Assembly (NCBI GenBank): GCA_965178125.1 | Contig: OZ237760.1 | Span: 434,001-498,000 of the forward strand | DNA: 64,000 bases | Source of the DNA: Bilabrum cf. latius | Taxonomy: Eukaryota | Direction: 5' to 3' | Part shown: positions 1-64,000 of the stretch, piece by piece | Numbering within the stretch: position 1 is the first letter of the stretch | How the letters are laid out: each line of letters starts with the position of its first letter | Program-made: the position numbers and the translations under genes | Notes under the pieces: generated by a model | What the model was told of the DNA's origin: nothing | Seen by the model: only the letters and a program-made list of their open reading frames with translations | Database searches by the model: none

Positions 1-2771
1 CTCAAGGCCCGCCTGCCGACGTCTATGCACCGGGTGTACTGCTTGAGCTCCCAATGAAGCAGGCACTCGTTGACTGCCAGTTCCTGGCCAGAGATGCCCT
101 GTTCCACAGCGCCCTGTATGCGAAGAAGGGCACTCTGAGGGGATCCTTCCTGCAGCCTGTCCTGTGCCTTGTCCAATAGCTGGCCGAGCGGGCTGCCTTG
201 TGGGCCAGCGGCAGCTTTAAAGTCAGAGCTACTATCTGCTGCTGCACTACCGGACTTGCCAAATGGAGAGCTCCGCGGCTTCTCCCCAAACACACTAGCG
301 GTCTTTTTTGACTTTTTTCTGAAAACTCGCTTCGGCTTCGGCTTGCCCTAAGCAGAGCCATTAGGAGCATCAGGAAATGGAGTGCCAACACCCGTCGACT
401 GCCCGCCAGAGCTGCCCCAAACGTCCTGCGCTGCTGAGCTCCCTGATGCATCCCCAAAGCCAGCTGCCATAGGCGCCCCAAACGCATCCACACCTCCACC
501 ACTGACACTGCCAGTCCCCGCACCCACACCCGCACCCGTCGACGGCTGCCCGCCCGAGCTGCCCCAAACGTCCTGCGCTGCCGAGCTGCCTGATGCATCC
601 CCAAAGCCAGCTGCCATAGGCGCCCCAAACGCATCCACACCTCCACCACTGACACTGCCAGTCCCCGCGCCCGTCGACGGCTGCCCGCCCGAGCTGCCCC
701 AAACGTTCTGCGCTGCCGAGCTGCCTGACGCATCCCCAAAGCCAGCTGCCATAGGCGCCCCAAACGCATCCACACCTCCACCACTGACACTGCCAGTCCC
801 CGCACCCACACCCGCACCCGTCGACTGCTGCCCGCCCGAGCTGCCCCAAACGTCCTGCGCTGCCGAGCTGCCTGACGCATCCCCAAAGCCAGCTGCCATA
901 GGCGCCCCAAACGCATCCACACCTCCACCACTGACACTGCCAGTCCCCGCGCCCGTCGACTGCCCGCCCGAGCTGCCCCAAACGTCCTGCGCTGCCGAGC
1001 TGCCTGACGCATCCCCAAAGCCAGCTGCCATAGGCGCCCCAAACGCATCCACACCTCCACCACTGACACTGCCAGTCCCCGCACCCGCACCGGCACTCAC
1101 ACCCGCACCCGTCGACGGCTGCCCGCCAGAGCTGCCCCAAACGTCCTGCGCTGCCGAGCTGCCTGACGCATCCCCGAAGCCAGCTGCCATAGACGCCCCA
1201 AACGCATCCACACCTCCACCACTGACACTGCCAGTCCCCGCGCCCGCACCCGCGCCCGTCGACTGCTGCCCGCCAGAGCTGCCCCAAACGTCCTGCGCTG
1301 CCGAGCTGCCTGACGCATCCCCGAAGCCAGCTGCCATAGACGCCCCAAACCCATCCGCACCCCCACCACTGACACTGCCAGTCCCCGCACCCGCACCCGC
1401 ACCCGTCGACTGCTGCCCGCCCGAGCTGCCCCAAACGTCCTGCGCTGCCGAGCTGCCTGACGCATCCCCAAAGCCAGCTGCCATAGGCGCCCCAAACGCA
1501 TCCACACCTCCACCACTGACACTGCCAGTCCCCGCACCCACACCCGCACCCGTCGACGGCTGCCCGCCCGAGCTGCCCCAAACGTCCTGCGCTGCCGAGC
1601 TGCCTGACGCATCCCCAAAGCCAGCTGCCATAGGCGCCCCAAACGCATCCACACCTCCACCACTGACACTGCCAGTCCCCGCACCCACACCTGCACCCGT
1701 CGACTGCTGCCCGCCCGAGCTGCCCCAAACGTCCTGCGCTGCCGAGCTGCCTGACGCATCCCCAAAGCCAGCTGCCATAGACGCCCCAAACGCATCCACA
1801 CCTCCACCACTGACACTGCCAGTCCCCGCACCCGCACCGGCACTCACACCCGCACCCGTCGACGGCTGCCCGCCCGAGCTGCCCCAAACGTCCTGCGCTG
1901 CCGAGCTGCCTGACGCATCCCCGAAGCCAGCTGCCATAGACGCCCCAAACGCATCCACACCTCCACCACTGACACTGCCAGTCCCCGCGCCCGCACCCGC
2001 GCCCGTCGACTGCTGCCCGCCCGAGCTGCCCCAAACGTCCTGCGCTGCCGAGCTGCCTGACGCATCCCCAAAGCCAGCTGCCATAGGCGCCCCAAACCCA
2101 TCCGCACCCCCACCACTGACACTGCCAGTCCCCGCGCCCGCACCCGCACCCGTCCATTGCTGCCCGCCAGAGCTGCCCCAAACGTCCTGCGCTGCCGAGC
2201 TGCCTGACGCATCCCCAAAGCCAGCTGCCATAGGCGCCCCAAACGCATCCACACCCCCACCACTGACACTGCCAGTCCCCGCACCCACACCCGCACCCGT
2301 CCATTGCTGCCCGCCCGAGCTGCCCCAAACGTCCTGCGCTGCCGAGCTGCCTGACGCATCCCCAAAGCCAGCTGCCATAGGCGCCCCAAACGCATCCGCA
2401 CCTCCACCACTGACACTGCCAGTCCCCGCACCCGCACCGGCACTCACACTCGCACCCGTCGTCGGTAATTGGGCCGAGGGGCCATGCAGGTTCTGATCCG
2501 TTTTGGTTCTAAACGCCTCGCTTGCCAGAAACCCAGAGCCAAGTGAGTCAACTTCTTGAGCGGAAGATATGACATCTGGTTGACTGTCGGCTGCTCTATG
2601 AACGGTGAACACAGCTGCTGAAGCAGTTCCTTGCTATGATACATCTCCATTCATGTGACGACCAAGTCCCAGGGTACCACTTGAGAAACTATAGCAGCTG
2701 GTGGGTACATCTACCTTCTTCATTGTCTTTCGCCGTTTGTTTCGCTTTTCTCGCTCTGCCCCAAATTGCAT
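1..2771 (-). CDS. Partial gene (3' end off-window): large low-complexity repeat region followed by a probable TPR-like helical domain
   Basis: ORF 348..2612 extends through TAG at both ends: upstream to ATG 2771 (MQFGAEREKR...; true start uncertain) and downstream past TAG 348-350 to the window edge (...LGQLLDKAQDRLQEGSPQSALLRIQGAVEQG...LAVNECLLHWELKQYTRCIDVGRRAL), with no TAA/TGA. Confidence 0.7.
392..2460 (-). repeat. Coding tandem repeat, 14 copies of a ~147-bp (about 44-53 aa) unit TGSVSGGGVDAFGAPMAAGFGDASGSSAAQDVWGSSGGQQSTGAGVGAG
   Basis: Directly visible near-identical units; the Q(D/N)VWG motif occurs 14 times; all length variants are multiples of 3. Confidence 0.95.
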
Positions 2772-3012
2772 TCCTCGCTCAATCCGCTTATCGCACAAAT
2801 AACAATGGGATTTTAGCTTAGTCCAACGTGAAGCCCTTCAACGTAATTACAATAATTCGTATATGCCAAGGTTCAAGGGCATCAAAAGCATACAGGACGT
2901 GCTTTACCTGTACTGAATTCGAACTGTGTGTTGCGACCAGATGTGACGAGTTGCGGCACTGGTTGCGACCGCGAATTCGACCAACGCTCACTCAACTATT
3001 CATTGCCATAAA

Positions 3013-6000
3013 ATGCACGCATCAGCTGCAATCCTTTTTGGGCTCAATTTATTTGGAGTTATAGGTGCATTAGATCAGTGTGGGCCGATTATTGCCAGGC
3101 TGTCTCCTGCCAACGTCCTGAACCAGCTCCTTTGTGAAGATGAGCCTTTGCTCGAGCTGCTCTCTCAAGCTACCGGGAAGTAGATTTTCATACCGCTCCA
3201 AAGGTTCCATGCGTTACGACCTCCATGTAACGAATCTATGGTAGTGAGACCCCTGCTACAAGGCTGCTCGATTTGCGAAGAGGTAGGCGGTTGGACTTCT
3301 GCTCACACTGCAACTGAAGCAGCTTAGAACTGCGTAGCGGCTCAATCAACGCCAGCTATGCACGTAATACCTGCACTTGGGCACAACTTAGACTAGGTGA
3401 GCCAGCCCCACTAGATAACGTAGTCAGTGGATGGTATTGAGACAATCAGCAGGACCGAGCAGCGGCCAGTTGCAGTTGCTCAAACTCGCTTTGTTGACCG
3501 GCTTGAGTTTGAGATCAAGGCTTCAAGTGGAAGTCGGTAGATCATTGAGACTGATAAGCTAACTCCGGACCGACGGAATTCGACGGGGCTTATTCAGCGT
3601 GCTGAGGATTCGGCGATACAGAAATATGCTCGCTCCCAAGCATCTGCTCCGAACGTGACGTAGGCAGTCCAGACTTCCAAGGCACTTACAGATCGAGGCG
3701 AGTAGGACTTTTCGTTAGATTCTAGAGGTAGCAGTGTTGCGCCTGTCCAGTTTAACGACAGCACTGATGCTGAATTGGAAGCAGAGCCTGCAATGACAGA
3801 GCCGAACCAACCGATCTCGGCCACGCCCGAGCCAGTCCACGTGCGTCTCGATGAGCAGCAGCTGCGTACCCTGAGCCAGATTCCATCCACTTGGGCTCTT
3901 TGGCTTGTCGTAGTTTGTAGCATTGCTGCGATATCAGCGCAGTCCCTGTGGTCGAAGGAGCCGCTCTTCGGTCTGCTGAAATCAGCTGGCTATACGGATG
4001 GAGCCACTGCAGGACTTAGCTCCAGAGAGGGAGATACATCGGAGAAAACTGCACATCGTATTATCGCCAAAGGTGAAACTGATCCTGCTGAGGATCCATC
4101 AATAGTCGCCCCATCGGACCGAGCATACGACTCTGACAAGCATCCTGCGCCTGGTGCCGAGCCACAGCGAGCTGCTAGTGCGCTCGTGTCAAGCAAAGAG
4201 GACGACCCAAGCTCATTGCTACTATCGAGCACATTCCAATGCGTCCAGCAGCCCCGTACAGGAGGATCCTGGATCCGGATGAAGAGGCTGCAACGTGAAT
4301 CCGGAGTGCTATCCGCCATGCTGTCCCAGCAGGCACATCGTGACCCGCGGAGGTCTCGCTCAGCTGAGAGAGCTGTCCCCCACTAGATCAAAGTCCATGA
4401 TAGCGGTCCAATCCGATCCAAGTCTGAGGATGACATTCGGAGGGGAACCGGAGCAATGCATGCTGGCTCCGATGACGGATGCGATGAGCTGCACCAAGGC
4501 GTGAATCCTCTCTTCTCCGGGAGCAGCGGCACAGGTGGCACTGACAAACGGGGGGCCACAAGCGATACGCTTGCCGGTGGCAGCAGGGCGTCAATTCGGG
4601 CGAGGCTGCTCCGCGAGGGCAAGGCAGTCGACGCCAGGAAACTGGGAGCCGCTGGATCGGCAGGTGCTGCTGGCGCAGGCAGCACCTCGCCGGCAAAGCA
4701 GCGCACCATGACGCAGGCACAGAAGAGGGCCCAGCTACTGGCCACCAGCGCTGCAGCTGCTGTTCACAAGCTGCACATCCGGGGCCCCGGTGAAGCGGTG
4801 GGTACCAAGCGATTCACCAAATCATCCAGGAGACCGATCGGCCACGGGCAGCGCCTGCCCAGCGTGCAGGAGCGCGAGAGGAGGACGAGCGAGAGCGTGC
4901 TGATGAACACAGAGGACGAGCCCATGGCAGATGTTGATCCCAGGCTGAAGCATCTTGCCTTTGCGGCGGGCCACTGCGACCCGAGGGCTCGGCTTGGCCC
5001 TGCCTCTCACTCGCCGCCGCCACCTCCTCCGCCACCGAAGCCCCAGTCGCCCGGTGACTCGCTGCTCACGGTCAACGCCATGTTCAGCCACTCCATGCAA
5101 GACCAGATGCGGCGACCTGGTGCAAGTGCCACGAGCGGCATGGAAGCTTGGCCAAGCAGCACCCAGGGTGGTGGGTCCGGTCCTGGTGCAGGCATGTTTG
5201 CCTGCACCAATCCGGCGCAACGGCTCGGATCGGCTCCAACTCCGGGTCGCCAAATGCACCAGACCGAGTCTTACTAGACGAAGGAGGATGCATAGCACTA
5301 CCAGTACCCTAGTCAGCCGCAGTAGTACGCTGTGCAGCACCAACCAGCGCGACCGGGTCGACCAGCGCGACCGGGTCGACCGGGCCGGCCAGGCCGGCCA
5401 CCTGTTGGCGCGGGCCCAGTGCAGGCAAGGCCCGGAAGACCCATGCAGGCCCCGCCGGGCACACGGCCAGCGCGTCCTGGGCGCCCCGGTTCGCAGCCCC
5501 GAGCTGGCCCAGGACCCGCAGCCAGGCCTGGCCCTGCTGGCGCCAGACCCAGGCCCAGGCCTTCACCGAGCGCCGCAGCCGCCATCCGACCCAGACCAGG
5601 AGGACCCAGGCCTCGACCACGACCGAGGCCTCGGCCGGCAGGCATAGCACGCCCTCGCCCCGGTATGGTCAGCGCCAAGAAGCCCAAGAAGAAGCGGCCT
5701 GGCGAGGTCAAGCGCAGGGTGAGGTGGGAGCCTGTCAGGAGGCAGAGCTCTGCCACCCCGAAGGCAGCGAGGGTGGAGAGCGGCAGCGATGCCGAGCACG
5801 GGGCGTTCTGGCACAACCTTCCGCCTGCACCGGAGCTTGCTGACGGCAAGGCTGCGGCTGATGGTACGGAAAGAGGCAACTAGGGCGATCAGGCATCCGC
5901 CAAGAAGCCCGATTTTGTGTCAAAGGCGCCACCTGCCATGGCCTCGCCAGGCCCCAAGTCCCAGGCAAGCACGCCAGAGAAGGTGCTCGGCGAGCTCGCA

Positions 6001-7464
6001 GACTTGAGCTCGTTCAGAAAGCTATTCGTCAAGACGACCAAGCCCAGGGGTAAGAAGGGCCAGGCATCGGGGGCCAGCAGAGGCTCCAAGTCCAGCAAGG
6101 CGGCCGCCGACTCAGCGATAGATGCAACGGGCAACGAGAGCGACGGTTCAGAGGACTCCAGTGGCAAGTCCAAGAAGAGCAAGAAGGTGCAGCTGCTTGC
6201 CTACCAGCGTGCCATGAACTGCGGCATCGCATTCGCGAAGCTCAAGGCACCGTTGCAGACAGTCTTGCAGGCAGTACGACTGCTGACTCCCAAGCGATCC
6301 ACACTCGGTGCTGAGCCTACAACAGCCGGTGAAACAAGTCCCAAGGGATCGTCATCACCCCCTCACAGACCAGCGTCGAGCGGCGCCGGCCAGTCGCTGA
6401 CCCCAAGATCCGACGGAGCTGCGCTTGTCGAGGGCGGCTCGGCCGTGGCTGCTGTCGCGCCTATTCCCGAACAGGATTGCGTACTGTGCCCCGAGGCGCT
6501 CCTTCTGCTGCAGGAACAGCTTGTGCCGCAGTCGGACGAGGTCGGCGTGATCCAGGGATACAAGGGAGACCCCGAGGACCTAGGCGGGGTCGAGAGGCTC
6601 TTCCGAGGCATGCTGCGGATCGGCAGCCCGGGGCCCAGGACCAGGGCGCTCGTGTTCCGGCAGGAATTGCACGGCAGGCTGGTGTCTCTTGTGGAGGATG
6701 CCGTTGCGGTGCAGAGCGCCGTGACCGCCATCAAGACATCCACGCGGCTCAGGGACTTTCTGCACGCAGCACTGCTGGTCGGTAATGCCATGAACGACAC
6801 GTCAGCCGAGGAAGTCGCGGGGTTTGCCCTCTCTAGCCTCCCCATGCTGGCCGAGACTAAGGCATACGACGGCAAGACCACCGCCCTTGACTTTGTCGTG
6901 CAGACCCTCTGCCGAAACGGGAAGAGAGACGGCGCGGCCTTTTTGTCAGACATCGATGCGGCCTGCTCCGTTGCGATGCGGGCGCCCCTGCCGCAGATGC
7001 AGGAGGATCTGACGGCAGTGACAAACAGCAAGAAGCAGTTTGACGGCGCGGTGAAGCTCCTGCTTAAGGATGCGGCTGAGGGTGCTGGGAGTGGAGGTCC
7101 GGTGGAGGGGGCGGGTGGCACCAGTGCCAGTGGCTCCAGTGCAGCAGGGGCTGCTCCTCCCGAGGCCGCGGGCGTCGTGACTGCTGCCAAAGATGCAACT
7201 TCATTCCAGAGGAGCGCTGCTAGCGCGATAGAAGCCGTGAAGGAAAGGGTGCTAACATCATAGTCGTCGTACGCGAAGATGCTGGACTACTTCGGGGAGC
7301 CGCAGTCGGCGCGCCTTGCTTCGGATGAGTTCTTCCGGCTTATCCTGCACTGCGGGCGTGCTGCCAAGGCATCCTTAGACAAGCATGATAGGGCGGTCAA
7401 GAGCTCGGAGGCCATCAAGTCCAGGATCAAGAGGACGCGCAGCAGGTCCAGAGTGGGGCTGTGA
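3013..7464 (+). CDS. Formin (FH1-FH2) with N-terminal signal-peptide-like segment and a transmembrane helix, 1483 aa
   Basis: Single frame from ATG 3013 to TGA 7462-7464 with 14 in-frame TAG and no TAA/TGA. FH2 motifs RRVRWEPV, LLAYQRAMNCGIAFAKLK, LLVGNAMND, GFALSSLPMLAETK, YFGEP...EFF; poly-Pro and RP-rich FH1; hydrophobic WALWLVVVCSIAAISA. Confidence 0.9.
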
Positions 7465-7713
7465 AGGCGCGCTTGCTGGAGGGGGGGAGAGCCGTTGCTT
7501 TCGTTACTGATATTGTGAATCATTTTGATGTGCATGCCGTGTACCAATACGTAAATATGCATGAAAGAAATCTGTGTTCTTGCTGCCACGACGATTACTC
7601 GGTTTCCGGGACTGTTCTTGCCGCGTGCGAAGAAGGATCCGATCGGATTACGGCCACTGCTTGGTTGAGCGGCTCCTGCGTTCGGGACCCGGCAGAAACA
7701 AAACAAGCAAGCC

Positions 7714-9380
7714 ATGGCTTCGGCAGCTTCCGCGAGGAGAAAACTAATGGATATGAGGAAGATGTAAGAGCTCTTTTTGAGATTGCCCCGATTGCATGCC
7801 CAGCTAGTGACTGCTACGAGCTTGCCGAAGCGACAGCCTCATCAAAGCGTATCCTGGCTCGTCCTGCGTTGTCCTTCTTGTGCAGACGACGTGCCGGATT
7901 CCAAGTATGGCAACAAGAATCCTGCATAAATGAAGCAATAGTGTTGATGCATGGACCGCGAGAAAGTAAGATCTGTGTTGTGAAAGAGTGCCGGCAGAAG
8001 CCAGCAACGCACATAGTTATAGAGTTTGTCTCACGTACGAAGTACGGCACTTCAAGATATTTTCTCGTGTCCGACCTATATTCATTGTATTTTGTGTCCG
8101 TTCTGAATCTTAAACAAGGATTTTGTCCGAAATGTTGGCAGATACTGTGAAAGGAAGACAAGCAGGAAAGTTTCTGAGGTCATTGTATTCTCTTCTGGTA
8201 GGTTTCTTTTTGCCTGCTCGCTATGCGCAGCTCCATATGAAAATGGAGTATTTCTCTTAAAAGTATCTTTGCCATCCGAGTATCCATTCAAGAGTCCATC
8301 GTGAGAAAATGACCCAACTGCAACTGCCGACGGCGTTCGATTTCTGATGCCTTTCATGTATGATCAGCGCCAGGCTGTTCTGATTCGATCACCATCTGCT
8401 CTCAATTTTGCAGGATTGGCTTCCTCACGCGCTGCTTGCACGTGAATGTGGATTTGCGATCTGGGTCGATTTGCTTGGACGTCATCAACCAGAGGTGGAC
8501 GCCACTCCAGGACCTTTCTAGCGTGTTTCAACTCCTAATCCCGCAACTACTTACATATGGTAATGCTGCAGACCCATTGAATCCCGAAGCAGCCGGCTTG
8601 CAACGAGCAGACCCGAAGCGATTCGTGCTGGAGGTGCGAGAGATGGTGCGGTAGCACGCAACTCCAGCCAAGGCAGTCCAAACCCTGAAATCCATGGGAT
8701 TTGAGGCATCCATCGACTAGATCCAGATGCCAGACACAAAAAAAGAACAGACCAAGAAAAAGGGAGGCGCAGGAGCCGCAGGGGCGAGCAGCGGTACCAC
8801 CTCGGGGCCAGGTGCAGGTGCCCGCGGCCCCTCATCGTCAGCTGCCTCAACAGCCCCGATGGCTGCACCTGCGGAAGCAGAGAGGGCACGTGGCGGGAGC
8901 ATTGTCTCTTCTTCCGCTTCAAGCAGCCGCCCCTCAAGCGCATCCAGCTCGTCACACGGTGATGGCGGCGAGACGCTCTCCAGGGCCAGTCCAGGGAGTG
9001 ATGGTGGGCGACTCTCCATCGGAGGTTCACCAGCCTCCTCCTCTGTCCCTGGGCCAAGCAGTGGTGCTGGTGGGGCCGGTGGATCTGCTCTGGTCCCAAG
9101 CATGCCCATGGAGGGCGGTGCTGGCGTCGCTGGCACGGTGGGAGCGGGTGAGACCGATGGGATCGAGGAAGGCGGTGCTGGCGTGTTTGGAGTCACGGGC
9201 AGCAGTGCAGGGAGGCCCGGGACCAAAGGGGTGGCGGGGGCAGTCAGCGGCTCTGTCGCGATGGAGGGAGAGGGGGGCGATTTCGGCGAGCTGTCGAGCG
9301 ACGACGATGAGCTGGCCGATCAAGACCTCGAATACGACGAGGAGGGCATGAGCCAAGTCTCCGAGATGAGCAACTTGTGA
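7714..9380 (+). CDS. UBE2H: Ubiquitin-conjugating enzyme E2, UBE2H/Ubc8 type, with long low-complexity acidic tail
   Basis: Exons 7714-7763, 7886-7965, 8231-8300, 8414-9380 with phase-consistent GT-AG introns give HGPRETPYENG...YPFKSPSIGF...HVNVDLRSGSICLDVINQRW...DPLN. TAG at 8652 and 8718 read as Gln; ends TGA. Confidence 0.9.
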
Positions 9381-9653
9381 TGCTTACTCATCAGTGAATT
9401 GCACAGAACACCCAGAAACGTTTCGTTGCACGCGCTGCCTGGCCGCACCAGGCTGTGTGGCTCCGGGTGCACCAACATTGCGAGGTAGCTCATTCATTTG
9501 GGCCAGCACTTGGCAACAACTGGAGCTCATCCAGGGGCTTGTTTTAACTACACTGACTTGCCACTGCCAGGTCTCTTATCCGATAGACGAGGAGAGCGTG
9601 ACACCCAAAGGGGAATCTATTGCGACATTGCGGGGAAACGATCTGGCTGACAG

Positions 9654-11003
9654 ATGAGGAGTGCAGTCGCGGTTTGTAGCTTATTTGCTGGGATTGGTTA
9701 TGCCTAGGACGGATTTTTGCCTGGTGTGACTGGCTCGCCAGACTTTTGGTGCCCGGTAATCAACCTGGGCTCATCTCCACCAACGACTGGAGACGACAAG
9801 TAGGTTCCGCGCGATGGCACTTTCGTGGACTTGGCAGATCCCTCAGCCATTGCAGTCCTGCATGTTCCTGGCCATGAGGAACGCAAGCGTGCCTTCATTC
9901 GAAGAACGAGGGAACCGGGTTGGGAGGCGTCCCGGTTGGGATTCGTGAATGGCACCAATGCTTTCGACCCCGCTGAGCACGACCGAATGCTGGATAATAC
10001 CGATGTTTTTAGCTAGTATTCAATGCTTCGAACCCATTACGCATCGTGCATGTCTGCGGGAGACATTGATAGCTTAGGAGCAGTCGGCTCAGGACTGGGC
10101 CACCGGACGGTTTGGCAATCATTCCTGCTGGGGCGCCTGCCTGGAATGAACGGGAGAAAGCCGGGCGAGGACGGAGCTCCCGATTGGGTCTTGATTCTCG
10201 AGGACGACGCCCTGTTCGTCCCTGGGTACCTCGAGAAGGCGAGGAGGTTCTCGGACGGCCTGCGTAAGCGCGGTGTGACGACTAAGGACTTCGACATGCT
10301 GGTCCTGGGCTGGGGGAACAAAGACGCAGAAATCGAGTCGAGGACTGTGGGGCCCCACAGCGACGGCGTGGAGCGAATGTGCCAGCGCTGGTGGGGCCTT
10401 CATGCGTACGTTCTCAGCAAGCGAGGGGCCGAGAGACTGTGGAGGGAACACACGGGCATGGACCCTGCTGAGGCATGGAAGGGGGTGGACACAGCTGCGG
10501 GTGCTGATCCGATCTATCGGTACACGGGGCTATTCATCGCGTTCCTAAACGCGGTCAAGCCCGACTTTGTGGTGTTCAAGCCACCCAAGGCGATCATCAA
10601 TCAGAAGGGCAGCAGCAAGATACACCACTTCATGTCCGAATGCTGGACGGCGAACTGTATCCTTCTGAAGCTGCCCGAATCCATCCTGTGGGTGGTGTTG
10701 CTGTGGTCCGTGGTGACCGTGCCCCTGGCGGCTTTCTGCGCCTTGAGGCGAGGCGCATGCAGCGGCACACCGCAGGGGGCGAGCACTGGGGGTGTGCCCC
10801 CACCCTCCCCTTCTTGCCTCGGGGGGCTGCTTGGCTTCTTGGGAATCGACAGCAGGGCGCGGCCGGCAAGACCTGCGAATGGAGGTGCCGGCGGTAGGGC
10901 CGCAGCTCGGTTGGCCCTGGAACCGAGTGCAGGTGGTCTGGAACTGGCTGGGTCTGCTGGCAGGCGAGCTGTTGCAGACGACCGTGGCAGTGATTCGGCT
11001 TGA
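9654..11003 (+). CDS. Glycosyltransferase family 25-like protein with signal peptide and C-terminal TM helix, 449 aa
   Basis: ATG 9654 (MRSAVAVCSLFAGIGYA-TAG-DG); TAG at 9705, 9801 and 10014 join ORFs 9825 and 10023. Motifs VLILEDDA and GLHAYVLSKRGAERL; ends TGA. Confidence 0.75.
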
Positions 11004-11117
11004 GGCGCGCTTGGGCTTGAAGGATACACTGAATAGACATGCACATTTCACTTTGACATGAACTCCTGCACCCGATCCAAACGTCATCACCGCGATACCA
11101 AGAAATGCCGGATCGGA

Positions 11118-14100
11118 TCAATCCCTGTCGGTGACGGTAAGCTCGCTTGCCCCCCTGCCCATCATCCAAGAGGACACAGAATCCTCCAGCTCTCTATTCG
11201 AGTTGCTGCGCAGCAGCGCAATCATGGCCGCCGGGGGTGCGTCTGAATCCCCTGAATCCCCGCCACCGAACCCAGTGGATGCCGCCGCGCTGCTTGCTGC
11301 CTGCAGGCCCGCGCTGCTCGAGGCTGCCATGAAGCTGGAAGGAACAGCAGCTCCATCCACGCCGTCTTGCGAGTCTTCTGCCTACAGAGTGGCCTGTCCG
11401 CCGCCCCACTCCTGCGCCGCCAACGCTGCTCCTGCGCTGCTGGCGGGTGCCTGGTCCAGAGACATGCTTAATGCGGCAGCTGACCTCGGCCCCGGGGCCT
11501 GCCTACTACTATGCGCCCCACTCGATGTTGCAGGTGTTCTCTAGCTTCGTCTAGCTCGTCCGGCGCGCGTCTGTGGTGCCGCAGCCTTGCTCCGCATCGT
11601 GCCACCAGCTGCTGCACCTGGACTCGACGGCAATGACACGCCGGGCGCAATTGCTGGTGCACCTGGAACGGACTAGACGGCAGCCGTCGCCGGGTCTGCA
11701 CACACGCTGCTCGGTGCTACAGCAGGGCCAGGTGCCCGGATGAAGCCTCGCCTGGCTAGCGACTGCACCGCCGATGCGATCATTCCCTTGGACACTTTCG
11801 GAGCACGCATGCCAAGCGCCGCTAGAGCCGCATCTCCCGCGTCAGTCCTGCCCCTCCCGCTGGAAAATAGGCCGCATGAGTCCGCCTGAAACATGTGCAA
11901 GAGCGTGTGCAGAGGATTCGGGCCTTCCATGCTAGGCATCTCAATCGCCTTGCCCGCTGCCTCGCCGTCCACGTCCTCTGTTTCCTTCCCACAGTCGGCG
12001 AGGAGCCTAGCCCTGAACTCGGGATAGTCTGCTGGCCGCACGTCCCTATACCCCGCCCCCTCGGAGATGGCAGCTGCGATGTCACCGACCGAAATGGTCC
12101 CGCCCCTGTTGCACACGTGAAAACACGGGCACGGGAGGCCCTAGCCTGGAGCAGACGCGTCACCCAGTGCGATGCATGCGCGAGCCACGAAGTCCACCGG
12201 AGTCTGCTCCCAGCACCAACCGGGCTGCAGGCCGGTCGCGATGGCCCGACGCATCCGCACACAGGCCGCCAGGTACCTGTGAATGAAATCGCTCGGGTTA
12301 GAGTGCCCACTGCTGCTGTGGCCTCCGATAAATCCGGGGCGAACGATTGTGGCAGGAAGGCCAGTCGACGCAGCAGCCAGCACCAGACGCTCCCCAACCG
12401 CCTTGGTAGGCCCGTACCCAGACCGCTTCACGATGTCACAGAGCTGCGCGTCGGTCATCAGGTCCGTCTCCTTGCCCTTGTCACGGCTCGACCACGTGTC
12501 AACTGTCGAGACCGTGCTGACATACACGAAGGGCTTCTTGCGGGGAGACTCTGCCAGCCGGATGGCCCATTCGGTGCCACCCACGTTGGGCCCGCGCAAG
12601 TCCGAGTATGACTTAAGCCAGTGCACAACGGCACCGCAGTGCACTACACCGTCAATCCGGGAGGCCAGCGCGTCGAATGCCCCTGCCGTCATTCCGAATC
12701 GCTCTTCACCCAAGTCCCCAGGCACGGCCACGACCCGCCCTGCCCTCTCGAAGCCAAGCTGAACTCCCGCCACTCTCGCAGTCTCCTCCAGACGCTGCTG
12801 CGCCAGCACCTGTGCAGCAATAGGATGGTCTGCGCTCCGCGTTCTCTCCATCCTGGGCGGCTGCCCAGTCCTGCCCGAAGCAGCCCCGCCCTCGCTAGAC
12901 GTCGCGCCCCGTGTGCCGCTGCCACCAGAGGACCCTCGGGCCAGCATGGCGCCCTCGCCCTCGTCATCCTGAGGTGCCCGCGCGTGGTGCGAAAACTCGG
13001 AGCTCTCGCGCCTCAGCATCGGCGGACCGTCTCCCCTACCGGACGACGGCCCAGCCCCGGCCCCGTAGCTTGGTTCCCCACCGTCCTGCACCTTGATCTC
13101 CTCCTCCTTTCCACCGGTCGAGCCCGCCCTCGGTCTTGCTTTGGAAGGCCCTCCGCGCGACACCCTCACGAGGCAGTGGACGGTCGGCTGGCTCGGGAGA
13201 TCCAGCAGCTGATCCAGCAGGTGCACGCCGAGGAAGCCGGTGGCACCCGTCAGGAACACGTGCTTTGCATTCGCCAGCTTTGGCTGAGTAGAGGACGATC
13301 CTGAAGATACCTAGTCCCTCGCAGTGCCGCGGCCGTCGGGCCCGCCACCCGCCGCCCTTGCCTTGCGGAGGTCCTCCCGAAGTGCCTCTACCTGCGGGTG
13401 CGGGCCCGTGGGGGCACCCCCGCGCAGGATGCGAGCAACATCCCGGATGGTCTGAGTCGTTTGCTCCAGGTCGCCCAACGAAGCCATGGACACGCCGGCT
13501 CGTTCCAATGACTTCGCGAACGCCTGCAGCAGTCTCTGCTTCAGGGCCGTTCTTGCGGCGCTGCTGCGCACTTGCCCCTCCCAGATGCGCTCGCTCGGCG
13601 CGACTGGATGCCCGACGAAAGAGGCGATGGCGTCACACAGCATGCGCTCGATCTCGTCCGCGGGCTCGTCCTCGCTGGATGCCGGCACGACTACCCCTGG
13701 TTCGGCCGCCCCATCGCCTGGCTGGCCACCCGTGCTGCCGCCTGCACCGGCTCCTGCACCCGACCCGCTGCCCCGCACCGCAACGGCCGCAGTATGTCTC
13801 CCCTGCAGCAGTCCATCGCAAGTGGGCCCGTACCTTCGGATGAGCCCCGCCCTGCTCTTCTTGTTGCTGGTGGTGCGCAACCCCAGCTCTGAGGTGAACT
13901 CGCAGTCGAATTCCACGAAGACAGCCGAGGGAAGCTCGTAGGGGGCCAGGCCCTTGGCTAGCCCAAACTCAGCTAGGCGTTCCCGTACCACCCGGGCCAC
14001 GTCGGCAGATCGCATCGGGCTGTCCATGGCTACAGGTGCGTCGCCATTGTCCGCTTGCTTGGACTCCTCGTGTCCTCTCCCGGCAGCCTCAGCAGCCCTC

Positions 14101-17100
14101 GCCATGGACTTAACAATGTCCAAGTCCGGCACCACCACCGCGACAAGGCTGGCAGCAGCGTCACCTGCGTGAACGTACACCTCGTGCACGAGATCGCACT
14201 CCTGCAGCACCATTTCCACCTTTTCGGGTGACACAAACTCACCGTTGGAGAGCTTCTTCACGAACTTTCGACGACCAATCAGCTTAATCCTCCCGTCCGG
14301 CAGCAGCTCGCAGAGGTCCCCTGTCCTGAAGTAGCCCTCTTCGTCAAAGGCCTTGTCGGTGGCGGCGTCATTCCTGAAGTAGCCCTCCACCATCGTACTG
14401 GTCTTCACGAGAACCTCCCCCCGAGGGTTCTGCCCCTTGGGTATCCCTGCGGCCTTGTACCCCAGCTCGGGGACATCGATGATCTTGAGCTCCACGCCCT
14501 CGATCGGCCTGTCGTTCATGGTGATGGAGCCGGCCTCAGACGCGCCATACCCCTCGGTGATAATGGAGTCCGTCCACGTCTCGCGCATCCACGCCAGCAC
14601 TGCGGGTGGCACGGGTGCTGATCCGATCCCAACCGACCTAAGCCTACGGCCCAGACACTGGCTGAACTCCGTCTTGAGTCGCTCCTCGGCGGCCTTCTTA
14701 GCCATCTCGGCCGACTTGCCGGTGGCAGCTCCCTCGATAGACGCCGACACACCCGCGAGCATCAGCTGGCTCTTGTACTCAGCGTGCAGGCCAGAGAAGA
14801 AGGAAGGAACTACATTCAAGAACGTCGGCTCTAGGCACCGCACGTCGTCATACAGCTCTGCCCACGGCTCAGAGGAGGGCAGCCCGAGAGAAGCTCCAGA
14901 CACGATTGCCCCGGGAGCCACGGCATGCTCGGACCCATGTGACATGGGCTGGAAGCTCGAGTGGTACGCAGGGGAGGGACTCATGAAATCGTTCGTCTGC
15001 CGAATGCCCCTCTTGTACGACTCTACCACGCCTTTGGGGTTTCCCGTCGACCCGCTCGTGAATAAAATCATGCTCGCGTCCTGTATCCCGGGACCAACGC
15101 CCCACTGGAGCGATATGGCATCGGTCGTCTCCGATGCCGCATCGCTGGCTGGAGTTCTCACAACGGTAAGAAGCTTGGGTCTCGACACGGGCTGCCCATA
15201 TGCCACGGGGAACCCACCGCCTGCGTTCGAGATTCCCCCGAACACGTCTGTGTACGCGCTCGGCTTGGTGAGCCCCGTGTTCAGCTCTCGCATCTTCCCC
15301 GCGACTTCGTACGGCACAATGGTGGGGTGAGTCCCGGAGGCCTTCAGCTCTGCCTTGAGCGCCTCAATCCTGGCTTGACGAGTTGCTTCGTCCCGTGTCC
15401 TGTGCTCCTGCCATTCGTGCAGCAGGCGCGCCGACGGCAGTGGTAAACGGAGCGGGGCACTAGCACCGTCCTCGTCCCACCCTGTGCGCTGAAGCAGCAG
15501 CTTGCCAAGGCGAAGGAGCGTGGATAGGCGAAGGATCGTCGGCCCGGTAGCATCGGTGCACGCGCTGTCCCCTGCACTGGAACCGGCAGCTGCTGTAGGT
15601 GCGCCACTGTCTGCGCCCGCCCCGCTGGACGCACCGGCAATTGATCCAGAATCGCCACCTGGAATGCCGAATGTCTCGTACACCCACCCAGCATTCTACT
15701 CCTCGATTCCAATACCATCAGGCACAACCCGATTTGAGGGGACACCTAGGTCGGTGTCAACCACGACGAGAAGAGACAGCCTGGGCGCATCGGCAGCCAC
15801 ATGCTTCATCATCGGCAGCCTGGCAGCATCCACAACAGCAGCGAGCATGCCCGTCGAGTCAGCGATGTAGGACAGCTGCTACCGAAGCATGGTGTGCTGC
15901 ATGGGAACCTCCACGAACCCGCAGTGCAGTGCAGCCGCCCAGCTCATAAACCACTCGGCAGAATTTTCCCCGCAAATGCCGAGAAAAACCCGGTCGGACA
16001 TCTCCTCCCCGCGCTCCGAGCGAGGAGCGGTAATGCCTCGGCGGACCACCACAGGCGGCAGCAGAGCCTCTAGAGCAGAGGCCAGTCGCCTGGCTCCCGC
16101 CCTAAACTCACCACCTGTCATGTACTCGTACTCGCCCAGCTGCTCTCCATTGGGTCCGTGAACCGCCGCCTGCTTCCCGCTTCCGGCTGCAGCAGCGTCG
16201 GACCCATCGCGTGTATCGACAGGCAATAGCGCGCGCCTCCCAATCATGGGGTTATTCTGCCAGAAATCCAGAGCATTTGCCACATCGTCCTGAGCCGAGG
16301 CCCCGTGGAGGCACCCGCAGTAGGGCTCCAGCTCGTCCAGCACCAGGCAGGCCCACTGCGGCTCCAGCAGCTCCACACGGACAACCTCGCCAGGGGCATG
16401 GATCGGCACATCTACGTAGTGTTCCCCGACTGGCTGCACCACGGTGACTTGCTTGGACATGTGGAGCGGTCTCAGGTGCTTCACGGAGCCTCCGTGGTTG
16501 TACTAGTACACGCTCACCCTGTACTTGATGGGCTCACGGGAGAGCTCGGCGCACTCTGGCAGAGCTTCATCACAGGCGGTCGACACTAGTGCTCCCACAG
16601 GCGCTATCTGATCGATTCCGGGTCCTCCCTCCGTCCCTCTCCTCCTCCTAGGCGGCTGCCTCCTGTAGTTGACGATGCGAACCCATGCCACCGCTAGCTC
16701 GCCCCGCTCCTCCCCCTGCCGCAGCAAGCTGGCCTCGTACCATGGACCTGACGCAGAGCTCGCCGCCTCGGCCTCCGCTTTGGCTATTGCTTCAATTTTA
16801 GCTCGTTTCGCGAGGAGTTCCTCGAGATTTGGGTCGCGGTACAGCATCGCCGTGCCCTTCGAAGCAAGTGCCCGGATCAGCCGTTCGCTTGGGGCAGAGG
16901 GCTCTTTCTGCTCCCTTCCGGCCGGTTTTGTGGGCAACATGCGGATTGAAGAAAGACATTTTGCGTTCTGGCCCAGAGCGTTGGTGTCGAGCGGGGCCAG
17001 CTGGGCGGCTAGCGCACCCTCGGTGCTGTCGAACATCTCGTGGATGGAACTCTGTCGGGGCCAGTAATTCATGCGATGCCCCAGAGGAAAGAACTGAACC

Positions 17101-17777
17101 GGGGTGCCACATTTTCCTGCGGTGAGATGCTGGCGAACTCGCACGAGCACCGAAAAGGAGGTTGGCTTGAGCCCGTCATTGCGAAGCTCCCGAAGGCCAA
17201 GCACCGGCCCGGTCGCTTGCAGGCCCATTGGCGCGGTATCAACCCCATCTGCCGAAGTCTGCATCTGCATCGTTGCATGGGGCATTTCTTGCATCAGCTC
17301 TTCAACGTACGAGTGATCTGGCCCCTCGTCGGCGAGTGCTCTCTCCAGCTCCGCGTCCATTGCTTCAAGCGCCACATCAATGATCCAGCCTGGCTTGAAC
17401 TTGCTGGCGAGATGCGGCATCAGCCTAACATGAAAGTGGTCATTTTCAATCAATGCGCTTTCCATTCGCTGTGGACCTGACCAAGCACAGGTAGCAGAAT
17501 CACAGTCGTGTTCCCGAAAAGTCGATGCTTGGATCGCACGCCATTTCCCAGATCCGTCCTGTTCGCCGGGACCACTGCTGCCCCGAGAAGTCAAAATTTG
17601 CAGACCTCCCGAAATAATCATACTAAGAGCTGCGTCCCCATCTCCCACGCCTTGAAACGTGTATGGCTGCCCAGGACAGTGAGCACCAAGCTACACTTGG
17701 CGATAGCCAAGCGCAGGCAAACTCTTGGACGCAGATCCTGGAGCCCGAGCAGCTTTACCTTTTATATGAATTGACAT
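11118..17777 (-). CDS. Carboxylic acid reductase-like (NRPS-like adenylation-carrier-thioester reductase) enzyme with unassigned N-terminal region, 2219 aa
   Basis: ORFs 17691, 16503, 15879, 13311, 12141, 11673 and 11118 are in one frame joined by 9 TAG; ends TGA. A-domain motifs FTSGSTGNPKG, EGYGASEAG, YFRTGDL, KLSNGEFVSPE; R-domain motifs FLTGATGFLG, PNVGGT, KPFVYVST, GYGPTK. Confidence 0.88.
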
Positions 17778-17910
17778 TGTGACTAATGGACGCAAGTACG
17801 GACTAGCGGTGTGCCAAAATATATGCGAGAATCTGATGATTATGTCGATTTGTAGCGTGGACTTCCGAAGAGTCTGCAGGATCGGATCGGATCCGGGTGC
17901 GTAAGGTGAC

Positions 17911-20856
17911 TCACGGAACATCATACTACTGTGGCGCTTGCTGCCTACCTGGCATTTCCCATGGCCTCCTCCGCTTCTGTGGAATAATCTTCCTGTGTCC
18001 CAGCCGAATCACGTCTTGCGGGGTCCCTCTACAGACTCCATCAGCCGCAGGGTGCTTGGGCGGCACACAGGCCTCCACTGCCACAGAACACAGGTGCCGC
18101 GCGGCTGCCACTAGCTTGGCGGAATCATGACCTCCTGGATCTAACTAGCCTTGGCTGCTTGTTCCAGGCCCACGCCCGTGAGATTGGCCAGGCTGTGACA
18201 GTCGCTATCGATGCCCCTGCAGCCACCGAGCCGCACCTGGAGGCAGAGCACGTCCGAAGCACTCCAGGCCCCACGCAGCGACCATTCGATGCATAGCCGC
18301 CGACTCGGGGTTTATGGACCGCGTAGATCTTCGTCTGTGCGCTGCATCTGGGGCTGGGGCTGGGGCTGTGCCTGATGCTTCGGGCGGAGCTGGTGCTGCA
18401 ACCTGGGCGCCAATTTGGGTATTCACTAAACCTGGCTCTCGGCGAGACTCCATGGCTGACTACCCACTGCCTGCAGGGCTATCGAAGACAGTCCCGCTCG
18501 AAGCTGCCTCCAGTCGCTCTGTGACGTGTCGCTCATCCCCGGTAGCACCAGCCCGCTCGGTCCGATGCTCGATCCCGTGGCCAGGTCCAGGACTGTCGGT
18601 GCTTCCTTTGTGGGCCGTGGCTGAGGCGCCCATTCCCCTCTGTGTCCTCTGTGCTCCCCACACGCCCCCTCTCCTCCCCAGGGAGGGCATCCACGCCGGG
18701 TACCCTCCCCCTGCCTGAGGCACGAACTGCACGAACTGCCTCCTCACCCTGTGGGCAGACAGCCAAGGCACTAGGTCCTCGGGGCCCACGCCGCGGTAGG
18801 CGCGGGCGATAAATGAGCCCGAGCTATGCGGCATATCAATTCCTTCTGCGTGAACACTAGATTCCACTGTCTATTTGCCCTTTTTTCGGTGTTGCCTGCC
18901 CCTGATAGCTTGCTTCCAGGTGTTGGAGGACCGCTTGCCCCCCCTATACTGTGTAGACCCACCGGGTATCCCTGTAGCATCATCCGCCTAGCCGTTGCCA
19001 CAACAAGCAACGCCCGCAGCCACGACTGCTTGCACATCCTGCACGGACAGAGAATTGGACGTGCCAGTCAGCGGACCACAGCCTCGTCGCATGAGTCCGG
19101 CTCTAGTATGCGCCTTGTCATGATCTTTCACGCCCCAATGCCCAGGTTCGCCACAGCCCGGCTCTCGCCACGCCGACACGGATTCAGCTCCAGCATCAAT
19201 CCAAGGAGCGGCTGCCCGCTGGTCTTCTTCGTTGAGTGTCCTGACAGCAGGAAGGTGGGGCAAATGCTGCGTGTTGAAGAGTCCCGCGTCTAGGGCATGG
19301 TTTTCCTTTGAAGATGGGGCAGTGCTTGACCTTGCCTCGATTGAAGTTGTCTCAGCTCCTGTTCCTTGTTTTCGGGTCTGCCCATCTTGGTGCTTATCAA
19401 GCGCGCGGTCGTCAGGCTCAGCGGCAGCGCGGGCCCTCAGCACGCACCTCCTTTGCTCGATGGCAGGCCATGCATTGTCCAGTACGAGCCCCTGAACCTC
19501 CCACTTTGACACGAGCAGCTGCCTAGCCGATGGGCCCTGCGCCGCCGACGAGGATCGTCGTGCGTTGCCTCTCCTGCCCCTGGCTTGCGACGAAGAGGCC
19601 CCCTGCCGCTTCTGAAGCTGCAGGAAGTACCATGCCCGCGCCGCGCTCTCCCAGGCCTTCTCCCTCCACAGTGAAGCAGATTGCATCGATCCAACTCCCA
19701 ATGGCCTGGAAGCCACACCAGCACGAGCAACATCATGCGGTAAGCCCTGAGCTAAATCAAGCTCCTCATGCCACACGAAACTCCTCACCAGCTGGTCTAG
19801 CGCCTCCAACTCTGGTGCACCGATGCACAGGGGGGAATCCGACCCGCTGCCCTTGAGCCAAGGCGGGCATGGATCGTCGCGAGGCCCCGCATGCCCAACG
19901 GATGGCTTGCTACCCCCGCTCGAAGAACTTGGCTTGATGCGCTCATGGGCCCGCTTTGCGCCCCAAGCCGCTGCCGCAGTCACTGCCAGAGCCAGTGCAG
20001 CCCTCGAGCCAGGAGCACCCCACTCCTCCTCCTCATCGGCAGCAGATACGGAGCTCCGGGATTGCACGGCTGACGATCTAGAGCGCGAAGGTTCGAGACC
20101 CGCTGAGACCTTTCCCGTGATCCCCGTTCTGCGGAGCGCTGCACTCCAGCGATCGAGCCAGCCCAAGCCGAGGGAGCTGGGCACAGGCCTTTTGGCCATG
20201 TCGGTTCCTGCTGCTGCCCTTCCATTGGACTCGCTTGTGGACCCGTGGCCGTGCTACCAGCCGGCGTCACTTTCGCTGTCACCGCTACTGCTGTCATCGC
20301 TGCCGAGCCCTAGCCCGAGCCAATCCTCGTCCAGCTGAGCGTCACCGCCACCTGCTGGCTTGGCAACGTCGCCGCTGCGATTCTCCTTGGCCCGGCGCAG
20401 GCCTCTCCCGTCCGAGTGTGATTGCGACTGGGTCTGCAACCGCCTTCTGGTGGCTCTAATGGCGGCTCTCACGGCCGTGTCTGGAATCAAGCCAGCGCTC
20501 TGAATCCACCTAGCTCTCCTCGCTGGCGGTTCGGCAACTCGAACGGCATCACCCCAGCGCTCGGCGAGCCCGCTGGATACGCCCAGGATAGCTTGGATTG
20601 CGGAGTCGATTGCCTCTCCGGCAGTTAATGGTCCAATCAAATGTGCATGTCTGCGCTATGCGCGTGATTCTTGTGGAAATGTCTTAGCTCTGCGAGGAAG
20701 CCTCGCTTTAGGAGCCCGCGCGTGCCGCGCCTCGGACTCGGCTTGCCTCTCTATTGCGTTGGCATCCAGCTGTGGGTCCCCCTATGGTATCTTTGAAGAC
20801 TAAATATAATCCTTGCTTGACGTGAGGCACGGTAAGCCTTCCACAAGACCCTACAT
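17911..20856 (-). CDS. Hypothetical protein, about 981 aa, no recognisable domain
   Basis: ORFs 20254, 18988, 18460, 18205 and 17926 lie in one frame joined by 11 TAG with no TAA/TGA over 2.9 kb; ends TGA 17911-17913. Start (ATG-TAG at 20856) is uncertain. Confidence 0.65.
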
Positions 20857-21154
20857 GAGCGCAGGGAATGGGCAAGATTTCACTCAATCAGAATAATGCG
20901 GCAAACCTACATGCTATCCTGCGAGTAAGTGCAGCTCCGACTGAGCATTTATAATGACTAAATCGATGCAAATCGAGGACACATTCGGACGCACCCTTAA
21001 GGCTACACGACGAGATTTTAAAATAGACACCACTTCGATCTGTTGCGTGCTGTTCCAAAAATAAATTGTGATATAACACCATGAAACTATCCATTCGTGA
21101 TTGGCACCAGACTACTAGGACGACTGTTGGATACAGTCCGAATTTCAGTGCAAA

Positions 21155-24100
21155 ATGCCAGCTAGTAGTGCTGAGGCGAGTAGCTCTGCTCTTGTTTGGT
21201 TGAAAGGGTGTCTCAGGCTCCGAGACAACCCAGCCTTGGCAGCAGCAGCAGCTTCAGGGGAATCGGTTGCCCTACTCGTTACTCTACGAGCTGCAGGCTC
21301 GTCTGCCCTAGCTTTGTCACCTAAAGAACATACTGGTGCATCAGCAAGCTCTGTCGATGCTCCTTCGCGGCGTGGAGCCGCCACGGTCGCAACTATGCCA
21401 GTCCGTTGGCAAGCGGCATGTGCTGCCCTTGTCGATGAACGCCTGCAGAAAGGTGGGCATCGACTCATTGTACGCGTTATTGAGCCGACTGACTTGGCGG
21501 AGACGAGCGAGGTCCTGGTGAGTGCTCTGTATGACAGTTGGATTGAAGTGGCGACTATTCCCGAAGGTGAACGGCTGTTGTCGAGTTGCTAAATCCAAGA
21601 TGCTGATATTTACTTGGTTGCGGGGCCGTCAAAGGGCATAAGATCATATCGCCGCGTCGGCTATCCGCCCACGCCTCGGATAGATGAATCTCCGCCTCGG
21701 GCGGCCTTGTGTGCATACTTTAATTGCTTCGCGGACTTGACTAAATTTGGGATAGTTCTTGCAAATTCACGACTTGAATTGCTGCCGTGATTGTGCGCTG
21801 GGCCTGCCCGGCACGTTGTGGTGCTCGGGTCACTCAAGCCTGCATGCGCTCGAACACCTTCCTATGCCTGTGGCGACTTTATTTTCCAGCCCTAGTATAT
21901 TTCTATGAATCATTGCACAATCAAATCGCAGTCTGTTGCATCTGAATGCGGTGCTGCCCACGTCTACTGCCAAGCTGGCCACGGTCCCGGAGATGCTGCA
22001 ATGGAAGCAGCTCTGTCAGCTGCTCTCTCCTCAGCCGGCCGCTCGCTTCACGCCATGGAGGGGCAGCTGCTCTGCTCCCCCAAAATGGCCGCACTGGCGA
22101 GTTCCTCCGCCGGCCCAGGGCCCGATGCAGGTGCCGCCCCTGGCCCTCGGCTCATGGTCCGACCCGACGGCACCACTTGCTCGCTCTTCGAGTTTGCGCA
22201 GCTGCTCAGGGTACCGACGCAGGAGCCGCTCCCGGCACCCTCCCTCTCGGGGGCATCGCCTGGGTCTGACGGCAAGAGCAAAGCTGCTGTGCTGTCCCCT
22301 CCGGCCACGCTGCCGCCCTCAACCCCCGGCTGGCTGAGCTTGCTGCCTCCCGGCGTGACTGCCGATGGGGGGGCAGGCACGGGAAAGGGAGACGAGGCCG
22401 CTGGAGCCGCGTCTACTTCTGACAGCGGGGTTGGCATCGACTCGAAACTGTCCGTGAAGGCAGGATTCGCGGCCCCCGAGGCCCTGGCTGTGGGCGCCCT
22501 CCGGTTCGACTGCGGCTACCTGCTGGACGCGGCCCGCAGCTGGAAGATGAGGATGCTGCACCCCTCCCTCAGAGCTGCGGGGCCAGAGGGCGCGTCCAGC
22601 GGTGCTGGCGCCGCCGGTGCCTTTGAGCGCATGCCGGACGGGCTTGTGGTGCCAGGCAGTCCAATGGGCAAGATGCCCAGCCGCGGCGTGGGACCATCAG
22701 GAGGCCGGCGTGCAGGGCCCGAGAGCTTCGTGGCAGCTGGTGCGGGATCCGCGGCTCCCACTGCTGCAATTGCTGGGGACCTGGCAGACGAGGCCAAGCC
22801 AGGCGACTATGACGAGCGGGGTGACAGGGAGCCTATGCTCGGTCCGCTGCTGGCGTCTGGGGCACTGAGCCCGAGGCAGGTGTGGTGGTATGCACAGCAG
22901 CTGAGGCGACAAGCGGCTCGCAAAATCGCAGGAAGTCTCGCGGCTGGCGCAGACCCCGTGGGTTCAAAGGGTGTGGTGGCTACGCAGCATCTACTAGACG
23001 AGGTGTTGGGCAAGGGCGTGACCGGCGGGTCAACGGCTACATCTGGAGGCATCCGTGGGTCTAGCTCCGTGGGTGACCTGGCAGCACTGACTGGTCAGGC
23101 AACGGCGGGTGGGCACGGCAAGGAGGGCATGAAGGCCAGCGAGGCAGTGGCGAGGAAGGCGGGGGGCAGCTCTGCCGACGAGGGCAGGGTCGAGGAGGGC
23201 GCGGAGGAGGGCGGGCCGGTGGATCTCGACAAGATGCGCTCGCAGGTGCAGTGGTGCGACAGGCTGCTCAAGTTGGTGCTGGAGAGAGAGCACGCCTACC
23301 ACCTGGCCTACGCAGCGGGGGATGTAATGTATCTGCAGCCGCTGCGAAGGGATGGGGCACGACAGCTGCCGTGGGCTGCTGATGCTGCCGACGTGCTGGG
23401 CAGGGTAAGAACATGCGTGCCGCCCGCGGGCCACCCATTCGCCCAAGAATTCTCCACTTCCGCTGCAGCGCTACCCTCCGCCAAAGGGGGCGGATCAGTC
23501 GCTGGAATGGATGCCCTCAAGAGTGCACTTGCGTCCAAGGGCCCGGGGTCAAGCGTCGTGCTGCCACTCCACGAGTGCTTGAAGCATCCGCTGGTGCGCT
23601 GTATTGACAGCGGTCACACCGGGCACGCTCTCGTGGATGCAGCGGCGAGGGCGCTGCGGATCACGGGCTCCGTACCGATTCGACTCCTGGATATCCTGAT
23701 TGCTCAGGCCTGCAAGTACATGTGCATCCCCTGGCGAGTGGCCCTGGGCTGGCTGGCCGGGCGGTGCGTGGGTCCCTCACTCCCCCAGATGGCACTACGA
23801 GTGCAGGAGAAGTGCGGGTTTGTGCCCGACTGGGTTACTCCCGCGCCGCACCCGATGCAGCTCGGCGACCCATGCGGCGTGGCAGCAGCAAGACACCCGG
23901 ACCCCTACGGCGACTTCGTGGCCCGTCTGGTGCCTCGTGTAGCTAGAATCGACGGGCCCTACCGTTGCTCCATGCACCCCGACGTGCCCACCGGGGTGCT
24001 TCGCAAGGCAGGCGTGTCCAAGTTGGCGCATCCGGCAGCCATGCTCGTGCCTGCCATGAGCGGCATGCCTGCCTGCGCAGCCGGAGCAGAGGCCCTCTCG

Positions 24101-25306
24101 CGGCAGCGAAGCAGCACTGCCAGCCGAGCCAGCCCAGCGCCTGCGCTTGGCAAGCCGCCTGCCGCACTCGCCAAGGCACCAGAGACAGCCGCCCAGATGC
24201 AGCGAGATTGGTGGCCGACGGCAGCTGCGGTTGCCTGCGCTGGGGGCGAATTTGGGGGTGCGTGCGCTTGGTGTCCTGTGGATGGTGCAGCTGCAGCCGC
24301 GGACACTGTGGCTGAGATCCAAGACACTGGTGGGAATGCGGGTGCTGCCTTTGGAGAAGGCACTCTCGCAAAGGGCGTACAGCTGTTGCTGCCTTGCTCT
24401 AGCAGGATTGCCGTCCGGAACTGGACGATCGGCCTGGGAAGCAAGCTGTACGCGTCGGCAAGCAAAGCATCTGCGTTCGCAAAGCGCAGCGCGATGGGCG
24501 CAGGCGGGTCACCAGGCGGCGGAGTGCGACCCGTGGAAGACCTCGATTCCGTGTACTAGGCCGTGGAGAACTATAGCTCCGGCTGGCGCATGATCGAGGC
24601 TGGTGATGGCATTGTGGATTGGGGCTTCTTCGCTCCCGAGCGGCCCCTGGTCGTGGAGGAAGACGCTGCAGTCTTGTTGGACATGGCCGACCCAGACTCA
24701 ATGGATTCGAAGGGTTGGAAGCTTGGGCTGGAGGACAAGAAGGCAGAGATTCTCGGCTTCCAAAAGGCGCACCCTACTAGACCAGAGCTCAACGTGATGG
24801 CTGCGACGATCGTAGTGAGAGGCTGGACGGCGCGTGAGATTTGTACAGAGCTCTTTGGCATGCGACGCTTAACGGTATGGGACAAGGTCATGTCAACCAT
24901 CAACGCAGTGCGTCGCCTGGACGATGCCAACATGGTCTTGCACTTTCAGTGCGCCCCACCGGCTGGTATGTTTGCAACCATGGTCACAGTCCGGGAGTTC
25001 CTGCAGACTAGCATGATGCTGCACGACCCGCTGACTCGAACGCACGTGTTCGTGCTGCGCGCTGCTACGCACTCAAATATTCCAGTCAGCAAGGGCTACA
25101 TCAGAGGCGAGAACCTTGGCTGCATCGGTTTTGTGGTGTCATCGCTCGACGTTAATGTCCAGCGTCTTTTGTTCGCCACAGCTACTGATATGGGTGGGTG
25201 GATCCCGGCGTGGATTGTGAACGCCGTTGCGCCGAGGATACCTGCTCGTTGGATCCAGAACATGAAGGACCACCTCACGGGAGTTTATGGACCTGCAAAG
25301 GCATGA
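21155..25306 (+). CDS. Degenerate cryptochrome/photolyase-family protein fused to a C-terminal START/SRPBCC domain, about 1245 aa
   Basis: Exon 21155-21517 (LVWLKGCLRLRDNPAL), intron 21518-21931 (GTGAGT...CGCAG), exon 21932-25306. FAD-domain remnants LGPLLASGALSPRQVW, GHTGHALVDAAARAL, IPWR, DPYGDFVARLVP. TAG 24557-24559 links in frame to START motifs WDK, VTVREF, DMGGWIPAWIVN; ends TGA. Confidence 0.8.
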
Positions 25307-25579
25307 TACCATGTTGTTCTCTGTGTGTGTGGCCTACTGCCATCGACCCTACTCTTTGCGTGCCGTCCTGCGGTTCGGGCTGCACGCCAAGGAGCGTCAT
25401 GGTGCATCGCTGGTGTGGCTGGCCTGGATTCACCCTGTGAATTTCACAGTCGTATCCGGATGTCACAGGGCATTTGAATTGAGAAAATTAATCGATGGTA
25501 TCCGGATTTGTAGCTACAGGCCTTCTGCTTCCACCCAAGTTTCAGACCCATCCGGATTCCGGAATCAAGCGGCACGGGC

Positions 25580-28500
25580 TTAGTCAGTGTCCGATCCGGA
25601 TTCATCGGATCCAGAACTTGACTCCTGCGTCCCATCACTGCTAGAATTAGAGTCGCTGACCACGTCATCAGCCTCCCCTGGTCTTGTAGTAGGTTGTCCT
25701 GCTGTGCTGGGCTTGTCTAAACCGCTGCTTTCGCTATCGCTTGAATCATCAGAACTTGGGTCGTCTGCACCCACCTCGGCTGCCTCTTCCACACCTTCAT
25801 TTGGCTGAGAGGACCCGATCCCCAGCATAAGGCGGACAAAACCAAGAATTCCAAGAGCTGTGGGCTGCTTCTTTCGAGATGCAGCGGCTTTCTGTTTCGC
25901 TTTCGCGCGAGCGGCGGCGGCATCAGTCGCGGATGCCCCCTGTGGGCTATTCCCAGTCGCTGCACCATCTGTACTTACTCCATCATTGCTTGAGTCAGAG
26001 TCTGAACTGGAACCGCGGTCTCGCAGCATGGCATCAGGATCATCAACAGGAGGCACTGCCTCTGGCTATTCGCTCATGAGCACCCCATACAGCTCTTCCA
26101 AGGACAGTGGCTACTGCATGGGGCTAGCTCTGGAGTCTGGCCGCGGAGTCCTGCGGCCTGGCACAAAACGACGGCCCGCTTTCTTTGCTTGCTTTGACTG
26201 GTGTTGCACGTACCGGAGCTGGTCCAGGAATGCTTTCGTCATCACGTTACCCTTCTGCAGCTCTTTGCCAAGCCTTGACCTGAAGTCGGACGTGTCTGGT
26301 CGGCTGCCGGGGCGGGCGAGCCCGGCCGCATGTGCGAGCGGTGCGGCCGCGCCTGAATGCGTCGAGCCAAGCTTCCGCGAAACGGTTTTTACAAGCGACT
26401 TATCCGCGCCTCCATTCCCAGAGCGTGGATCGACGACGGCAGATCCCGCACCGTCGGGTCCATTTGGCTATAAACCACCCTATTCGGCACTGGGGGAATT
26501 ACGCCCAGCCGTCTGATTGTCTGCTTGCCGCTGAGAGTCGCGATACACCTTCACGGCATACTCTACCAGCACTTCCTACAACTCGCTAGAAAGTTTGTCG
26601 AAGGGGATGTCTGTGCCCCTGCCTATAGTGTCGTAGCACTAGTGATAAGCTGGGAGCCACCGCAGGATGTCAGCCGCAGATGGATCAGCGGCTACCGCTT
26701 TTTCGTAGAATTGCACGAGTACCGACTGGCGCGTTTCAGGCCGCATTACAGCCACAGTGCACTGGTTTCCGCACTGCACATCACACACAGGCCTGCCCCC
26801 AGGGGTGGTCCGGGCTGTTCCGATGACCTTCACCTGAGCCAGGTGCATGAACTCGGCCTTTTCGACTTGCACCCGGATGTACCTTGCAACGACACGGTGC
26901 GTCGTCATACCCCACACAACTTTGCTGCTTGATGTAGCAAATCGCTTTCTGAACTGGCAAGTCCTGAGCGCCGTGTCCAGCGACTGCGGCCCAACACCGG
27001 GCTCAAAAGGCACGTCTGAGGCCAAGATCCAGCACGGGAACAACCTGTCAGCGTACTCTGCGGGCGACCTGTGCTGATCCTTGGGCGAGTCTATGCGATT
27101 GTACACCTCAATTCGGTCGATGGTGCACTATCTACCGAGATCCACCTCCCACCACGGGAACACCTCTCTCTGCGTGTGCGTGCAGTAATCCTCGCCCAAG
27201 CCCCGCACATCGCCGTCGATGGCATACTTAGAGCCCCTGCGGTTGAACGTTGAGCTCTGGTTTGTCTGGACGCGCGCGAGAGATCTGCACAGGTTGACAG
27301 GTGCCTCATACAGGCATCTGACCAGCTGTGGCCTCTGGACGTTGGCAATAGACACTGAGTGCCCGCAGCAACCGTCCGCATTGCTGCCCCAGGTGAACAG
27401 CTCACCTTCGCATGAGACGGCGGCCGAGTGCAACGAACCGCACGCAACTCTGCAGCACGGCCTGCCCGCCAGATCTCCGCCGATCGCTTCGAACGTCCGG
27501 AGCTGCTTCCCCAGCGCAACTCGATTGCCGGCACCATACACCTCACCCCCGGCGAGCTCCACTGAGCGCTTGGCACCGGTTCCAACCAGCCGCTTCTCCA
27601 GCGCGGATAGCGCGAGAGTGTATGCCCCGCCGCACGCCACCTGCGATATCCGGACTCCCCGTGCCACGAAGGACTCGACGCACCGCGGCTCAAGCACATC
27701 GCCCACTTGCGGAATTCCCGTGGCAGTGGCATAGCCGGGCATGGCGGGGAGCCCCAACCGCCCTCCATCTCCGCATCCCCACGTGTACAGGTGTCCCTCT
27801 GACGTCACTGCAGCAGAGTGCTGCGCGCCACATGCCACCTACACAATGTTGATTCGCCCAGCACTTCTCGGGAATGTAACCGGAGTCGGTATGGCTGCGT
27901 AGCATTCGATGTCAGGGGGTACCTCCCCTAGCCCGAGCTTCCCACTAGCTGCACTACCCCATGCCAGCACCCTCCCGGCGTCATCCATGGCCAGCGAGTG
28001 GCCTTGGCCGGCAGACACGGCAACCACGTCGTACGGCTCCAACGCGAGGAGCTGGGTAGGAATGTCCGTTGACTTGAGCCCGATGCCACGGTCAGTGGGC
28101 CCGAAGCCCTGCCCGAGCCTGCCGGCCAGCCCCTCGCCCCACGCAAACACTCTGCCAGAGGCATGGGCCAGCACTGCGTGATGCTCCCCGATGGCTAGAT
28201 CGCGCAAGCTGTATGACTGGCTCGCTTCAGTACCGATCAATGGCTGGCACTCGATAGGTCCGCTGTCAGCGTGCTGTGCACCGGGACGAGTTTTGTCGTT
28301 GCTGTATCCACGCGCAGTAAGGGGCGACATGCCAATGTGCAGCTGGGCTGCAGGCCCATCGGGATTCTTGAGGAGATACTCTTCGTCATGCAGAGTCCGC
28401 TGCCTCTGGATTCTGTACTGCACGTATCTGTTTTCCATCGAGAGCAAGAGTGCTTTCTTGCGATGCTCGGCCGCTTTGACCCGTGTTTGCAGCTGCTGCT

Positions 28501-31500
28501 TGTATGCTCCTGTCAGCGGTGCCCAGATCCTCCGCAGCTTCGCTTCGATGCTGGCAGCCCGAGACAGCTGCCCGTACTGTCTCAGGTCAGGGATTGACAG
28601 TTCAGCAAGACGCATCTGCTCGTAACTATGCTCCCCAAGCTTCTTGCACTGCAGACGGATGGCCGTTGCAAGGTCCTGTACCAGCTGCAGCTTCCGTCTC
28701 CCGGCGGCCTCGATACCGCGGAGTCGACAGGCTAACAGGACGCTTGCTTCGTCCACTGCCTGGCCAATTGTTCGTTTTATCTGCTTAATTTTGGCGTCAA
28801 AATCAGGGACAATCGGTGCTTTCCAGACTCCAAAATGCCTGGCCACCGTCTGCAGATCCAGGAACTCATCCGATGCCTCTTGTGCAGCCACTGTGCCTTC
28901 CTGCTCCGCAATCAGCTCCATCGCGGACGAGTGCTCGGCATCCACGGATGCTATGTCAACACTACGGTACTCTCGAAGTGAACCAACCCTAGTTTCATCG
29001 CGGCTTGATATCTTGCGGAAACGATCCCGATCTTGTGTGCTTGGCCCAGACCTTTGCGACTCGAGCGGGTCGCCGTCAGCATGAGGCAGAGGATCCAATA
29101 CGCCAGAGCTCTGATCCAAGCAGTGGGACGTGACCATCGGTCGCTCAAGCAGCGCGTTGCCAGCCGCTCGGAGAACATCGCGACTGGGGCCGTGCTGCCT
29201 GCTTTGATCGATCATGCCTGTGCGAGCGGCCTTGCCGGAGTGGTGCGGCTGTGCGGGATAGGCTTCCTCGTGGAATGCACCCAGCAGGCCACCGCTTCGC
29301 TCTGGCAGGGCAAGTCGAGGCACCATTGCCACTCGTTGCTCTCTCTTACTCTCCTGAATGGCTTGCGAGAGCTAGTCTAGCGACACAATGGCCCCTCTGG
29401 CTTTCCTCTGCAGCGTGATGGACAGCGCCCCGGCTCCCATGAGGGCACTTTCATGCGCTTCCAGATCCCTTAGAGGAGACTTCGGCGGGCTCCGTCCGTA
29501 TGATGACGGACCCTCTGGAAGCAAGCTTTGTCTTAGCGGTTTCGTCATTCTTGCCTTCTTCGGCTCCTGGGCCAGGGCACTGTCCTCGATCTACATGGCC
29601 CACGGAGCCATGCCAGGGGCCAGGGTGGCAAGTCGTGACCCATGCAGGCCGGGCACGTCCATCTCCACCTCTGTGCCACCTATATGGGCAGCACGTTGAT
29701 CTGGAACAGGTCTGCGTCCCTGCCGAGAGGGCGCGCCAAATGCGATCATGGTGCTGTCGCCTGCATGGGCCCGTGTCCGACTGAGGTCGCGGCCGAGCCT
29801 CACGCTCTGGTTGGCCTGCTGCTTCGGAATGGACTCCTGCCGGAAGCACCACCGCATGTATCTGGATCGCGGTGATAAGTCTCTAGACGTCTTATCTTCT
29901 TTGCCTGCCTGCCAGCCTTTGGGCAACCCCCCCATCCAGTGCAGCCCACCAGACGAATCCGCAGCCACCATTAGCCTGGAGCCGACCCTGGCAGATACGA
30001 TGGACTTGCCCCAAAGAGAAAATGTGCACAGCTAGGCATTCACGCCGAGAAAAGGGGAGTCAGCTTGGCCGGGAGACAACTCGGTTTGTGTCGCTGTACG
30101 GGGGTCTTCCCTTGGGTCTAGCTGCCGGAACCCTCTGCCAGGTTCTGCTAGGTTCTTCTCATCGCTGTCAGACAGCAAACCATCTTGGGTTAGCGCATCA
30201 GAGTCATCGCTTTGTTCGCCCCTTCGTCCTAAATCAGCACTTGGAGGACTTGCAGTCTCATCGATAGGCAATACCGCGGCATCCGCGACCCGATTCAGGT
30301 GCGGATACCTTCGGATGTCGGCTCGTTCCAGCCGTCCATCTGCCAGCGGTCCCCTGACAATAAGCTCAGAGCCGTGCGCCTGCAGGCCCCGTCTGTGCCA
30401 CTCTCGCCTCTGTGCAGCCACGCGGGCATCTACTCGGCGCTGACGCTTAACCACCTGGTGCTATGCAGAAGCACCTGGTGCTTCAGGCACCCCCCCCGGT
30501 GGTATTCCCGGCAGCCTCCCGCCGATTGCTCGTCCTGGTTCTGCTGCTGCAGCAGGGCCAGATTTTGATAACGTTGACGCGGGACCAGCAGTACCTTCCA
30601 TTCCAGCAAGGAATGCTGCCCCGGCCCGTGGGCTCAGGTTTCCCGGTCTGAGCTTCTGCGTCCACACGCGGTACAAGTCCCGATAGTGTCCCGTTGGCAC
30701 TGGGCTGACGGGCACAAGGCCTCGGAATGCGCCTCTCGTGCCAGACCCAAACAGAATCACCTGGCCGGCCTGGTCCATGGCTCGACCAAGTTCCCGCAGG
30801 GCCCTTCTCCTTGCCCGCCTCAGCATCCTCCGTCTGGTCTGCAGAACCGCTTGCCACTTGATCCAAACCTGCGCTTGGCGAAGTGACTCGATCTCAAGCC
30901 TCTTCTCCTCTACTATGAGCTCTTCAAGCCTCTTCTGCAATGTACGCCGGGGCAATCGCTCGGAGAGGTTCCTAATACCCCTTGCCGCAAGCTCTGCTTT
31001 AGCATCGCACAGGTCTAGCCACATCTTCCTGAATTCGATCGAGTCAATCACGCCCGACTGGTCCGCGTCGTATTTGCGAAACATCTTCTCTATCAATTCT
31101 TCATCTTCCAAGTCGAACTTGTAACCGAGGTACTCTAGAGCAAACACGAACTCGTCCTCATCCAGCCCGCCGCTGTTGTCTCTGTCAAACAGAGCGAATG
31201 CATCCTCTGGCCCGAGCCGAGACGACGGCTTGAATCCGATGGGATTGCCCATGGAGGGGTCTATGATGAACATGGCCTCCTTGAGCTCTTTCAAACTGAT
31301 GGCTCCAGAATCGTCCGTGTCTACCAGGCGAAAGTACTTCAGCGCTTTGGCCGTATCTAGGTGTAACCCCAGGAGGGGGAGCATCTGCTTGAACTCATCA
31401 AACTCGATCTGGCCAGAGCCGTCCTCATCAAACATCGCAAAGAGTCGCTTTGCAGAATACCTGCTAGAGCCCCTAGAGCGCGAATTTCCGATTGGTCTGG

Positions 31501-32011
31501 AGCCACTAGCCTGTGGCGCGGATGCACGGCCTGCGCCGGCTCGAGTTGGCCTTGCATTCTCCTGATCCGAGTGGCTTGAGCTGTCCTTGTCTGCCAAAAT
31601 ATCGTCTTGCAGCGTTCGCTTTCGGTGATCATCGGCGGTATCTGGCCTCATGGTTTCTTGCTTTAGCACGTCCATCGGATCGCTGCGGCGTTCATCGACT
31701 CCAGTGATCGCCTTCCCAAGCCCCCGGCCGCTGCTGTGGCTCAGGTCCATCCCAACCGGGATACGAACCTTTCCGATGTACTCTGCGTGCTACTCCTTCA
31801 ATTTCTACTTTTTGAATTCGTCGGCTTCGTCAAAATCATCTAATTCTCGCTGTCTTCCTCGAACGGCTCCCGACTGCACCTGCTCGGACTCCAGGCCTCG
31901 TTTAACCGGAGAAAGCAAGGCAAGTCGACGATTTTCATCTTCTTTCTCGGCATACTATCTTCCTTTCAGCCTGGCTTTTCTTCTGAGAGATTTTGCTCGA
32001 ATTGCGTACAT
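25580..32011 (-). CDS. Multidomain protein: four EF-hands, RCC1 repeats and an F-type lectin (fucolectin-like) domain, 2143 aa
   Basis: Eight ORF fragments in one frame joined by 15 TAG; ends TAA 25580-25582. EF loops DEDGSGQIEFDE, DTDDSGAISLKE, DRDNSGGLDEDE, DADQSGVIDSIE; RCC1 VACG..HS / WG.G..GRLG; lectin CTHT...PWWEVDLG...YNRID. Confidence 0.88.
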
Positions 32012-32135
32012 ATTGCGGCCAAGATGAAAATTGAGACGAGCGCGTCCAGAAATCGGCCCGGGTTCCGGTTTGGATCGATGCAACCGACAATGAGATAGTT
32101 TTCCCCCGGTAGTTGCTGGGGATGCCTTCAGTAGT

Positions 32136-33827
32136 ATGATATCAAACGCATTGAACCGACGGCAAGGGTAGCCCGGCCGTAGTAAAGACCCGTCTCTTTC
32201 TAGAATAACACCGGAGGTACGCCACAAGCATCGGACAATTCAGGGCGGGTACTGCTCTCATTGTTGCCAATCAGTGTAGCATTCACGCATCTTGGAGTGC
32301 AATCAGATTTCTAGGCTGGCGTGGATTGTGCTATTTGCTGTCCTGGTCTGCTTGGTTCTATGGAACCAACCAACGGTTGGCAAGCAGCTGCATTTCATGG
32401 CAGGGGAGTGGAAGACTCAGTCGAGCAAGCTCATGGATGCCGCAAGCTCTTTAGATGACCCACTAGAAGACATGGAGTGGACTCCTCGACAGGCCAGCGT
32501 CGTTGAGGATCTTGTGAACCTCCGAGCCAACTACATGAGCATCCCCAGGCAGGCCAGGACGAAGTTTGTGCTGGTGGTGGGACTTGAAAGTAGCGGTAGC
32601 AAGCTGGCCGCAAAGTTAATTGCAATGCGGTTCGGGCCGGGCGAAGATGCGGTGGAATGGAGCGGGCACCGGCACTTTCTAACCATCCACAAGCCGGACC
32701 CATCAGCAGGCCTGGAAATGTCAGGCACAGTGGTGGTCCACCGCTCCCTTCCCCACTGGGATTTCTTCCCGGACGTGGAATCCATGCTCGCCCAAGCTCT
32801 CTGCGACGGCTTCAAGGAGGCCTACATGGTGGTTGCAACCAGGGACAGGCACATCTCGTTCCGCAGCAAGCTCGCCACCCACCAGTCCGACTCGGGCGTG
32901 GCAGCCAGGGAACAAGTGGCGGCGCAGGTGTACCTGCGCTCCGTGCTCTCTCGCGGCTTGTTCCCCACCTTTGTGTTCTCCTACGAGTCCCTCATGCTGC
33001 TCGGGCCTCCATACGTGCACGACCTGTATGCTTTCGTGGGAGAGAGGCTGCACGGGGCCGACGGGGGGCAGGAGAGGGGCCCTGACGGCGTGCTCGTCGG
33101 AGCGGACAAGGGGATCAAGCCGGAGGATGATTCGATGTAGTAGGACAAGGAGGCGGGGAGTGCAGCTGGAGCCAGGGAGCAAGAGGTTGCGGGAGAGGTA
33201 CCCGGATCGTCACCAGGCGCAGGCGAACCGGACGTAGCAGCCACCGCCAGAGCCTCTGTCCGGGTGCCGCCAGCGCCAGCTCCCTCTCCGGGCAGCGGCG
33301 CTCTGTTAGGCAAAGGCAGGGGTCTCGGTTCCAAGGGCAGGGGTCTTGGGTCGGCACCAACTGGTGGTAGGCGACAGCTGGGGCAGAAGAGGGCTGGCGG
33401 TGGGAAGGTGAAGCGGATCAGGGGGCCGGCCGGCAAGGCGAAAGGGGGCGAGCTGCGCGCCCTGGACCCGGCGGGGCTGGACATGTACAGGAGAGGAGCA
33501 GAGGGCATGTGCGGGAGATCGAAGGACGTAGTGGGCGCGGTGAGGGAGGCCAGGAGGGGGGGCAAGGCCGGGGCGCAGATGAGAGAGGTGCTGGGGTGGG
33601 GTGCCGAGGTGGGGCACGGGGCGGTAGACACCTGCAGGCTGGTGGTTGAGGGCAAGGATCCGAATGCCAAGTACACCACCTGGCAGACGTGGACGGAGTG
33701 GGCGTGGCAGCTGCTGCGATACTCGCGCGCGTCCGTCCGCCGGGATGCATTGGAATCCATTGACCAGGGAAGGCACTAGGCGATCGAACCTTGGTGCACA
33801 GACCCGTGGCGCGGTAACAGCAGCTGA
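32136..33827 (+). CDS. Type II membrane sulfotransferase-like (P-loop) protein
   Basis: N-terminal TM LAWIVLFAVLVCLVLW; VLVVGLESSGSKL (5'-PSB-like loop), VATRDRHISFRS (3'-PB-like), FSYESL. Frame continues through tandem TAG TAG 33138-33143 and TAG 33777 to TGA 33825-33827. A 63-nt in-frame intron at 32217-32279 is possible. Confidence 0.6.
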
Positions 33828-34126
33828 GAGGCTGGGATTTGCCATCCTAGTGGAGGACGTGCGGGGTGCGTGCTGACTGCCTACATCCGGAATCCGGATG
33901 TCCGTATTCCTTAACTCCGTGCTGGGCGACCAGTAGGGCGTCTGAAACGCAAGCAGTGGACTGTACAGTTGATTCGTTCAGTTGGTTTGCTCACTTTCCT
34001 TGCTTGTCGCCCCAAATCCAGGATAGGGCGGCGTTGACACATCAGATTCCGACCACCGGATGACTCATAGGCCTACTTTTTGTCCACGAATCGGGCACCA
34101 GACCCCTCGTGTCACCTGGCCTAGTC

Positions 34127-35854
34127 TCACGGGTGGATGCGGCCCCTGGACTGGGACCTGGTCACGGGGCGATGGGCCCCGGCCGCGCGCCTCTGCGGGG
34201 CGGCCTGCACGGGCCTGCGGTCGTGCTCCTCGATGGGTCCCGCCTCGGCTGCTCCCCCCCACCCAGCCTCGCCCTCATCCTCATCCTCAGCACCCGCCCG
34301 GGCGTGTCTCTCTGCCACAGCCCTCCTCCTCAGCATCTGTGTCTCGGTCTCCTGGAACTGGGTGGCCTCCTACAGCAGCTCGTTCACTCTGCTGCTGCGG
34401 CGCTTGCGGGCTGACCTAGGCTTGCGAGAGGAAGCGCGCTTCTTGGGCTTCTCTTCCTCCTCCTCTTCCTCGACGTCCTCGATATCTTCCTCGCTAGAGG
34501 GCTCATCGCTGGGACTGCCTTCGCCATCCGCGTCACCATTACCGTTCTGCACGGCCGGCTCCGGGCTGGCCTCCTGCCTCGACTCTCCCTTCACATCCTT
34601 GATCTCGTTCTTGCTCTCGTTCTTGTTCTTGCCCTGGCCCATGCCCGTGAGACTGCCCTTCCCCCCCAGGCAGTACCTCCTCACCGCAAGCATCACGAAG
34701 AGGATCAAGTAGGACGCATACATGATCACGCCCGCGGCGTAGGAAAAGTCCGTCATGCCCCTGCACCCATGCTCGTGGAAATGGGCGTAGTAGGGCACCA
34801 TCACGCAGACCATCACTCCCACTACCATCTGGGAGATCTGCATGGCAGTCACGATGAAGTCCCACTTGGGCTTCTGCTTGGCTGCAACCAGTGCGTAGTA
34901 GCAGTACATGACGGCGTGGACGGAATAGTTCATCGCGATGAACCACAAGCCAGCGGCGTTCTTCAGCTTGTAACTGTACCACGCGTATAGCATGACCGTG
35001 ATATGGTGGTAATAGTGCAGCAGGATGAGGTTCTTCTTGCGCAGCACGATGAAGGCAGTGTCGAACAGCTCCACGGGCTTGCTGTAGATGAAGAGCATCA
35101 CCCACAGGCCAGTGGCACCAACGCCATAGGCGGGCTCAGCAGCAGCGCACATCTGCACAAATAATTGTCCGGGGGAGGGGAGGTGGCGAAGCAAAGTGGG
35201 CTCGGGCATGGAATGCTTTGGGAGAGCGCAGTGATCAGTGGTGCGCCGGTTGTTGGTTTCCTTACAGAGTAGTGGAGCCCGCCAGCCATGATGTTGCGAA
35301 TCAGGTGAGGCACTGTCCTAAACGCACCAATGATAGAGAATATGCTCAGAAAGGCATTCCAGGCAATGAGAGGGCTGCGGTGAGGCTTGGTGCGAGTCAA
35401 TCGAAGAACTGAGGTGGGTAGGCGGTATGATATTCTGTCTGGTGCGAGCGAATAGGCATCCAAAGACTCACACTCTCAAGTCAAACGGTTTGCTATTCTT
35501 CATCAACCTCTATCCACCGAACACTAGGATAACGTACGCCGCTGAAAGAACCCAAGGCATCCACTCGAACCAGATAGCAAAACCAAACGGTCGCAACGGG
35601 TTGAACGTATTTTCCCACTCCGAAGGGTACAGAAACTCCATAGCTGTAAACGTTTTGTACAAGGGCACCACGCTCCGGCCTTCGTTGTCACGTAGATCCT
35701 CTACATCGGGATTGAACCGAGAAAAGCTCTGGCTGCCGTTTGTAAACAACTCTGTCGCCCACTCCTTGTTTTTGACTAGCTCTTCCGTCACATTCGGAAA
35801 CATGCCTTCATTAACATACAAATGAGAGTCGAGAATTTCATCGGACATAGCCAT
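34127..35854 (-). CDS. Fatty acid elongase (GNS1/SUR4/ELO family, ELOVL6-like)
   Basis: Exons 35854-35472, 35374-35266, 35152-34127. Motifs SKPVELFDT, LHYYHH, MNYSVHAVMYCYY, TAMQISQM. TAG at 35510 (VFGG-TAG-RLMK) and 34370; ends TGA. Confidence 0.93.
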
Positions 35855-36006
35855 GCTTGCCACTCGTGCAGACCTGATCGTCAACGAGTGGCAGAGCCAA
35901 ATCCAATAACAGCACGTAATAATCGGCAGGAACGGTCCGAACGGACATTCTGGATTCGAACTTGGCTAGGTGTGTAGCCCGGATGCTAAACAAGATAAAT
36001 AGATTG

Positions 36007-37081
36007 TCAAGTCATTGTTTGATACTGGGCAAGCATGCTCTGCGCCTCCGCCAGTACCTCTGACGGCAGCGGCCCCTTGCTGACTGGCTTCGGCCTGTCC
36101 AGCTCATTGTCACCGGCACCTGCCACTCGCCCGCTGTCACTGTCACTGGATCCTGTCACTGGCAGCTTTTCCTCGATTGGATTGCTAGCACGCTTCTATT
36201 CCTATACATCACTTGCCGCACCGGACTGTTCCGACGCTCCAGCGAACGCAGTCGCGCTGGCCATCATGGGGGCACCAAGCTCGCCGAGCACTTGCCCGAT
36301 GCTCGCCTCTGCCTCTGCCTCTGCCACCGCTGCCACCGCCGACCCATCCCCCACCGCGGGCTCCCGAGGACGTTTGCTGCCCGCGAGATACGCCACACGG
36401 GCAGCCGATGAACCGCCCGATCTGCTCGTCACACCAGCCCCTGCTTGCGACCAGGAATGGCCTCGGGAGGCGTCCCAGCTGGTGTCCCCACTGGTGGTCT
36501 CAGCTGCCTTGCCCACGTGAAACGCGGCAGTTTCCTGCTTTATGGGAAAGAAATTAAATCAAATTATAACCACAAGTGGTACAGCAGAAACGAACAGCCG
36601 CAGGGGATAATTCTCAGGCATTCCTTACTAGTCGAGCTGCGAGCACTCGAAACACGTCCGGTGCTCGGAATATGGAGCCGCCAGACACGTAATATGCCGC
36701 CGTTAAGTCAACTCGTGTAGGAGATAGTCTGCGAGTTTCGTGTATTCGAAACAGTTTCGGCTCCTGACCCGTCGGTATGACGCGGTATTCCACCCCTGTG
36801 AGCTGGGCAGCAGCCTGCTGCGTTAGGCCTTGCAGGATGGCTCGCTCATTGATACAGCTCCTATCATAAAAAGGAGAGCAACTAAAATATGCCATGAGAG
36901 TCTGGGTGTTTAGCGGGTTTGATGCTAGCCAAGCATCAGCTCGGAAGCAGATTGCTGCGCAGACCAAAGGGCAACAAGCGCCACGCACAGGAAGGTTATT
37001 ATCCCTAAACCAAGGACATGAGCACATAATTACGCATCACAAACACCCACAGTAGCTATCAGCATCACCAGATCTGGCCAT
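36007..37081 (-). CDS. MED6: Mediator complex subunit 6
   Basis: Exons 37081-37051, 36954-36629, 36534-36007. Motifs YFSCSPFYDRSCINE, LTGVEY, EPKLFRI, AAYYVSGGSIFRAPDV. Two TAG in the tail; ends TGA. Confidence 0.88.
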
Positions 37082-37206
37082 CTTGTTATGAATTGAGGGA
37101 ATATATTTTTCAGCTTTCTTTGGGTTCCTGGCGAACCTAGACGAACTTCTCGACCGCGAGAAAACATATTTTTGGGCCATAGACTGCGGCGCGCGAAGGG
37201 TTTTCC

Positions 37207-40200
37207 ATGTCTGGGGTATCATCAGATATGCTAGCAAGTGTTGTTGGTGCCTTGAGGACTTTGTCAGAGAGTTAGCCTACTGAAGATTCGTTAGCTCGAG
37301 CAAGCCAACTGCTCGGGGATGCAAAAGCATCGCCACAAGCATTACCACTCGCGAGCATACTGCTTCAGCCCGGTAAAGTCCCACGAGATGTTACAACGCG
37401 GGCGGTGCTGTTTGGTCTGCAGATTTTGTCTTCATAGGTGCGGGCTAAACGGAGAGGCCCCCCAATGACTGGGATGTAGCGCCTATTGCTTGGATTTGTC
37501 CGGAACCTTCCTAGGGAACTGTCAGGGTGTCCTTCAGCAATTCGTAATCGTGCTGCCATGGTACTGGGGCAGCTGGCGGTGCGAGAGTACCCGTAGCAAT
37601 GGCCCGAACTCATGGATGTTTTGAAGCAGATGCTCTCGTCTGGTGCGCCAACATACGAATACGTTTCGTCCATGGTGTTGTAGACACTGTCAGAGCAGGC
37701 AGCGAGGTGAGCGTGCACGCGAGACTGCAATTTCGCGCCAGTGAATATTGTTGCCATGAGCGCTTGAGATGCCTGCTCGATTAAGTTGTGCTAGTTCACT
37801 TGCTCATCTGTTGTGCGCCCGCAAGGACCCCCTATGCTTGTCATCGCAGCGCGGATTTTAACGGGAGCATTCCAGCCAGGCGACGAAGCGAGATTTTGAA
37901 AGGGCTAGACGGCTGCATGAAGGAGCTCGGTGCCATGCTTCTCAAGCGTACCCGTGCTGCCTTCGAGAGGTGCAAAGACACGCCCAAGGACAACAGTCCG
38001 CACGCCGAGCTCTGTGCTCAGCTGACAGCGACTATTTCGTCTATGGTAACGTGGCTCTCCGGCCCCTTGCTGCGCCCCATGGCGCTGGACCGAGTGCTCC
38101 CACTGCTGTGCCGCATCGATGGAGCACAGACCTCGTGCGCTGCTGCCGAGTGTCTCGTGCAGTTGGCTGGACGCTCTTACAAAGCAGCGGAAGATACTGA
38201 TCTGCTTTTAGGTGCCATGTACGCGTGCATGATGGCTGCACAGCAGGGGAGGGCGGTGTCAGCGGGTAAGCCGCTATTTGGCGCAGGACAGCGGGGAGCG
38301 AGTGCGCCTCCAGCCGTGCTTAGCTTCCTGGGAGACGCGTGTGCCGAGCCTGCGCGCCCCGATTTCTTTGCCAGGCACTCCATCCACGCTCTTTGCTTCC
38401 TATGCACTCGACAGGCAGGGCAGCTGGTGCAGATTGCCACCGGTGCAGCCACCGTCCCAGCCTCTGCCGTCTGCATGCTGCGATCTATCGCCGGCAGAGA
38501 CGCAGCTAGCGCCCCGCCTGCAGCTGTGGGCGCCATGGCTGTCGCCTCTGTTCTCCGTGCGCTTCTGGCCGTCCTAGAGCATCCCTGCCAGACCTTCGCG
38601 AGCCTTGCACCTCAGGGAATCGAGGCGATCCTGAGGCAGTGCAGGACAGTGACGTGGAATGACTCAGTGCTGGCCAGACCAGAGTGCCCGGGGCTCAAGC
38701 CCAGGCTACCATCCGCCGTAGCTGCTATCATGCCGCAGGTCTGCAGGGCGCTGGCACGAGTCATGACTAAGGATGTGTCTTTTGCGTACATGTAGGCCAA
38801 CCCGATGGGCGGCGGAGACACGCCCCAGCCACCGCCCGAGACCACGTGCACGTTCTTGCACGGGCAGGTGGACGGGCTGGGAGAGTACCAGCAGGCCCTG
38901 TCCACGATCAGGTCGCACGCGGGGCGTCTGCTGCAGGTGTGCGGGGCCAGCAGCCCAGCGAGCGCCACCCAGGCCCTGACTGCGCTGGCCAATCACCTTG
39001 CGGTGCCCCTCTCGCAGACGAAGCCGAACGACGGCCTAGAGTTGGCAGCTGGCGGGGGTAGGTTCGCATCCAAGGCGTCCTCCTCCTACGTGGCGCTTGA
39101 GGCAGCCACTTTGGCCACGCAGCACCTGGCGAGTGGGCTGCCAGCAGAGGCAGTCAAGCCGGGAAGCCCACTCCTGCCTGCACTAGGCGCTGTCGCCGAG
39201 GCGTGGTGCGAGAGGGTGAAATCGCCCGACCCGCGGCTTGATGGACAGTGCATGAAGGGCGCGGTGTCTCTATGGAGAGTCACCATGCATAACCGGAAGC
39301 TATTGCAGTCGCTCATCGGCAGGCTGTTTGCAGCAGCAGGGGCCCAGGTGCACCCTGCAGAGAGCGCATCGGGCGGTATCGAATCGGCCCCCTCGGATCG
39401 GAGGCACTCCGCCTGCAACGGACTGGCGAGACTCGGTCGAAAGCTTCCCGCAGTGCTGGTAGGCTTGTTACCGGAGCTAGCCAAGCGCTCGAAAGCGCTG
39501 ATCGAGTCTGGCGTGCTCCCTAGTACTTGCGACACGCTGGTTCTCGAGATGCTCGTGTCGGTTAGCAATGCCGACCCGGACAGCGGGAGGCGCGTCAAGT
39601 TTTTATCCGACGTGTTGCAGCTGCACCTTGGATTTCTCGGGTCAAAACAGGTAGCAGAGGCGCTGAGCAGCCCGCAAGCGATGCTCCGGTTCGTTGGTTT
39701 GCTGCTTCCTGCCGGTACCACGCCCCCACCCCTGCCTGCCGGTGCGCCTGCCTCTGCAGCTGGCACATCTTCTGGCCGGCGCGACTTCTTCTTGCGGTTG
39801 TTCTTCACGCTTTGGACCGTCGGCCGCCGGTCGTTGCCCAAAGGCGACTCCCCGCCCCCCTTTTCGAGCCACTGGCGCGTGGTGCTGCTGGCGGCCATGC
39901 GCACGATCAGCGCTATCCATGGCATGTTTGCCCCAAAAGCGCAAGAGGTGCTGCTGTCGCACCCCGTTGGGCGCTTTGTGCTTGCAATGCCAGGGGAAGA
40001 GGTGCGCATGCTGCTGGGCAACGACTCGGACGACGTGGAGGCACCGGAGCCAGGCACCAAGGAGCACCAGGCCTGGGATGTGGCAGTGTGGGTTAGCCGA
40101 GTGCTGTGGAACAGCCAGGCGCTCTTTGGGCTGGCTGCTGCCCACGGCAGGTTTGGTCTGTTTTCAACGGGAGGGATGCAGGCACTCAAGGCGCACTGGG

Positions 40201-41645
40201 AGCACGTGCTGGGCGCGTCAGCGGCTAGGGTGCCGCCGCTGCGCGTGGTGCGGCTGACAATCAGGAACGTGGTGCTTCCCATTGTCAGGCACTGCCCGCC
40301 GGGCGACAGGAAAATGCTGCTGGGGCGGTTGGGTCCGTTTCTGGAGGGGGTCGTGGAGAGACTCGACGAGGCGGCCAAGCTGAGATCGGGGGCAGCGGCC
40401 GTGGCGGGCGGCACCGCCAGGCGGGGGCCTGGTCTACCTTCAACGGTCGGCCCCGGCGGGTTCAAAGGGGAGGCCATAGGCAGCATGCCATCCTCGGGTC
40501 CGGGATCAGCCAGCGACCCGGCTCACGTCAGGGTGCCTCCGCCGGTGCCACCGGAGACCGCAGATGCGCTCCGAGACAAGGTGCTGCTCGAGACGGGGAA
40601 GGCCATCGTAGACGTCTTCTATACGGTGAGCGGCGCGCAGCACAGACTAGAGGCCATGACAGCGGCAGCGCTTGCAGGGAAGAGAAGCAAGAGTGCGGCC
40701 AGCGGGGCTGGCAGCGGGGCTGGCGGTCCACTGCCCGACAAGGTGGCTATCTGGCGTCTCAAGCCTCTGCAGGGGCCCGGAGAGGGCAAGAGCATGGGAC
40801 CCAATTCTCTGGGGAATCTGGGGGCGGATGCAGCTGGGCTGCGGCGGTCGGTAATGTTCGAGGTTGCTACCACGCGTGGACCTATGCTGCGGGCGGGTCT
40901 AGCCGCGCTGGAAGGCACGTGGACCACGGCACTATCGGCCAAGCGGGCCTGCGAGGCTTGGACCCTGATGCTGCCAGATGCAGTGAAGGTTCCGCCTTCG
41001 CATGCGCTCGTAGCTGGCCGGCTGTTCTCTCAAATAGTCAAGGCTCTCGTGGTGGGCAAGCCATGGGTGCAGCCGCTCGAGTCAGACCTTATTGCGCTGG
41101 TGACGGACATATATGTCAGGTTTGTGCTGCCAGGATCGCCAGCCGACCGGGCCGTCTAGCTAGCTGCTATCGTCAACACGACAGCTGTAGATGCAGCGAC
41201 CAAGGGCGGTTCTCCGCCAGGAGCAGGACCACGACCGGACGGAGCTGCGGCAGGTGGGGCAGCCGGCGGGCCCAAGCCCCCAATATCTGACCTACCGAGG
41301 AGGTTTCTGTGTTCCCTTGGAGGGGTGCCGGCCGAGCAAGTTCGCAGACTGGAAGCGGAGCTAGTACCCACCTCCAAGGCCAAGTCAGTGAGAAAGCGGC
41401 TGCGGGACTTCTTGCAGAACGTGGCGGCATTCGCAGTGCCACCCGAAGCAGCCGGCGCGTCGGGAGGTCTCGTACGACCGGCGGCCAAGGAAGTGGCAGA
41501 CCTGCAGGCCCCTGTGCCCCGGTGGCAGGAGTAGGCCGAGAGGGAGAAGCAGAAGCAGGATCTGGAGCAGCAGGAGAGAGATGCTGCCATCGACACGTAC
41601 AGGTCCGTCCTGGGATCGCAGCAGGACGATGACGATGACTTGTAA
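37207..41645 (+). CDS. XPO5: Exportin-5-like karyopherin (HEAT repeats)
   Basis: Exons 37207-37706 and 37850-41645. LFGLQIL, REYP-TAG-QWPEL (XPO5 REWPQHWPDM), IPARRRSEILKGL, RRHSAC. Eight TAG; ends ...DDDDDL-TAA. Confidence 0.8.
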
Positions 41646-41995
41646 TGGGGCGGGAAGATGATCGGATGGATGGAGAGGGCGGGGGCGCTTGGTGAGTTGA
41701 GGTTGAGGTTGCCCAAATAACATGGAGCGATTGAATAGACGGCACCCGGACACGACCCAATGGCGACAGCAAATTGTCGGTTTCTTCCACAGCGACCTTG
41801 GCACTCTAGGGGCCTAGCAAGCAAAAAATCGACTCCGAACCCCTGCTTCCTGTACTCTGGATTTCGCCTTGTTCAACTCTCCACCGCGCGCAGAGCTGCG
41901 GTGCGGCGGGTTCAGCCAAGCGGCTAGTCTGCCACAATACCTTGCGCCCAACTCACCCTTTTCTTCTTCATCTACCTTCTTCTGGGACTGCCAGA

Positions 41996-44820
41996 CTACG
42001 TGGTATCCACTGTGCCGGTGGACAAGTTGCCGGTGCCTGCACTCGCTGCCCCAGCACCGTTATGTGACCCATCGGCACCACTGTTTGCTATCGCGGCACC
42101 GACAGGGTCGTGCACTTGCTCGTGCACCGCTGCTGCCAGTGCTGCAGCCCGCCCCATGGAGTCGTTCGATCCGAGCGCAGGCAAAGCGATCGGCTCCCCA
42201 CTGATCTCGAGCAAAGGTTCCTCATCCGAAAATGGTGCCGCAGCAACATGCCCATTGGAATCACCAGTCGATTGCCCGCTCCACTCGCTAGGCAGCACCT
42301 CCCCTGCCCCTGCGACAGCACTGGAGCTCGCTCCATCCACTAGGCCAGCCTGCCCCTCTGCATGGGGATCAGCAGGCAAGCTCGCAGTCATACCTGTGGG
42401 CGCGGCAGCGTCGGGCTCCGCATCAGTGTAGTACCTGCCCTGGTCTGTCCCGAAGAGGAAGTCCAGCAGGTGCGCATTGGCACCCTTGAAATCGGACCTG
42501 TTCAGTGCCAGGGCCAGAGCCATGGCGGCCGCAAACATGATGCAGTCTCCGAACGGGAGCCTAGAGACCCATCCTCGCCGCTCCAGCCACTGGAACACAA
42601 CCTCCACGCCCTTGGGCATGCAGTACAGCATCAGCTCGCTCACGCGCTTGTCCGACTCGAGCATGAGCGGCAGACCGGATAGCATGGCAGCCACGCCGCA
42701 GTGCCACCACGCGTCCTTGCCCCTGGCCTGCCGCAGGGCACATATCGTCAGCTTGACCACGGTCACGTACAGAGTCAAGAATCCAGTGGACCGCGCAATG
42801 GCAGCCGACGTCCGTAGCACGACTCGCACCGGATCCTTCATCAGCAGCTTGGTCCGGAAGAGCAGCAGAGGAATGAGGTGCACAGGTGCATACACCCTGA
42901 AGCTCTTCTGGATCAGACCGGGGATCTCCTTCAGATTGCCGGCAACGCAAGACTCACCGCGGTGCCACGCCACATCGCACGGCCGGAAGAACTGGGGCCC
43001 CACTTGCACCCCGGGCAGGATATCCACGGGCCAGGCTCCTCCCCGCAGCGCGTGCTGCACGCGGCCCGCCGCCCCGCATCCGCAGGGCACTCTGTGGGCC
43101 GGGTCCGCCCCTCGGTCGATCTCGTTCAGCACGCTCTCCGCCACGCCTCGGTCAAGCAGTGCCTGCCTGGCCGCAGTGGACATTGGCGCGATGGCATGCG
43201 TCTGCCTCGTGACTTTAAAGCCGGGACGGGGGTTGGAATCGTCCACGCGCAGGCCAGAGACAGTGGGATCCGCAATAGGCCGGCACGGCTTCGGGCGCCC
43301 AGTGTCACTAAACACGGCTGACTGCGGGGCAAATGCGTGCGGGGACGGCTAGGGCTGCCCCACAGGGCCAGCAGAAGAGGCGTGCTACTGCACTCGAGCC
43401 AAGCCGATCGCCCCGAGCAGCTCCAGCCAGCTGCTGGGAAAGAAACCGCGGGGGCTGCCGGACGAGCCCTTGCTGGCTATCGCAGCGCTTCCAGTGGACT
43501 GATGCTACGTTGCAGGTGTGGGCTGAGCGGCTGCATCCAGTCGAGACTCAGCAGCTGCTTTGCCCGCCGAATACGCCAGCCCGTACCTCCTAGATACCGT
43601 GCTTGAGTCGACCCTGCAGTGCGGTGCATCCGCGGATTGGATCCCTTTCTGGGCCATCCACGCCGTTCCACTGGCAGACTTGGCGGCCGCCCCCACGTTC
43701 AGCTGGATGCCGCTTTTGGCGCCCCGCCGCTGCGACGTCCCGGGGGCTGCTGCCCGGGCTGCCGCTGCATTGTCGCCTGCCCTCGCACTCGACTGGGTCC
43801 CCGCCGGGTTCGATCTTGCCGCAGGGGGCAGCGAGGGCCCCGAGTCCGTGTACTGGTTGACCCCGCTGTGGTAGTCCAGCGGGACATCGTCGCCATCGTC
43901 ACCGGCAATGGCAGCGGCATGGACCGAAGAGTAGTCCGATTGCTCACTCGCATCATTCACCGAGCCTGCCCCCGCCTGCTTCTCGGTCGCATTCGCTGCT
44001 GCAGGCGTGCCAGTACCTATAGGGTGCCTTTGCTGAGATAAAGCCATCGGGTGGGGGAGGGCAGCGGGCGGCGCTGCCGTGTGCGCCGCCACAGCGGATG
44101 CGATTCCAATCGCATCGCTGATGCCCCTTAGGTCCAGGCCCATGGCCGGCTCCACGATGGTCCAGTCGATCGCGTGCCGGTCGAGGTTTGCCATGTTCAG
44201 CAGCCAGCGGAGGTACCCTTGGTCCAGCAGGGTGCGGTCTCCCCAGATGAGGGCGGTGAGGATGGGCACGTTTGCGATCCCGAACAGCAGGTGGGCGAAG
44301 TAGGGCACCCGCGTGATGTACTGGCGCCGCATGAGCGTGTGCAGCGCGGCGTAAATGGAGCGAACTAGGATGTAGAGAGCGATGGATTGGCGCCGACTGG
44401 GCGTGTCCACCAGCAGAGCCAGGGCCCCAAGTGCCCCGGCTCCTGCGCTCGTCCACCTGTCATCCTTCTTGCGCAGGTGCACAAGGGCAGCGCGACCTAG
44501 CGAGGACAGCAAGACCATCCCGCCGATGAACACAGCAAATCTCAAAGAATCCTTCGACAGTAACGCCCTCACGGCTGCTCTGGATCTACCCTTTCGAAGA
44601 AGCGTGATCACGCATTCTAGAGAAGCCTTCACGGCGTAGGTTGCAGCACTCGCTTTGAGAGCTCGAAGTAAGCCGTCAACTGCGAGTCGCTGAGGTTGCG
44701 GCAGCCCAGAGCGCAATCGTCTTTCTAAATAGTCACTTCTGCCAGCTCGTAGCTGCTGGCTAGCGATCCTTGCCGCCTTCTCGCTCTAGTTCCTGATGGG
44801 GCTCGGTGGCCCTCTTGCAT
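41996..44820 (-). CDS. TMEM135: TMEM135-like multipass membrane protein; 3' end unresolved
   Basis: ORFs 44725, 43505 and 41996 are in one frame joined by TAG. Duplicated TM modules (SLRFAVFIGG...RRQSIALY; SFRVYAPVHLIP...RSTGFL...RVSELMLY). Start taken as ATG 44820. Confidence 0.75.
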
Positions 44821-45231
44821 CTTCTGGAGCAACACCTGGGTGACTGGGTTTTCCCCGGGAAGCCCGGCGATTTGGCCTATTGAACTGGCTATTGTCCCTG
44901 TTGGGACTGAGTAAAGCCGAGAATACACGCTCCATAGATATCCCGATCGAATCCTTAGTGTGGTCACGCCTTCATGTAGCGTACCATTGGCATTTTACTC
45001 GATTTGTTGCAAATTACCGGACCCTACCGATTCGAATTCTTGATTTTTATCACTGAATCGAGAAAGGAACCCACAACTTTCTCAACTGGGAGGGAATCCA
45101 GGCAAAAAGGTGAACCCCAGCCGTGCGGAACCAATGACAGTTTGCGCCGGCGGCGCGGCGCCTCGGGAGACCAACAGCAATCGAGCTGCAGAAAAAGCAG
45201 CGCAGCGCACGCAGGGTGTCGCTAGTCCGGC

Positions 45232-47214
45232 ATGGCGGCTAACATGTCTAGGGCATGGACATTTATGGCTACGCAACGGGCCATTGCCGCTCAGGAGTAC
45301 GAGCTGGAATCGGGATCGAAGGTATCTATTCCATCCCTACTACCGACGAATTGCGCAGAGAAAGATAAGGCGCCTCCGGGCAACCAGGTCTGGAGGATAT
45401 TTAAAGGGACCCACGAAACGATGCTTGCTGTTGTACCTGAAGATTTCCTGACTGTAGGATGTAGATTGCGTGCTTCGATTCTAGGGTCAGCGGCCGACCG
45501 CCCTGAGCTTGGCATGTTTGCTGGAACGGAGCTGAAGCTGTGCCCCACGGAGGAAAATCTAGGAAAAGACAAGCTGATTAAAGCCGTGGGCGTATCGTAG
45601 TTCCCGATCGCAAGCAAGCCACGCGCAAGCGTGTGTGCGGGTCTCGCAGCACACCCTGACTACCCGACTGGCTACGCAGGCAGCGGCAGAGGCGGCGATC
45701 TCGAGGAAGCAGCCCGTCGAACAAACTTGTCAACAATTATTGAGCTCCCGGTCGAAGGTGGCTCGAAGCCCCACCCGATCTCCGCCTCGGACGCGCTGTA
45801 CATGGGCGCATCGACAGCGCTGCGTGGGCCGGGCCCGGAGTATCCCTGGCTGCCAGACCCCGTCTCTCTTCCCATCGTGGCCGTGTGCAAGCCAGCTAAG
45901 ACGTCTTGGGTCTCTCGCGAGAGTCGGAGTCGAGAGACCGGGCTGCGCCCCACGGCAGACGCCGAGCTGAGGCGGGCGTGCTACTCGATGTGCAGGTCGG
46001 CTCTGGCCCGGGCCCACGACCTGCTGGTGGTGGGCAGGGGGTTCGCGGCGCAGCAGGGCCGGGGCGTGCCTCCTCTTGCCATGGCAAGGGCGCTGAGGCA
46101 GGTGGTCGCAACCTACTTTCCGGGCTGTTTCCGACTGGTCGTGGCGGCGGTGGAGCCCACTGCTGCGGCGCTGGAGAAGCTGCAGAGAGCCGGGTGGGGC
46201 AAGGGGTTCCGTGCGGGAGAGGCCGCAGCGGGCCATAGCTACGCCACCAGACCCGCTGGTACCCTTTCCTCCCGAGGCAGCGCACCCTACACGGATGAAT
46301 TGGGGGAGGGGCGTGAGGGGGACAGGCTGGGGGGCAGCACGGCAGGGGGCAGCACCGCCTCGATGGACAGGCTAGACAGGCTGGATCAGGCTAGGAGGAG
46401 CGCATCGACGGCCTCGGAGCGGAGCGCGGGCGCTGCTTCGATCATTTCGTCGTCATCCGTCCCTGCTGCTGGTGGTGCGGGGGAACAGCACCACGCCCAT
46501 GAAGCGGGGCACGCCTCCATGGCCCGCAGCCCGGGCAGGACCGCGCCCGCCGCTGTGCTCGCCGCGCTGGCGGGGTCGCCCCACAGCGCCATGGGCAGCG
46601 GTGTGAGCAGTGCACTGGGCTCGCACAGCCCCGCGGCCCCCAGCTGGGACCCTCAGTCCCCCGAGGATAGAAGGCTCGTAGAGACGGACCCATACCTGGC
46701 CTTTAGGCACGTGTGGCTGGGCTCGGCTGCCTTCGTGCCTGCCCCTGGAGCGACCGGAGCTGGTATTGCAGGGAGCATGGCTGGCTGGGGGCTGGGCCTG
46801 GGCCTGGGGGGAGGTGCGGGTGCAGGCGCTGGGACTGGCACGGTTGGGGGCAGCGGCAGCAGCAGCAGAGCACTGTCTCCGGCTGGGGCAGAGGGTGATG
46901 GGCGGGGGGGCTTCAGGGGTGGGTACGTGCCCCCCAGCATGGGGTCGCCTTCGGGGTCCTAGTTTGGGGAGTTGCCCTTGGCGACGGCTGGGGATGCAAT
47001 GCCAGCGGGGGGGATGAAGAGATAGGAGGGGGTGGGTGCATCCAGGGGGGAGAGGGGCCTGAGCCTGTCGCTGGTGTCGTCACCCTCGGAGGGGCGGGAG
47101 GGGCGGTCCAGCGGCGGTGGCGGTGGCAGCGGGGCTGGGATTGGGGCTGGACGGCGAGTGGAAGAGGTGGACCTCCTGGGCCTGGACGAGGGCGAGGACG
47201 AGCCCGTGCTGTGA
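45232..47214 (+). CDS. Divergent microbial-type PARG / TIGR02452-like macrodomain protein with low-complexity tail
   Basis: ORFs 45232, 45631 and 47032 joined by 3 TAG; ends TGA. PTGYAGSGRGGDLEEAARRTNL and HDLLVVG...PPLAMARALRQVV...FPGCFRLVVAAV resemble the family signature regions. Confidence 0.6.
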
Positions 47215-47663
47215 GGGGGGCAGCTTGACCCTACTACTCTTGGAAAAGGGGCCGGGCACTCGACCGGCGATAGCAAGCGGGGTATGGATGTGTCATGGAT
47301 GCGCGCACTCGGCTCGGTGCACGGACACACGCCTGGCCATGAGCCGTGATGCAAGCAGCAGCTGGCTCAGTGAGACCAGCTGACGCATGCATGCACGCGG
47401 CTCGTGGCTCGGCGGTGGTGGACCGTTCGTCCGTTGTCGATTGCGCGCCTCGATCGTGACCCCCGCCGCTTGCTCTTGCCTGCCCTGCCCCATCCATTCG
47501 ACGCGCAGCAAATTATTTCCAGAGTGCAACACTGTGTAAGCCTCTACGTATGTATGCTCGTCTCAAGATAGTTGCAATTTAAGTGCGAAATCTTTCTCCA
47601 GTAGACTCGGGTTGCCCAACCTGCGCTGGAGCCTGTGCATGCATCACCATGCAGTGCAACCAA

Positions 47664-48524
47664 TCACTGCCTAGACTCGGCCGATTCGGATGCGCTCGCC
47701 CCGGCATCCCCCGCTGCAGCTGCCGTCTGGGCAGCAGTCGCACTCCCAGACGTGGTCTTGGGGACCTCGCCAGCATTCGCGATCTGAACGGGGATGACCG
47801 GCTTCAGGTCGATGCAGAACATGCTGGATATCTCCTGGATCACGTCCATGCCCTCAACCACGCGGCCAAACACGACGTGCTTCCCGTCGAGGTGAGGCTG
47901 GGGTGCAGCCGAGACGAAAAAGACGCTAGAGTTGGAGTCTACTCCCGAGTTGCACATGCTCAGAGTGCCCGGCACTGTGTGCCGGCCAACGAAATTCTCG
48001 TCCTCGAAAAATCGGTCCTCTAAAGCAGACCAGCCCTGTCTTCCATCCCCCTCCAGGAAGTCGCCGCCTTGCAACCCGAACCCGGGCCGCACGCAGTGGA
48101 ACGAGCTTCCCTTGTAGCCGCGCCCAACTGGCGCTTCGCATAATCTCACAAAGTTCTCCGCTGTTCGCGGGCAAATATCGTCCTGCATGAAGGTAATACA
48201 TACCGAAATGGAACCAACGTATACAGCTAGCCATTGGATAAGCACCAAACCGGTCATCGCTTTAGTTTGTGGTCTCACGGCAAGCTCGAACACTACCCTC
48301 TTTGGGTCGCTTGACTGATCTCCTATCCGAATATCAAAGTAGGCCTGTCGCCTAGGTTTATCATGCAATGGGATTTCTGGATACGGGGCTACCTGTGGCT
48401 GCTCTACAGCATCCAATCTTTTCTGCTCGAGCGCACGGAAGTACCAACCACGGTTCTTTGCTCGCCTGGCGCCTCGCATGAGCCCACCTAGACGACCAAC
48501 GCATTGATTTCGAATTGACGCCAT
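47664..48524 (-). CDS. Cyclophilin-type PPIase domain protein with Arg-rich N-terminal extension
   Basis: YFDIRIG, PRTAENF, YKGSSFH, QGGDF, FEDENF, PGTLSM, HLDGKHVVFG. In-frame 96-nt intron 48278-48183 (GTGAG...TGCAG); ends TGA. Confidence 0.93.
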   Translation of the reverse strand: MASIRNQCVGRLGGLMRGARRAKNRGWYFRALEQKRLDAVEQPQVAPYPEIPLHDKPRRQAYFDIRIGDQSSDPKRVVFELAVRPQTKAMTGLVLIQWLAVYVGSISVCITFMQDDICPRTAENFVRLCEAPVGRGYKGSSFHCVRPGFGLQGGDFLEGDGRQGWSALEDRFFEDENFVGRHTVPGTLSMCNSGVDSNSSVFFVSAAPQPHLDGKHVVFGRVVEGMDVIQEISSMFCIDLKPVIPVQIANAGEVPKTTSGSATAAQTAAAAGDAGASASESAESRQ

Positions 48525-48717
48525 ACTGCACAATGCCAGTCCTCCAACTATGCCGTTAGCGAGCTCACAAGCGGCAGCCGGTCAGAGGCTGGCCTAGCGA
48601 ACTTCGTTGAACCTTCACAAGAACTCATCAGAAAGGCTTCGAGTCGTCGCGAGTGCTCCGCTCTCGCTGCGATTCACAGACGGCAAAAATGCGAACGAAC
48701 GAATGAATTAAATAAGC

Positions 48718-51700
48718 ATGTCTGACGATGGGCAGTCTGGGCAAGACGTGTCAGTTTGCGGCGTCGAGGTCCTGGCACAAACTATTGCTTCGAACAGCTA
48801 CTTTAACGCATCGATCGCAGCGCTAGTGCGGGAAGGAGAGGTGCCTCCATCGCAGCTAGAAGTATGGCCATGCCCAGTGAGAATTTACGATTTTTTCTGG
48901 TCGTGTAGCTTCTGATTGCGATCTGGGCTTGTGGCTCTCGCATGCGCCTGACGCCTCAAACACAACTCTACCCGCGAGATTCGCAGTTTGATGGCGCTTG
49001 CATCGTAAACAGGACATTGTTACAAGTTGAATGCAAGCCTGGATACACTGGAATCCTGTGTGGGGCATGCGATGAAGACCATGGAAGATCGCTGCGGTCT
49101 GGCTGCCAGGAGTGTCCCAACCCCGTGGTTGCCTGGACGCTCGTGCTGCTCGTGGCAAGCTTTGCGCTTATCCTAGCGTTCTTGGCAATCTTGCGAGTGG
49201 TGCGGCAGCGGCCAGCGAAGGAGCGGATGCCGGGCGAGAGCCAGCGAGAGATGGTCGGGACTGCCAAGATCCTGCTCGGGTTTATGCAAACCATGAGCTT
49301 CTTCGCTACATTCCAGCTCGATTGGCCCGATAGCATTGCTGGATTGTTTGAGGTGACGGGATCGGTGTCTGGTGCAGGGCTGCAGCTCAGCTTCATCGAC
49401 TGCGCGTTCGGCTGGACCTCGGACAAGCGCTTCCTGGCCACATTGATGCTGCTGCCGGCGGTCGTCCTGGCCCCTGCCATCGGGATTCTGATTGCGACCT
49501 ACTAGCACAATGTCGAGGAGTCAAAGCGGATAGAAAAGGACAAAGACGCAGTCCCCGTCCCTCTGACGCTGTTTGGTGTGAGCCCGCTGTCCCTCTATAC
49601 TACCACGGTCATGTTTGCAGGGACCATTCTGTATCCGATCGTCACAGCCGAGGCGGTGTCCATGCTCTTCTGCATCGAAGTGGACGGGAAATCGTACCTT
49701 GCGTCTGATCTGCGGGTGAGCTGCGATGCTGCCGCTCACGGCAGCTACAGGATTCTCGCGGTGCTCGCTTGTGTGGTGGTGACCATCGGCCTGCCTCTCG
49801 GGTCCTTCCTACTGCTGTACCAGTTCAAGGAGGAACTCGACTCGGTCAGGGCGCGCAGACGGCTGTATTTCTTGTTCTCGGGCTATCGGAAGGAAATGTT
49901 TGGGCACGAATCGGTGATCATGCTGCGCAAAGCCGCCCTCGTGTCGATCGCGTCCCTGCCGCCCACGGTCGGACCCGATCGGCAGTTCACGCTCGGAGTC
50001 ATCACACTGGTAGTCGCGCTGACCATTCAGCTGTATACGCACCCGCACGAAGACAAGATGCAAGGAAGGCTTGAGCAGACCTCGATTCTGGCATCGCTGG
50101 CGTGCTTGCTGCTGGGGTAGCTGATCCTAAACTCGAGCGACGCAAGCAATGAGGCGTTTCGGGTGGCAGCAAGCGTCTTCATTATGGTCGTTACTCTAGG
50201 AACGATGCTGTTCGGGCTGAGTCTCATTGCGTGGGACGTGTATCAGACTGCCGTTTCGGCCCAGCTGGCAGAGCGCATGCAGCGCGCTCTCAAGAAGCTC
50301 GAGCAGCGGGAGCGGCGGCAGCGGGGGCGACTGCGGGCGCAGACATCGATGTTCCACATCGCCAGCACCTCGTACTCGTCATCTTCGTCGGACGAGGAGA
50401 GTGGTAGTAAACCAAGCAAGCAGAAGAATGCTGGCAGCAGCCGCGGCGGTGGAGACCCAGAGGGGCAAGGGGAAGAGGAGCTGGAGACCAGCTGGATTCT
50501 GCAGCTGGCCGCGTGCATTCAGTCTTGCAGGCGACAGGCGGACTCGGCAGGAGTGTGCTGCAGCCGCCTTGGAGCCCAGGTACGAGCGTGGGCTGGCTGC
50601 AGGTGCGCGCCCCTAGATTTTTTCATGGATCAGCTTCCCGAGGGCGACGACGATTCGCACGAATGGACGGGCAACATAGCAGGCTTGGGGGAGGCCGGCG
50701 AGGAGGGTGGGATTGGGGCCAGCATCCGCAGGTTGCAGAGCTTCCGCAGCCCGGGAAGTGCACGGAATAGAAAGCGAAGCAGGAGCAGGGCGCTGTCTAG
50801 CTTGCGACCGAGGCTGGGAGCTTCCGCTCCTGGGGCGGGCCTCGGGCAGGCCTCAAGCCGCAGTCTGCTGCGGAGCCTGTCCTCTCGCTCGACGGGTCAA
50901 GGCGCAGAGGCAGGAGCAGGAGGCGGGATTCAGCAGGGCTTCAAGTTCTCGCCTCGGGCGAGCTCGGGGCCAAGACCAGAGACAGATTTGGACGATGAAG
51001 GAAGCATGAGTCGGGGCGGCTCAGTGGCTCTCGGCCCGGGCGGAGCTCACTCAGCAGCGGGGAGCTCGGGCCCCAGCCGCAGGCAGTCTGTGGCTGGGTC
51101 CAGCGTGGCAGGCGCAGGCATGTCCAGGCGGGCCAGTGTGGCGGCAGCTGCCGAAGCCATGCTGGTGTGGAGGCAGATGACCCACCCAGTCTCCGGTCAG
51201 GTGTACTGGTACAACACCCACAGCAAGGAGACAAGCTGGGAGAAGCCTAGGGTCCTGGAGCAGGCAGCCCAGCAGAAAGCCAAGGAGGACGCTGCGTGGC
51301 GGCGAAAGGCCCACCCGGCCAATGGGCTGCCGTACTGGTACAATGCCGTGCTGCAGCAGACCCAATGGCAGAGGCCTGCTGACTTCCCGGTGCAGGAGGA
51401 GGAAGGGTGGGTGTTGCTCAAGCACCCCAGGAAGCAAGGCATGCTGTACTATGCTAACCTGATCACCAGGCAGCAGCAGATATCGCGCCCCAAAGGATTC
51501 ATCCGCACGCCAGAGAACATGATGCACCCGCAGATTAGGGCGGCTCTGGCGGCTCTGGCTGACAGGGTGCCAACCGAGGAGGAGGTGAAGCGGTTCTTGT
51601 CGTGGGCGACTGGCGAGGGCACGGGTGGGGAGGATGGGTCTGCGAGTGGTGCGGGTGCGGGTGCCAACCTAGCGGGGCAGGGCGATGGTACTGGGGGCGG

Positions 51701-52466
51701 GTCCTCGGTGGCGCGGCGGCGGCGGAGCAGGCTGGTCGGGGTTGTGAATCCGTCTTCCGGCCTGGGTATCGCTAGAGCCAGTGCTGGTAGCGAGCCAAGG
51801 GTAGGTTCCGCTCTGCAGTCCACACCCAGCGCGAGTTCGCCAGGGGTGGGTATGGGTCATCACTCGGAGAGTCACACACCGCGACAGCTGTTCCAGAGCC
51901 AGAGCAAGCAGCAGCGGAAGCATGGTACGAAAGTGCGGGACAGCAGGCGCAGGTCAGACCAGCCGTCGCCGTCGATGACAGAGCAAAGAAGGAGCAGGGA
52001 TAGCAGGAAGCGGATGAAGAGAAGCGGGACAGTGGCGGGAGCAAACACAGGGCCAGGAACACGGGGTCCCGGGAAGAGGCAGGGGGGACTTGAGCCGAGG
52101 ACACCCGCAGGAACACAGTCCGTATAGAAGCGGAGTCAGGCTGTCGGCGATACAGGGCGCAAATCACCTGCCTTGTCATCGCAAAGCCAGATGAAGAAGC
52201 TGTCCAAGGATAGCATCAGCGGCAAGGAATGTGGCAGGCAGAGACAAGACGCGAGCGATGGCAGCAGCAAAAGCAAGGGCAAGAGCAAAAGCAAGAGCAA
52301 GAGCAAGAGCAAGAGCAAGAGCAAGAGCACGAGCAAAAGCAAGAGCGAGAGCACCCAGAGTCCGCTTCCTCCGGGTTGGCAGCGGTACTACAGCGAGAGC
52401 AAACAGAGGGAATACTTCGTTAGGGAGGGATCGGGGGAGAGCACTTGGGAGAGACCCGAGGCTTGA
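48718..52466 (+). CDS. Multipass membrane protein with Cys-rich N-terminal region and cytoplasmic tail carrying four WW domains
   Basis: Probable intron 48862-48908; ORFs 48942, 49578, 50163 and 52173 joined by 3 TAG; ends TGA. CKPGYTGILCGAC, many hydrophobic segments, YLASDLRVSC, WW motifs W...YWYN...SWEKP, W...YWYN...QWQRP, one degenerate copy, LPPGW...YF...TWERP. Confidence 0.82.
52266..52346 (+). repeat. Coding hexanucleotide microsatellite (AGCAAG)n encoding (Ser-Lys)n
   Basis: Directly visible run, in frame with the terminal WW domain. Confidence 0.9.
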
Positions 52467-52816
52467 TTGATGGGATGGTGCTGTGCTGCCAGTGGCTTGA
52501 GTGCTGGCGTCGGGTCCGACATACGCGAACAGGACAGGACAAGTGGACAGCTGGTGCGCTGGTGCGCATGGACGGGAGGGTACCGCTGATAGAATTAGAT
52601 CTATGTTGATCAGAATTGCATACTGCATGTACTGTGGTTACTGATGTACGATTTGCCAAGCCAACAACAACTTCACTTGCCAGCGAGCTCGGCGGCACTC
52701 GTCACGATCCGAAACTGTCGTTTCGACCCGTTGGGCCACCGTCGCTAGACCTACAATTTTCAGGCCCCTCTCCACATAGGCAGGACCACCAGATACCTCG
52801 AAAGTATTTTATTGTA

Positions 52817-55187
52817 ATGGTTTCTACAGATGTTGTTTTATTTTAGAGAGAGCCGCACGTGTGTGAGATTGAGGTGGAAGGTGAACACTTGCTCGACCCT
52901 TTCGAGTTGCTGCGACTGGAGCACTGGAAGTTCGCACGATTGGAACACGTGATGAAAGACCCAGACATGTTTCAGATCATGAAGGACGAGGCAAGTCGAG
53001 CGTTCCGAGAAATTGCCAAGAAGTGCCATCCCGACTACGATGGGACCAGACCGATTCTCGGACGTGTGATGGATCCGCATCGTCTACTGCACCAGTTAGA
53101 CAAGGCAAAACGAATATTGACATCTAAGGGAGAGTTTTCACATTTTGTCTCCCAAGCGTTTGCCCAAACTGAAAAGGTAAGTGGTCCAGTCATGTGTGCG
53201 CCAGCTCGCGCGAGTCGTTGCGCATGTGTTGCTGCTGCCAGCGCACCAAACGTATCTCTCAGACATACAAGTTCGTTCGTACATCCAAGTTCGATCGTTT
53301 TTTGATTCGCAGCCCGGCTTAAGCCCGAGCCTGAAGCTGCAGGATGCTCTGGAATCTCTGTGCGGCACCCACGATTCTTACCTGCAGACGTTGCACGCCC
53401 ACATGAACAGAGAGCGGTAGAGGCTGCACGGCATTGTGGTGCTCAAGGCAATCGTAGGCCGATTCAGTCCCCGCGTGCTGCAGGCCGCTTGCTCCCAGGA
53501 CACGTCTGCAGCCGATCTGGCGATGCTTGCCGCGCTCAGCGCTGGGGCGCCAGTGACAGACGCGACCAGGCCCGCGCAGATGCTGGCGACAATCCACGAG
53601 GCTCGGCCCGCCGCGGGCGGCAGGCCCGCCAGGGCAGCATCGGTCAGCCTGAGGGCGCACGGCAGCGGTCCACCGGTGGACTGGCCGGGGGTGGTCAGAC
53701 CGGAGGACGCCTCTTTCGGTCCCGCGCGGCACCGGGGCGGGCATTCGGATCCTGAAGATGAAGACAGGAAGCTGCCCCTGCAGCTTGCGGTGATGTACCT
53801 GCTGCAAGGGTACAAGCACCTGGCCGTGGTACCTGCCAGCGGGGTGCAAGTCGGTGGGGGGGCCGAGGGTGCGGGGCCCGCCGTGCTGTCGATCCCCAGG
53901 AGGGCTCACCTGCTGCCCCCCAAGGAGCTTAAGCTGATGGGAGGCGGGGCAAATGATATGGAGGGGCAAGGGGAAGGAGGGGCGGTAGTGCTGGACGCGC
54001 ACGGTGAGGGTCGGGCCCGGGAGCTGCTGGAGGGGATACCGAGCGGGGTGCATCCCCTTGCGGTGCAGAATGACGCGGAGAGTGCGGTGCAGCAGGCAAA
54101 GGCCGAGGCAGACGCAGCGGCTGCGTCTGCCTTGGAGCGAACCTTCAGGAACCCGCGGGGAGGTCGCAAAGGCAGGAATGGGCCTCGTGCGGCCGCGGCC
54201 CACGCGGGCGCAAAGGCGTGGGCGGCGCTGCAGAGGTGCCTGAAGCTGCCCAGCGGGGGCGCCACGGGTGCGATGGTGCGGCCGATCGGAGCTCCCAGTG
54301 AGGCATTTTGCGAGAAGCCTGGGGCCTCGGGGCGAGTGGGAGAGGTAGAGAGCTCGCTGGTGGAGCAGCTGGACATGCTTGCGGAGATGATGCCTGGGGT
54401 GGTGCACGGGAACAAGGGGAAGGGAAAAGGGGCGGTGCAGGTGATGGTGCGTCTGCACAAGACTGGAATAGACCATGGTGGTGGCGGCAAGGCAAGGGCA
54501 GGGCTAGGCTAGGCACCACGCACGCCACTGGGGGCGAGTCGAGCATCCAATGTTTCCGGTGGTACGGGAGTGCGCGGGTCGGCAGCACTGCACCATCGCG
54601 CGGCCCCGGGGAGCCGCGCTCGGCCTCGGCTACACGCACCCGGCACGGGGGTGCAGCGCACGGTAGTGCGGACCGCGAGGAGGGCGGCAGTCGCGCGCGG
54701 GCGGGCGTGTCATGCTGCAGAGGAGAGCAGGAGAACGCTTGATCTGGATCTTGGTCTTGGCCTGCGGGACGTGCTAGGGGCTGGCGTGGATATGGAGATG
54801 GTGGGTGCGGGGGAAGGGGGCCGGAGGGGAGATGGTGGCTTGGGGCTTCCACTGTCGTGCAATGCATCCGTGGCCAGCTCCCAGACGGCGTCAGCCCTGC
54901 ACGAAGCAGATGGTGACAGACGGCAGAGGCAGCGGGAGGCGGCTGTGGCTGAGCTGGCACACAGTACGGACAGGCTGGTGCGGGTCTCTACAGCCGAGGC
55001 GGCGCAGGATCGTGCGGGCAGGTGCATGGTGGCCCTGCCTAGAGCGGTTTCGAGTGGGCTTGAGCCGGTGGCATTGGCAGCCTGGCTCGTTGTGACCTGT
55101 GTGTTGGCCGGATGGCGGGCTGCAGCAAAGGGCGAGAGGGGCCCGGAGGCTGCAGCAGCGCATGCCGGCAAAGCCAAGAGGGTTTGA
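52817..55187 (+). CDS. J-domain (DnaJ-like) protein with C-terminal hydrophobic segment
   Basis: DPFELL...RAFREIAKKCHPD...LDKAKRIL (HPD motif); intron 53177-53312 (GTAAGT...TCGCAG); ORFs 53436 and 54570 joined by TAG; ends TGA. Start uncertain. Confidence 0.7.
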
Positions 55188-55414
55188 TAGCCTATTGAAG
55201 CGCCGTGGAAGACAACAGCCAGATCTATCGAATAGAATGTATTTCATGCGCTGACATTGCACTGGTAGGCCTGGCCCTGGGAGTCCGGGAAAGCCCTCCT
55301 GGACAACGGCAATGACAGCGCGATTTCCGCGAGCTCACTCGTCACTGTGGCACCTCGACTGTTTCGATCTTCAAGTTGAATCCCTAAGTAGATCTAGGAA
55401 CCACCAGTTTCAGA

Positions 55415-57193
55415 ATGCAGGCAGAAGACGACGGCGACCGAGGCGCGTTTACGCACCAAGCGGACATGCCTTGCCCACGACCATGCATGGCAAGATTTGG
55501 ACCTTAGGGGTAGCTTGTTGTTGTATCGAGCAAAACATGTGTATTGAATCGCGGTTGCCATTCTCTTGATACAAAAATGCGACATTAGGTTTCACGCGCT
55601 GTTTCAGCTGGTGTTATTGTGCTTGAAGGAGTTTCCAGTATTATGTTGCGTGACGTGCAGAGGGGTCCATTGCAGGAACAGGGACTCACCTACGAGGCCA
55701 TGCTTGGTCACTTCGAGCAGTGTGCAGTATCTATGGATAGACAAGATATCAGGAATGCCATCCCAAAGTTTGAAGCATTATGCGCCTCGCGGGCTCGAGC
55801 ATAGCGGCAGAGGCGGGCTGCCCGTATGGCTCGTGACGGCGTGGCCACGGATCTAATTGATTCCTTAAGCAGCGAGGATGATAGCTCCAGCAAGGGATCC
55901 CAAGACTCTGCTGATGACGATCCCTTCTCCAGCTCGCAGGACAGTGATAGCAGCACATCAGGGAGTGATAGCTCGAGGGAAGGTAGCAGCGAGGATGAGT
56001 CTCAACGGCAAGAGCAGAGGTATTCAAGTGTTCGCAAAACCAGAATACCATAGCATGACGTCGCATCGGCTGCTATACGTGCTGCTCAGGGGTTGCTGTC
56101 TACAAACGTTTCCGCGTCATCGGACTGGAATGACTCTTCTGAGTTCGAAGATTCATCACATGATTCTGGAAGTGATGCTAGCGTAGGAAGCGAATTCAAG
56201 AGCAGCAAGAACTTCTCAGCTGAATCCGTCCGAGATGCATTGGTGGAACTTAGGGATTCCATGGCATTTCCAACTAGCTCATGTACGCTCCGACCCAGGA
56301 GCCATTTGTGTGTATTGGTTGTTCCTATCGCGTTAAGTTACTACGACTGCCATATCGCAAACCCGACATCTTTATTAGTTGATCTTGTTGACGCTGGATT
56401 GAGCAGTGATATGTGCAACTAGCAATTTGGTGGTTGGGAGGGCCGTGACTCGCACCCTGCTGGCAAGCTACTGGTTGATGACGTTTTGGAAGCAGCGGCG
56501 CAAGACATTGATGTTTCAACTCTGCATCAAATCTTGGCTCTTTCTGCTCAAGTTGGACAGAGAAATACGGTGCAAGTTCATAGTGGCAGTATGCAAAGTA
56601 GGGTCGTATCGTCATTTTGCAGAGATGTTTTTAAGACTAGCCCATCTTCACGACTCCAAAAACTGGTTCCACATAAGTAGCAGGGCAGAACGCGTAGCTA
56701 GAGCTTTAATGTTGAGAGAGAGGGCAGGACAATCGCATCAATTGATAGCGGAGCAACATACTCAGGCCGTAGACCTTCTGCCCGTAAACGGCTTCCCATT
56801 GATTTTGTTTCAGCTCATAGTGAGGTTGGTGACAGCCTTTGGACGTTGGATATGAAGTCATTTGCATCGCTACATTACGCGTAGTCAAGCTCTAGTATGA
56901 TTGAACGTGGCCAAATCAGTAAAGTTGCTGCAAAACTTATCCCAATGGACGAACAACCTATTGGTGGTTTACAGATGCAGTGGCAGGGGTGCTGTTCAGT
57001 TTGCGAAGAAAAGGTTCTTGGTCGAGCCATTGTGTGTCCAAAGTGTGGACATGGCGGGCACGTTGATCACTTAGAAGCCTTGTTTTTATCTCCAGATGCA
57101 AGTGAATGCCCAAGTGGCTGCGGTTGTGATTGTGCACGTGCACTTACTGCATTCAGGCAAGAGTTGAATGGTGAAATTGGTTTCGAGAACTGA
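55415..57193 (+). CDS. WDR59: WDR59/Sea3-like GATOR2 subunit, C-terminal half only, 592 aa
   Basis: One frame with 9 TAG; ends TGA. MPCPRPCMARFGP-TAG-G-TAG-LV, HPAGKLLVDDVL...DVSTL, and C-terminal CSVC...CPKCGHGGH..H...CPSGCGCDC zinc/RING domain. Confidence 0.75.
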
Positions 57194-57477
57194 ATCTTAA
57201 TACCGTGGTGTGGGATAAGCTGCTTTTTCGGTATCTTAATGCGTATCAGCTAAACATTACGTTCACAACTGCCCAGCCAGCCACGGAAGAGATCAATATG
57301 AGATGCATAAAGTGTTTATCAAATGTAAGCGCAAAGTAACGATCCGGCCGAAATGCTTACCTCATAATTTTACATGCACAAGACAGTTACTCTCAGTCAT
57401 ATTCATTTATACAAACATTATGGTGAGATTCATTTTGATGCAGACACCTTACATTTATATTTAACATTTAGAGCAGA

Positions 57478-58826
57478 TCAATCAAGTAAATCAAAAACTG
57501 GATGCTGTAGCAGATCTCGAGCTGCCGGTCTTTGCCGAGGATCTTGTTGCATGCACAAACAAACCAAATCAAGCAAATGCGCGCATACAATGGGTGACTA
57601 CACAACCATTGCTGGGTCAATCTCTGACAAAGTTCTCATGAAAAAACCCTCATGGACGGGAGTACACAGGCTATCGAAAGTCATCTTAGCTAGCTTGAAA
57701 CTTCCTTGCTATTTGACGAGGTCCTTAGGATATCCAACCCTAGAGCCGATGCCGAATTTAGCCTCGATATCGTACGTTGAAACTTCCTTGGAGCCAAGTA
57801 CAGACGTGTCAATCAAAGCGTTTAATTCAAGTAAACTGAACTTGTCATCTCTCTCAATTATAAGGGGGTAGTGTCGGGCAGCTATAGAGCGAATGATAAC
57901 CCCGATAGCCCACACGTCAATCTTATCACTTTGCTCGTGTGAAGCAATGAGCACTTCGGGCGGTCGAAATCCGGCTGTGCCAGCGCGCTCTGCTTTTGCA
58001 GATGGCAACGAGCTGGCTGGAATTGGCGACAATATTCTGCAACCTACATCACTTCTCCCCGGAACACTTAATGCGCCTGCATGCAGGATTTTCTTTGGTG
58101 CAGGTGCTCTTGACTTTTTCACTGAGCAAACTTCTCGGAACTACTTGGATCCAACTTCAATTGACGGCTACGCCAACCCGTAGTCGATTAATACACCACT
58201 TCTTCCGTCACAATCGTACAAGAAGTTTGCCGGCTTGACATCCCTGTGCACTATACCCGCGGATTGCACCAGCGCGACCTGCTCAAGCAGCTGCCTAGCA
58301 ATCTGTACGAGTTCAAATAGTCCGGCATCTTCAAGAAGATACTGCGGGGCACAAGTATCCAAACAATATTTGATTCTCTAAGCATGAATATATATGCCCG
58401 CGAGGAGTATTGCAGGTTGGTCAGTGTCTCACCCGGATGGAAGCTGTGGCTCTAAGCTGGGAGATGAATATATGACTGTGTGGCACAGTGGCCGCAAATC
58501 CACAAGATAGACACTCTGACCCCACCCTGCGAGGCAGTGGTGTGATGTGACTGCTCGTACGAATACAACATGTTAAATGCGTTTTTGACCTATTCTGGCT
58601 TTGCCAGCGTGATCTCTCACACTTGCTCAAGCTAGCGCAAGCAATTGGTTTCTCGATGCACCCTGGCCAGTTTATTATCGTCGTTTATGAACTTGACAGC
58701 TAGGTCTGGCGCTTCTCGGGTCGATTTAAACTAAGCGGACTACACCGAGGCGAATGAACCTGAACCGAGCGGCTCTCCTGCTACGATTCCAAGCTTATCT
58801 AGCGGAAACTAAGCAGCAGCGTCCAT
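57478..58826 (-). CDS. CDC7: CDC7-like Ser/Thr kinase
   Basis: LGSGSFASV, LAVK, IVHRDVKPANFLY, LIDYGLA-TAG, insert, RAGTAGFRPPEVL, IDVWAIGVI, DPRQRP...LQHPVF. Two probable introns in 58378-58620; 8 TAG; ends TGA. Confidence 0.85.
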
Positions 58827-59017
58827 ACCTATGGAGTTTAGGTTTGTCGACGAACGCTTGCCTCAAATACGAATGAACACGTGCAGGAGGTGCGTCCGAA
58901 TTTTGAACTGCACATGCGATGTCAACACCGGAACAACCACATGGTTCGCCGATTGGGTACAGAATTTTGGATCGCAGGCTTGGATGCGGTAGTAAAATCT
59001 GCCGCTGCCTTTTAAAA

Positions 59018-59476
59018 ATGTCTCAAGCAACACTAGATGCGCGAGCATCAGCAGCTGTATCACGTATTATGGCCATTGTCGAAGATTCTGTTGGTAAAGG
59101 GAGTGCGGCGCGTAATACCGCACAACCAGTCACCACTGCCGCGAGCACGACCTTATCAGTGCATGGTCATTTTGGCCTAGGTTATGTTGAGCTCGGAGGT
59201 GCTGTCGAAGCCGATGTTGGCCGGCCGAATGGGCAAATCAGCGCGGAAGGAGTTTCAAGTCTCGTAGGGAAGCGTCTTGCCGGTGACACACGTCGAAAGA
59301 GGCGGCGGCTTGAGGGTCAGGGCCGAGACATGGACGAAGAAGTCGATGCATTAAATGATTCTGCATTTGCATCGAGTGGGTCTGTGCATAAAAAGAAAAG
59401 CCGAGGCAGCGTCGTGCGCATGCCCAAGGGCAGTTCCTTCGCAGATCTCCAGCCCGGCCAGCGCGGAATGACATGA
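59018..59476 (+). CDS. Small hypothetical protein, about 152 aa, with basic NLS-like motifs
   Basis: AAAAATG start context divergent from CDC7; open to TGA TGA; contains RRKRRR and HKKKSR. No homology recognised. Confidence 0.45.
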   Translation: MSQATLDARASAAVSRIMAIVEDSVGKGSAARNTAQPVTTAASTTLSVHGHFGLGYVELGGAVEADVGRPNGQISAEGVSSLVGKRLAGDTRRKRRRLEGQGRDMDEEVDALNDSAFASSGSVHKKKSRGSVVRMPKGSSFADLQPGQRGMT

Positions 59477-59656
59477 TGAGCGGGCTGATCGGCCGACAGC
59501 TCTCCTTACAAGAAGAAACGAATTGTCCGCGCAGATGCACGAAAGCGCAGGCGTATAGTAAGTGTGTGTGGTGGGTAGAAGAGCAGCGTGCTTGGAGCTC
59601 AGCACGCGCTCCCGAAATAGAGCTAAAACTTGCCATGGTACGGTTGCTTGTATCGC

Positions 59657-62089
59657 TCATGCGTACTGCTGGGCCGTCTACAGCGTGCTAAGGTCGCCAT
59701 ACTCGGCCATCACTGTTCGATCCGCGAAGGACCGGCCCCCGAGAGCATCGGCTGCTGCCCCTGCCTGCGTCCCATCCGCGTACTGAAGCACCACAAGGCC
59801 CTTGAGGGGGCCCCCGCGCGGAACCAGGACTTGCAGCAATGTCCCATGCTTCTGCGCTTCCTACTGGATATCGAGCCGAATGTCTGCCACGACGGCGGGA
59901 TCTGCGAGTTCCCCATCTGTGACCATGTTGCTGAGTGTGAGCACTGGGGTGGCTGCGGGGAGGTGAAACCAAGGCGGAAACAAAAGAGAGGGAAAGAATA
60001 GTCCATCTATGGGGCTAAAGGGGAAGCAACGATAGAAGAACAAGGGGTGCACTGGGCAAGGCAGCAATTCCCGCTGCTCAGGCTGCCTGCCTGCCTGCCT
60101 ACCCAACAGAGACCTCTACACTGCTGTGCCCAGCATTCACTGCATTGCAGCGATACTTGGAGTACTGGACCCCAACAGACACATTCTAGCACTCAAAGTA
60201 TGTATACTCACGCGGTTTCGTTGGCTTGCCCGCACCGCCTGCAGAGGCAGGTGCGGGGGCCGCTGCTGGCACTGCCGGTGCCTGTGGAGGTGCCTGCGGG
60301 TACTACGGGGCTGGGGGTGCCTGTGGCGGGGCGGCGTGCTGCTGCGGGTACCCTCCTCCCGCGGCCTGGGGGTACCCGCCCTGCGCCTACGGGGGGGGAT
60401 ACGCCCCTCCTGCCACGGGGGGTTGCCCGGGGGCTGGCTGCTGCGGGTAGCCCCCCTGCTGGGGGTACCCTTGGGGTTGCTGCTGGGGGGGGTATCCTCC
60501 GGGGGAACCACCGTACGCGCCGCCTGCCGCCTGGGGATAGCCCCCCGCCGCCGGCGCCTGCACCTGAGGTGCGCCGTACTGGGACGGGTATCCCGCGGGC
60601 TGCGTGGGGTATCCCCCAGCAGCAGCAGCCGCACCTGGAGGGGCCTGCATCCCACCGTATGGCTGCTGCTGAGGATACCCTCCGCCTGCACCACCGTGCG
60701 ATGCACCTCCCGCGTACATGCCACCGTGCGCCGCCGGAGCCCCTCCTCCGTACCCCCCGCCTGCACCACCGTGCGATGCAACCCCTCCTCCGGACCCCCT
60801 TGGGTTGGCCCTCCTCACGGTCAGCTGCTTGTCTCCCAGCGGCATGCCGTTCAGAGCCCCCATCGCCTGGTCCACATTGACGCCCTCGTCCCAGGCACAG
60901 AAAGCAAATCCCTTGCACGACTGCGTGTGCGGGTCCCTGACCACGTTGAGGGCGGCCAGCGGCCCCTGCGACGACAGCAGCTGCCTTACCTGATCGTCTT
61001 TGAGGTGGTGCGGGAGGCCCCCAATGAATATCTTGCGGGGGCCGTCCGGCACCTGGGTCTGCACCAGGCCGAGAGCTGCCGTGTTCAGCTTGATCTCGCG
61101 GCCGGGGATCGGCGGGAACTGCGCTGGATCGTAGTCCTTGGGCCTGTTGACCCTCACAGCCTTGCCGTTGATGGCCAGACCGTCCAGCGCCAGGCAGGCG
61201 GTAGCAAGCTCGACCGACCTGAACGTGACGAACGCAAATGGCTTATCTGCGGCGCAGAATACCTCCATCACCGCGCCCCCGGGCACTGGCTGGTACGCCT
61301 TGGTCACAGCCGCCTCAATGGCCGACTGGATGGCGTCCTGCCCCGTGCCAGGGGGCAGGTTGCCCACGTACAGCCGACGCGCGGGCCGGGTCCGGGTTGC
61401 CTCCGGGTCCTCTGCCGCCTGCTGAGCCGCCTGTTCCTGCGCCGCTGCCTGCGGTGTCACCCTCGCCATGAGTCCGGCCCTGGCCAGGGCAGCGGCGAGG
61501 TCTGCCTTGTTGAGTGAGCCGGCGGCGGCAGGGGCAGTGGCTGGGGCTGCCGAGGAGGGGGCCGTGCCGTACCCTCCTCCGGCAGGCGCTCCCGCTCCAG
61601 CGCCACCCGCTTGTTCCTATGCATCCGCTTCGGGTCCAAACCTGCGTTTTCGCCTGCGTTTCGTGGTACCGTCGCCAGCCACAGCAGCGCCGGCTACCTG
61701 CCCGGGAGCGCCGCCAGGCACTCCGTTACCCGGGGCCCCTGGAAAACCTCCTGATTGGGGAGGCGCTGCAAATTGCTGCTACTGTGGATACCCTTGCGGC
61801 ATTCCAGGGGCCGTGGCCGACGCTGCTGGGGGCGCGGTTGCTGGAGAAGATTGGGGGGCAGAGCTAGCGCCGGCTGGAGCGCCACCTCCGCCTTGCATGG
61901 TCATCCAGGCGGGCAATGTGGCACCTGCGGAATTCAAATGTACGTGTGCTCCGAGATTTGGCTGCGTTTGATGTCATCTTCGCAGCGCAATCGTATCAGT
62001 ATCTTCCTATGAGATCCCTGACACGATTGCGAGCGAATACGTTCATACCAATGAGATATCTTACCACGTCCGCGACCTCTACCAGCCAT
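59657..62089 (-). CDS. U2AF2: Splicing factor U2AF large subunit (RRM1-RRM2-UHM)
   Basis: Exons 62089-62065, 61924-60236, 59952-59657. [80 protein letters not shown]. Six TAG; ends TGA. Confidence 0.92.
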
Positions 62090-62272
62090 AGTTATGATTT
62101 ATGAAACTCGCTGAATGACCTGGGGGCTACTGAATTGACACAGTTGGGTCAAGGACAGCGTGGCGGGCGGTCTTTCATAACTGCACGTTACAGGGCGCCG
62201 CCAGCGGAACTTTTGTCGATACTCGCGAGCAATTGCTTCATCCGAGAGTCTTGTTTAAACTTTCCTTCGCCA

Positions 62273-63334
62273 ATGCGATTCATTTGCTCGTATAAGCATT
62301 CTGTTGCTTCGGTGGTATTCTGTGAGGCGCACTTGACGATGACGCCATTGTTGGCGATTATTGCAGTTGCTCGGTCCTGGCTGATGCATCGATTCGCCAA
62401 TTCGTGACTTTGCACCGCAGCGGCCGCGGTTTCTATGGAACGAATAGCAAAGACAGTAACTCTTCGAATGTCTGCGGACAGATTGCAGATCTTCGCCGAC
62501 AACAACGAGTGCAAAGCCTACGCAGAATTGAAAGTTGCAAGTGTATTCGACGATTGGCGGGTAGAAAGCCGGGCTGATAACGTAATTGGCCTCGGTATTC
62601 CATCTAAAGCACTTGCAAGCGCCTGTAAATCAAGCTAGGATGCCTTCAAGACGACATTTAGGCTGACGAAGCGCGGCGGAGCCCCGTTCCTGTCATTTCA
62701 AATGAGCAACGAGGACGAAACTCGCGTCTACACCGCTGATCTCCCGGTAGTGATTCTCGTTGGGAGCGCTGCTTAGGCATTAGAAGAACCGAGCGTTCCG
62801 TCCGTGACTCTTCAGATGCAAGCCCCGAGTCCACGTGCCGCCCAAGCCGTGCTCGAGAGGATGAAGGCCCTCCGTGCCAAGCGGGTGCAAGTGGCTGCTG
62901 CCACCGCTGGAGTCGTGTCCTTCAGCGTCAGGAGCGACCTAGTCGCGGTCCAGTCGTTTTTCTAGGACCTCGAGGAGGCAAGGGCGGGCTCAGGGGCCGG
63001 TTCGGCAGGAGGGGGCCACCTCACCGTGGAGGGCACCGCAGACCTGGGTGCCCTCTTGCTCGTGGCGGCGTCGGCGGCTGCAGCCCCGAAAGTGTCCGCG
63101 CACGTGCTGACAGTCTCTGCACCATCTACGCTTGGATGGCTCTGCGGCCTTGAGGGCGGCATGGGGTCTGCGGTCTTTTTGCTAGCTTTGGACGACGTTC
63201 GAGTGCAGAGGGTGAGTGCCGGGCCAGGGGGCGATGGCGAGGGCGATGGCGAGGGCCAGGAGGCGCAGGACGGCGGCGCGGGGTCGGAACTAGGGGCTGA
63301 GGCAGTGAAAGGTATGAGCGGCAAGGAGACGTGA
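62273..63334 (+). CDS. HUS1: Checkpoint clamp (9-1-1) subunit HUS1
   Basis: Exons 62273-62321 and 62421-63334. MRF..., RIAKTVTLRM, ALASACKSS-TAG-DA, RLTKR...PFL, DLPV, EP, VLERMK, SFF-TAG-DL. TAG at 62636, 62774, 62963; ends TGA. Confidence 0.85.
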
Positions 63335-63538
63335 GGCTGGCGCGTTGGCCCGCTCTGTCGCCGTATCGAGCCACGCCTGGCCTGTAAAGAGAGCTAGGTG
63401 AGATTGTTAGACCACCAGTTGGGCTTGTTGGACAAGCATGGGGTCCAGCCGCCCCGGTGGGGGAGATCTAGAATCCAGATCAGATCTGATCTGATCGCAC
63501 ATGCCTATGTGCTTCTCGTTGGCAACAATTAGAAGCAT

Positions 63539-64000
63539 TCATGTCTTGTCTTTGCCGCTGAGTCGTCGTCTCGAGGAGGACCTAGATCGAGAACCGGCAA
63601 TGCCCTTGCCTTTGGACGGCGGCTTGGCCCCTGGGCCTAGTGGGCTGGACGGTGGCTTGGCACCTGCATTCCGTGGGCTGGACGGCGGCTTAGCCCCTGC
63701 ACTCCGTGGGCTGGATGGCGGCTTTGCCCCTGGGCCTCGTGGGCTGGGCGGCGGCTTGGCCCCTGCACTCCGTGGGCTGGACGGCGGCTTTGCCCCTGGG
63801 CCTCGTGGGCTGGGCGGCGGCTTTGCCCCTGCACTCCGTGGGCTGGACGGCGGCTTGGCCCCTGCACTCCGTGGGCTGGACGGCGGCTTGGCCCCTGCAC
63901 TCCGTGGGCTGGACGGCGGCTTGGCCCCTGCACTCCGTGGGCTGGACGGCGGCTTGGCCCCTGCACTCCGTGGGCTGGACGGCGGCTTGGCCCCTGCACT
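63539..64000 (-). CDS. 3' end of a gene with basic Ser-Pro-Arg repeats (partial)
   Basis: Frame starting at 64000 reads (SAGAKPPSSPR)n...GSRSRSSSRRRLSGKDKT-TGA; several repeat variants are synonymous in this frame. Confidence 0.65.
   Translation of the reverse strand, partial: SAGAKPPSSPRSAGAKPPSSPRSAGAKPPSSPRSAGAKPPSSPRSAGAKPPSSPRSAGAKPPPSPRGPGAKPPSSPRSAGAKPPPSPRGPGAKPPSSPRSAGAKPPSSPRNAGAKPPSSPLGPGAKPPSKGKGIAGSRSRSSSRRRLSGKDKT
63613..64000 (-). repeat. 33-bp coding tandem repeat, about 12 copies in window
   Basis: Plus-strand unit CCGTGGGCTGGACGGCGGCTTGGCCCCTGCACT, continuing off the window edge. Confidence 0.95.

Follow-up and report, generated by a model that had tools for sequence, protein, structure and literature searches.

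A GC-rich, intron-poor eukaryotic nuclear genome that very probably reads UAG as glutamine

Our analysis of a 64,000-nucleotide stretch of genomic DNA, here called the window, confirmed that TAG is a frequent in-frame sense codon. Very probably, the nuclear genome of this GC-rich, intron-poor eukaryote reads UAG as glutamine, with UGA as the main and UAA as a minor terminator. Support for TAG being sense comes from the ORF structure, from homology that continues across TAG, from spliced contigs in which TAG is kept, and from an orthologue of 58% identity with the same pattern. The assignment to glutamine is likewise supported, by comparison with relatives whose sequences point to the same code.

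In total, 118 in-frame TAG were counted in 21 stop-to-stop ORFs comprising 18,283 codons, 108 of them downstream of the first ATG and a few outside the true coding sequence (the 10 upstream of the first ATG, and TAG 35318). The latter was rejected as a codon of the fatty-acid elongase (ELO) gene, since it falls out of frame in the spliced ELO sequence. A first, sequence-only reading of the window had estimated about 110 TAG in about 20 genes, TAG-only runs of up to 6.6 kb without frameshift, 14–15 TAG in single genes and a tandem TAG-TAG. Our recount bears this out, and all coordinates cited there are TAG codons in frame of a long ORF. The longest frames interrupted by TAG only measure 6,891 nt (11118-18008) and 6,660 nt (25580-32239), and across the 18,283 codons there is no frameshift; that TAA and TGA are absent inside the 21 ORFs follows from their stop-to-stop definition. 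As an internal control, TAA and TGA as sole stops gave top ORFs of 6891, 6660 and 4518 nt. The longest ORF in the window was 2664 nt with the standard code, 2688 nt with TGA read through and 2664 nt with TAA read through (stops TAG and TGA). Within the same genes, the two off-frames contained 123 TAA, 307 TAG and 623 TGA, and from this TAG share of 29% the probability that all 118 interruptions are TAG by chance is about 1e-63. TAG reaches a density of 6.5 per 1000 codons, or about 13.5% of the CAG, CAA and TAG family, and its share of this family correlates weakly with GC3 (Spearman -0.37, p=0.095). The window has about 60% GC, and its introns are bounded by GT..AG and 94-143 nt long. Gene ORFs mostly end in TGA, and TAA terminates two genes (EF-RCC1 and exportin-5) among the gene ends seen; this combination, we presume, looks unlike a ciliate macronuclear genome.

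Pfam and PDB homology crosses TAGs in the FH2, AMP-binding/NAD_binding_4, RCC1, ELO and exportin-5 regions, and also in CDC7, U2AF65, HUS1 and a UBE2H-like protein (Table 1). For the AMP-binding/reductase protein, the best named homologue is from Cafeteria roenbergensis (32% identity, E=4e-138). The first exon of ELO had no matches in the PDB, the exportin-5 N-terminus found only marginal PDB matches (best E=0.021), and the standard-code ORF of U2AF65 retrieved only generic RRM clusters in a protein-cluster search, with no pointer to the taxon.

Table 1. Features of the window that carry TAG, and glutamine codons aligned with a stop or TAG in relatives
Feature	Position	Strand	Details	Evidence
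Formin (FH2) ORF	2947-7464	+	1505 codons, 14 in-frame TAG, TGA end	Pfam FH2 E=5e-37
Formin TAG aa 1439	7261-7263	+	opposite Gln in relative P0088	alignment
AMP-binding + thioester-reductase (NAD_binding_4) ORF	11118-18008	-	2296 codons, 9 TAG, TGA end	Pfam
unk17911 ORF	17911-20883	-	990 codons, 11 TAG, without Pfam family	
EF-hand/RCC1/discoidin-like ORF (EF-RCC1)	25580-32239	-	2219 codons, 15 TAG, TAA end 25580-25582	Pfam
Tandem TAG-TAG	33138-33143	+	within ORF 32094-33827	
ELO (fatty-acid elongase) gene	34127-35854	-	spliced CDS 505 codons, TGA 34127-34129	Pfam E=6e-46
ELO introns	35153-35265, 35375-35471	-	CT..AC ends on + strand	spliced contigs X5, X8
ELO in-frame TAG after splicing	35510-35512, 34370-34372	-		
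Exportin-5 (XPO5) gene	37207-41645	+	two exons, 8 in-frame TAG, TAA end	Pfam Xpo1, Exportin-5
Exportin-5 intron	about 37705-37849	+	143 nt, GT..AG, exons joined in phase	
TMEM135/Tim17-like ORF	41912-44971	-	7 TAG, one 4 codons before terminal TGA	
RING (zf-RING_16) ORF	55388-57193	+	9 TAG, within low-GC island	
CDC7 kinase exon	57478-58428	-	TAG 58168-58170 after DYGLA motif	PDB CDC7 E=1.4e-25
U2AF65 large-subunit ORF	60078-61973	-	6 TAG	PDB U2AF65 E=7e-47
HUS1 exon	62408-63334	+	3 TAG (62636, 62774, 62963)	Pfam Hus1 E=1e-32
TAG near ORF end			unk17911 aa 986/990; TMEM135-like aa 1016/1019; U2AF ORF aa 625/631	
Gln codons facing relatives' stop or TAG	28244-28246, 26762-26764, 18910-18912, 31658-31660, 29408-29410, 28418-28420	-		
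Gln codons facing relatives' stop or TAG, formin ORF	6472-6474, 7303-7305	+		

Logan contigs of four runs from four studies match the window with no other letters listed; this comparison, made with contigs and not with raw reads, speaks against consensus error. Contigs of X5 and X8 skip GT..AG-bounded introns, and those of X3 and X6 keep them. We take the runs with spliced contigs to be RNA because of these joints and their uneven depth; X5 is labelled 'RNA? (probably DNA)', and none of these runs is recorded as RNA. The spliced X5 and X8 contigs retain TAG with no other letters, which tells against TAG being spliced out or edited. Within the listed X5 pieces lie 18 in-frame TAG without a single difference, including both TAGs of the spliced ELO gene and three in the piece of exportin-5 exon 2. 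This piece (37848-41655, reached by the joint 37704>37848), the contig covering the tandem TAG (32116-33526) and the one spanning the TMEM135/Tim17-like ORF (41762-45047) all show no other letters.

The evidence for glutamine comes mainly from relatives. Counted in both directions, well-aligned comparisons of TAG with a sense codon gave Gln (CAG or CAA) in 13 of 17 cases; the sequence-only reading had proposed Gln from motifs within single proteins and known families. The four remaining cases were K (unk17911 aa 632, TAG 18988-18990, in relative P0093), D (EF-RCC1 aa 956, in the metagenomic orthologue described below), and P and M (at aa 1920 and 1924, where the sequence is variable). Close relatives of 77-97% identity showed Q, Q, Q, Q, K, P and M at the TAG sites of this genome (n=7), the four Q sites being flanked by 8-10 identical residues out of 10. 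Three TAG of EF-RCC1 (29591-29593, 27128-27130 and 26111-26113) each stand opposite Gln in relatives. Furthermore, ORF fragments of relatives terminate at TAG of this genome at eight sites. Where such fragments end at other positions, the codon here is Gln in five of five cases (four CAG and one CAA, the latter being 18910-18912 of unk17911, where P0093 ends). With a Gln frequency of 4.1%, this corresponds to P=1.2e-7, under the assumption that the relative's stop is TAG; these relatives are represented by protein only, and a fragment may also end with its contig.

At the DNA level, we compared EF-RCC1 with L001, its orthologue of 58% identity from two metagenomes. Frame 2 of L001 is open over 1,285 codons with nine TAG and neither TAA nor TGA, whereas the other five frames contain 2-11 TAA and 11-38 TGA each. 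Two TAG are common to both sequences. Three L001 TAG with 8-10 of 11 identical flanking columns face CAA, CAG and CAG here, all of them Gln, and, conversely, the EF-RCC1 TAG at aa 883 is opposite CAA in L001. TAG interchanges with both CAG and CAA between related genomes sharing the code. As TAG-CAA pairs need two nucleotide changes, this fits drift within one synonymous family and not mutational proximity alone. A metagenome scan with exportin-5 returned 96 pattern matches and no confirmed relatives.

Distant homologues were noisy at TAG sites, yet showed Q at CDC7, HUS1 and RCC1 sites. The sequence-only reading had named Gln as the family residue at one TAG each in CDC7, HUS1 and exportin-5, and this held in part. 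The CDC7 codon 58168-58170 is opposite Q in human CDC7 but E in yeast Cdc7. In HUS1, site 77 (62636) is Q in the human protein, whereas 62774 and 62963 both face K. The exportin-5 codon 37594-37596 is in frame, but the matching importin-9 position is E. For the two comparisons within single proteins, the cited codons were confirmed: the RCC1-type codon 27839-27841 is TAG in frame of the long ORF, and 61779-61781 in U2AF65 lies in a GYPQxQQ repeat with the codons CAG TAG CAG CAA, with GYPQQ repeat copies elsewhere in the protein. UVR8 blades opposite RCC1-type TAG sites have S, Q, M, M and Q, and the TAG sites of the UBE2H-like protein are opposite T, L and K. For AMP-binding/reductase, 53 homologues, Cafeteria and bacterial ones included, aligned at variable positions only, and no TAG of this protein faced a residue that could be used. 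The TAGs of the protein with tandem repeats at 3-2837 fall outside the repeats, which leaves no internal comparison at these sites.

Could the TAGs go untranslated, as consensus errors, in pseudogenes, in unannotated introns or through editing back to CAG? We found no point in favour of this in the Logan contigs, which were used in place of raw reads, and consider it close to inconceivable, given identical contigs from four studies, 18,283 codons with neither frameshifts nor in-frame TAA or TGA, TAG-bearing spliced contigs and the same pattern in the metagenomic orthologue L001. Recoding of single sites by programmed read-through, as for Sec or Pyl, was also rejected. Such recoding is confined to a small number of sites, each marked by a specific signal downstream, and here TAG occurs at 118 sites in 20 of the 21 ORFs, with a tandem pair and all four bases following. 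That UAG is sense for another residue (Lys, Glu, Tyr, Leu or Trp), or that near-cognate tRNAs read it heterogeneously, is highly unlikely, even though K, D, E, P and M are opposite some TAG in relatives and distant homologues. Every residue other than Gln appears at most once among the well-aligned comparisons, the fragment ends (5/5) and conserved L001 sites (3/3) are uniformly Gln, and among the compared sites neither TGG nor TAY was seen as a partner; to read 118 sites heterogeneously, tandem pair included, would moreover be costly.

A dual meaning, with UAG read as Gln inside genes and also terminating near some 3' ends depending on context, appears unlikely to us as well. Context-dependent stop and sense codons have precedents in Condylostoma and, for UAA, in Blastocrithidia. 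In three ORFs, a TAG lies 4-7 codons before the terminal TGA, with about 0.9 expected from TAG density, and the fragment P0094 of a relative also terminates at the near-terminal TAG of unk17911. However, simple read-through of old UAG terminators to the next TGA, a step that we propose for this genome, would predict and explain the same near-end TAG, and a TGA or TAA is available at every gene end seen. The ends of the Logan contigs are compatible with both dual meaning and read-through.

Among known codes, UAR=Gln (NCBI table 6) occurs in many ciliates, in hexamitin diplomonads and in some ulvophycean green algae. It shares the change from stop to Gln, but there UAA is also Gln; for our window this code was rejected, since TAA read-through lengthens no ORF (2,664 nt) and TAA terminates two genes. 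UAG=Leu is found in the rhizarian exLh and in an uncultivated phyllopharyngean lineage; there, as here, UAG and UAA are uncoupled, but Leu was opposite TAG in none of the 17 well-aligned comparisons. A close likeness is described for the fornicate Iotanema spirale, in which nuclear UAG alone is reassigned, to Gln, and UAA and UGA are kept as stops, implying a CUA anticodon (PMC5304391). Iotanema, as described there, is an anaerobic metamonad with UAA as primary stop, whereas here GC is about 60%, most genes end in TGA, and the only pointer to the taxon, the Cafeteria match, suggests a stramenopile. The phyllopharyngean ciliates Hartmannula sinica and Trochilia petrani are reported, from genome data, to read the same codon putatively as the same amino acid, with UAA as preferred stop (PMC11687900); these are ciliates, whereas the window has about 60% GC, GT..AG introns and predominantly TGA ends. 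In the phage 'code 15', reported for crAss-like and other phages, TAG also becomes Gln (PMC9523058); this is viral late-gene recoding in bacteria, whereas the window is eukaryotic nuclear DNA and has spliceosomal introns.

Mechanistically, a putative tRNA-Gln with anticodon CUA would decode UAG. We infer this anticodon because UAA stays a stop, and only CUA reads UAG and not UAA, as set out for Iotanema (PMC5304391); a tRNA-Gln(CUA) is documented in some UAR=Gln lineages (PMC5304391; PMC2984419). It would be accompanied by a putative eRF1 without UAG recognition, and for Iotanema eRF1 a T32G change is reported (PMC5304391). Once UAG was freed, TAG codons might have arisen mainly from CAG by C>T changes. 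In the 64-kb window, ARAGORN found no tRNA genes, Rfam gave no matches, and no eRF1 gene is present.

As this type of code has already been described for Iotanema and for two phyllopharyngean ciliates, the present case probably adds a new lineage to a kind already known. In the literature searched, UAG=Gln was reported neither for a stramenopile nor for any other GC-rich, non-ciliate lineage. We lean slightly toward the broader view that a clade of GC-rich, non-ciliate, non-metamonad protists, with at least three lineages and UGA as main terminator, independently changed UAG to Gln; its members may be bicosoecid-like stramenopiles occurring in cultures of other organisms. Such a code would then be new to this part of the eukaryote tree, and the available genomic DNA would allow the changes in tRNA and eRF1 to be tracked down. 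The lineages counted for this proposed clade are the present genome, a relative of about 90% identity and another of 58-65% identity from two metagenomes.

Nuclear stop-codon reassignments are rare. According to PMC5304391, a change in the meaning of UAG without UAA was first documented only in 2017. The value of an apparently independent case would lie in its GC-rich genome with a dominant TGA terminator, in its code-sharing relatives at several distances and in the interchange of TAG, CAG and CAA among them. Taken together, these would form a natural series from which the change could be dated and the tRNA-Gln(CUA) identified, along with the eRF1 substitutions that separate UAG from UAA recognition. 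Standard-code gene predictions for this organism and its relatives are all fragmented; the database proteins of relatives found in this work are such fragments, ending at TAG.

When only TAA and TGA are taken as stops, the longest ORFs of the window span 6,891, 6,660 and 4,518 nt, compared with 2,664 nt under the standard code, 2,688 nt if TGA is read through and 2,664 nt if TAA is. The sequence-only reading had counted about 110 in-frame TAGs in about 20 genes; the number is now 118 in 21 stop-to-stop ORFs (18,283 codons), 108 after the first ATG and 10 before it. Every TAG that it had located is indeed an in-frame codon of a long ORF, including the tandem TAG-TAG, and the 14–15 TAGs ascribed to single genes correspond to the formin ORF (14) and the EF-hand/RCC1 ORF (15). 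A few of the 118 are not truly coding, namely the ten that precede the first ATG, and also TAG 35318 is affected by splicing: with the ELO elongase introns removed it falls out of frame and TAG 35510-35512 enters it. Across the off-frames of these genes, 307 of 1,053 stops are TAG, so that the chance of 118 TAG-only interruptions is about 1e-63. With TAG as a sense codon, Pfam and PDB sequence searches identified the long ORFs as clear eukaryotic nuclear proteins. Pfam domains comprised formin FH2, AMP-binding with thioester reductase, photolyase-FAD with START, and EF-hand with RCC1 and discoidin, furthermore ELO elongase, exportin-5, TMEM135/Tim17-like, cyclophilin, WW, zf-RING_16, RRM and Hus1. 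The genes are densely packed on both strands at approximately 60% GC, with few, short introns (94–143 nt, GT..AG ends). A search of the 64 kb for tRNA genes and Rfam families found none.

Features of the window with coordinates or search scores
Feature	Position (strand)	Detail
Repeat-protein ORF	3-2837 (-)	Gly/Ala/Ser-rich 49-residue repeat; no Pfam family
Tandem array	399-2465	~14 copies of 147-nt unit, 91% matching; both strands open, the minus strand coding for the repeat protein of ORF 3-2837
AMP-binding/reductase ORF	11118-18008 (-)	2,296 residues; N-terminal extension ~900 residues
Photolyase/cryptochrome FAD-binding + START ORF	21791-25306 (+)	START domain C-terminal
Tandem TAG-TAG	33138-33143	
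ELO introns	35153-35265, 35375-35471 (-)	skipped in X5 and X8 contigs
Further introns upstream of ELO (region 35472-37051)	~36534-36627, ~36955-37050 (-)	in spliced contigs
Exportin-5 intron	~37705-37847 (+)	skipped in an X5 contig
Cyclophilin ORF	47664-48581 (-)	sole TAG-free ORF among 21
Low-GC island	55500-59000	40-52% GC; flanks 58-70%
33-nt tandem repeat	63613-64000	11.8 copies; continues past window end
TAG 4-7 codons before terminal TGA	17926, 41924, 60099	three ORFs
CAG at fragment ends	28244, 26762, 6472, 7303	
CAA at fragment end	18910	
CDC7		PDB, 1.4e-25
HUS1		PDB, 1.5e-13
U2AF65		PDB, 7e-47
UVR8/RCC1		PDB, 7e-39
UBE2H-like E2		PDB, 3e-26

Logan contigs of four sequencing runs (X3, X5, X6, X8) from four studies were compared with positions 25500-45499, and no differing letters or indels were listed; a single X3 contig spans 25500-39280 with 0 differences. 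On the coding strand, the skipped ELO and exportin-5 segments are bounded by GT and AG, and X3 and X6 contigs continue through them. Depth in X5 varied between genes from about 2 to 100, compared with a flat depth of about 97 in X3. From the intron skips and this uneven depth we infer that X5 and X8 hold spliced transcripts, although RNA is not on record and X5 is marked 'probably DNA'. Intron removal joins the two exportin-5 ORFs in phase. All 18 in-frame TAGs within the listed X5 pieces are unchanged. Seven of these belong to the TMEM135-like gene, three to exon 2 of exportin-5 and two, its full set, to the spliced ELO contig; the tandem pair is also among them. Splicing out, editing or consensus error, named earlier as cases against a sense codon, were hence not seen: the contigs are identical, and the spliced ones keep their TAGs. 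The TAGs are no artefact and, with the RNA nature of X5 and X8 inferred, are not removed from RNA. With the ~36955-37050 intron adjoining the 5′ region of exportin-5 on the plus strand, the ELO 5′ UTR or another minus-strand transcript enters that gene's promoter/UTR region.

On the residue inserted at TAG, distant homologues were only suggestive. The Gln proposed from the HUS1 family held in human HUS1, whose residues at the three TAG sites are Q, K and K, and that proposed after DFGLA in CDC7 held for human (Q) but not for yeast (E). Opposite the exportin-5 site, importin-9 has E. At the RCC1 site the five UVR8 blades show S, Q, M, M and Q, and UBE2H-type E2s have T, L and K at theirs; Cafeteria and bacterial homologues of the AMP-binding protein offer alignment at variable positions only.

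We regard the alignments with close relatives as decisive. Shorter-protein and representative-library searches returned ORF fragments 77–97% identical to window proteins; these fragments represent the same genes, broken up at stops when genes were called under the standard code. At seven window TAGs the relative has Gln four times (EF-hand/RCC1 aa 883, 1704 and 2043, formin aa 1439; flanks 8–10 of 10 identical), K at aa 632 of the ORF 17911..20883, and P and M at EF-hand/RCC1 aa 1920 and 1924, where the stretch is variable. Eight fragment ends fall exactly on window TAGs, which are thus shared. At five others the next window codon is Gln in every case, for which P=1.2e-7 given a Gln frequency of 4.1%. 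A more distant relative is represented by L001 (3,857 nt, 55% GC), the contig behind one JGI metagenome fragment, and by the near-identical L002 from another metagenome. Frame 2 of L001 is open end to end (1,285 codons, 9 TAG, no TAA or TGA), compared with 2–11 TAA and 11–38 TGA in each other frame. L001 is orthologous to the EF-hand/RCC1 protein over its N-terminal 1,250 residues (identity in 647 of 1,292 aligned columns; BLASTP 58% over the part covered by its database fragment P0056). Both share TAGs at aa 95 and 736. In well-conserved context, L001 TAGs face window CAA (aa 194), CAG (aa 944) and CAG (aa 1274); window TAGs face CAA at aa 883 and D at aa 956, the remaining sites lying in poorly aligned stretches. 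Pooled, 13 of 17 well-aligned comparisons give Gln, as the sequence-only reading had proposed, and every other residue occurs at most once. No TGG or TAY partner of TAG was seen in comparisons with relatives, and TAG-CAA pairs, which require two substitutions, are what drift among the synonymous codons of one family should produce. We conclude from these alignments that UAG most probably encodes Gln and that this code is common to at least three lineages.

Gene ORFs end in TGA, or in TAA in two cases (EF-hand/RCC1, exportin-5), and ORF length gains nothing from TAA read-through. Because UAA remains a stop, the decoding tRNA would carry anticodon CUA and eRF1 would have lost UAG recognition, following the argument in section 9 of PMC5304391. 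The three TAGs shortly ahead of a terminal TGA may be relics of UAG terminators through which translation now continues; that UAG serves as both stop and sense codon is the less likely reading.

The sole named close match, and the only close eukaryotic one found, is a Cafeteria roenbergensis protein to the AMP-binding/reductase gene (32% identity, 70% coverage); other matches were bacterial NRPS and fungal Lys2 proteins. With its adenylation and thioester-reductase domains, this protein resembles a carboxylic-acid or aminoadipate reductase. The Cafeteria genome has about 70% GC, and in the consulted passages of its genome paper (PMC6972860) the mitochondrion alone is described as using a non-standard code. 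The full-text literature search, which covered the main texts of a limited set of journals, gave no report of UAG=Gln in a stramenopile or other GC-rich non-ciliate lineage; we file it as a further case of an already known type of code variant. Among runs X1–X12, the stretch 25500-35499 has full or high word share in runs under four organism codes (A–D) from four studies, so not every run label can refer to the organism that the DNA came from. Six other rows (one organism D run, 'protist metagenome', 'algae metagenome', organisms E and F) had word shares of at most 0.20. As a lead only, this occurrence would be consistent with a small heterotroph that inhabits cultures of other organisms.

The cyclophilin ORF has an odd hydrophobic insertion preceding its Pro_isomerase domain, which may be an unspliced in-frame intron. 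The 33-nt repeat has an open frame giving PWAGRRLGPCT-like units. The low-GC island contains the zf-RING_16 gene and the CDC7 exon, with GC3 of 0.43–0.45 compared with 0.6–0.77 elsewhere and 15–16 TAGs per 1000 codons compared with 6.5 overall.

Follow-up and report, generated by a model that had tools for sequence, protein, structure and literature searches.

Has the genome that contains this locus given UAG a coding meaning while keeping UAA as a stop? The two codons almost always change meaning together, and reading through UAG greatly lengthens the open frames of the 64,000-nt stretch of DNA analysed here (the window). The window comes from the nuclear genome of a GC-rich (~60% G+C), intron-poor protist. 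Its lineage is probably stramenopile, a placement suggested by comparison of one protein, whose named best matches are stramenopiles; a protein-atlas search with the ELO exon gave no taxonomic pointer. We conclude that the nuclear code of this organism very probably assigns UAG to an amino acid, most likely Gln, with UAA and UGA as its sole terminators, a combination that equals NCBI table 15; the features of that table found here are UAG in frame, its correspondence to Gln, UAA absent from reading frames and placed at their ends, and UGA as a terminal codon. The sense and stop assignments had been proposed in the initial annotation, and both the window statistics and an ortholog from a related species agree with them.

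UAG is translated. Reading through TAG extends the longest open reading frame (ORF) from 888 codons under the standard code to 2297 and raises the summed length of ORFs of at least 400 aa from 9,881 to 23,701 aa. Across 20 genes, 110 TAGs occur in 17,160 codons, with at least one in-frame TAG in 19 of the 20. A Pfam scan of 28 ORFs in the window placed domains in the same frame 3′ of these codons (FH2 after 13 TAGs, RCC1 after 7 and RING after 9) and TAGs within the Hus1, RCC1 and Xpo1 domains themselves. Contigs from runs X5, X7 and X8 are spliced when aligned on the window (the run labels read 'RNA?' and, for X5, 'probably DNA'), and these contigs, whose comparison with gene ends covers 25–45 kb, retain the TAGs with no other letters in their place.

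Table 1. Coordinates of the features discussed (positions in the window)
Feature	Position	Strand	Remarks
EF-hand/RCC1/F5-8C gene	ORF 25583-32239	-	2219 codons, 15 in-frame TAG
Terminal TAA of EF-hand/RCC1/F5-8C gene	25580..25582	-	reads TTA on + strand; after ...ESGSDTD
Tandem in-frame TAG-TAG	33138..33143	+	gene 32094-33827; followed by ~228 codons with positive coding score
ELO fatty-acid elongase, stop TGA	34127..34129	-	C-terminus common to P0054 and P0055
ELO fatty-acid elongase, TAG in C-terminal tail	34370..34372	-	codon score stays positive after it
Exportin-5-like gene, exon 1	37207..37706	+	Xpo1 domain; 5 in-frame TAG
Exportin-5-like gene, intron (143 nt)	37707..37849	+	contains TAA 37782-37784, upstream bound of exon-2 ORF
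Exportin-5-like gene, splice joint	37704/37848	+	GT..AG (cut +2) in RNA contig
Exportin-5-like gene, exon 2	37850..41642	+	3 in-frame TAG
Exportin-5-like gene, terminal TAA	41643..41645	+	after ...DDDDDL
TMEM135/Tim17-like gene, stop TGA	41912..41914	-	convergent; 267 nt from exportin TAA
Hus1 TAGs (62636-38, 62774-76, 62963-65)	62636..62965	+	Pfam Hus1 E = 1e-32

TAA is treated quite differently. We counted in-frame codons in 17 ORFs (15,586 codons) that were delimited only by TGA and classed as coding by Pfam or by a codon score whose training set was genes from the same window; they hold 101 TAGs against 4 TAAs. One of the four is codon 2220 of 2224, a proposed stop, and the other three lie at codons 20–27, 5′ of the first ATG, leaving no internal TAA, whereas usage parallel to that of TAG would give ~33 (Poisson P ~4e-15; expectation derived from CAA = 158 and CAG = 481 in the same ORFs). 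The two other frames of these ORFs contain 102 TAAs. The absence of TAA in frame is far beyond chance, and the earlier observation is confirmed.

Reading frames exclude UAA, which sits instead at conserved protein ends, as is evident in the exportin-5-like gene (Table 1). Its spliced coding sequence of 1432 codons includes 8 TAGs, with TAA only as the terminal codon, and an X5 contig (record 11) spans 37848–41655 without a gap or another letter, its end lying 10 nt beyond the TAA, in keeping with termination there. A metagenome contig (L002) carries a syntenic ortholog with 76% aa identity and in-frame TAGs of its own, and the TAA at L002:310–312 stands at the same C-terminal residue as the exportin TAA of the window; nucleotide similarity between the two ends 2 nt past the TAA, and the flanks beyond are unalignable. 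A distant homolog, P0178, has the same end (...DDDDDAF). Reading through the TAA would add 619 codons, up to a TGA at 43500–43502, antisense to the next gene. This TAA is a real stop. We also considered TTG-TAA-TGG (41640–41648) as a splice donor (GTAATG) and rejected it: the RNA contig crosses the site, L002 reads CTC-TAA-TGC there and P0178 ends at this point. Close exportin-like relatives in a representative library are found only as TAG-cut fragments, none of them over the last 37 residues, and the database proteins of relatives are fragments of 48–252 aa only.

The reading frames of L002 contain no internal TAA, as opposed to 16 TAGs, in 1,472 codons, and TAG occurs at identical positions in the window and L002 at 37477–37479, 37594–37596 and 41532–41534. 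Because the related species has the same trait, down to three identical TAG positions, the code change predates the split between the species, and the code is common to at least two species of a lineage that is probably stramenopile. The related species is less GC-rich, and TAA ends both of its visible genes. Its MED6 ORF ends in TAA, and the C-terminal 60–75 residues of MED6 are unalignable between the two species, so that this TAA end is without positional confirmation. Two TAGs in MED6 lie 63–65 codons before the stop.

Both terminal TAAs of the window lie exactly where they had first been placed. The one that ends the EF-hand/RCC1/F5-8C gene is followed in frame by a TGA five codons on (25565–25567), as the initial annotation had cautioned, and by itself this end therefore cannot separate stop from sense. 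Comparison of the C-terminal 570 aa of this protein with metagenome contigs returned 99 pattern matches, none of which was confirmed, which leaves this TAA without comparative support. Among 20 gene ends, 18 are TGA and 2 are TAA, compared with a previous tally of 19 and 2; our set omits the gene at 3–2837, which ends outside the window, and ORF 63335–64000, which is open. TGA is the commoner stop because the genome has ~60% G+C: given an off-frame TGA:TAA ratio of 561:102, at most two TAAs among 20 ends has P = 0.39. The dominance of TGA at gene ends, as had been claimed, is borne out as a count, and composition accounts for it with no special mechanism required.

Protein alignments of four genes give good support for Gln as the residue that UAG most likely encodes. 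Of 25 ortholog columns containing TAG, 9 pair it with Gln and 3 with another TAG; the remaining partners are Arg and Ala (3 each), Ser (2) and Gly, Asp, Asn, Leu and Lys (1 each), so that 13 of the 25 partners are neither Gln nor TAG. In a likelihood comparison over the 22 non-TAG partners, Gln was best, with Arg as runner-up at −7.6 lnL under BLOSUM62 and Lys at −15.1 under BLOSUM80. The three Hus1 TAGs align with Q, K and K in human HUS1 and with L, K and Q in the 60%-identical P0001. The carboxylic-acid-reductase-like gene has only distant homologs (~30% identity), and its TAG sites fall at variable (T/S) or unaligned positions in solved homologs and therefore say nothing about the residue.

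UAG might instead have a double meaning, as a sense codon inside genes and a terminator near some 3′ ends, in a context-dependent manner like that of Condylostoma and karyorelicts. Context-dependent stop/sense codes, known also from Blastocrithidia, share with this genome a stop codon that is translated inside genes. The TAGs found at most seven codons before TGA in three genes (TMEM135-like, −4; gene 17911, −5; RRM gene, −7) could then be true stops, and the exportin-like RNA contig, which ends at 41655, 10 nt past the TAA, hints at short 3′ UTRs, with the proviso that contig ends in RNA-labelled runs are not transcript ends. We nevertheless regard a double meaning as unlikely. The last 10 codons of the 20 genes hold 3 TAGs versus 1.28 expected (P = 0.14, not significant), and CAG (9 versus 6.1 expected) and CAA (4 versus 2.0 expected) show the same excess; in this small sample of 20 genes, the 10–20 codons before stops show no shortage of TAG. 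TAG near gene ends behaves like CAG and CAA, a pattern that we counted in favour of the preferred reading, and, the excess not being significant, we rejected end-proximal TAGs as fossil or working stops. The shared exportin TAG 37 codons before the stop is kept in two species with ~75% aa identity continuing after it, and the ELO tail past its TAG is likewise conserved, the window protein, P0054 and P0055 all continuing to the same C-terminus (...RSQSRGR(I/L)HP). In the RNA contigs, 3′ UTRs other than that of the exportin-like gene measure at least 150 nt (X5 record 12 starts at 41762, at the TMEM135/Tim17-like gene). Unlike in ambiguous codes, neither TGA nor TAA appears in frame inside genes: two dedicated stops remain, and we see no sign that position decides how UAG is read.

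UAG might also encode a residue other than Gln, for example Arg, Lys or Glu. Arg is the partner in 3 of 25 columns and Ala in as many; Arg also occupies the ELO TAG column in P0055, and it trails Gln by just 2.45 lnL if the exon-1 data are left out. With all pairs included, no other residue comes closer to Gln than 7.6 lnL; Gln is the commonest residue among the non-TAG partners (9 of 22) despite making up only ~4% of the exportin-like protein, and it fills the ELO TAG column in the predicted sequence of the 98%-identical P0054. Leu, the residue assigned to UAG in a rhizarian, is outside the five best residues and a partner in only one column. A residue other than Gln is therefore, in our view, very unlikely. 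Reassignment of UAA along with UAG, as in NCBI table 6, in which UAR is read as Gln, would require UAA to be merely rare through high GC content. TAA is indeed the rarest of the three triplets in the whole window on both strands (450, compared with 986 TAG and 1545 TGA), but in-frame codons ending in A are common (CAA 158, GAA 216, AAA 133) and predict 32–38 TAAs where genes contain none; this explanation also has to contend with the TAA that ends both exportin orthologs at a conserved C-terminus and with the antisense extension that read-through there would create. We give it a very slim chance. Artefacts, with the TAGs lying in missed introns, being edited in RNA or marking the ORFs as pseudogenes, would be helped by the limited span of the RNA-contig comparison, 25–45 kb, and have a negligible chance: exportin exon 2 and the last ELO exon are gapless and unchanged in spliced contigs, TAGs included, nearly every gene carries TAGs, and the related species' ortholog has the same feature together with conservation at the protein level. 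Table 6-type reassignment and artefact are both already contradicted by these data.

Translation of UAG as Gln with termination at UAA could rest on two changes. A tRNA-Gln(CUA), one mutation away from CUG, would decode UAG and would not pair with UAA (compare Panek et al. 2017), and an eRF1 that had lost its affinity for a third-position G would still release at UAA and UGA. We found no tRNA genes or Rfam matches in the window or in the related species' contigs (L001–L003), nor does eRF1 appear in the Pfam results for the 28 scanned ORFs or in those contigs.

The separation of UAG from UAA is rare, yet already known in a handful of other lineages. The fornicate Iotanema spirale reads UAG as Gln and stops at UAA and UGA (Panek et al. 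2017, PMC5304391). That paper describes UAG at variable, Gln-compatible positions and reports no in-frame UAA, as here, and predicts a tRNA-Gln(CUA) with an altered eRF1, the mechanism that we also propose; a T32G change in eRF1 is reported for Iotanema. The two cases differ in that Iotanema is a fornicate and was studied from transcripts only, whereas our best named matches are stramenopile and our data include genomic DNA, and in that UAA is the dominant stop in both taxa of that paper, in contrast to TGA at 18 of 20 ends here. Rhizaria sp. exLh likewise uncouples UAG from UAA within the SAR supergroup, with 56 UAA and 15 UGA stops (PMC5304391), but reads UAG as Leu (a table 16-type code), whereas in our alignments Gln fits far better than any other residue tested. 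The phyllopharyngean ciliates Hartmannula sinica and Trochilia petrani, as well as Protocruzia tuzeti, use UAG for Gln and UAA as a stop (McGowan et al. 2024, PMC11687900). According to that study, UAG is spread over gene bodies like other Gln codons, which its authors, as we do here, took as an argument against a double meaning, and 93.5–100% of aligned C-termini end in UAA, as opposed to 90% TGA here; the window, with long, intron-bearing genes at 60% G+C, is not ciliate-like. The same study adds Scotinosphaera (Ser) and P. tuzeti to the UAG-only cases, so the list in the initial annotation was incomplete. It also records UAR as Gln in many ciliates, some ulvophyte green algae, hexamitin diplomonads, Streblomastix and Amoeboaphelidium, which have UAG = Gln in common with this genome but use UAA as sense, whereas here it is absent from frames and terminal.

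A search of the main text of openly accessible papers, up to but not including the most recent work, returned no paper linking a stramenopile to nuclear UAG reassignment. We tentatively suggest that the window may represent the first case among stramenopiles of a stop codon reassigned in the nuclear code, in a clade not yet described that comprises at least two species with UAG as Gln and UAA as a stop, and also the first GC-rich, TGA-terminating case. If so, the tRNA(CUA) and eRF1 changes, only predicted in the 2017 work, could be read from a public assembly. Each independent split of UAA and UAG tests why the two are coupled, and a non-ciliate case with nuclear DNA and a related species sharing the trait would allow the change to be dated, the suppressor-like tRNA to be found, and the eRF1 residues to be recognized that let one release factor keep UAA and UGA and drop UAG. 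Standard-code gene callers shatter the genes of this organism, and table 15 should therefore be used to annotate its genome. The organism's genomic DNA and its spliced RNA data are already publicly available.

Reading TAG through transforms the coding capacity of the window. The longest open reading frame (ORF) grows from 888 codons under the standard code to 2297, and ORFs of at least 400 aa sum to 23,701 aa rather than 9,881 aa; reading TAA through instead gives 10,794 aa, almost no change. Many TAGs are flanked on both sides, in the same frame, by domains of one protein, and the Hus1, RCC1 and Xpo1 domains each contain TAGs. Contigs from three sequencing runs skip short GT..AG introns (94–143 nt) and must therefore be RNA-derived, despite a run label of only 'RNA?'. 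One of them (run X5, record 11) follows the exportin-5-like gene with no gap and no changed letter, three TAGs included, and a TAG in the fatty-acid elongase gene (ELO) is likewise covered by ELO RNA contigs. Because these contigs are unchanged and ungapped over TAGs, hidden introns and RNA editing are ruled out in exportin-like exon 2 and ELO. Past TAGs, including a tandem TAG–TAG, codon usage still scores positive; the score was trained on seven long ORFs from the same window and is hence not independent of it.

Coordinates of features in the window, with remarks
Feature	Position (strand)	Remark
Initial observation, TAA stop and TAG sense	25580–41645	
EF-hand/RCC1 gene, TAA	25580–25582 (−)	in-frame TGA five codons further on
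Tandem TAG–TAG	33138–33143	
TAG in ELO	34370 (−)	
ELO–MED6–exportin-5-like gene order	34127–41645	L002 310–8000; coding parts 69–81% nt identity
MED6 ATG	37180	divergent from exportin-like gene
Exportin transcript contig start	~37182	position inferred
Exportin-like exon 1	37207–37706 (+)	
Conserved exportin motif REYP-x-x-WP	37594–37599 (+)	window TAG then Gln codon; relative TAG–TAG
Exportin-like exon 2	37850–41642 (+)	
X5 record 11, RNA contig	37848–41655	
Exportin-like gene, TAA	41643–41645 (+)	
Open-ended ORF	3–2837 (−)	
Tandem array within that ORF	399–2443	13.9 copies, 147-nt (49-aa) unit, 91% matches
Cyclophilin ORF	47664–48581 (−)	
Region of lower G+C	56000–60000	down to 0.49 vs ~0.60 elsewhere in the window
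RING-finger gene	55388–57193	low codon scores
Protein-kinase gene	57478–58428 (−)	low codon scores

TAA is kept out of reading frames. We delimited ORFs by TGA alone, to avoid circularity, and judged 17 of them coding (15,586 codons). They contain 101 in-frame TAGs and four TAAs, one of which is the proposed stop of the RCC1 gene (codon 2220 of 2224), and the remaining three lie at codons 20–27, ahead of the first ATG. In-frame two-fold codons ending in A are frequent (CAA 158 vs CAG 481; GAA 216; AAA 133), so a TAA synonymous with TAG should appear 32–38 times; finding none inside genes has a Poisson probability of ~1e-14. In their two other frames, these ORFs contain 102 TAAs. In the exportin-like gene, counted apart because it is spliced, the 1432-codon CDS has eight TAGs and one TAA, its final codon. 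These counts confirm the initial annotation, which had proposed that TAA remains a stop and TAG is sense.

TAA ends the exportin-like gene, as comparison with a related species illustrates. Three metagenome contigs, L001–L003, were found by searching with an alignment of ELO relatives; they share 99.9–100% mutual identity, have 52–56% G+C and represent one species. L002 is syntenic with the window from ELO through MED6 to the exportin-like gene. The exportin ortholog on it (76% identity over 1255 aligned residues) has nine in-frame TAGs in exon 2 and seven in exon 1, lacks any internal TAA, and terminates in ...LGSQQDDEDEEL-TAA, as the window's gene does in ...LGSQQDDDDDL-TAA; P0178, a more distant homolog from the protein library, stops at the same point (...DDDDDAF). 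The blastn alignment of window and L002 stops 2 nt past this TAA, with unrelated sequences downstream, and reading the codon through would add 619 codons antisense to the TMEM135-like gene. The RNA contig over the gene ends 10 nt past the TAA and that of the next, convergent gene starts 107 nt later, contig ends being weak evidence for a gene end. A GTAATG overlapping the TAA could have served as a splice donor; the unspliced RNA contig and the relative's sequence exclude this. The conserved end adds comparative evidence for the uncoupling of UAA and UAG suggested initially, which is supported; the accompanying roles of eRF1 and a tRNA are inferred. Three TAGs occupy identical positions in both species, so the reassignment is older than their split. 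The relative's MED6 ORF also terminates in TAA, with a tail that does not align to the window's, and no relative was found that could give comparative support to the TAA of the RCC1 gene. Close exportin-like relatives in the protein library (P0174–P0179 and P0184) are only fragments of 48–252 aa, and P0179 and P0184 begin or finish exactly at TAG codons of L002; gene calling under the standard code has thus broken up the genes of this lineage in public databases.

We counted 20 gene ends in the window, 18 with TGA and two with TAA. Off-frame TGA and TAA occur at 561:102, which makes two or fewer TAAs in 20 ends unsurprising (P = 0.39), and the dominance of TGA thus follows from base composition once TAG is gone. 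TAG ends number zero by construction of this count, and we therefore examined whether TAG might have a double meaning, as sense codon and stop. The last ten codons of the 20 genes hold three TAGs vs 1.28 expected, but this excess is not significant (P = 0.14) and CAG (9 vs 6.1) and CAA (4 vs 2.0) are alike in showing a slight one. Moreover, a TAG 37 codons upstream of the exportin stop is TAG in both species with conserved protein sequence beyond it, and the ELO tail past its TAG reaches a C-terminus common to two relatives. Across these 20 genes, a double meaning is unlikely.

As a sense codon, TAG is best read as glutamine, and would then account for 14% of the Gln codons of the 20 genes (110 of 804). 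We took 25 alignment columns from exportin exons 1 and 2, ELO and Hus1 in which the window or L002 has TAG, and compared each with the closest relative. The partner is Gln in nine, TAG, Arg and Ala in three each, Ser in two, and Gly, Asp, Asn, Leu and Lys in one each; the Gln share of the exportin-like protein is ~4%. When the 22 partners other than TAG are scored by substitution-matrix likelihood, Gln ranks first, ahead of Arg by 7.6 lnL (BLOSUM62) or Lys by 15.1 (BLOSUM80). The most telling single pair involves P0054, a 98% identical library protein, predicted under a code not stated, which shows Q opposite the ELO TAG. Conservation is poor at many TAG positions, as expected of a codon that spread after reassignment.

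The source organism is probably a stramenopile, a placement from one gene: of the best 120 matches to the ELO exon, 12 are named by organism, and 10 of these are stramenopiles (45–54% identity; Nothophytophthora, Peronospora, Chattonella, Heterosigma, Nannochloropsis, Triparma and Ochromonas). An archaeon-labelled MAG and an ichthyosporean entry make up the remainder.

The code itself is a known variant; the lineage and the TGA-dominated termination are new. NCBI translation table 15 has UAG as glutamine and UAA and UGA as stops, and the UAG-only nuclear reassignments listed in the same source are the rhizarian exLh (Leu), Iotanema spirale (Gln), Scotinosphaera (Ser), Protocruzia tuzeti (Gln) and phyllopharyngean ciliates (Leu; Gln twice) (McGowan et al. 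2024, PMC11687900). For exLh, 56 UAA and 15 UGA stops are given, together with Ala at eRF1 position L69; T32G is given for Iotanema eRF1, and a tRNA with anticodon CUA is predicted (Panek et al. 2017, PMC5304391). Full-text literature searches returned no paper tying a stramenopile to such a code, which does not disprove that one exists.

The window (G+C ~60%) holds ~20 eukaryotic protein genes, among them those for a formin, a carboxylic-acid-reductase-like enzyme, the EF-hand/RCC1 protein, ELO, MED6, the exportin-5-like and TMEM135-like proteins, a cyclophilin, Hus1 and a kinase; no tRNA gene or Rfam match was found within its 64 kb. Within the cyclophilin ORF, an in-frame insertion (...FELA-VRPQTK...FMQ-DDICPRTAENF...) resembles an unspliced stop-free intron and lies outside the stretch compared with RNA contigs. 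The protein encoded by the tandem array is repetitive, rich in Gly, Ala and Ser, and has no match in Pfam.
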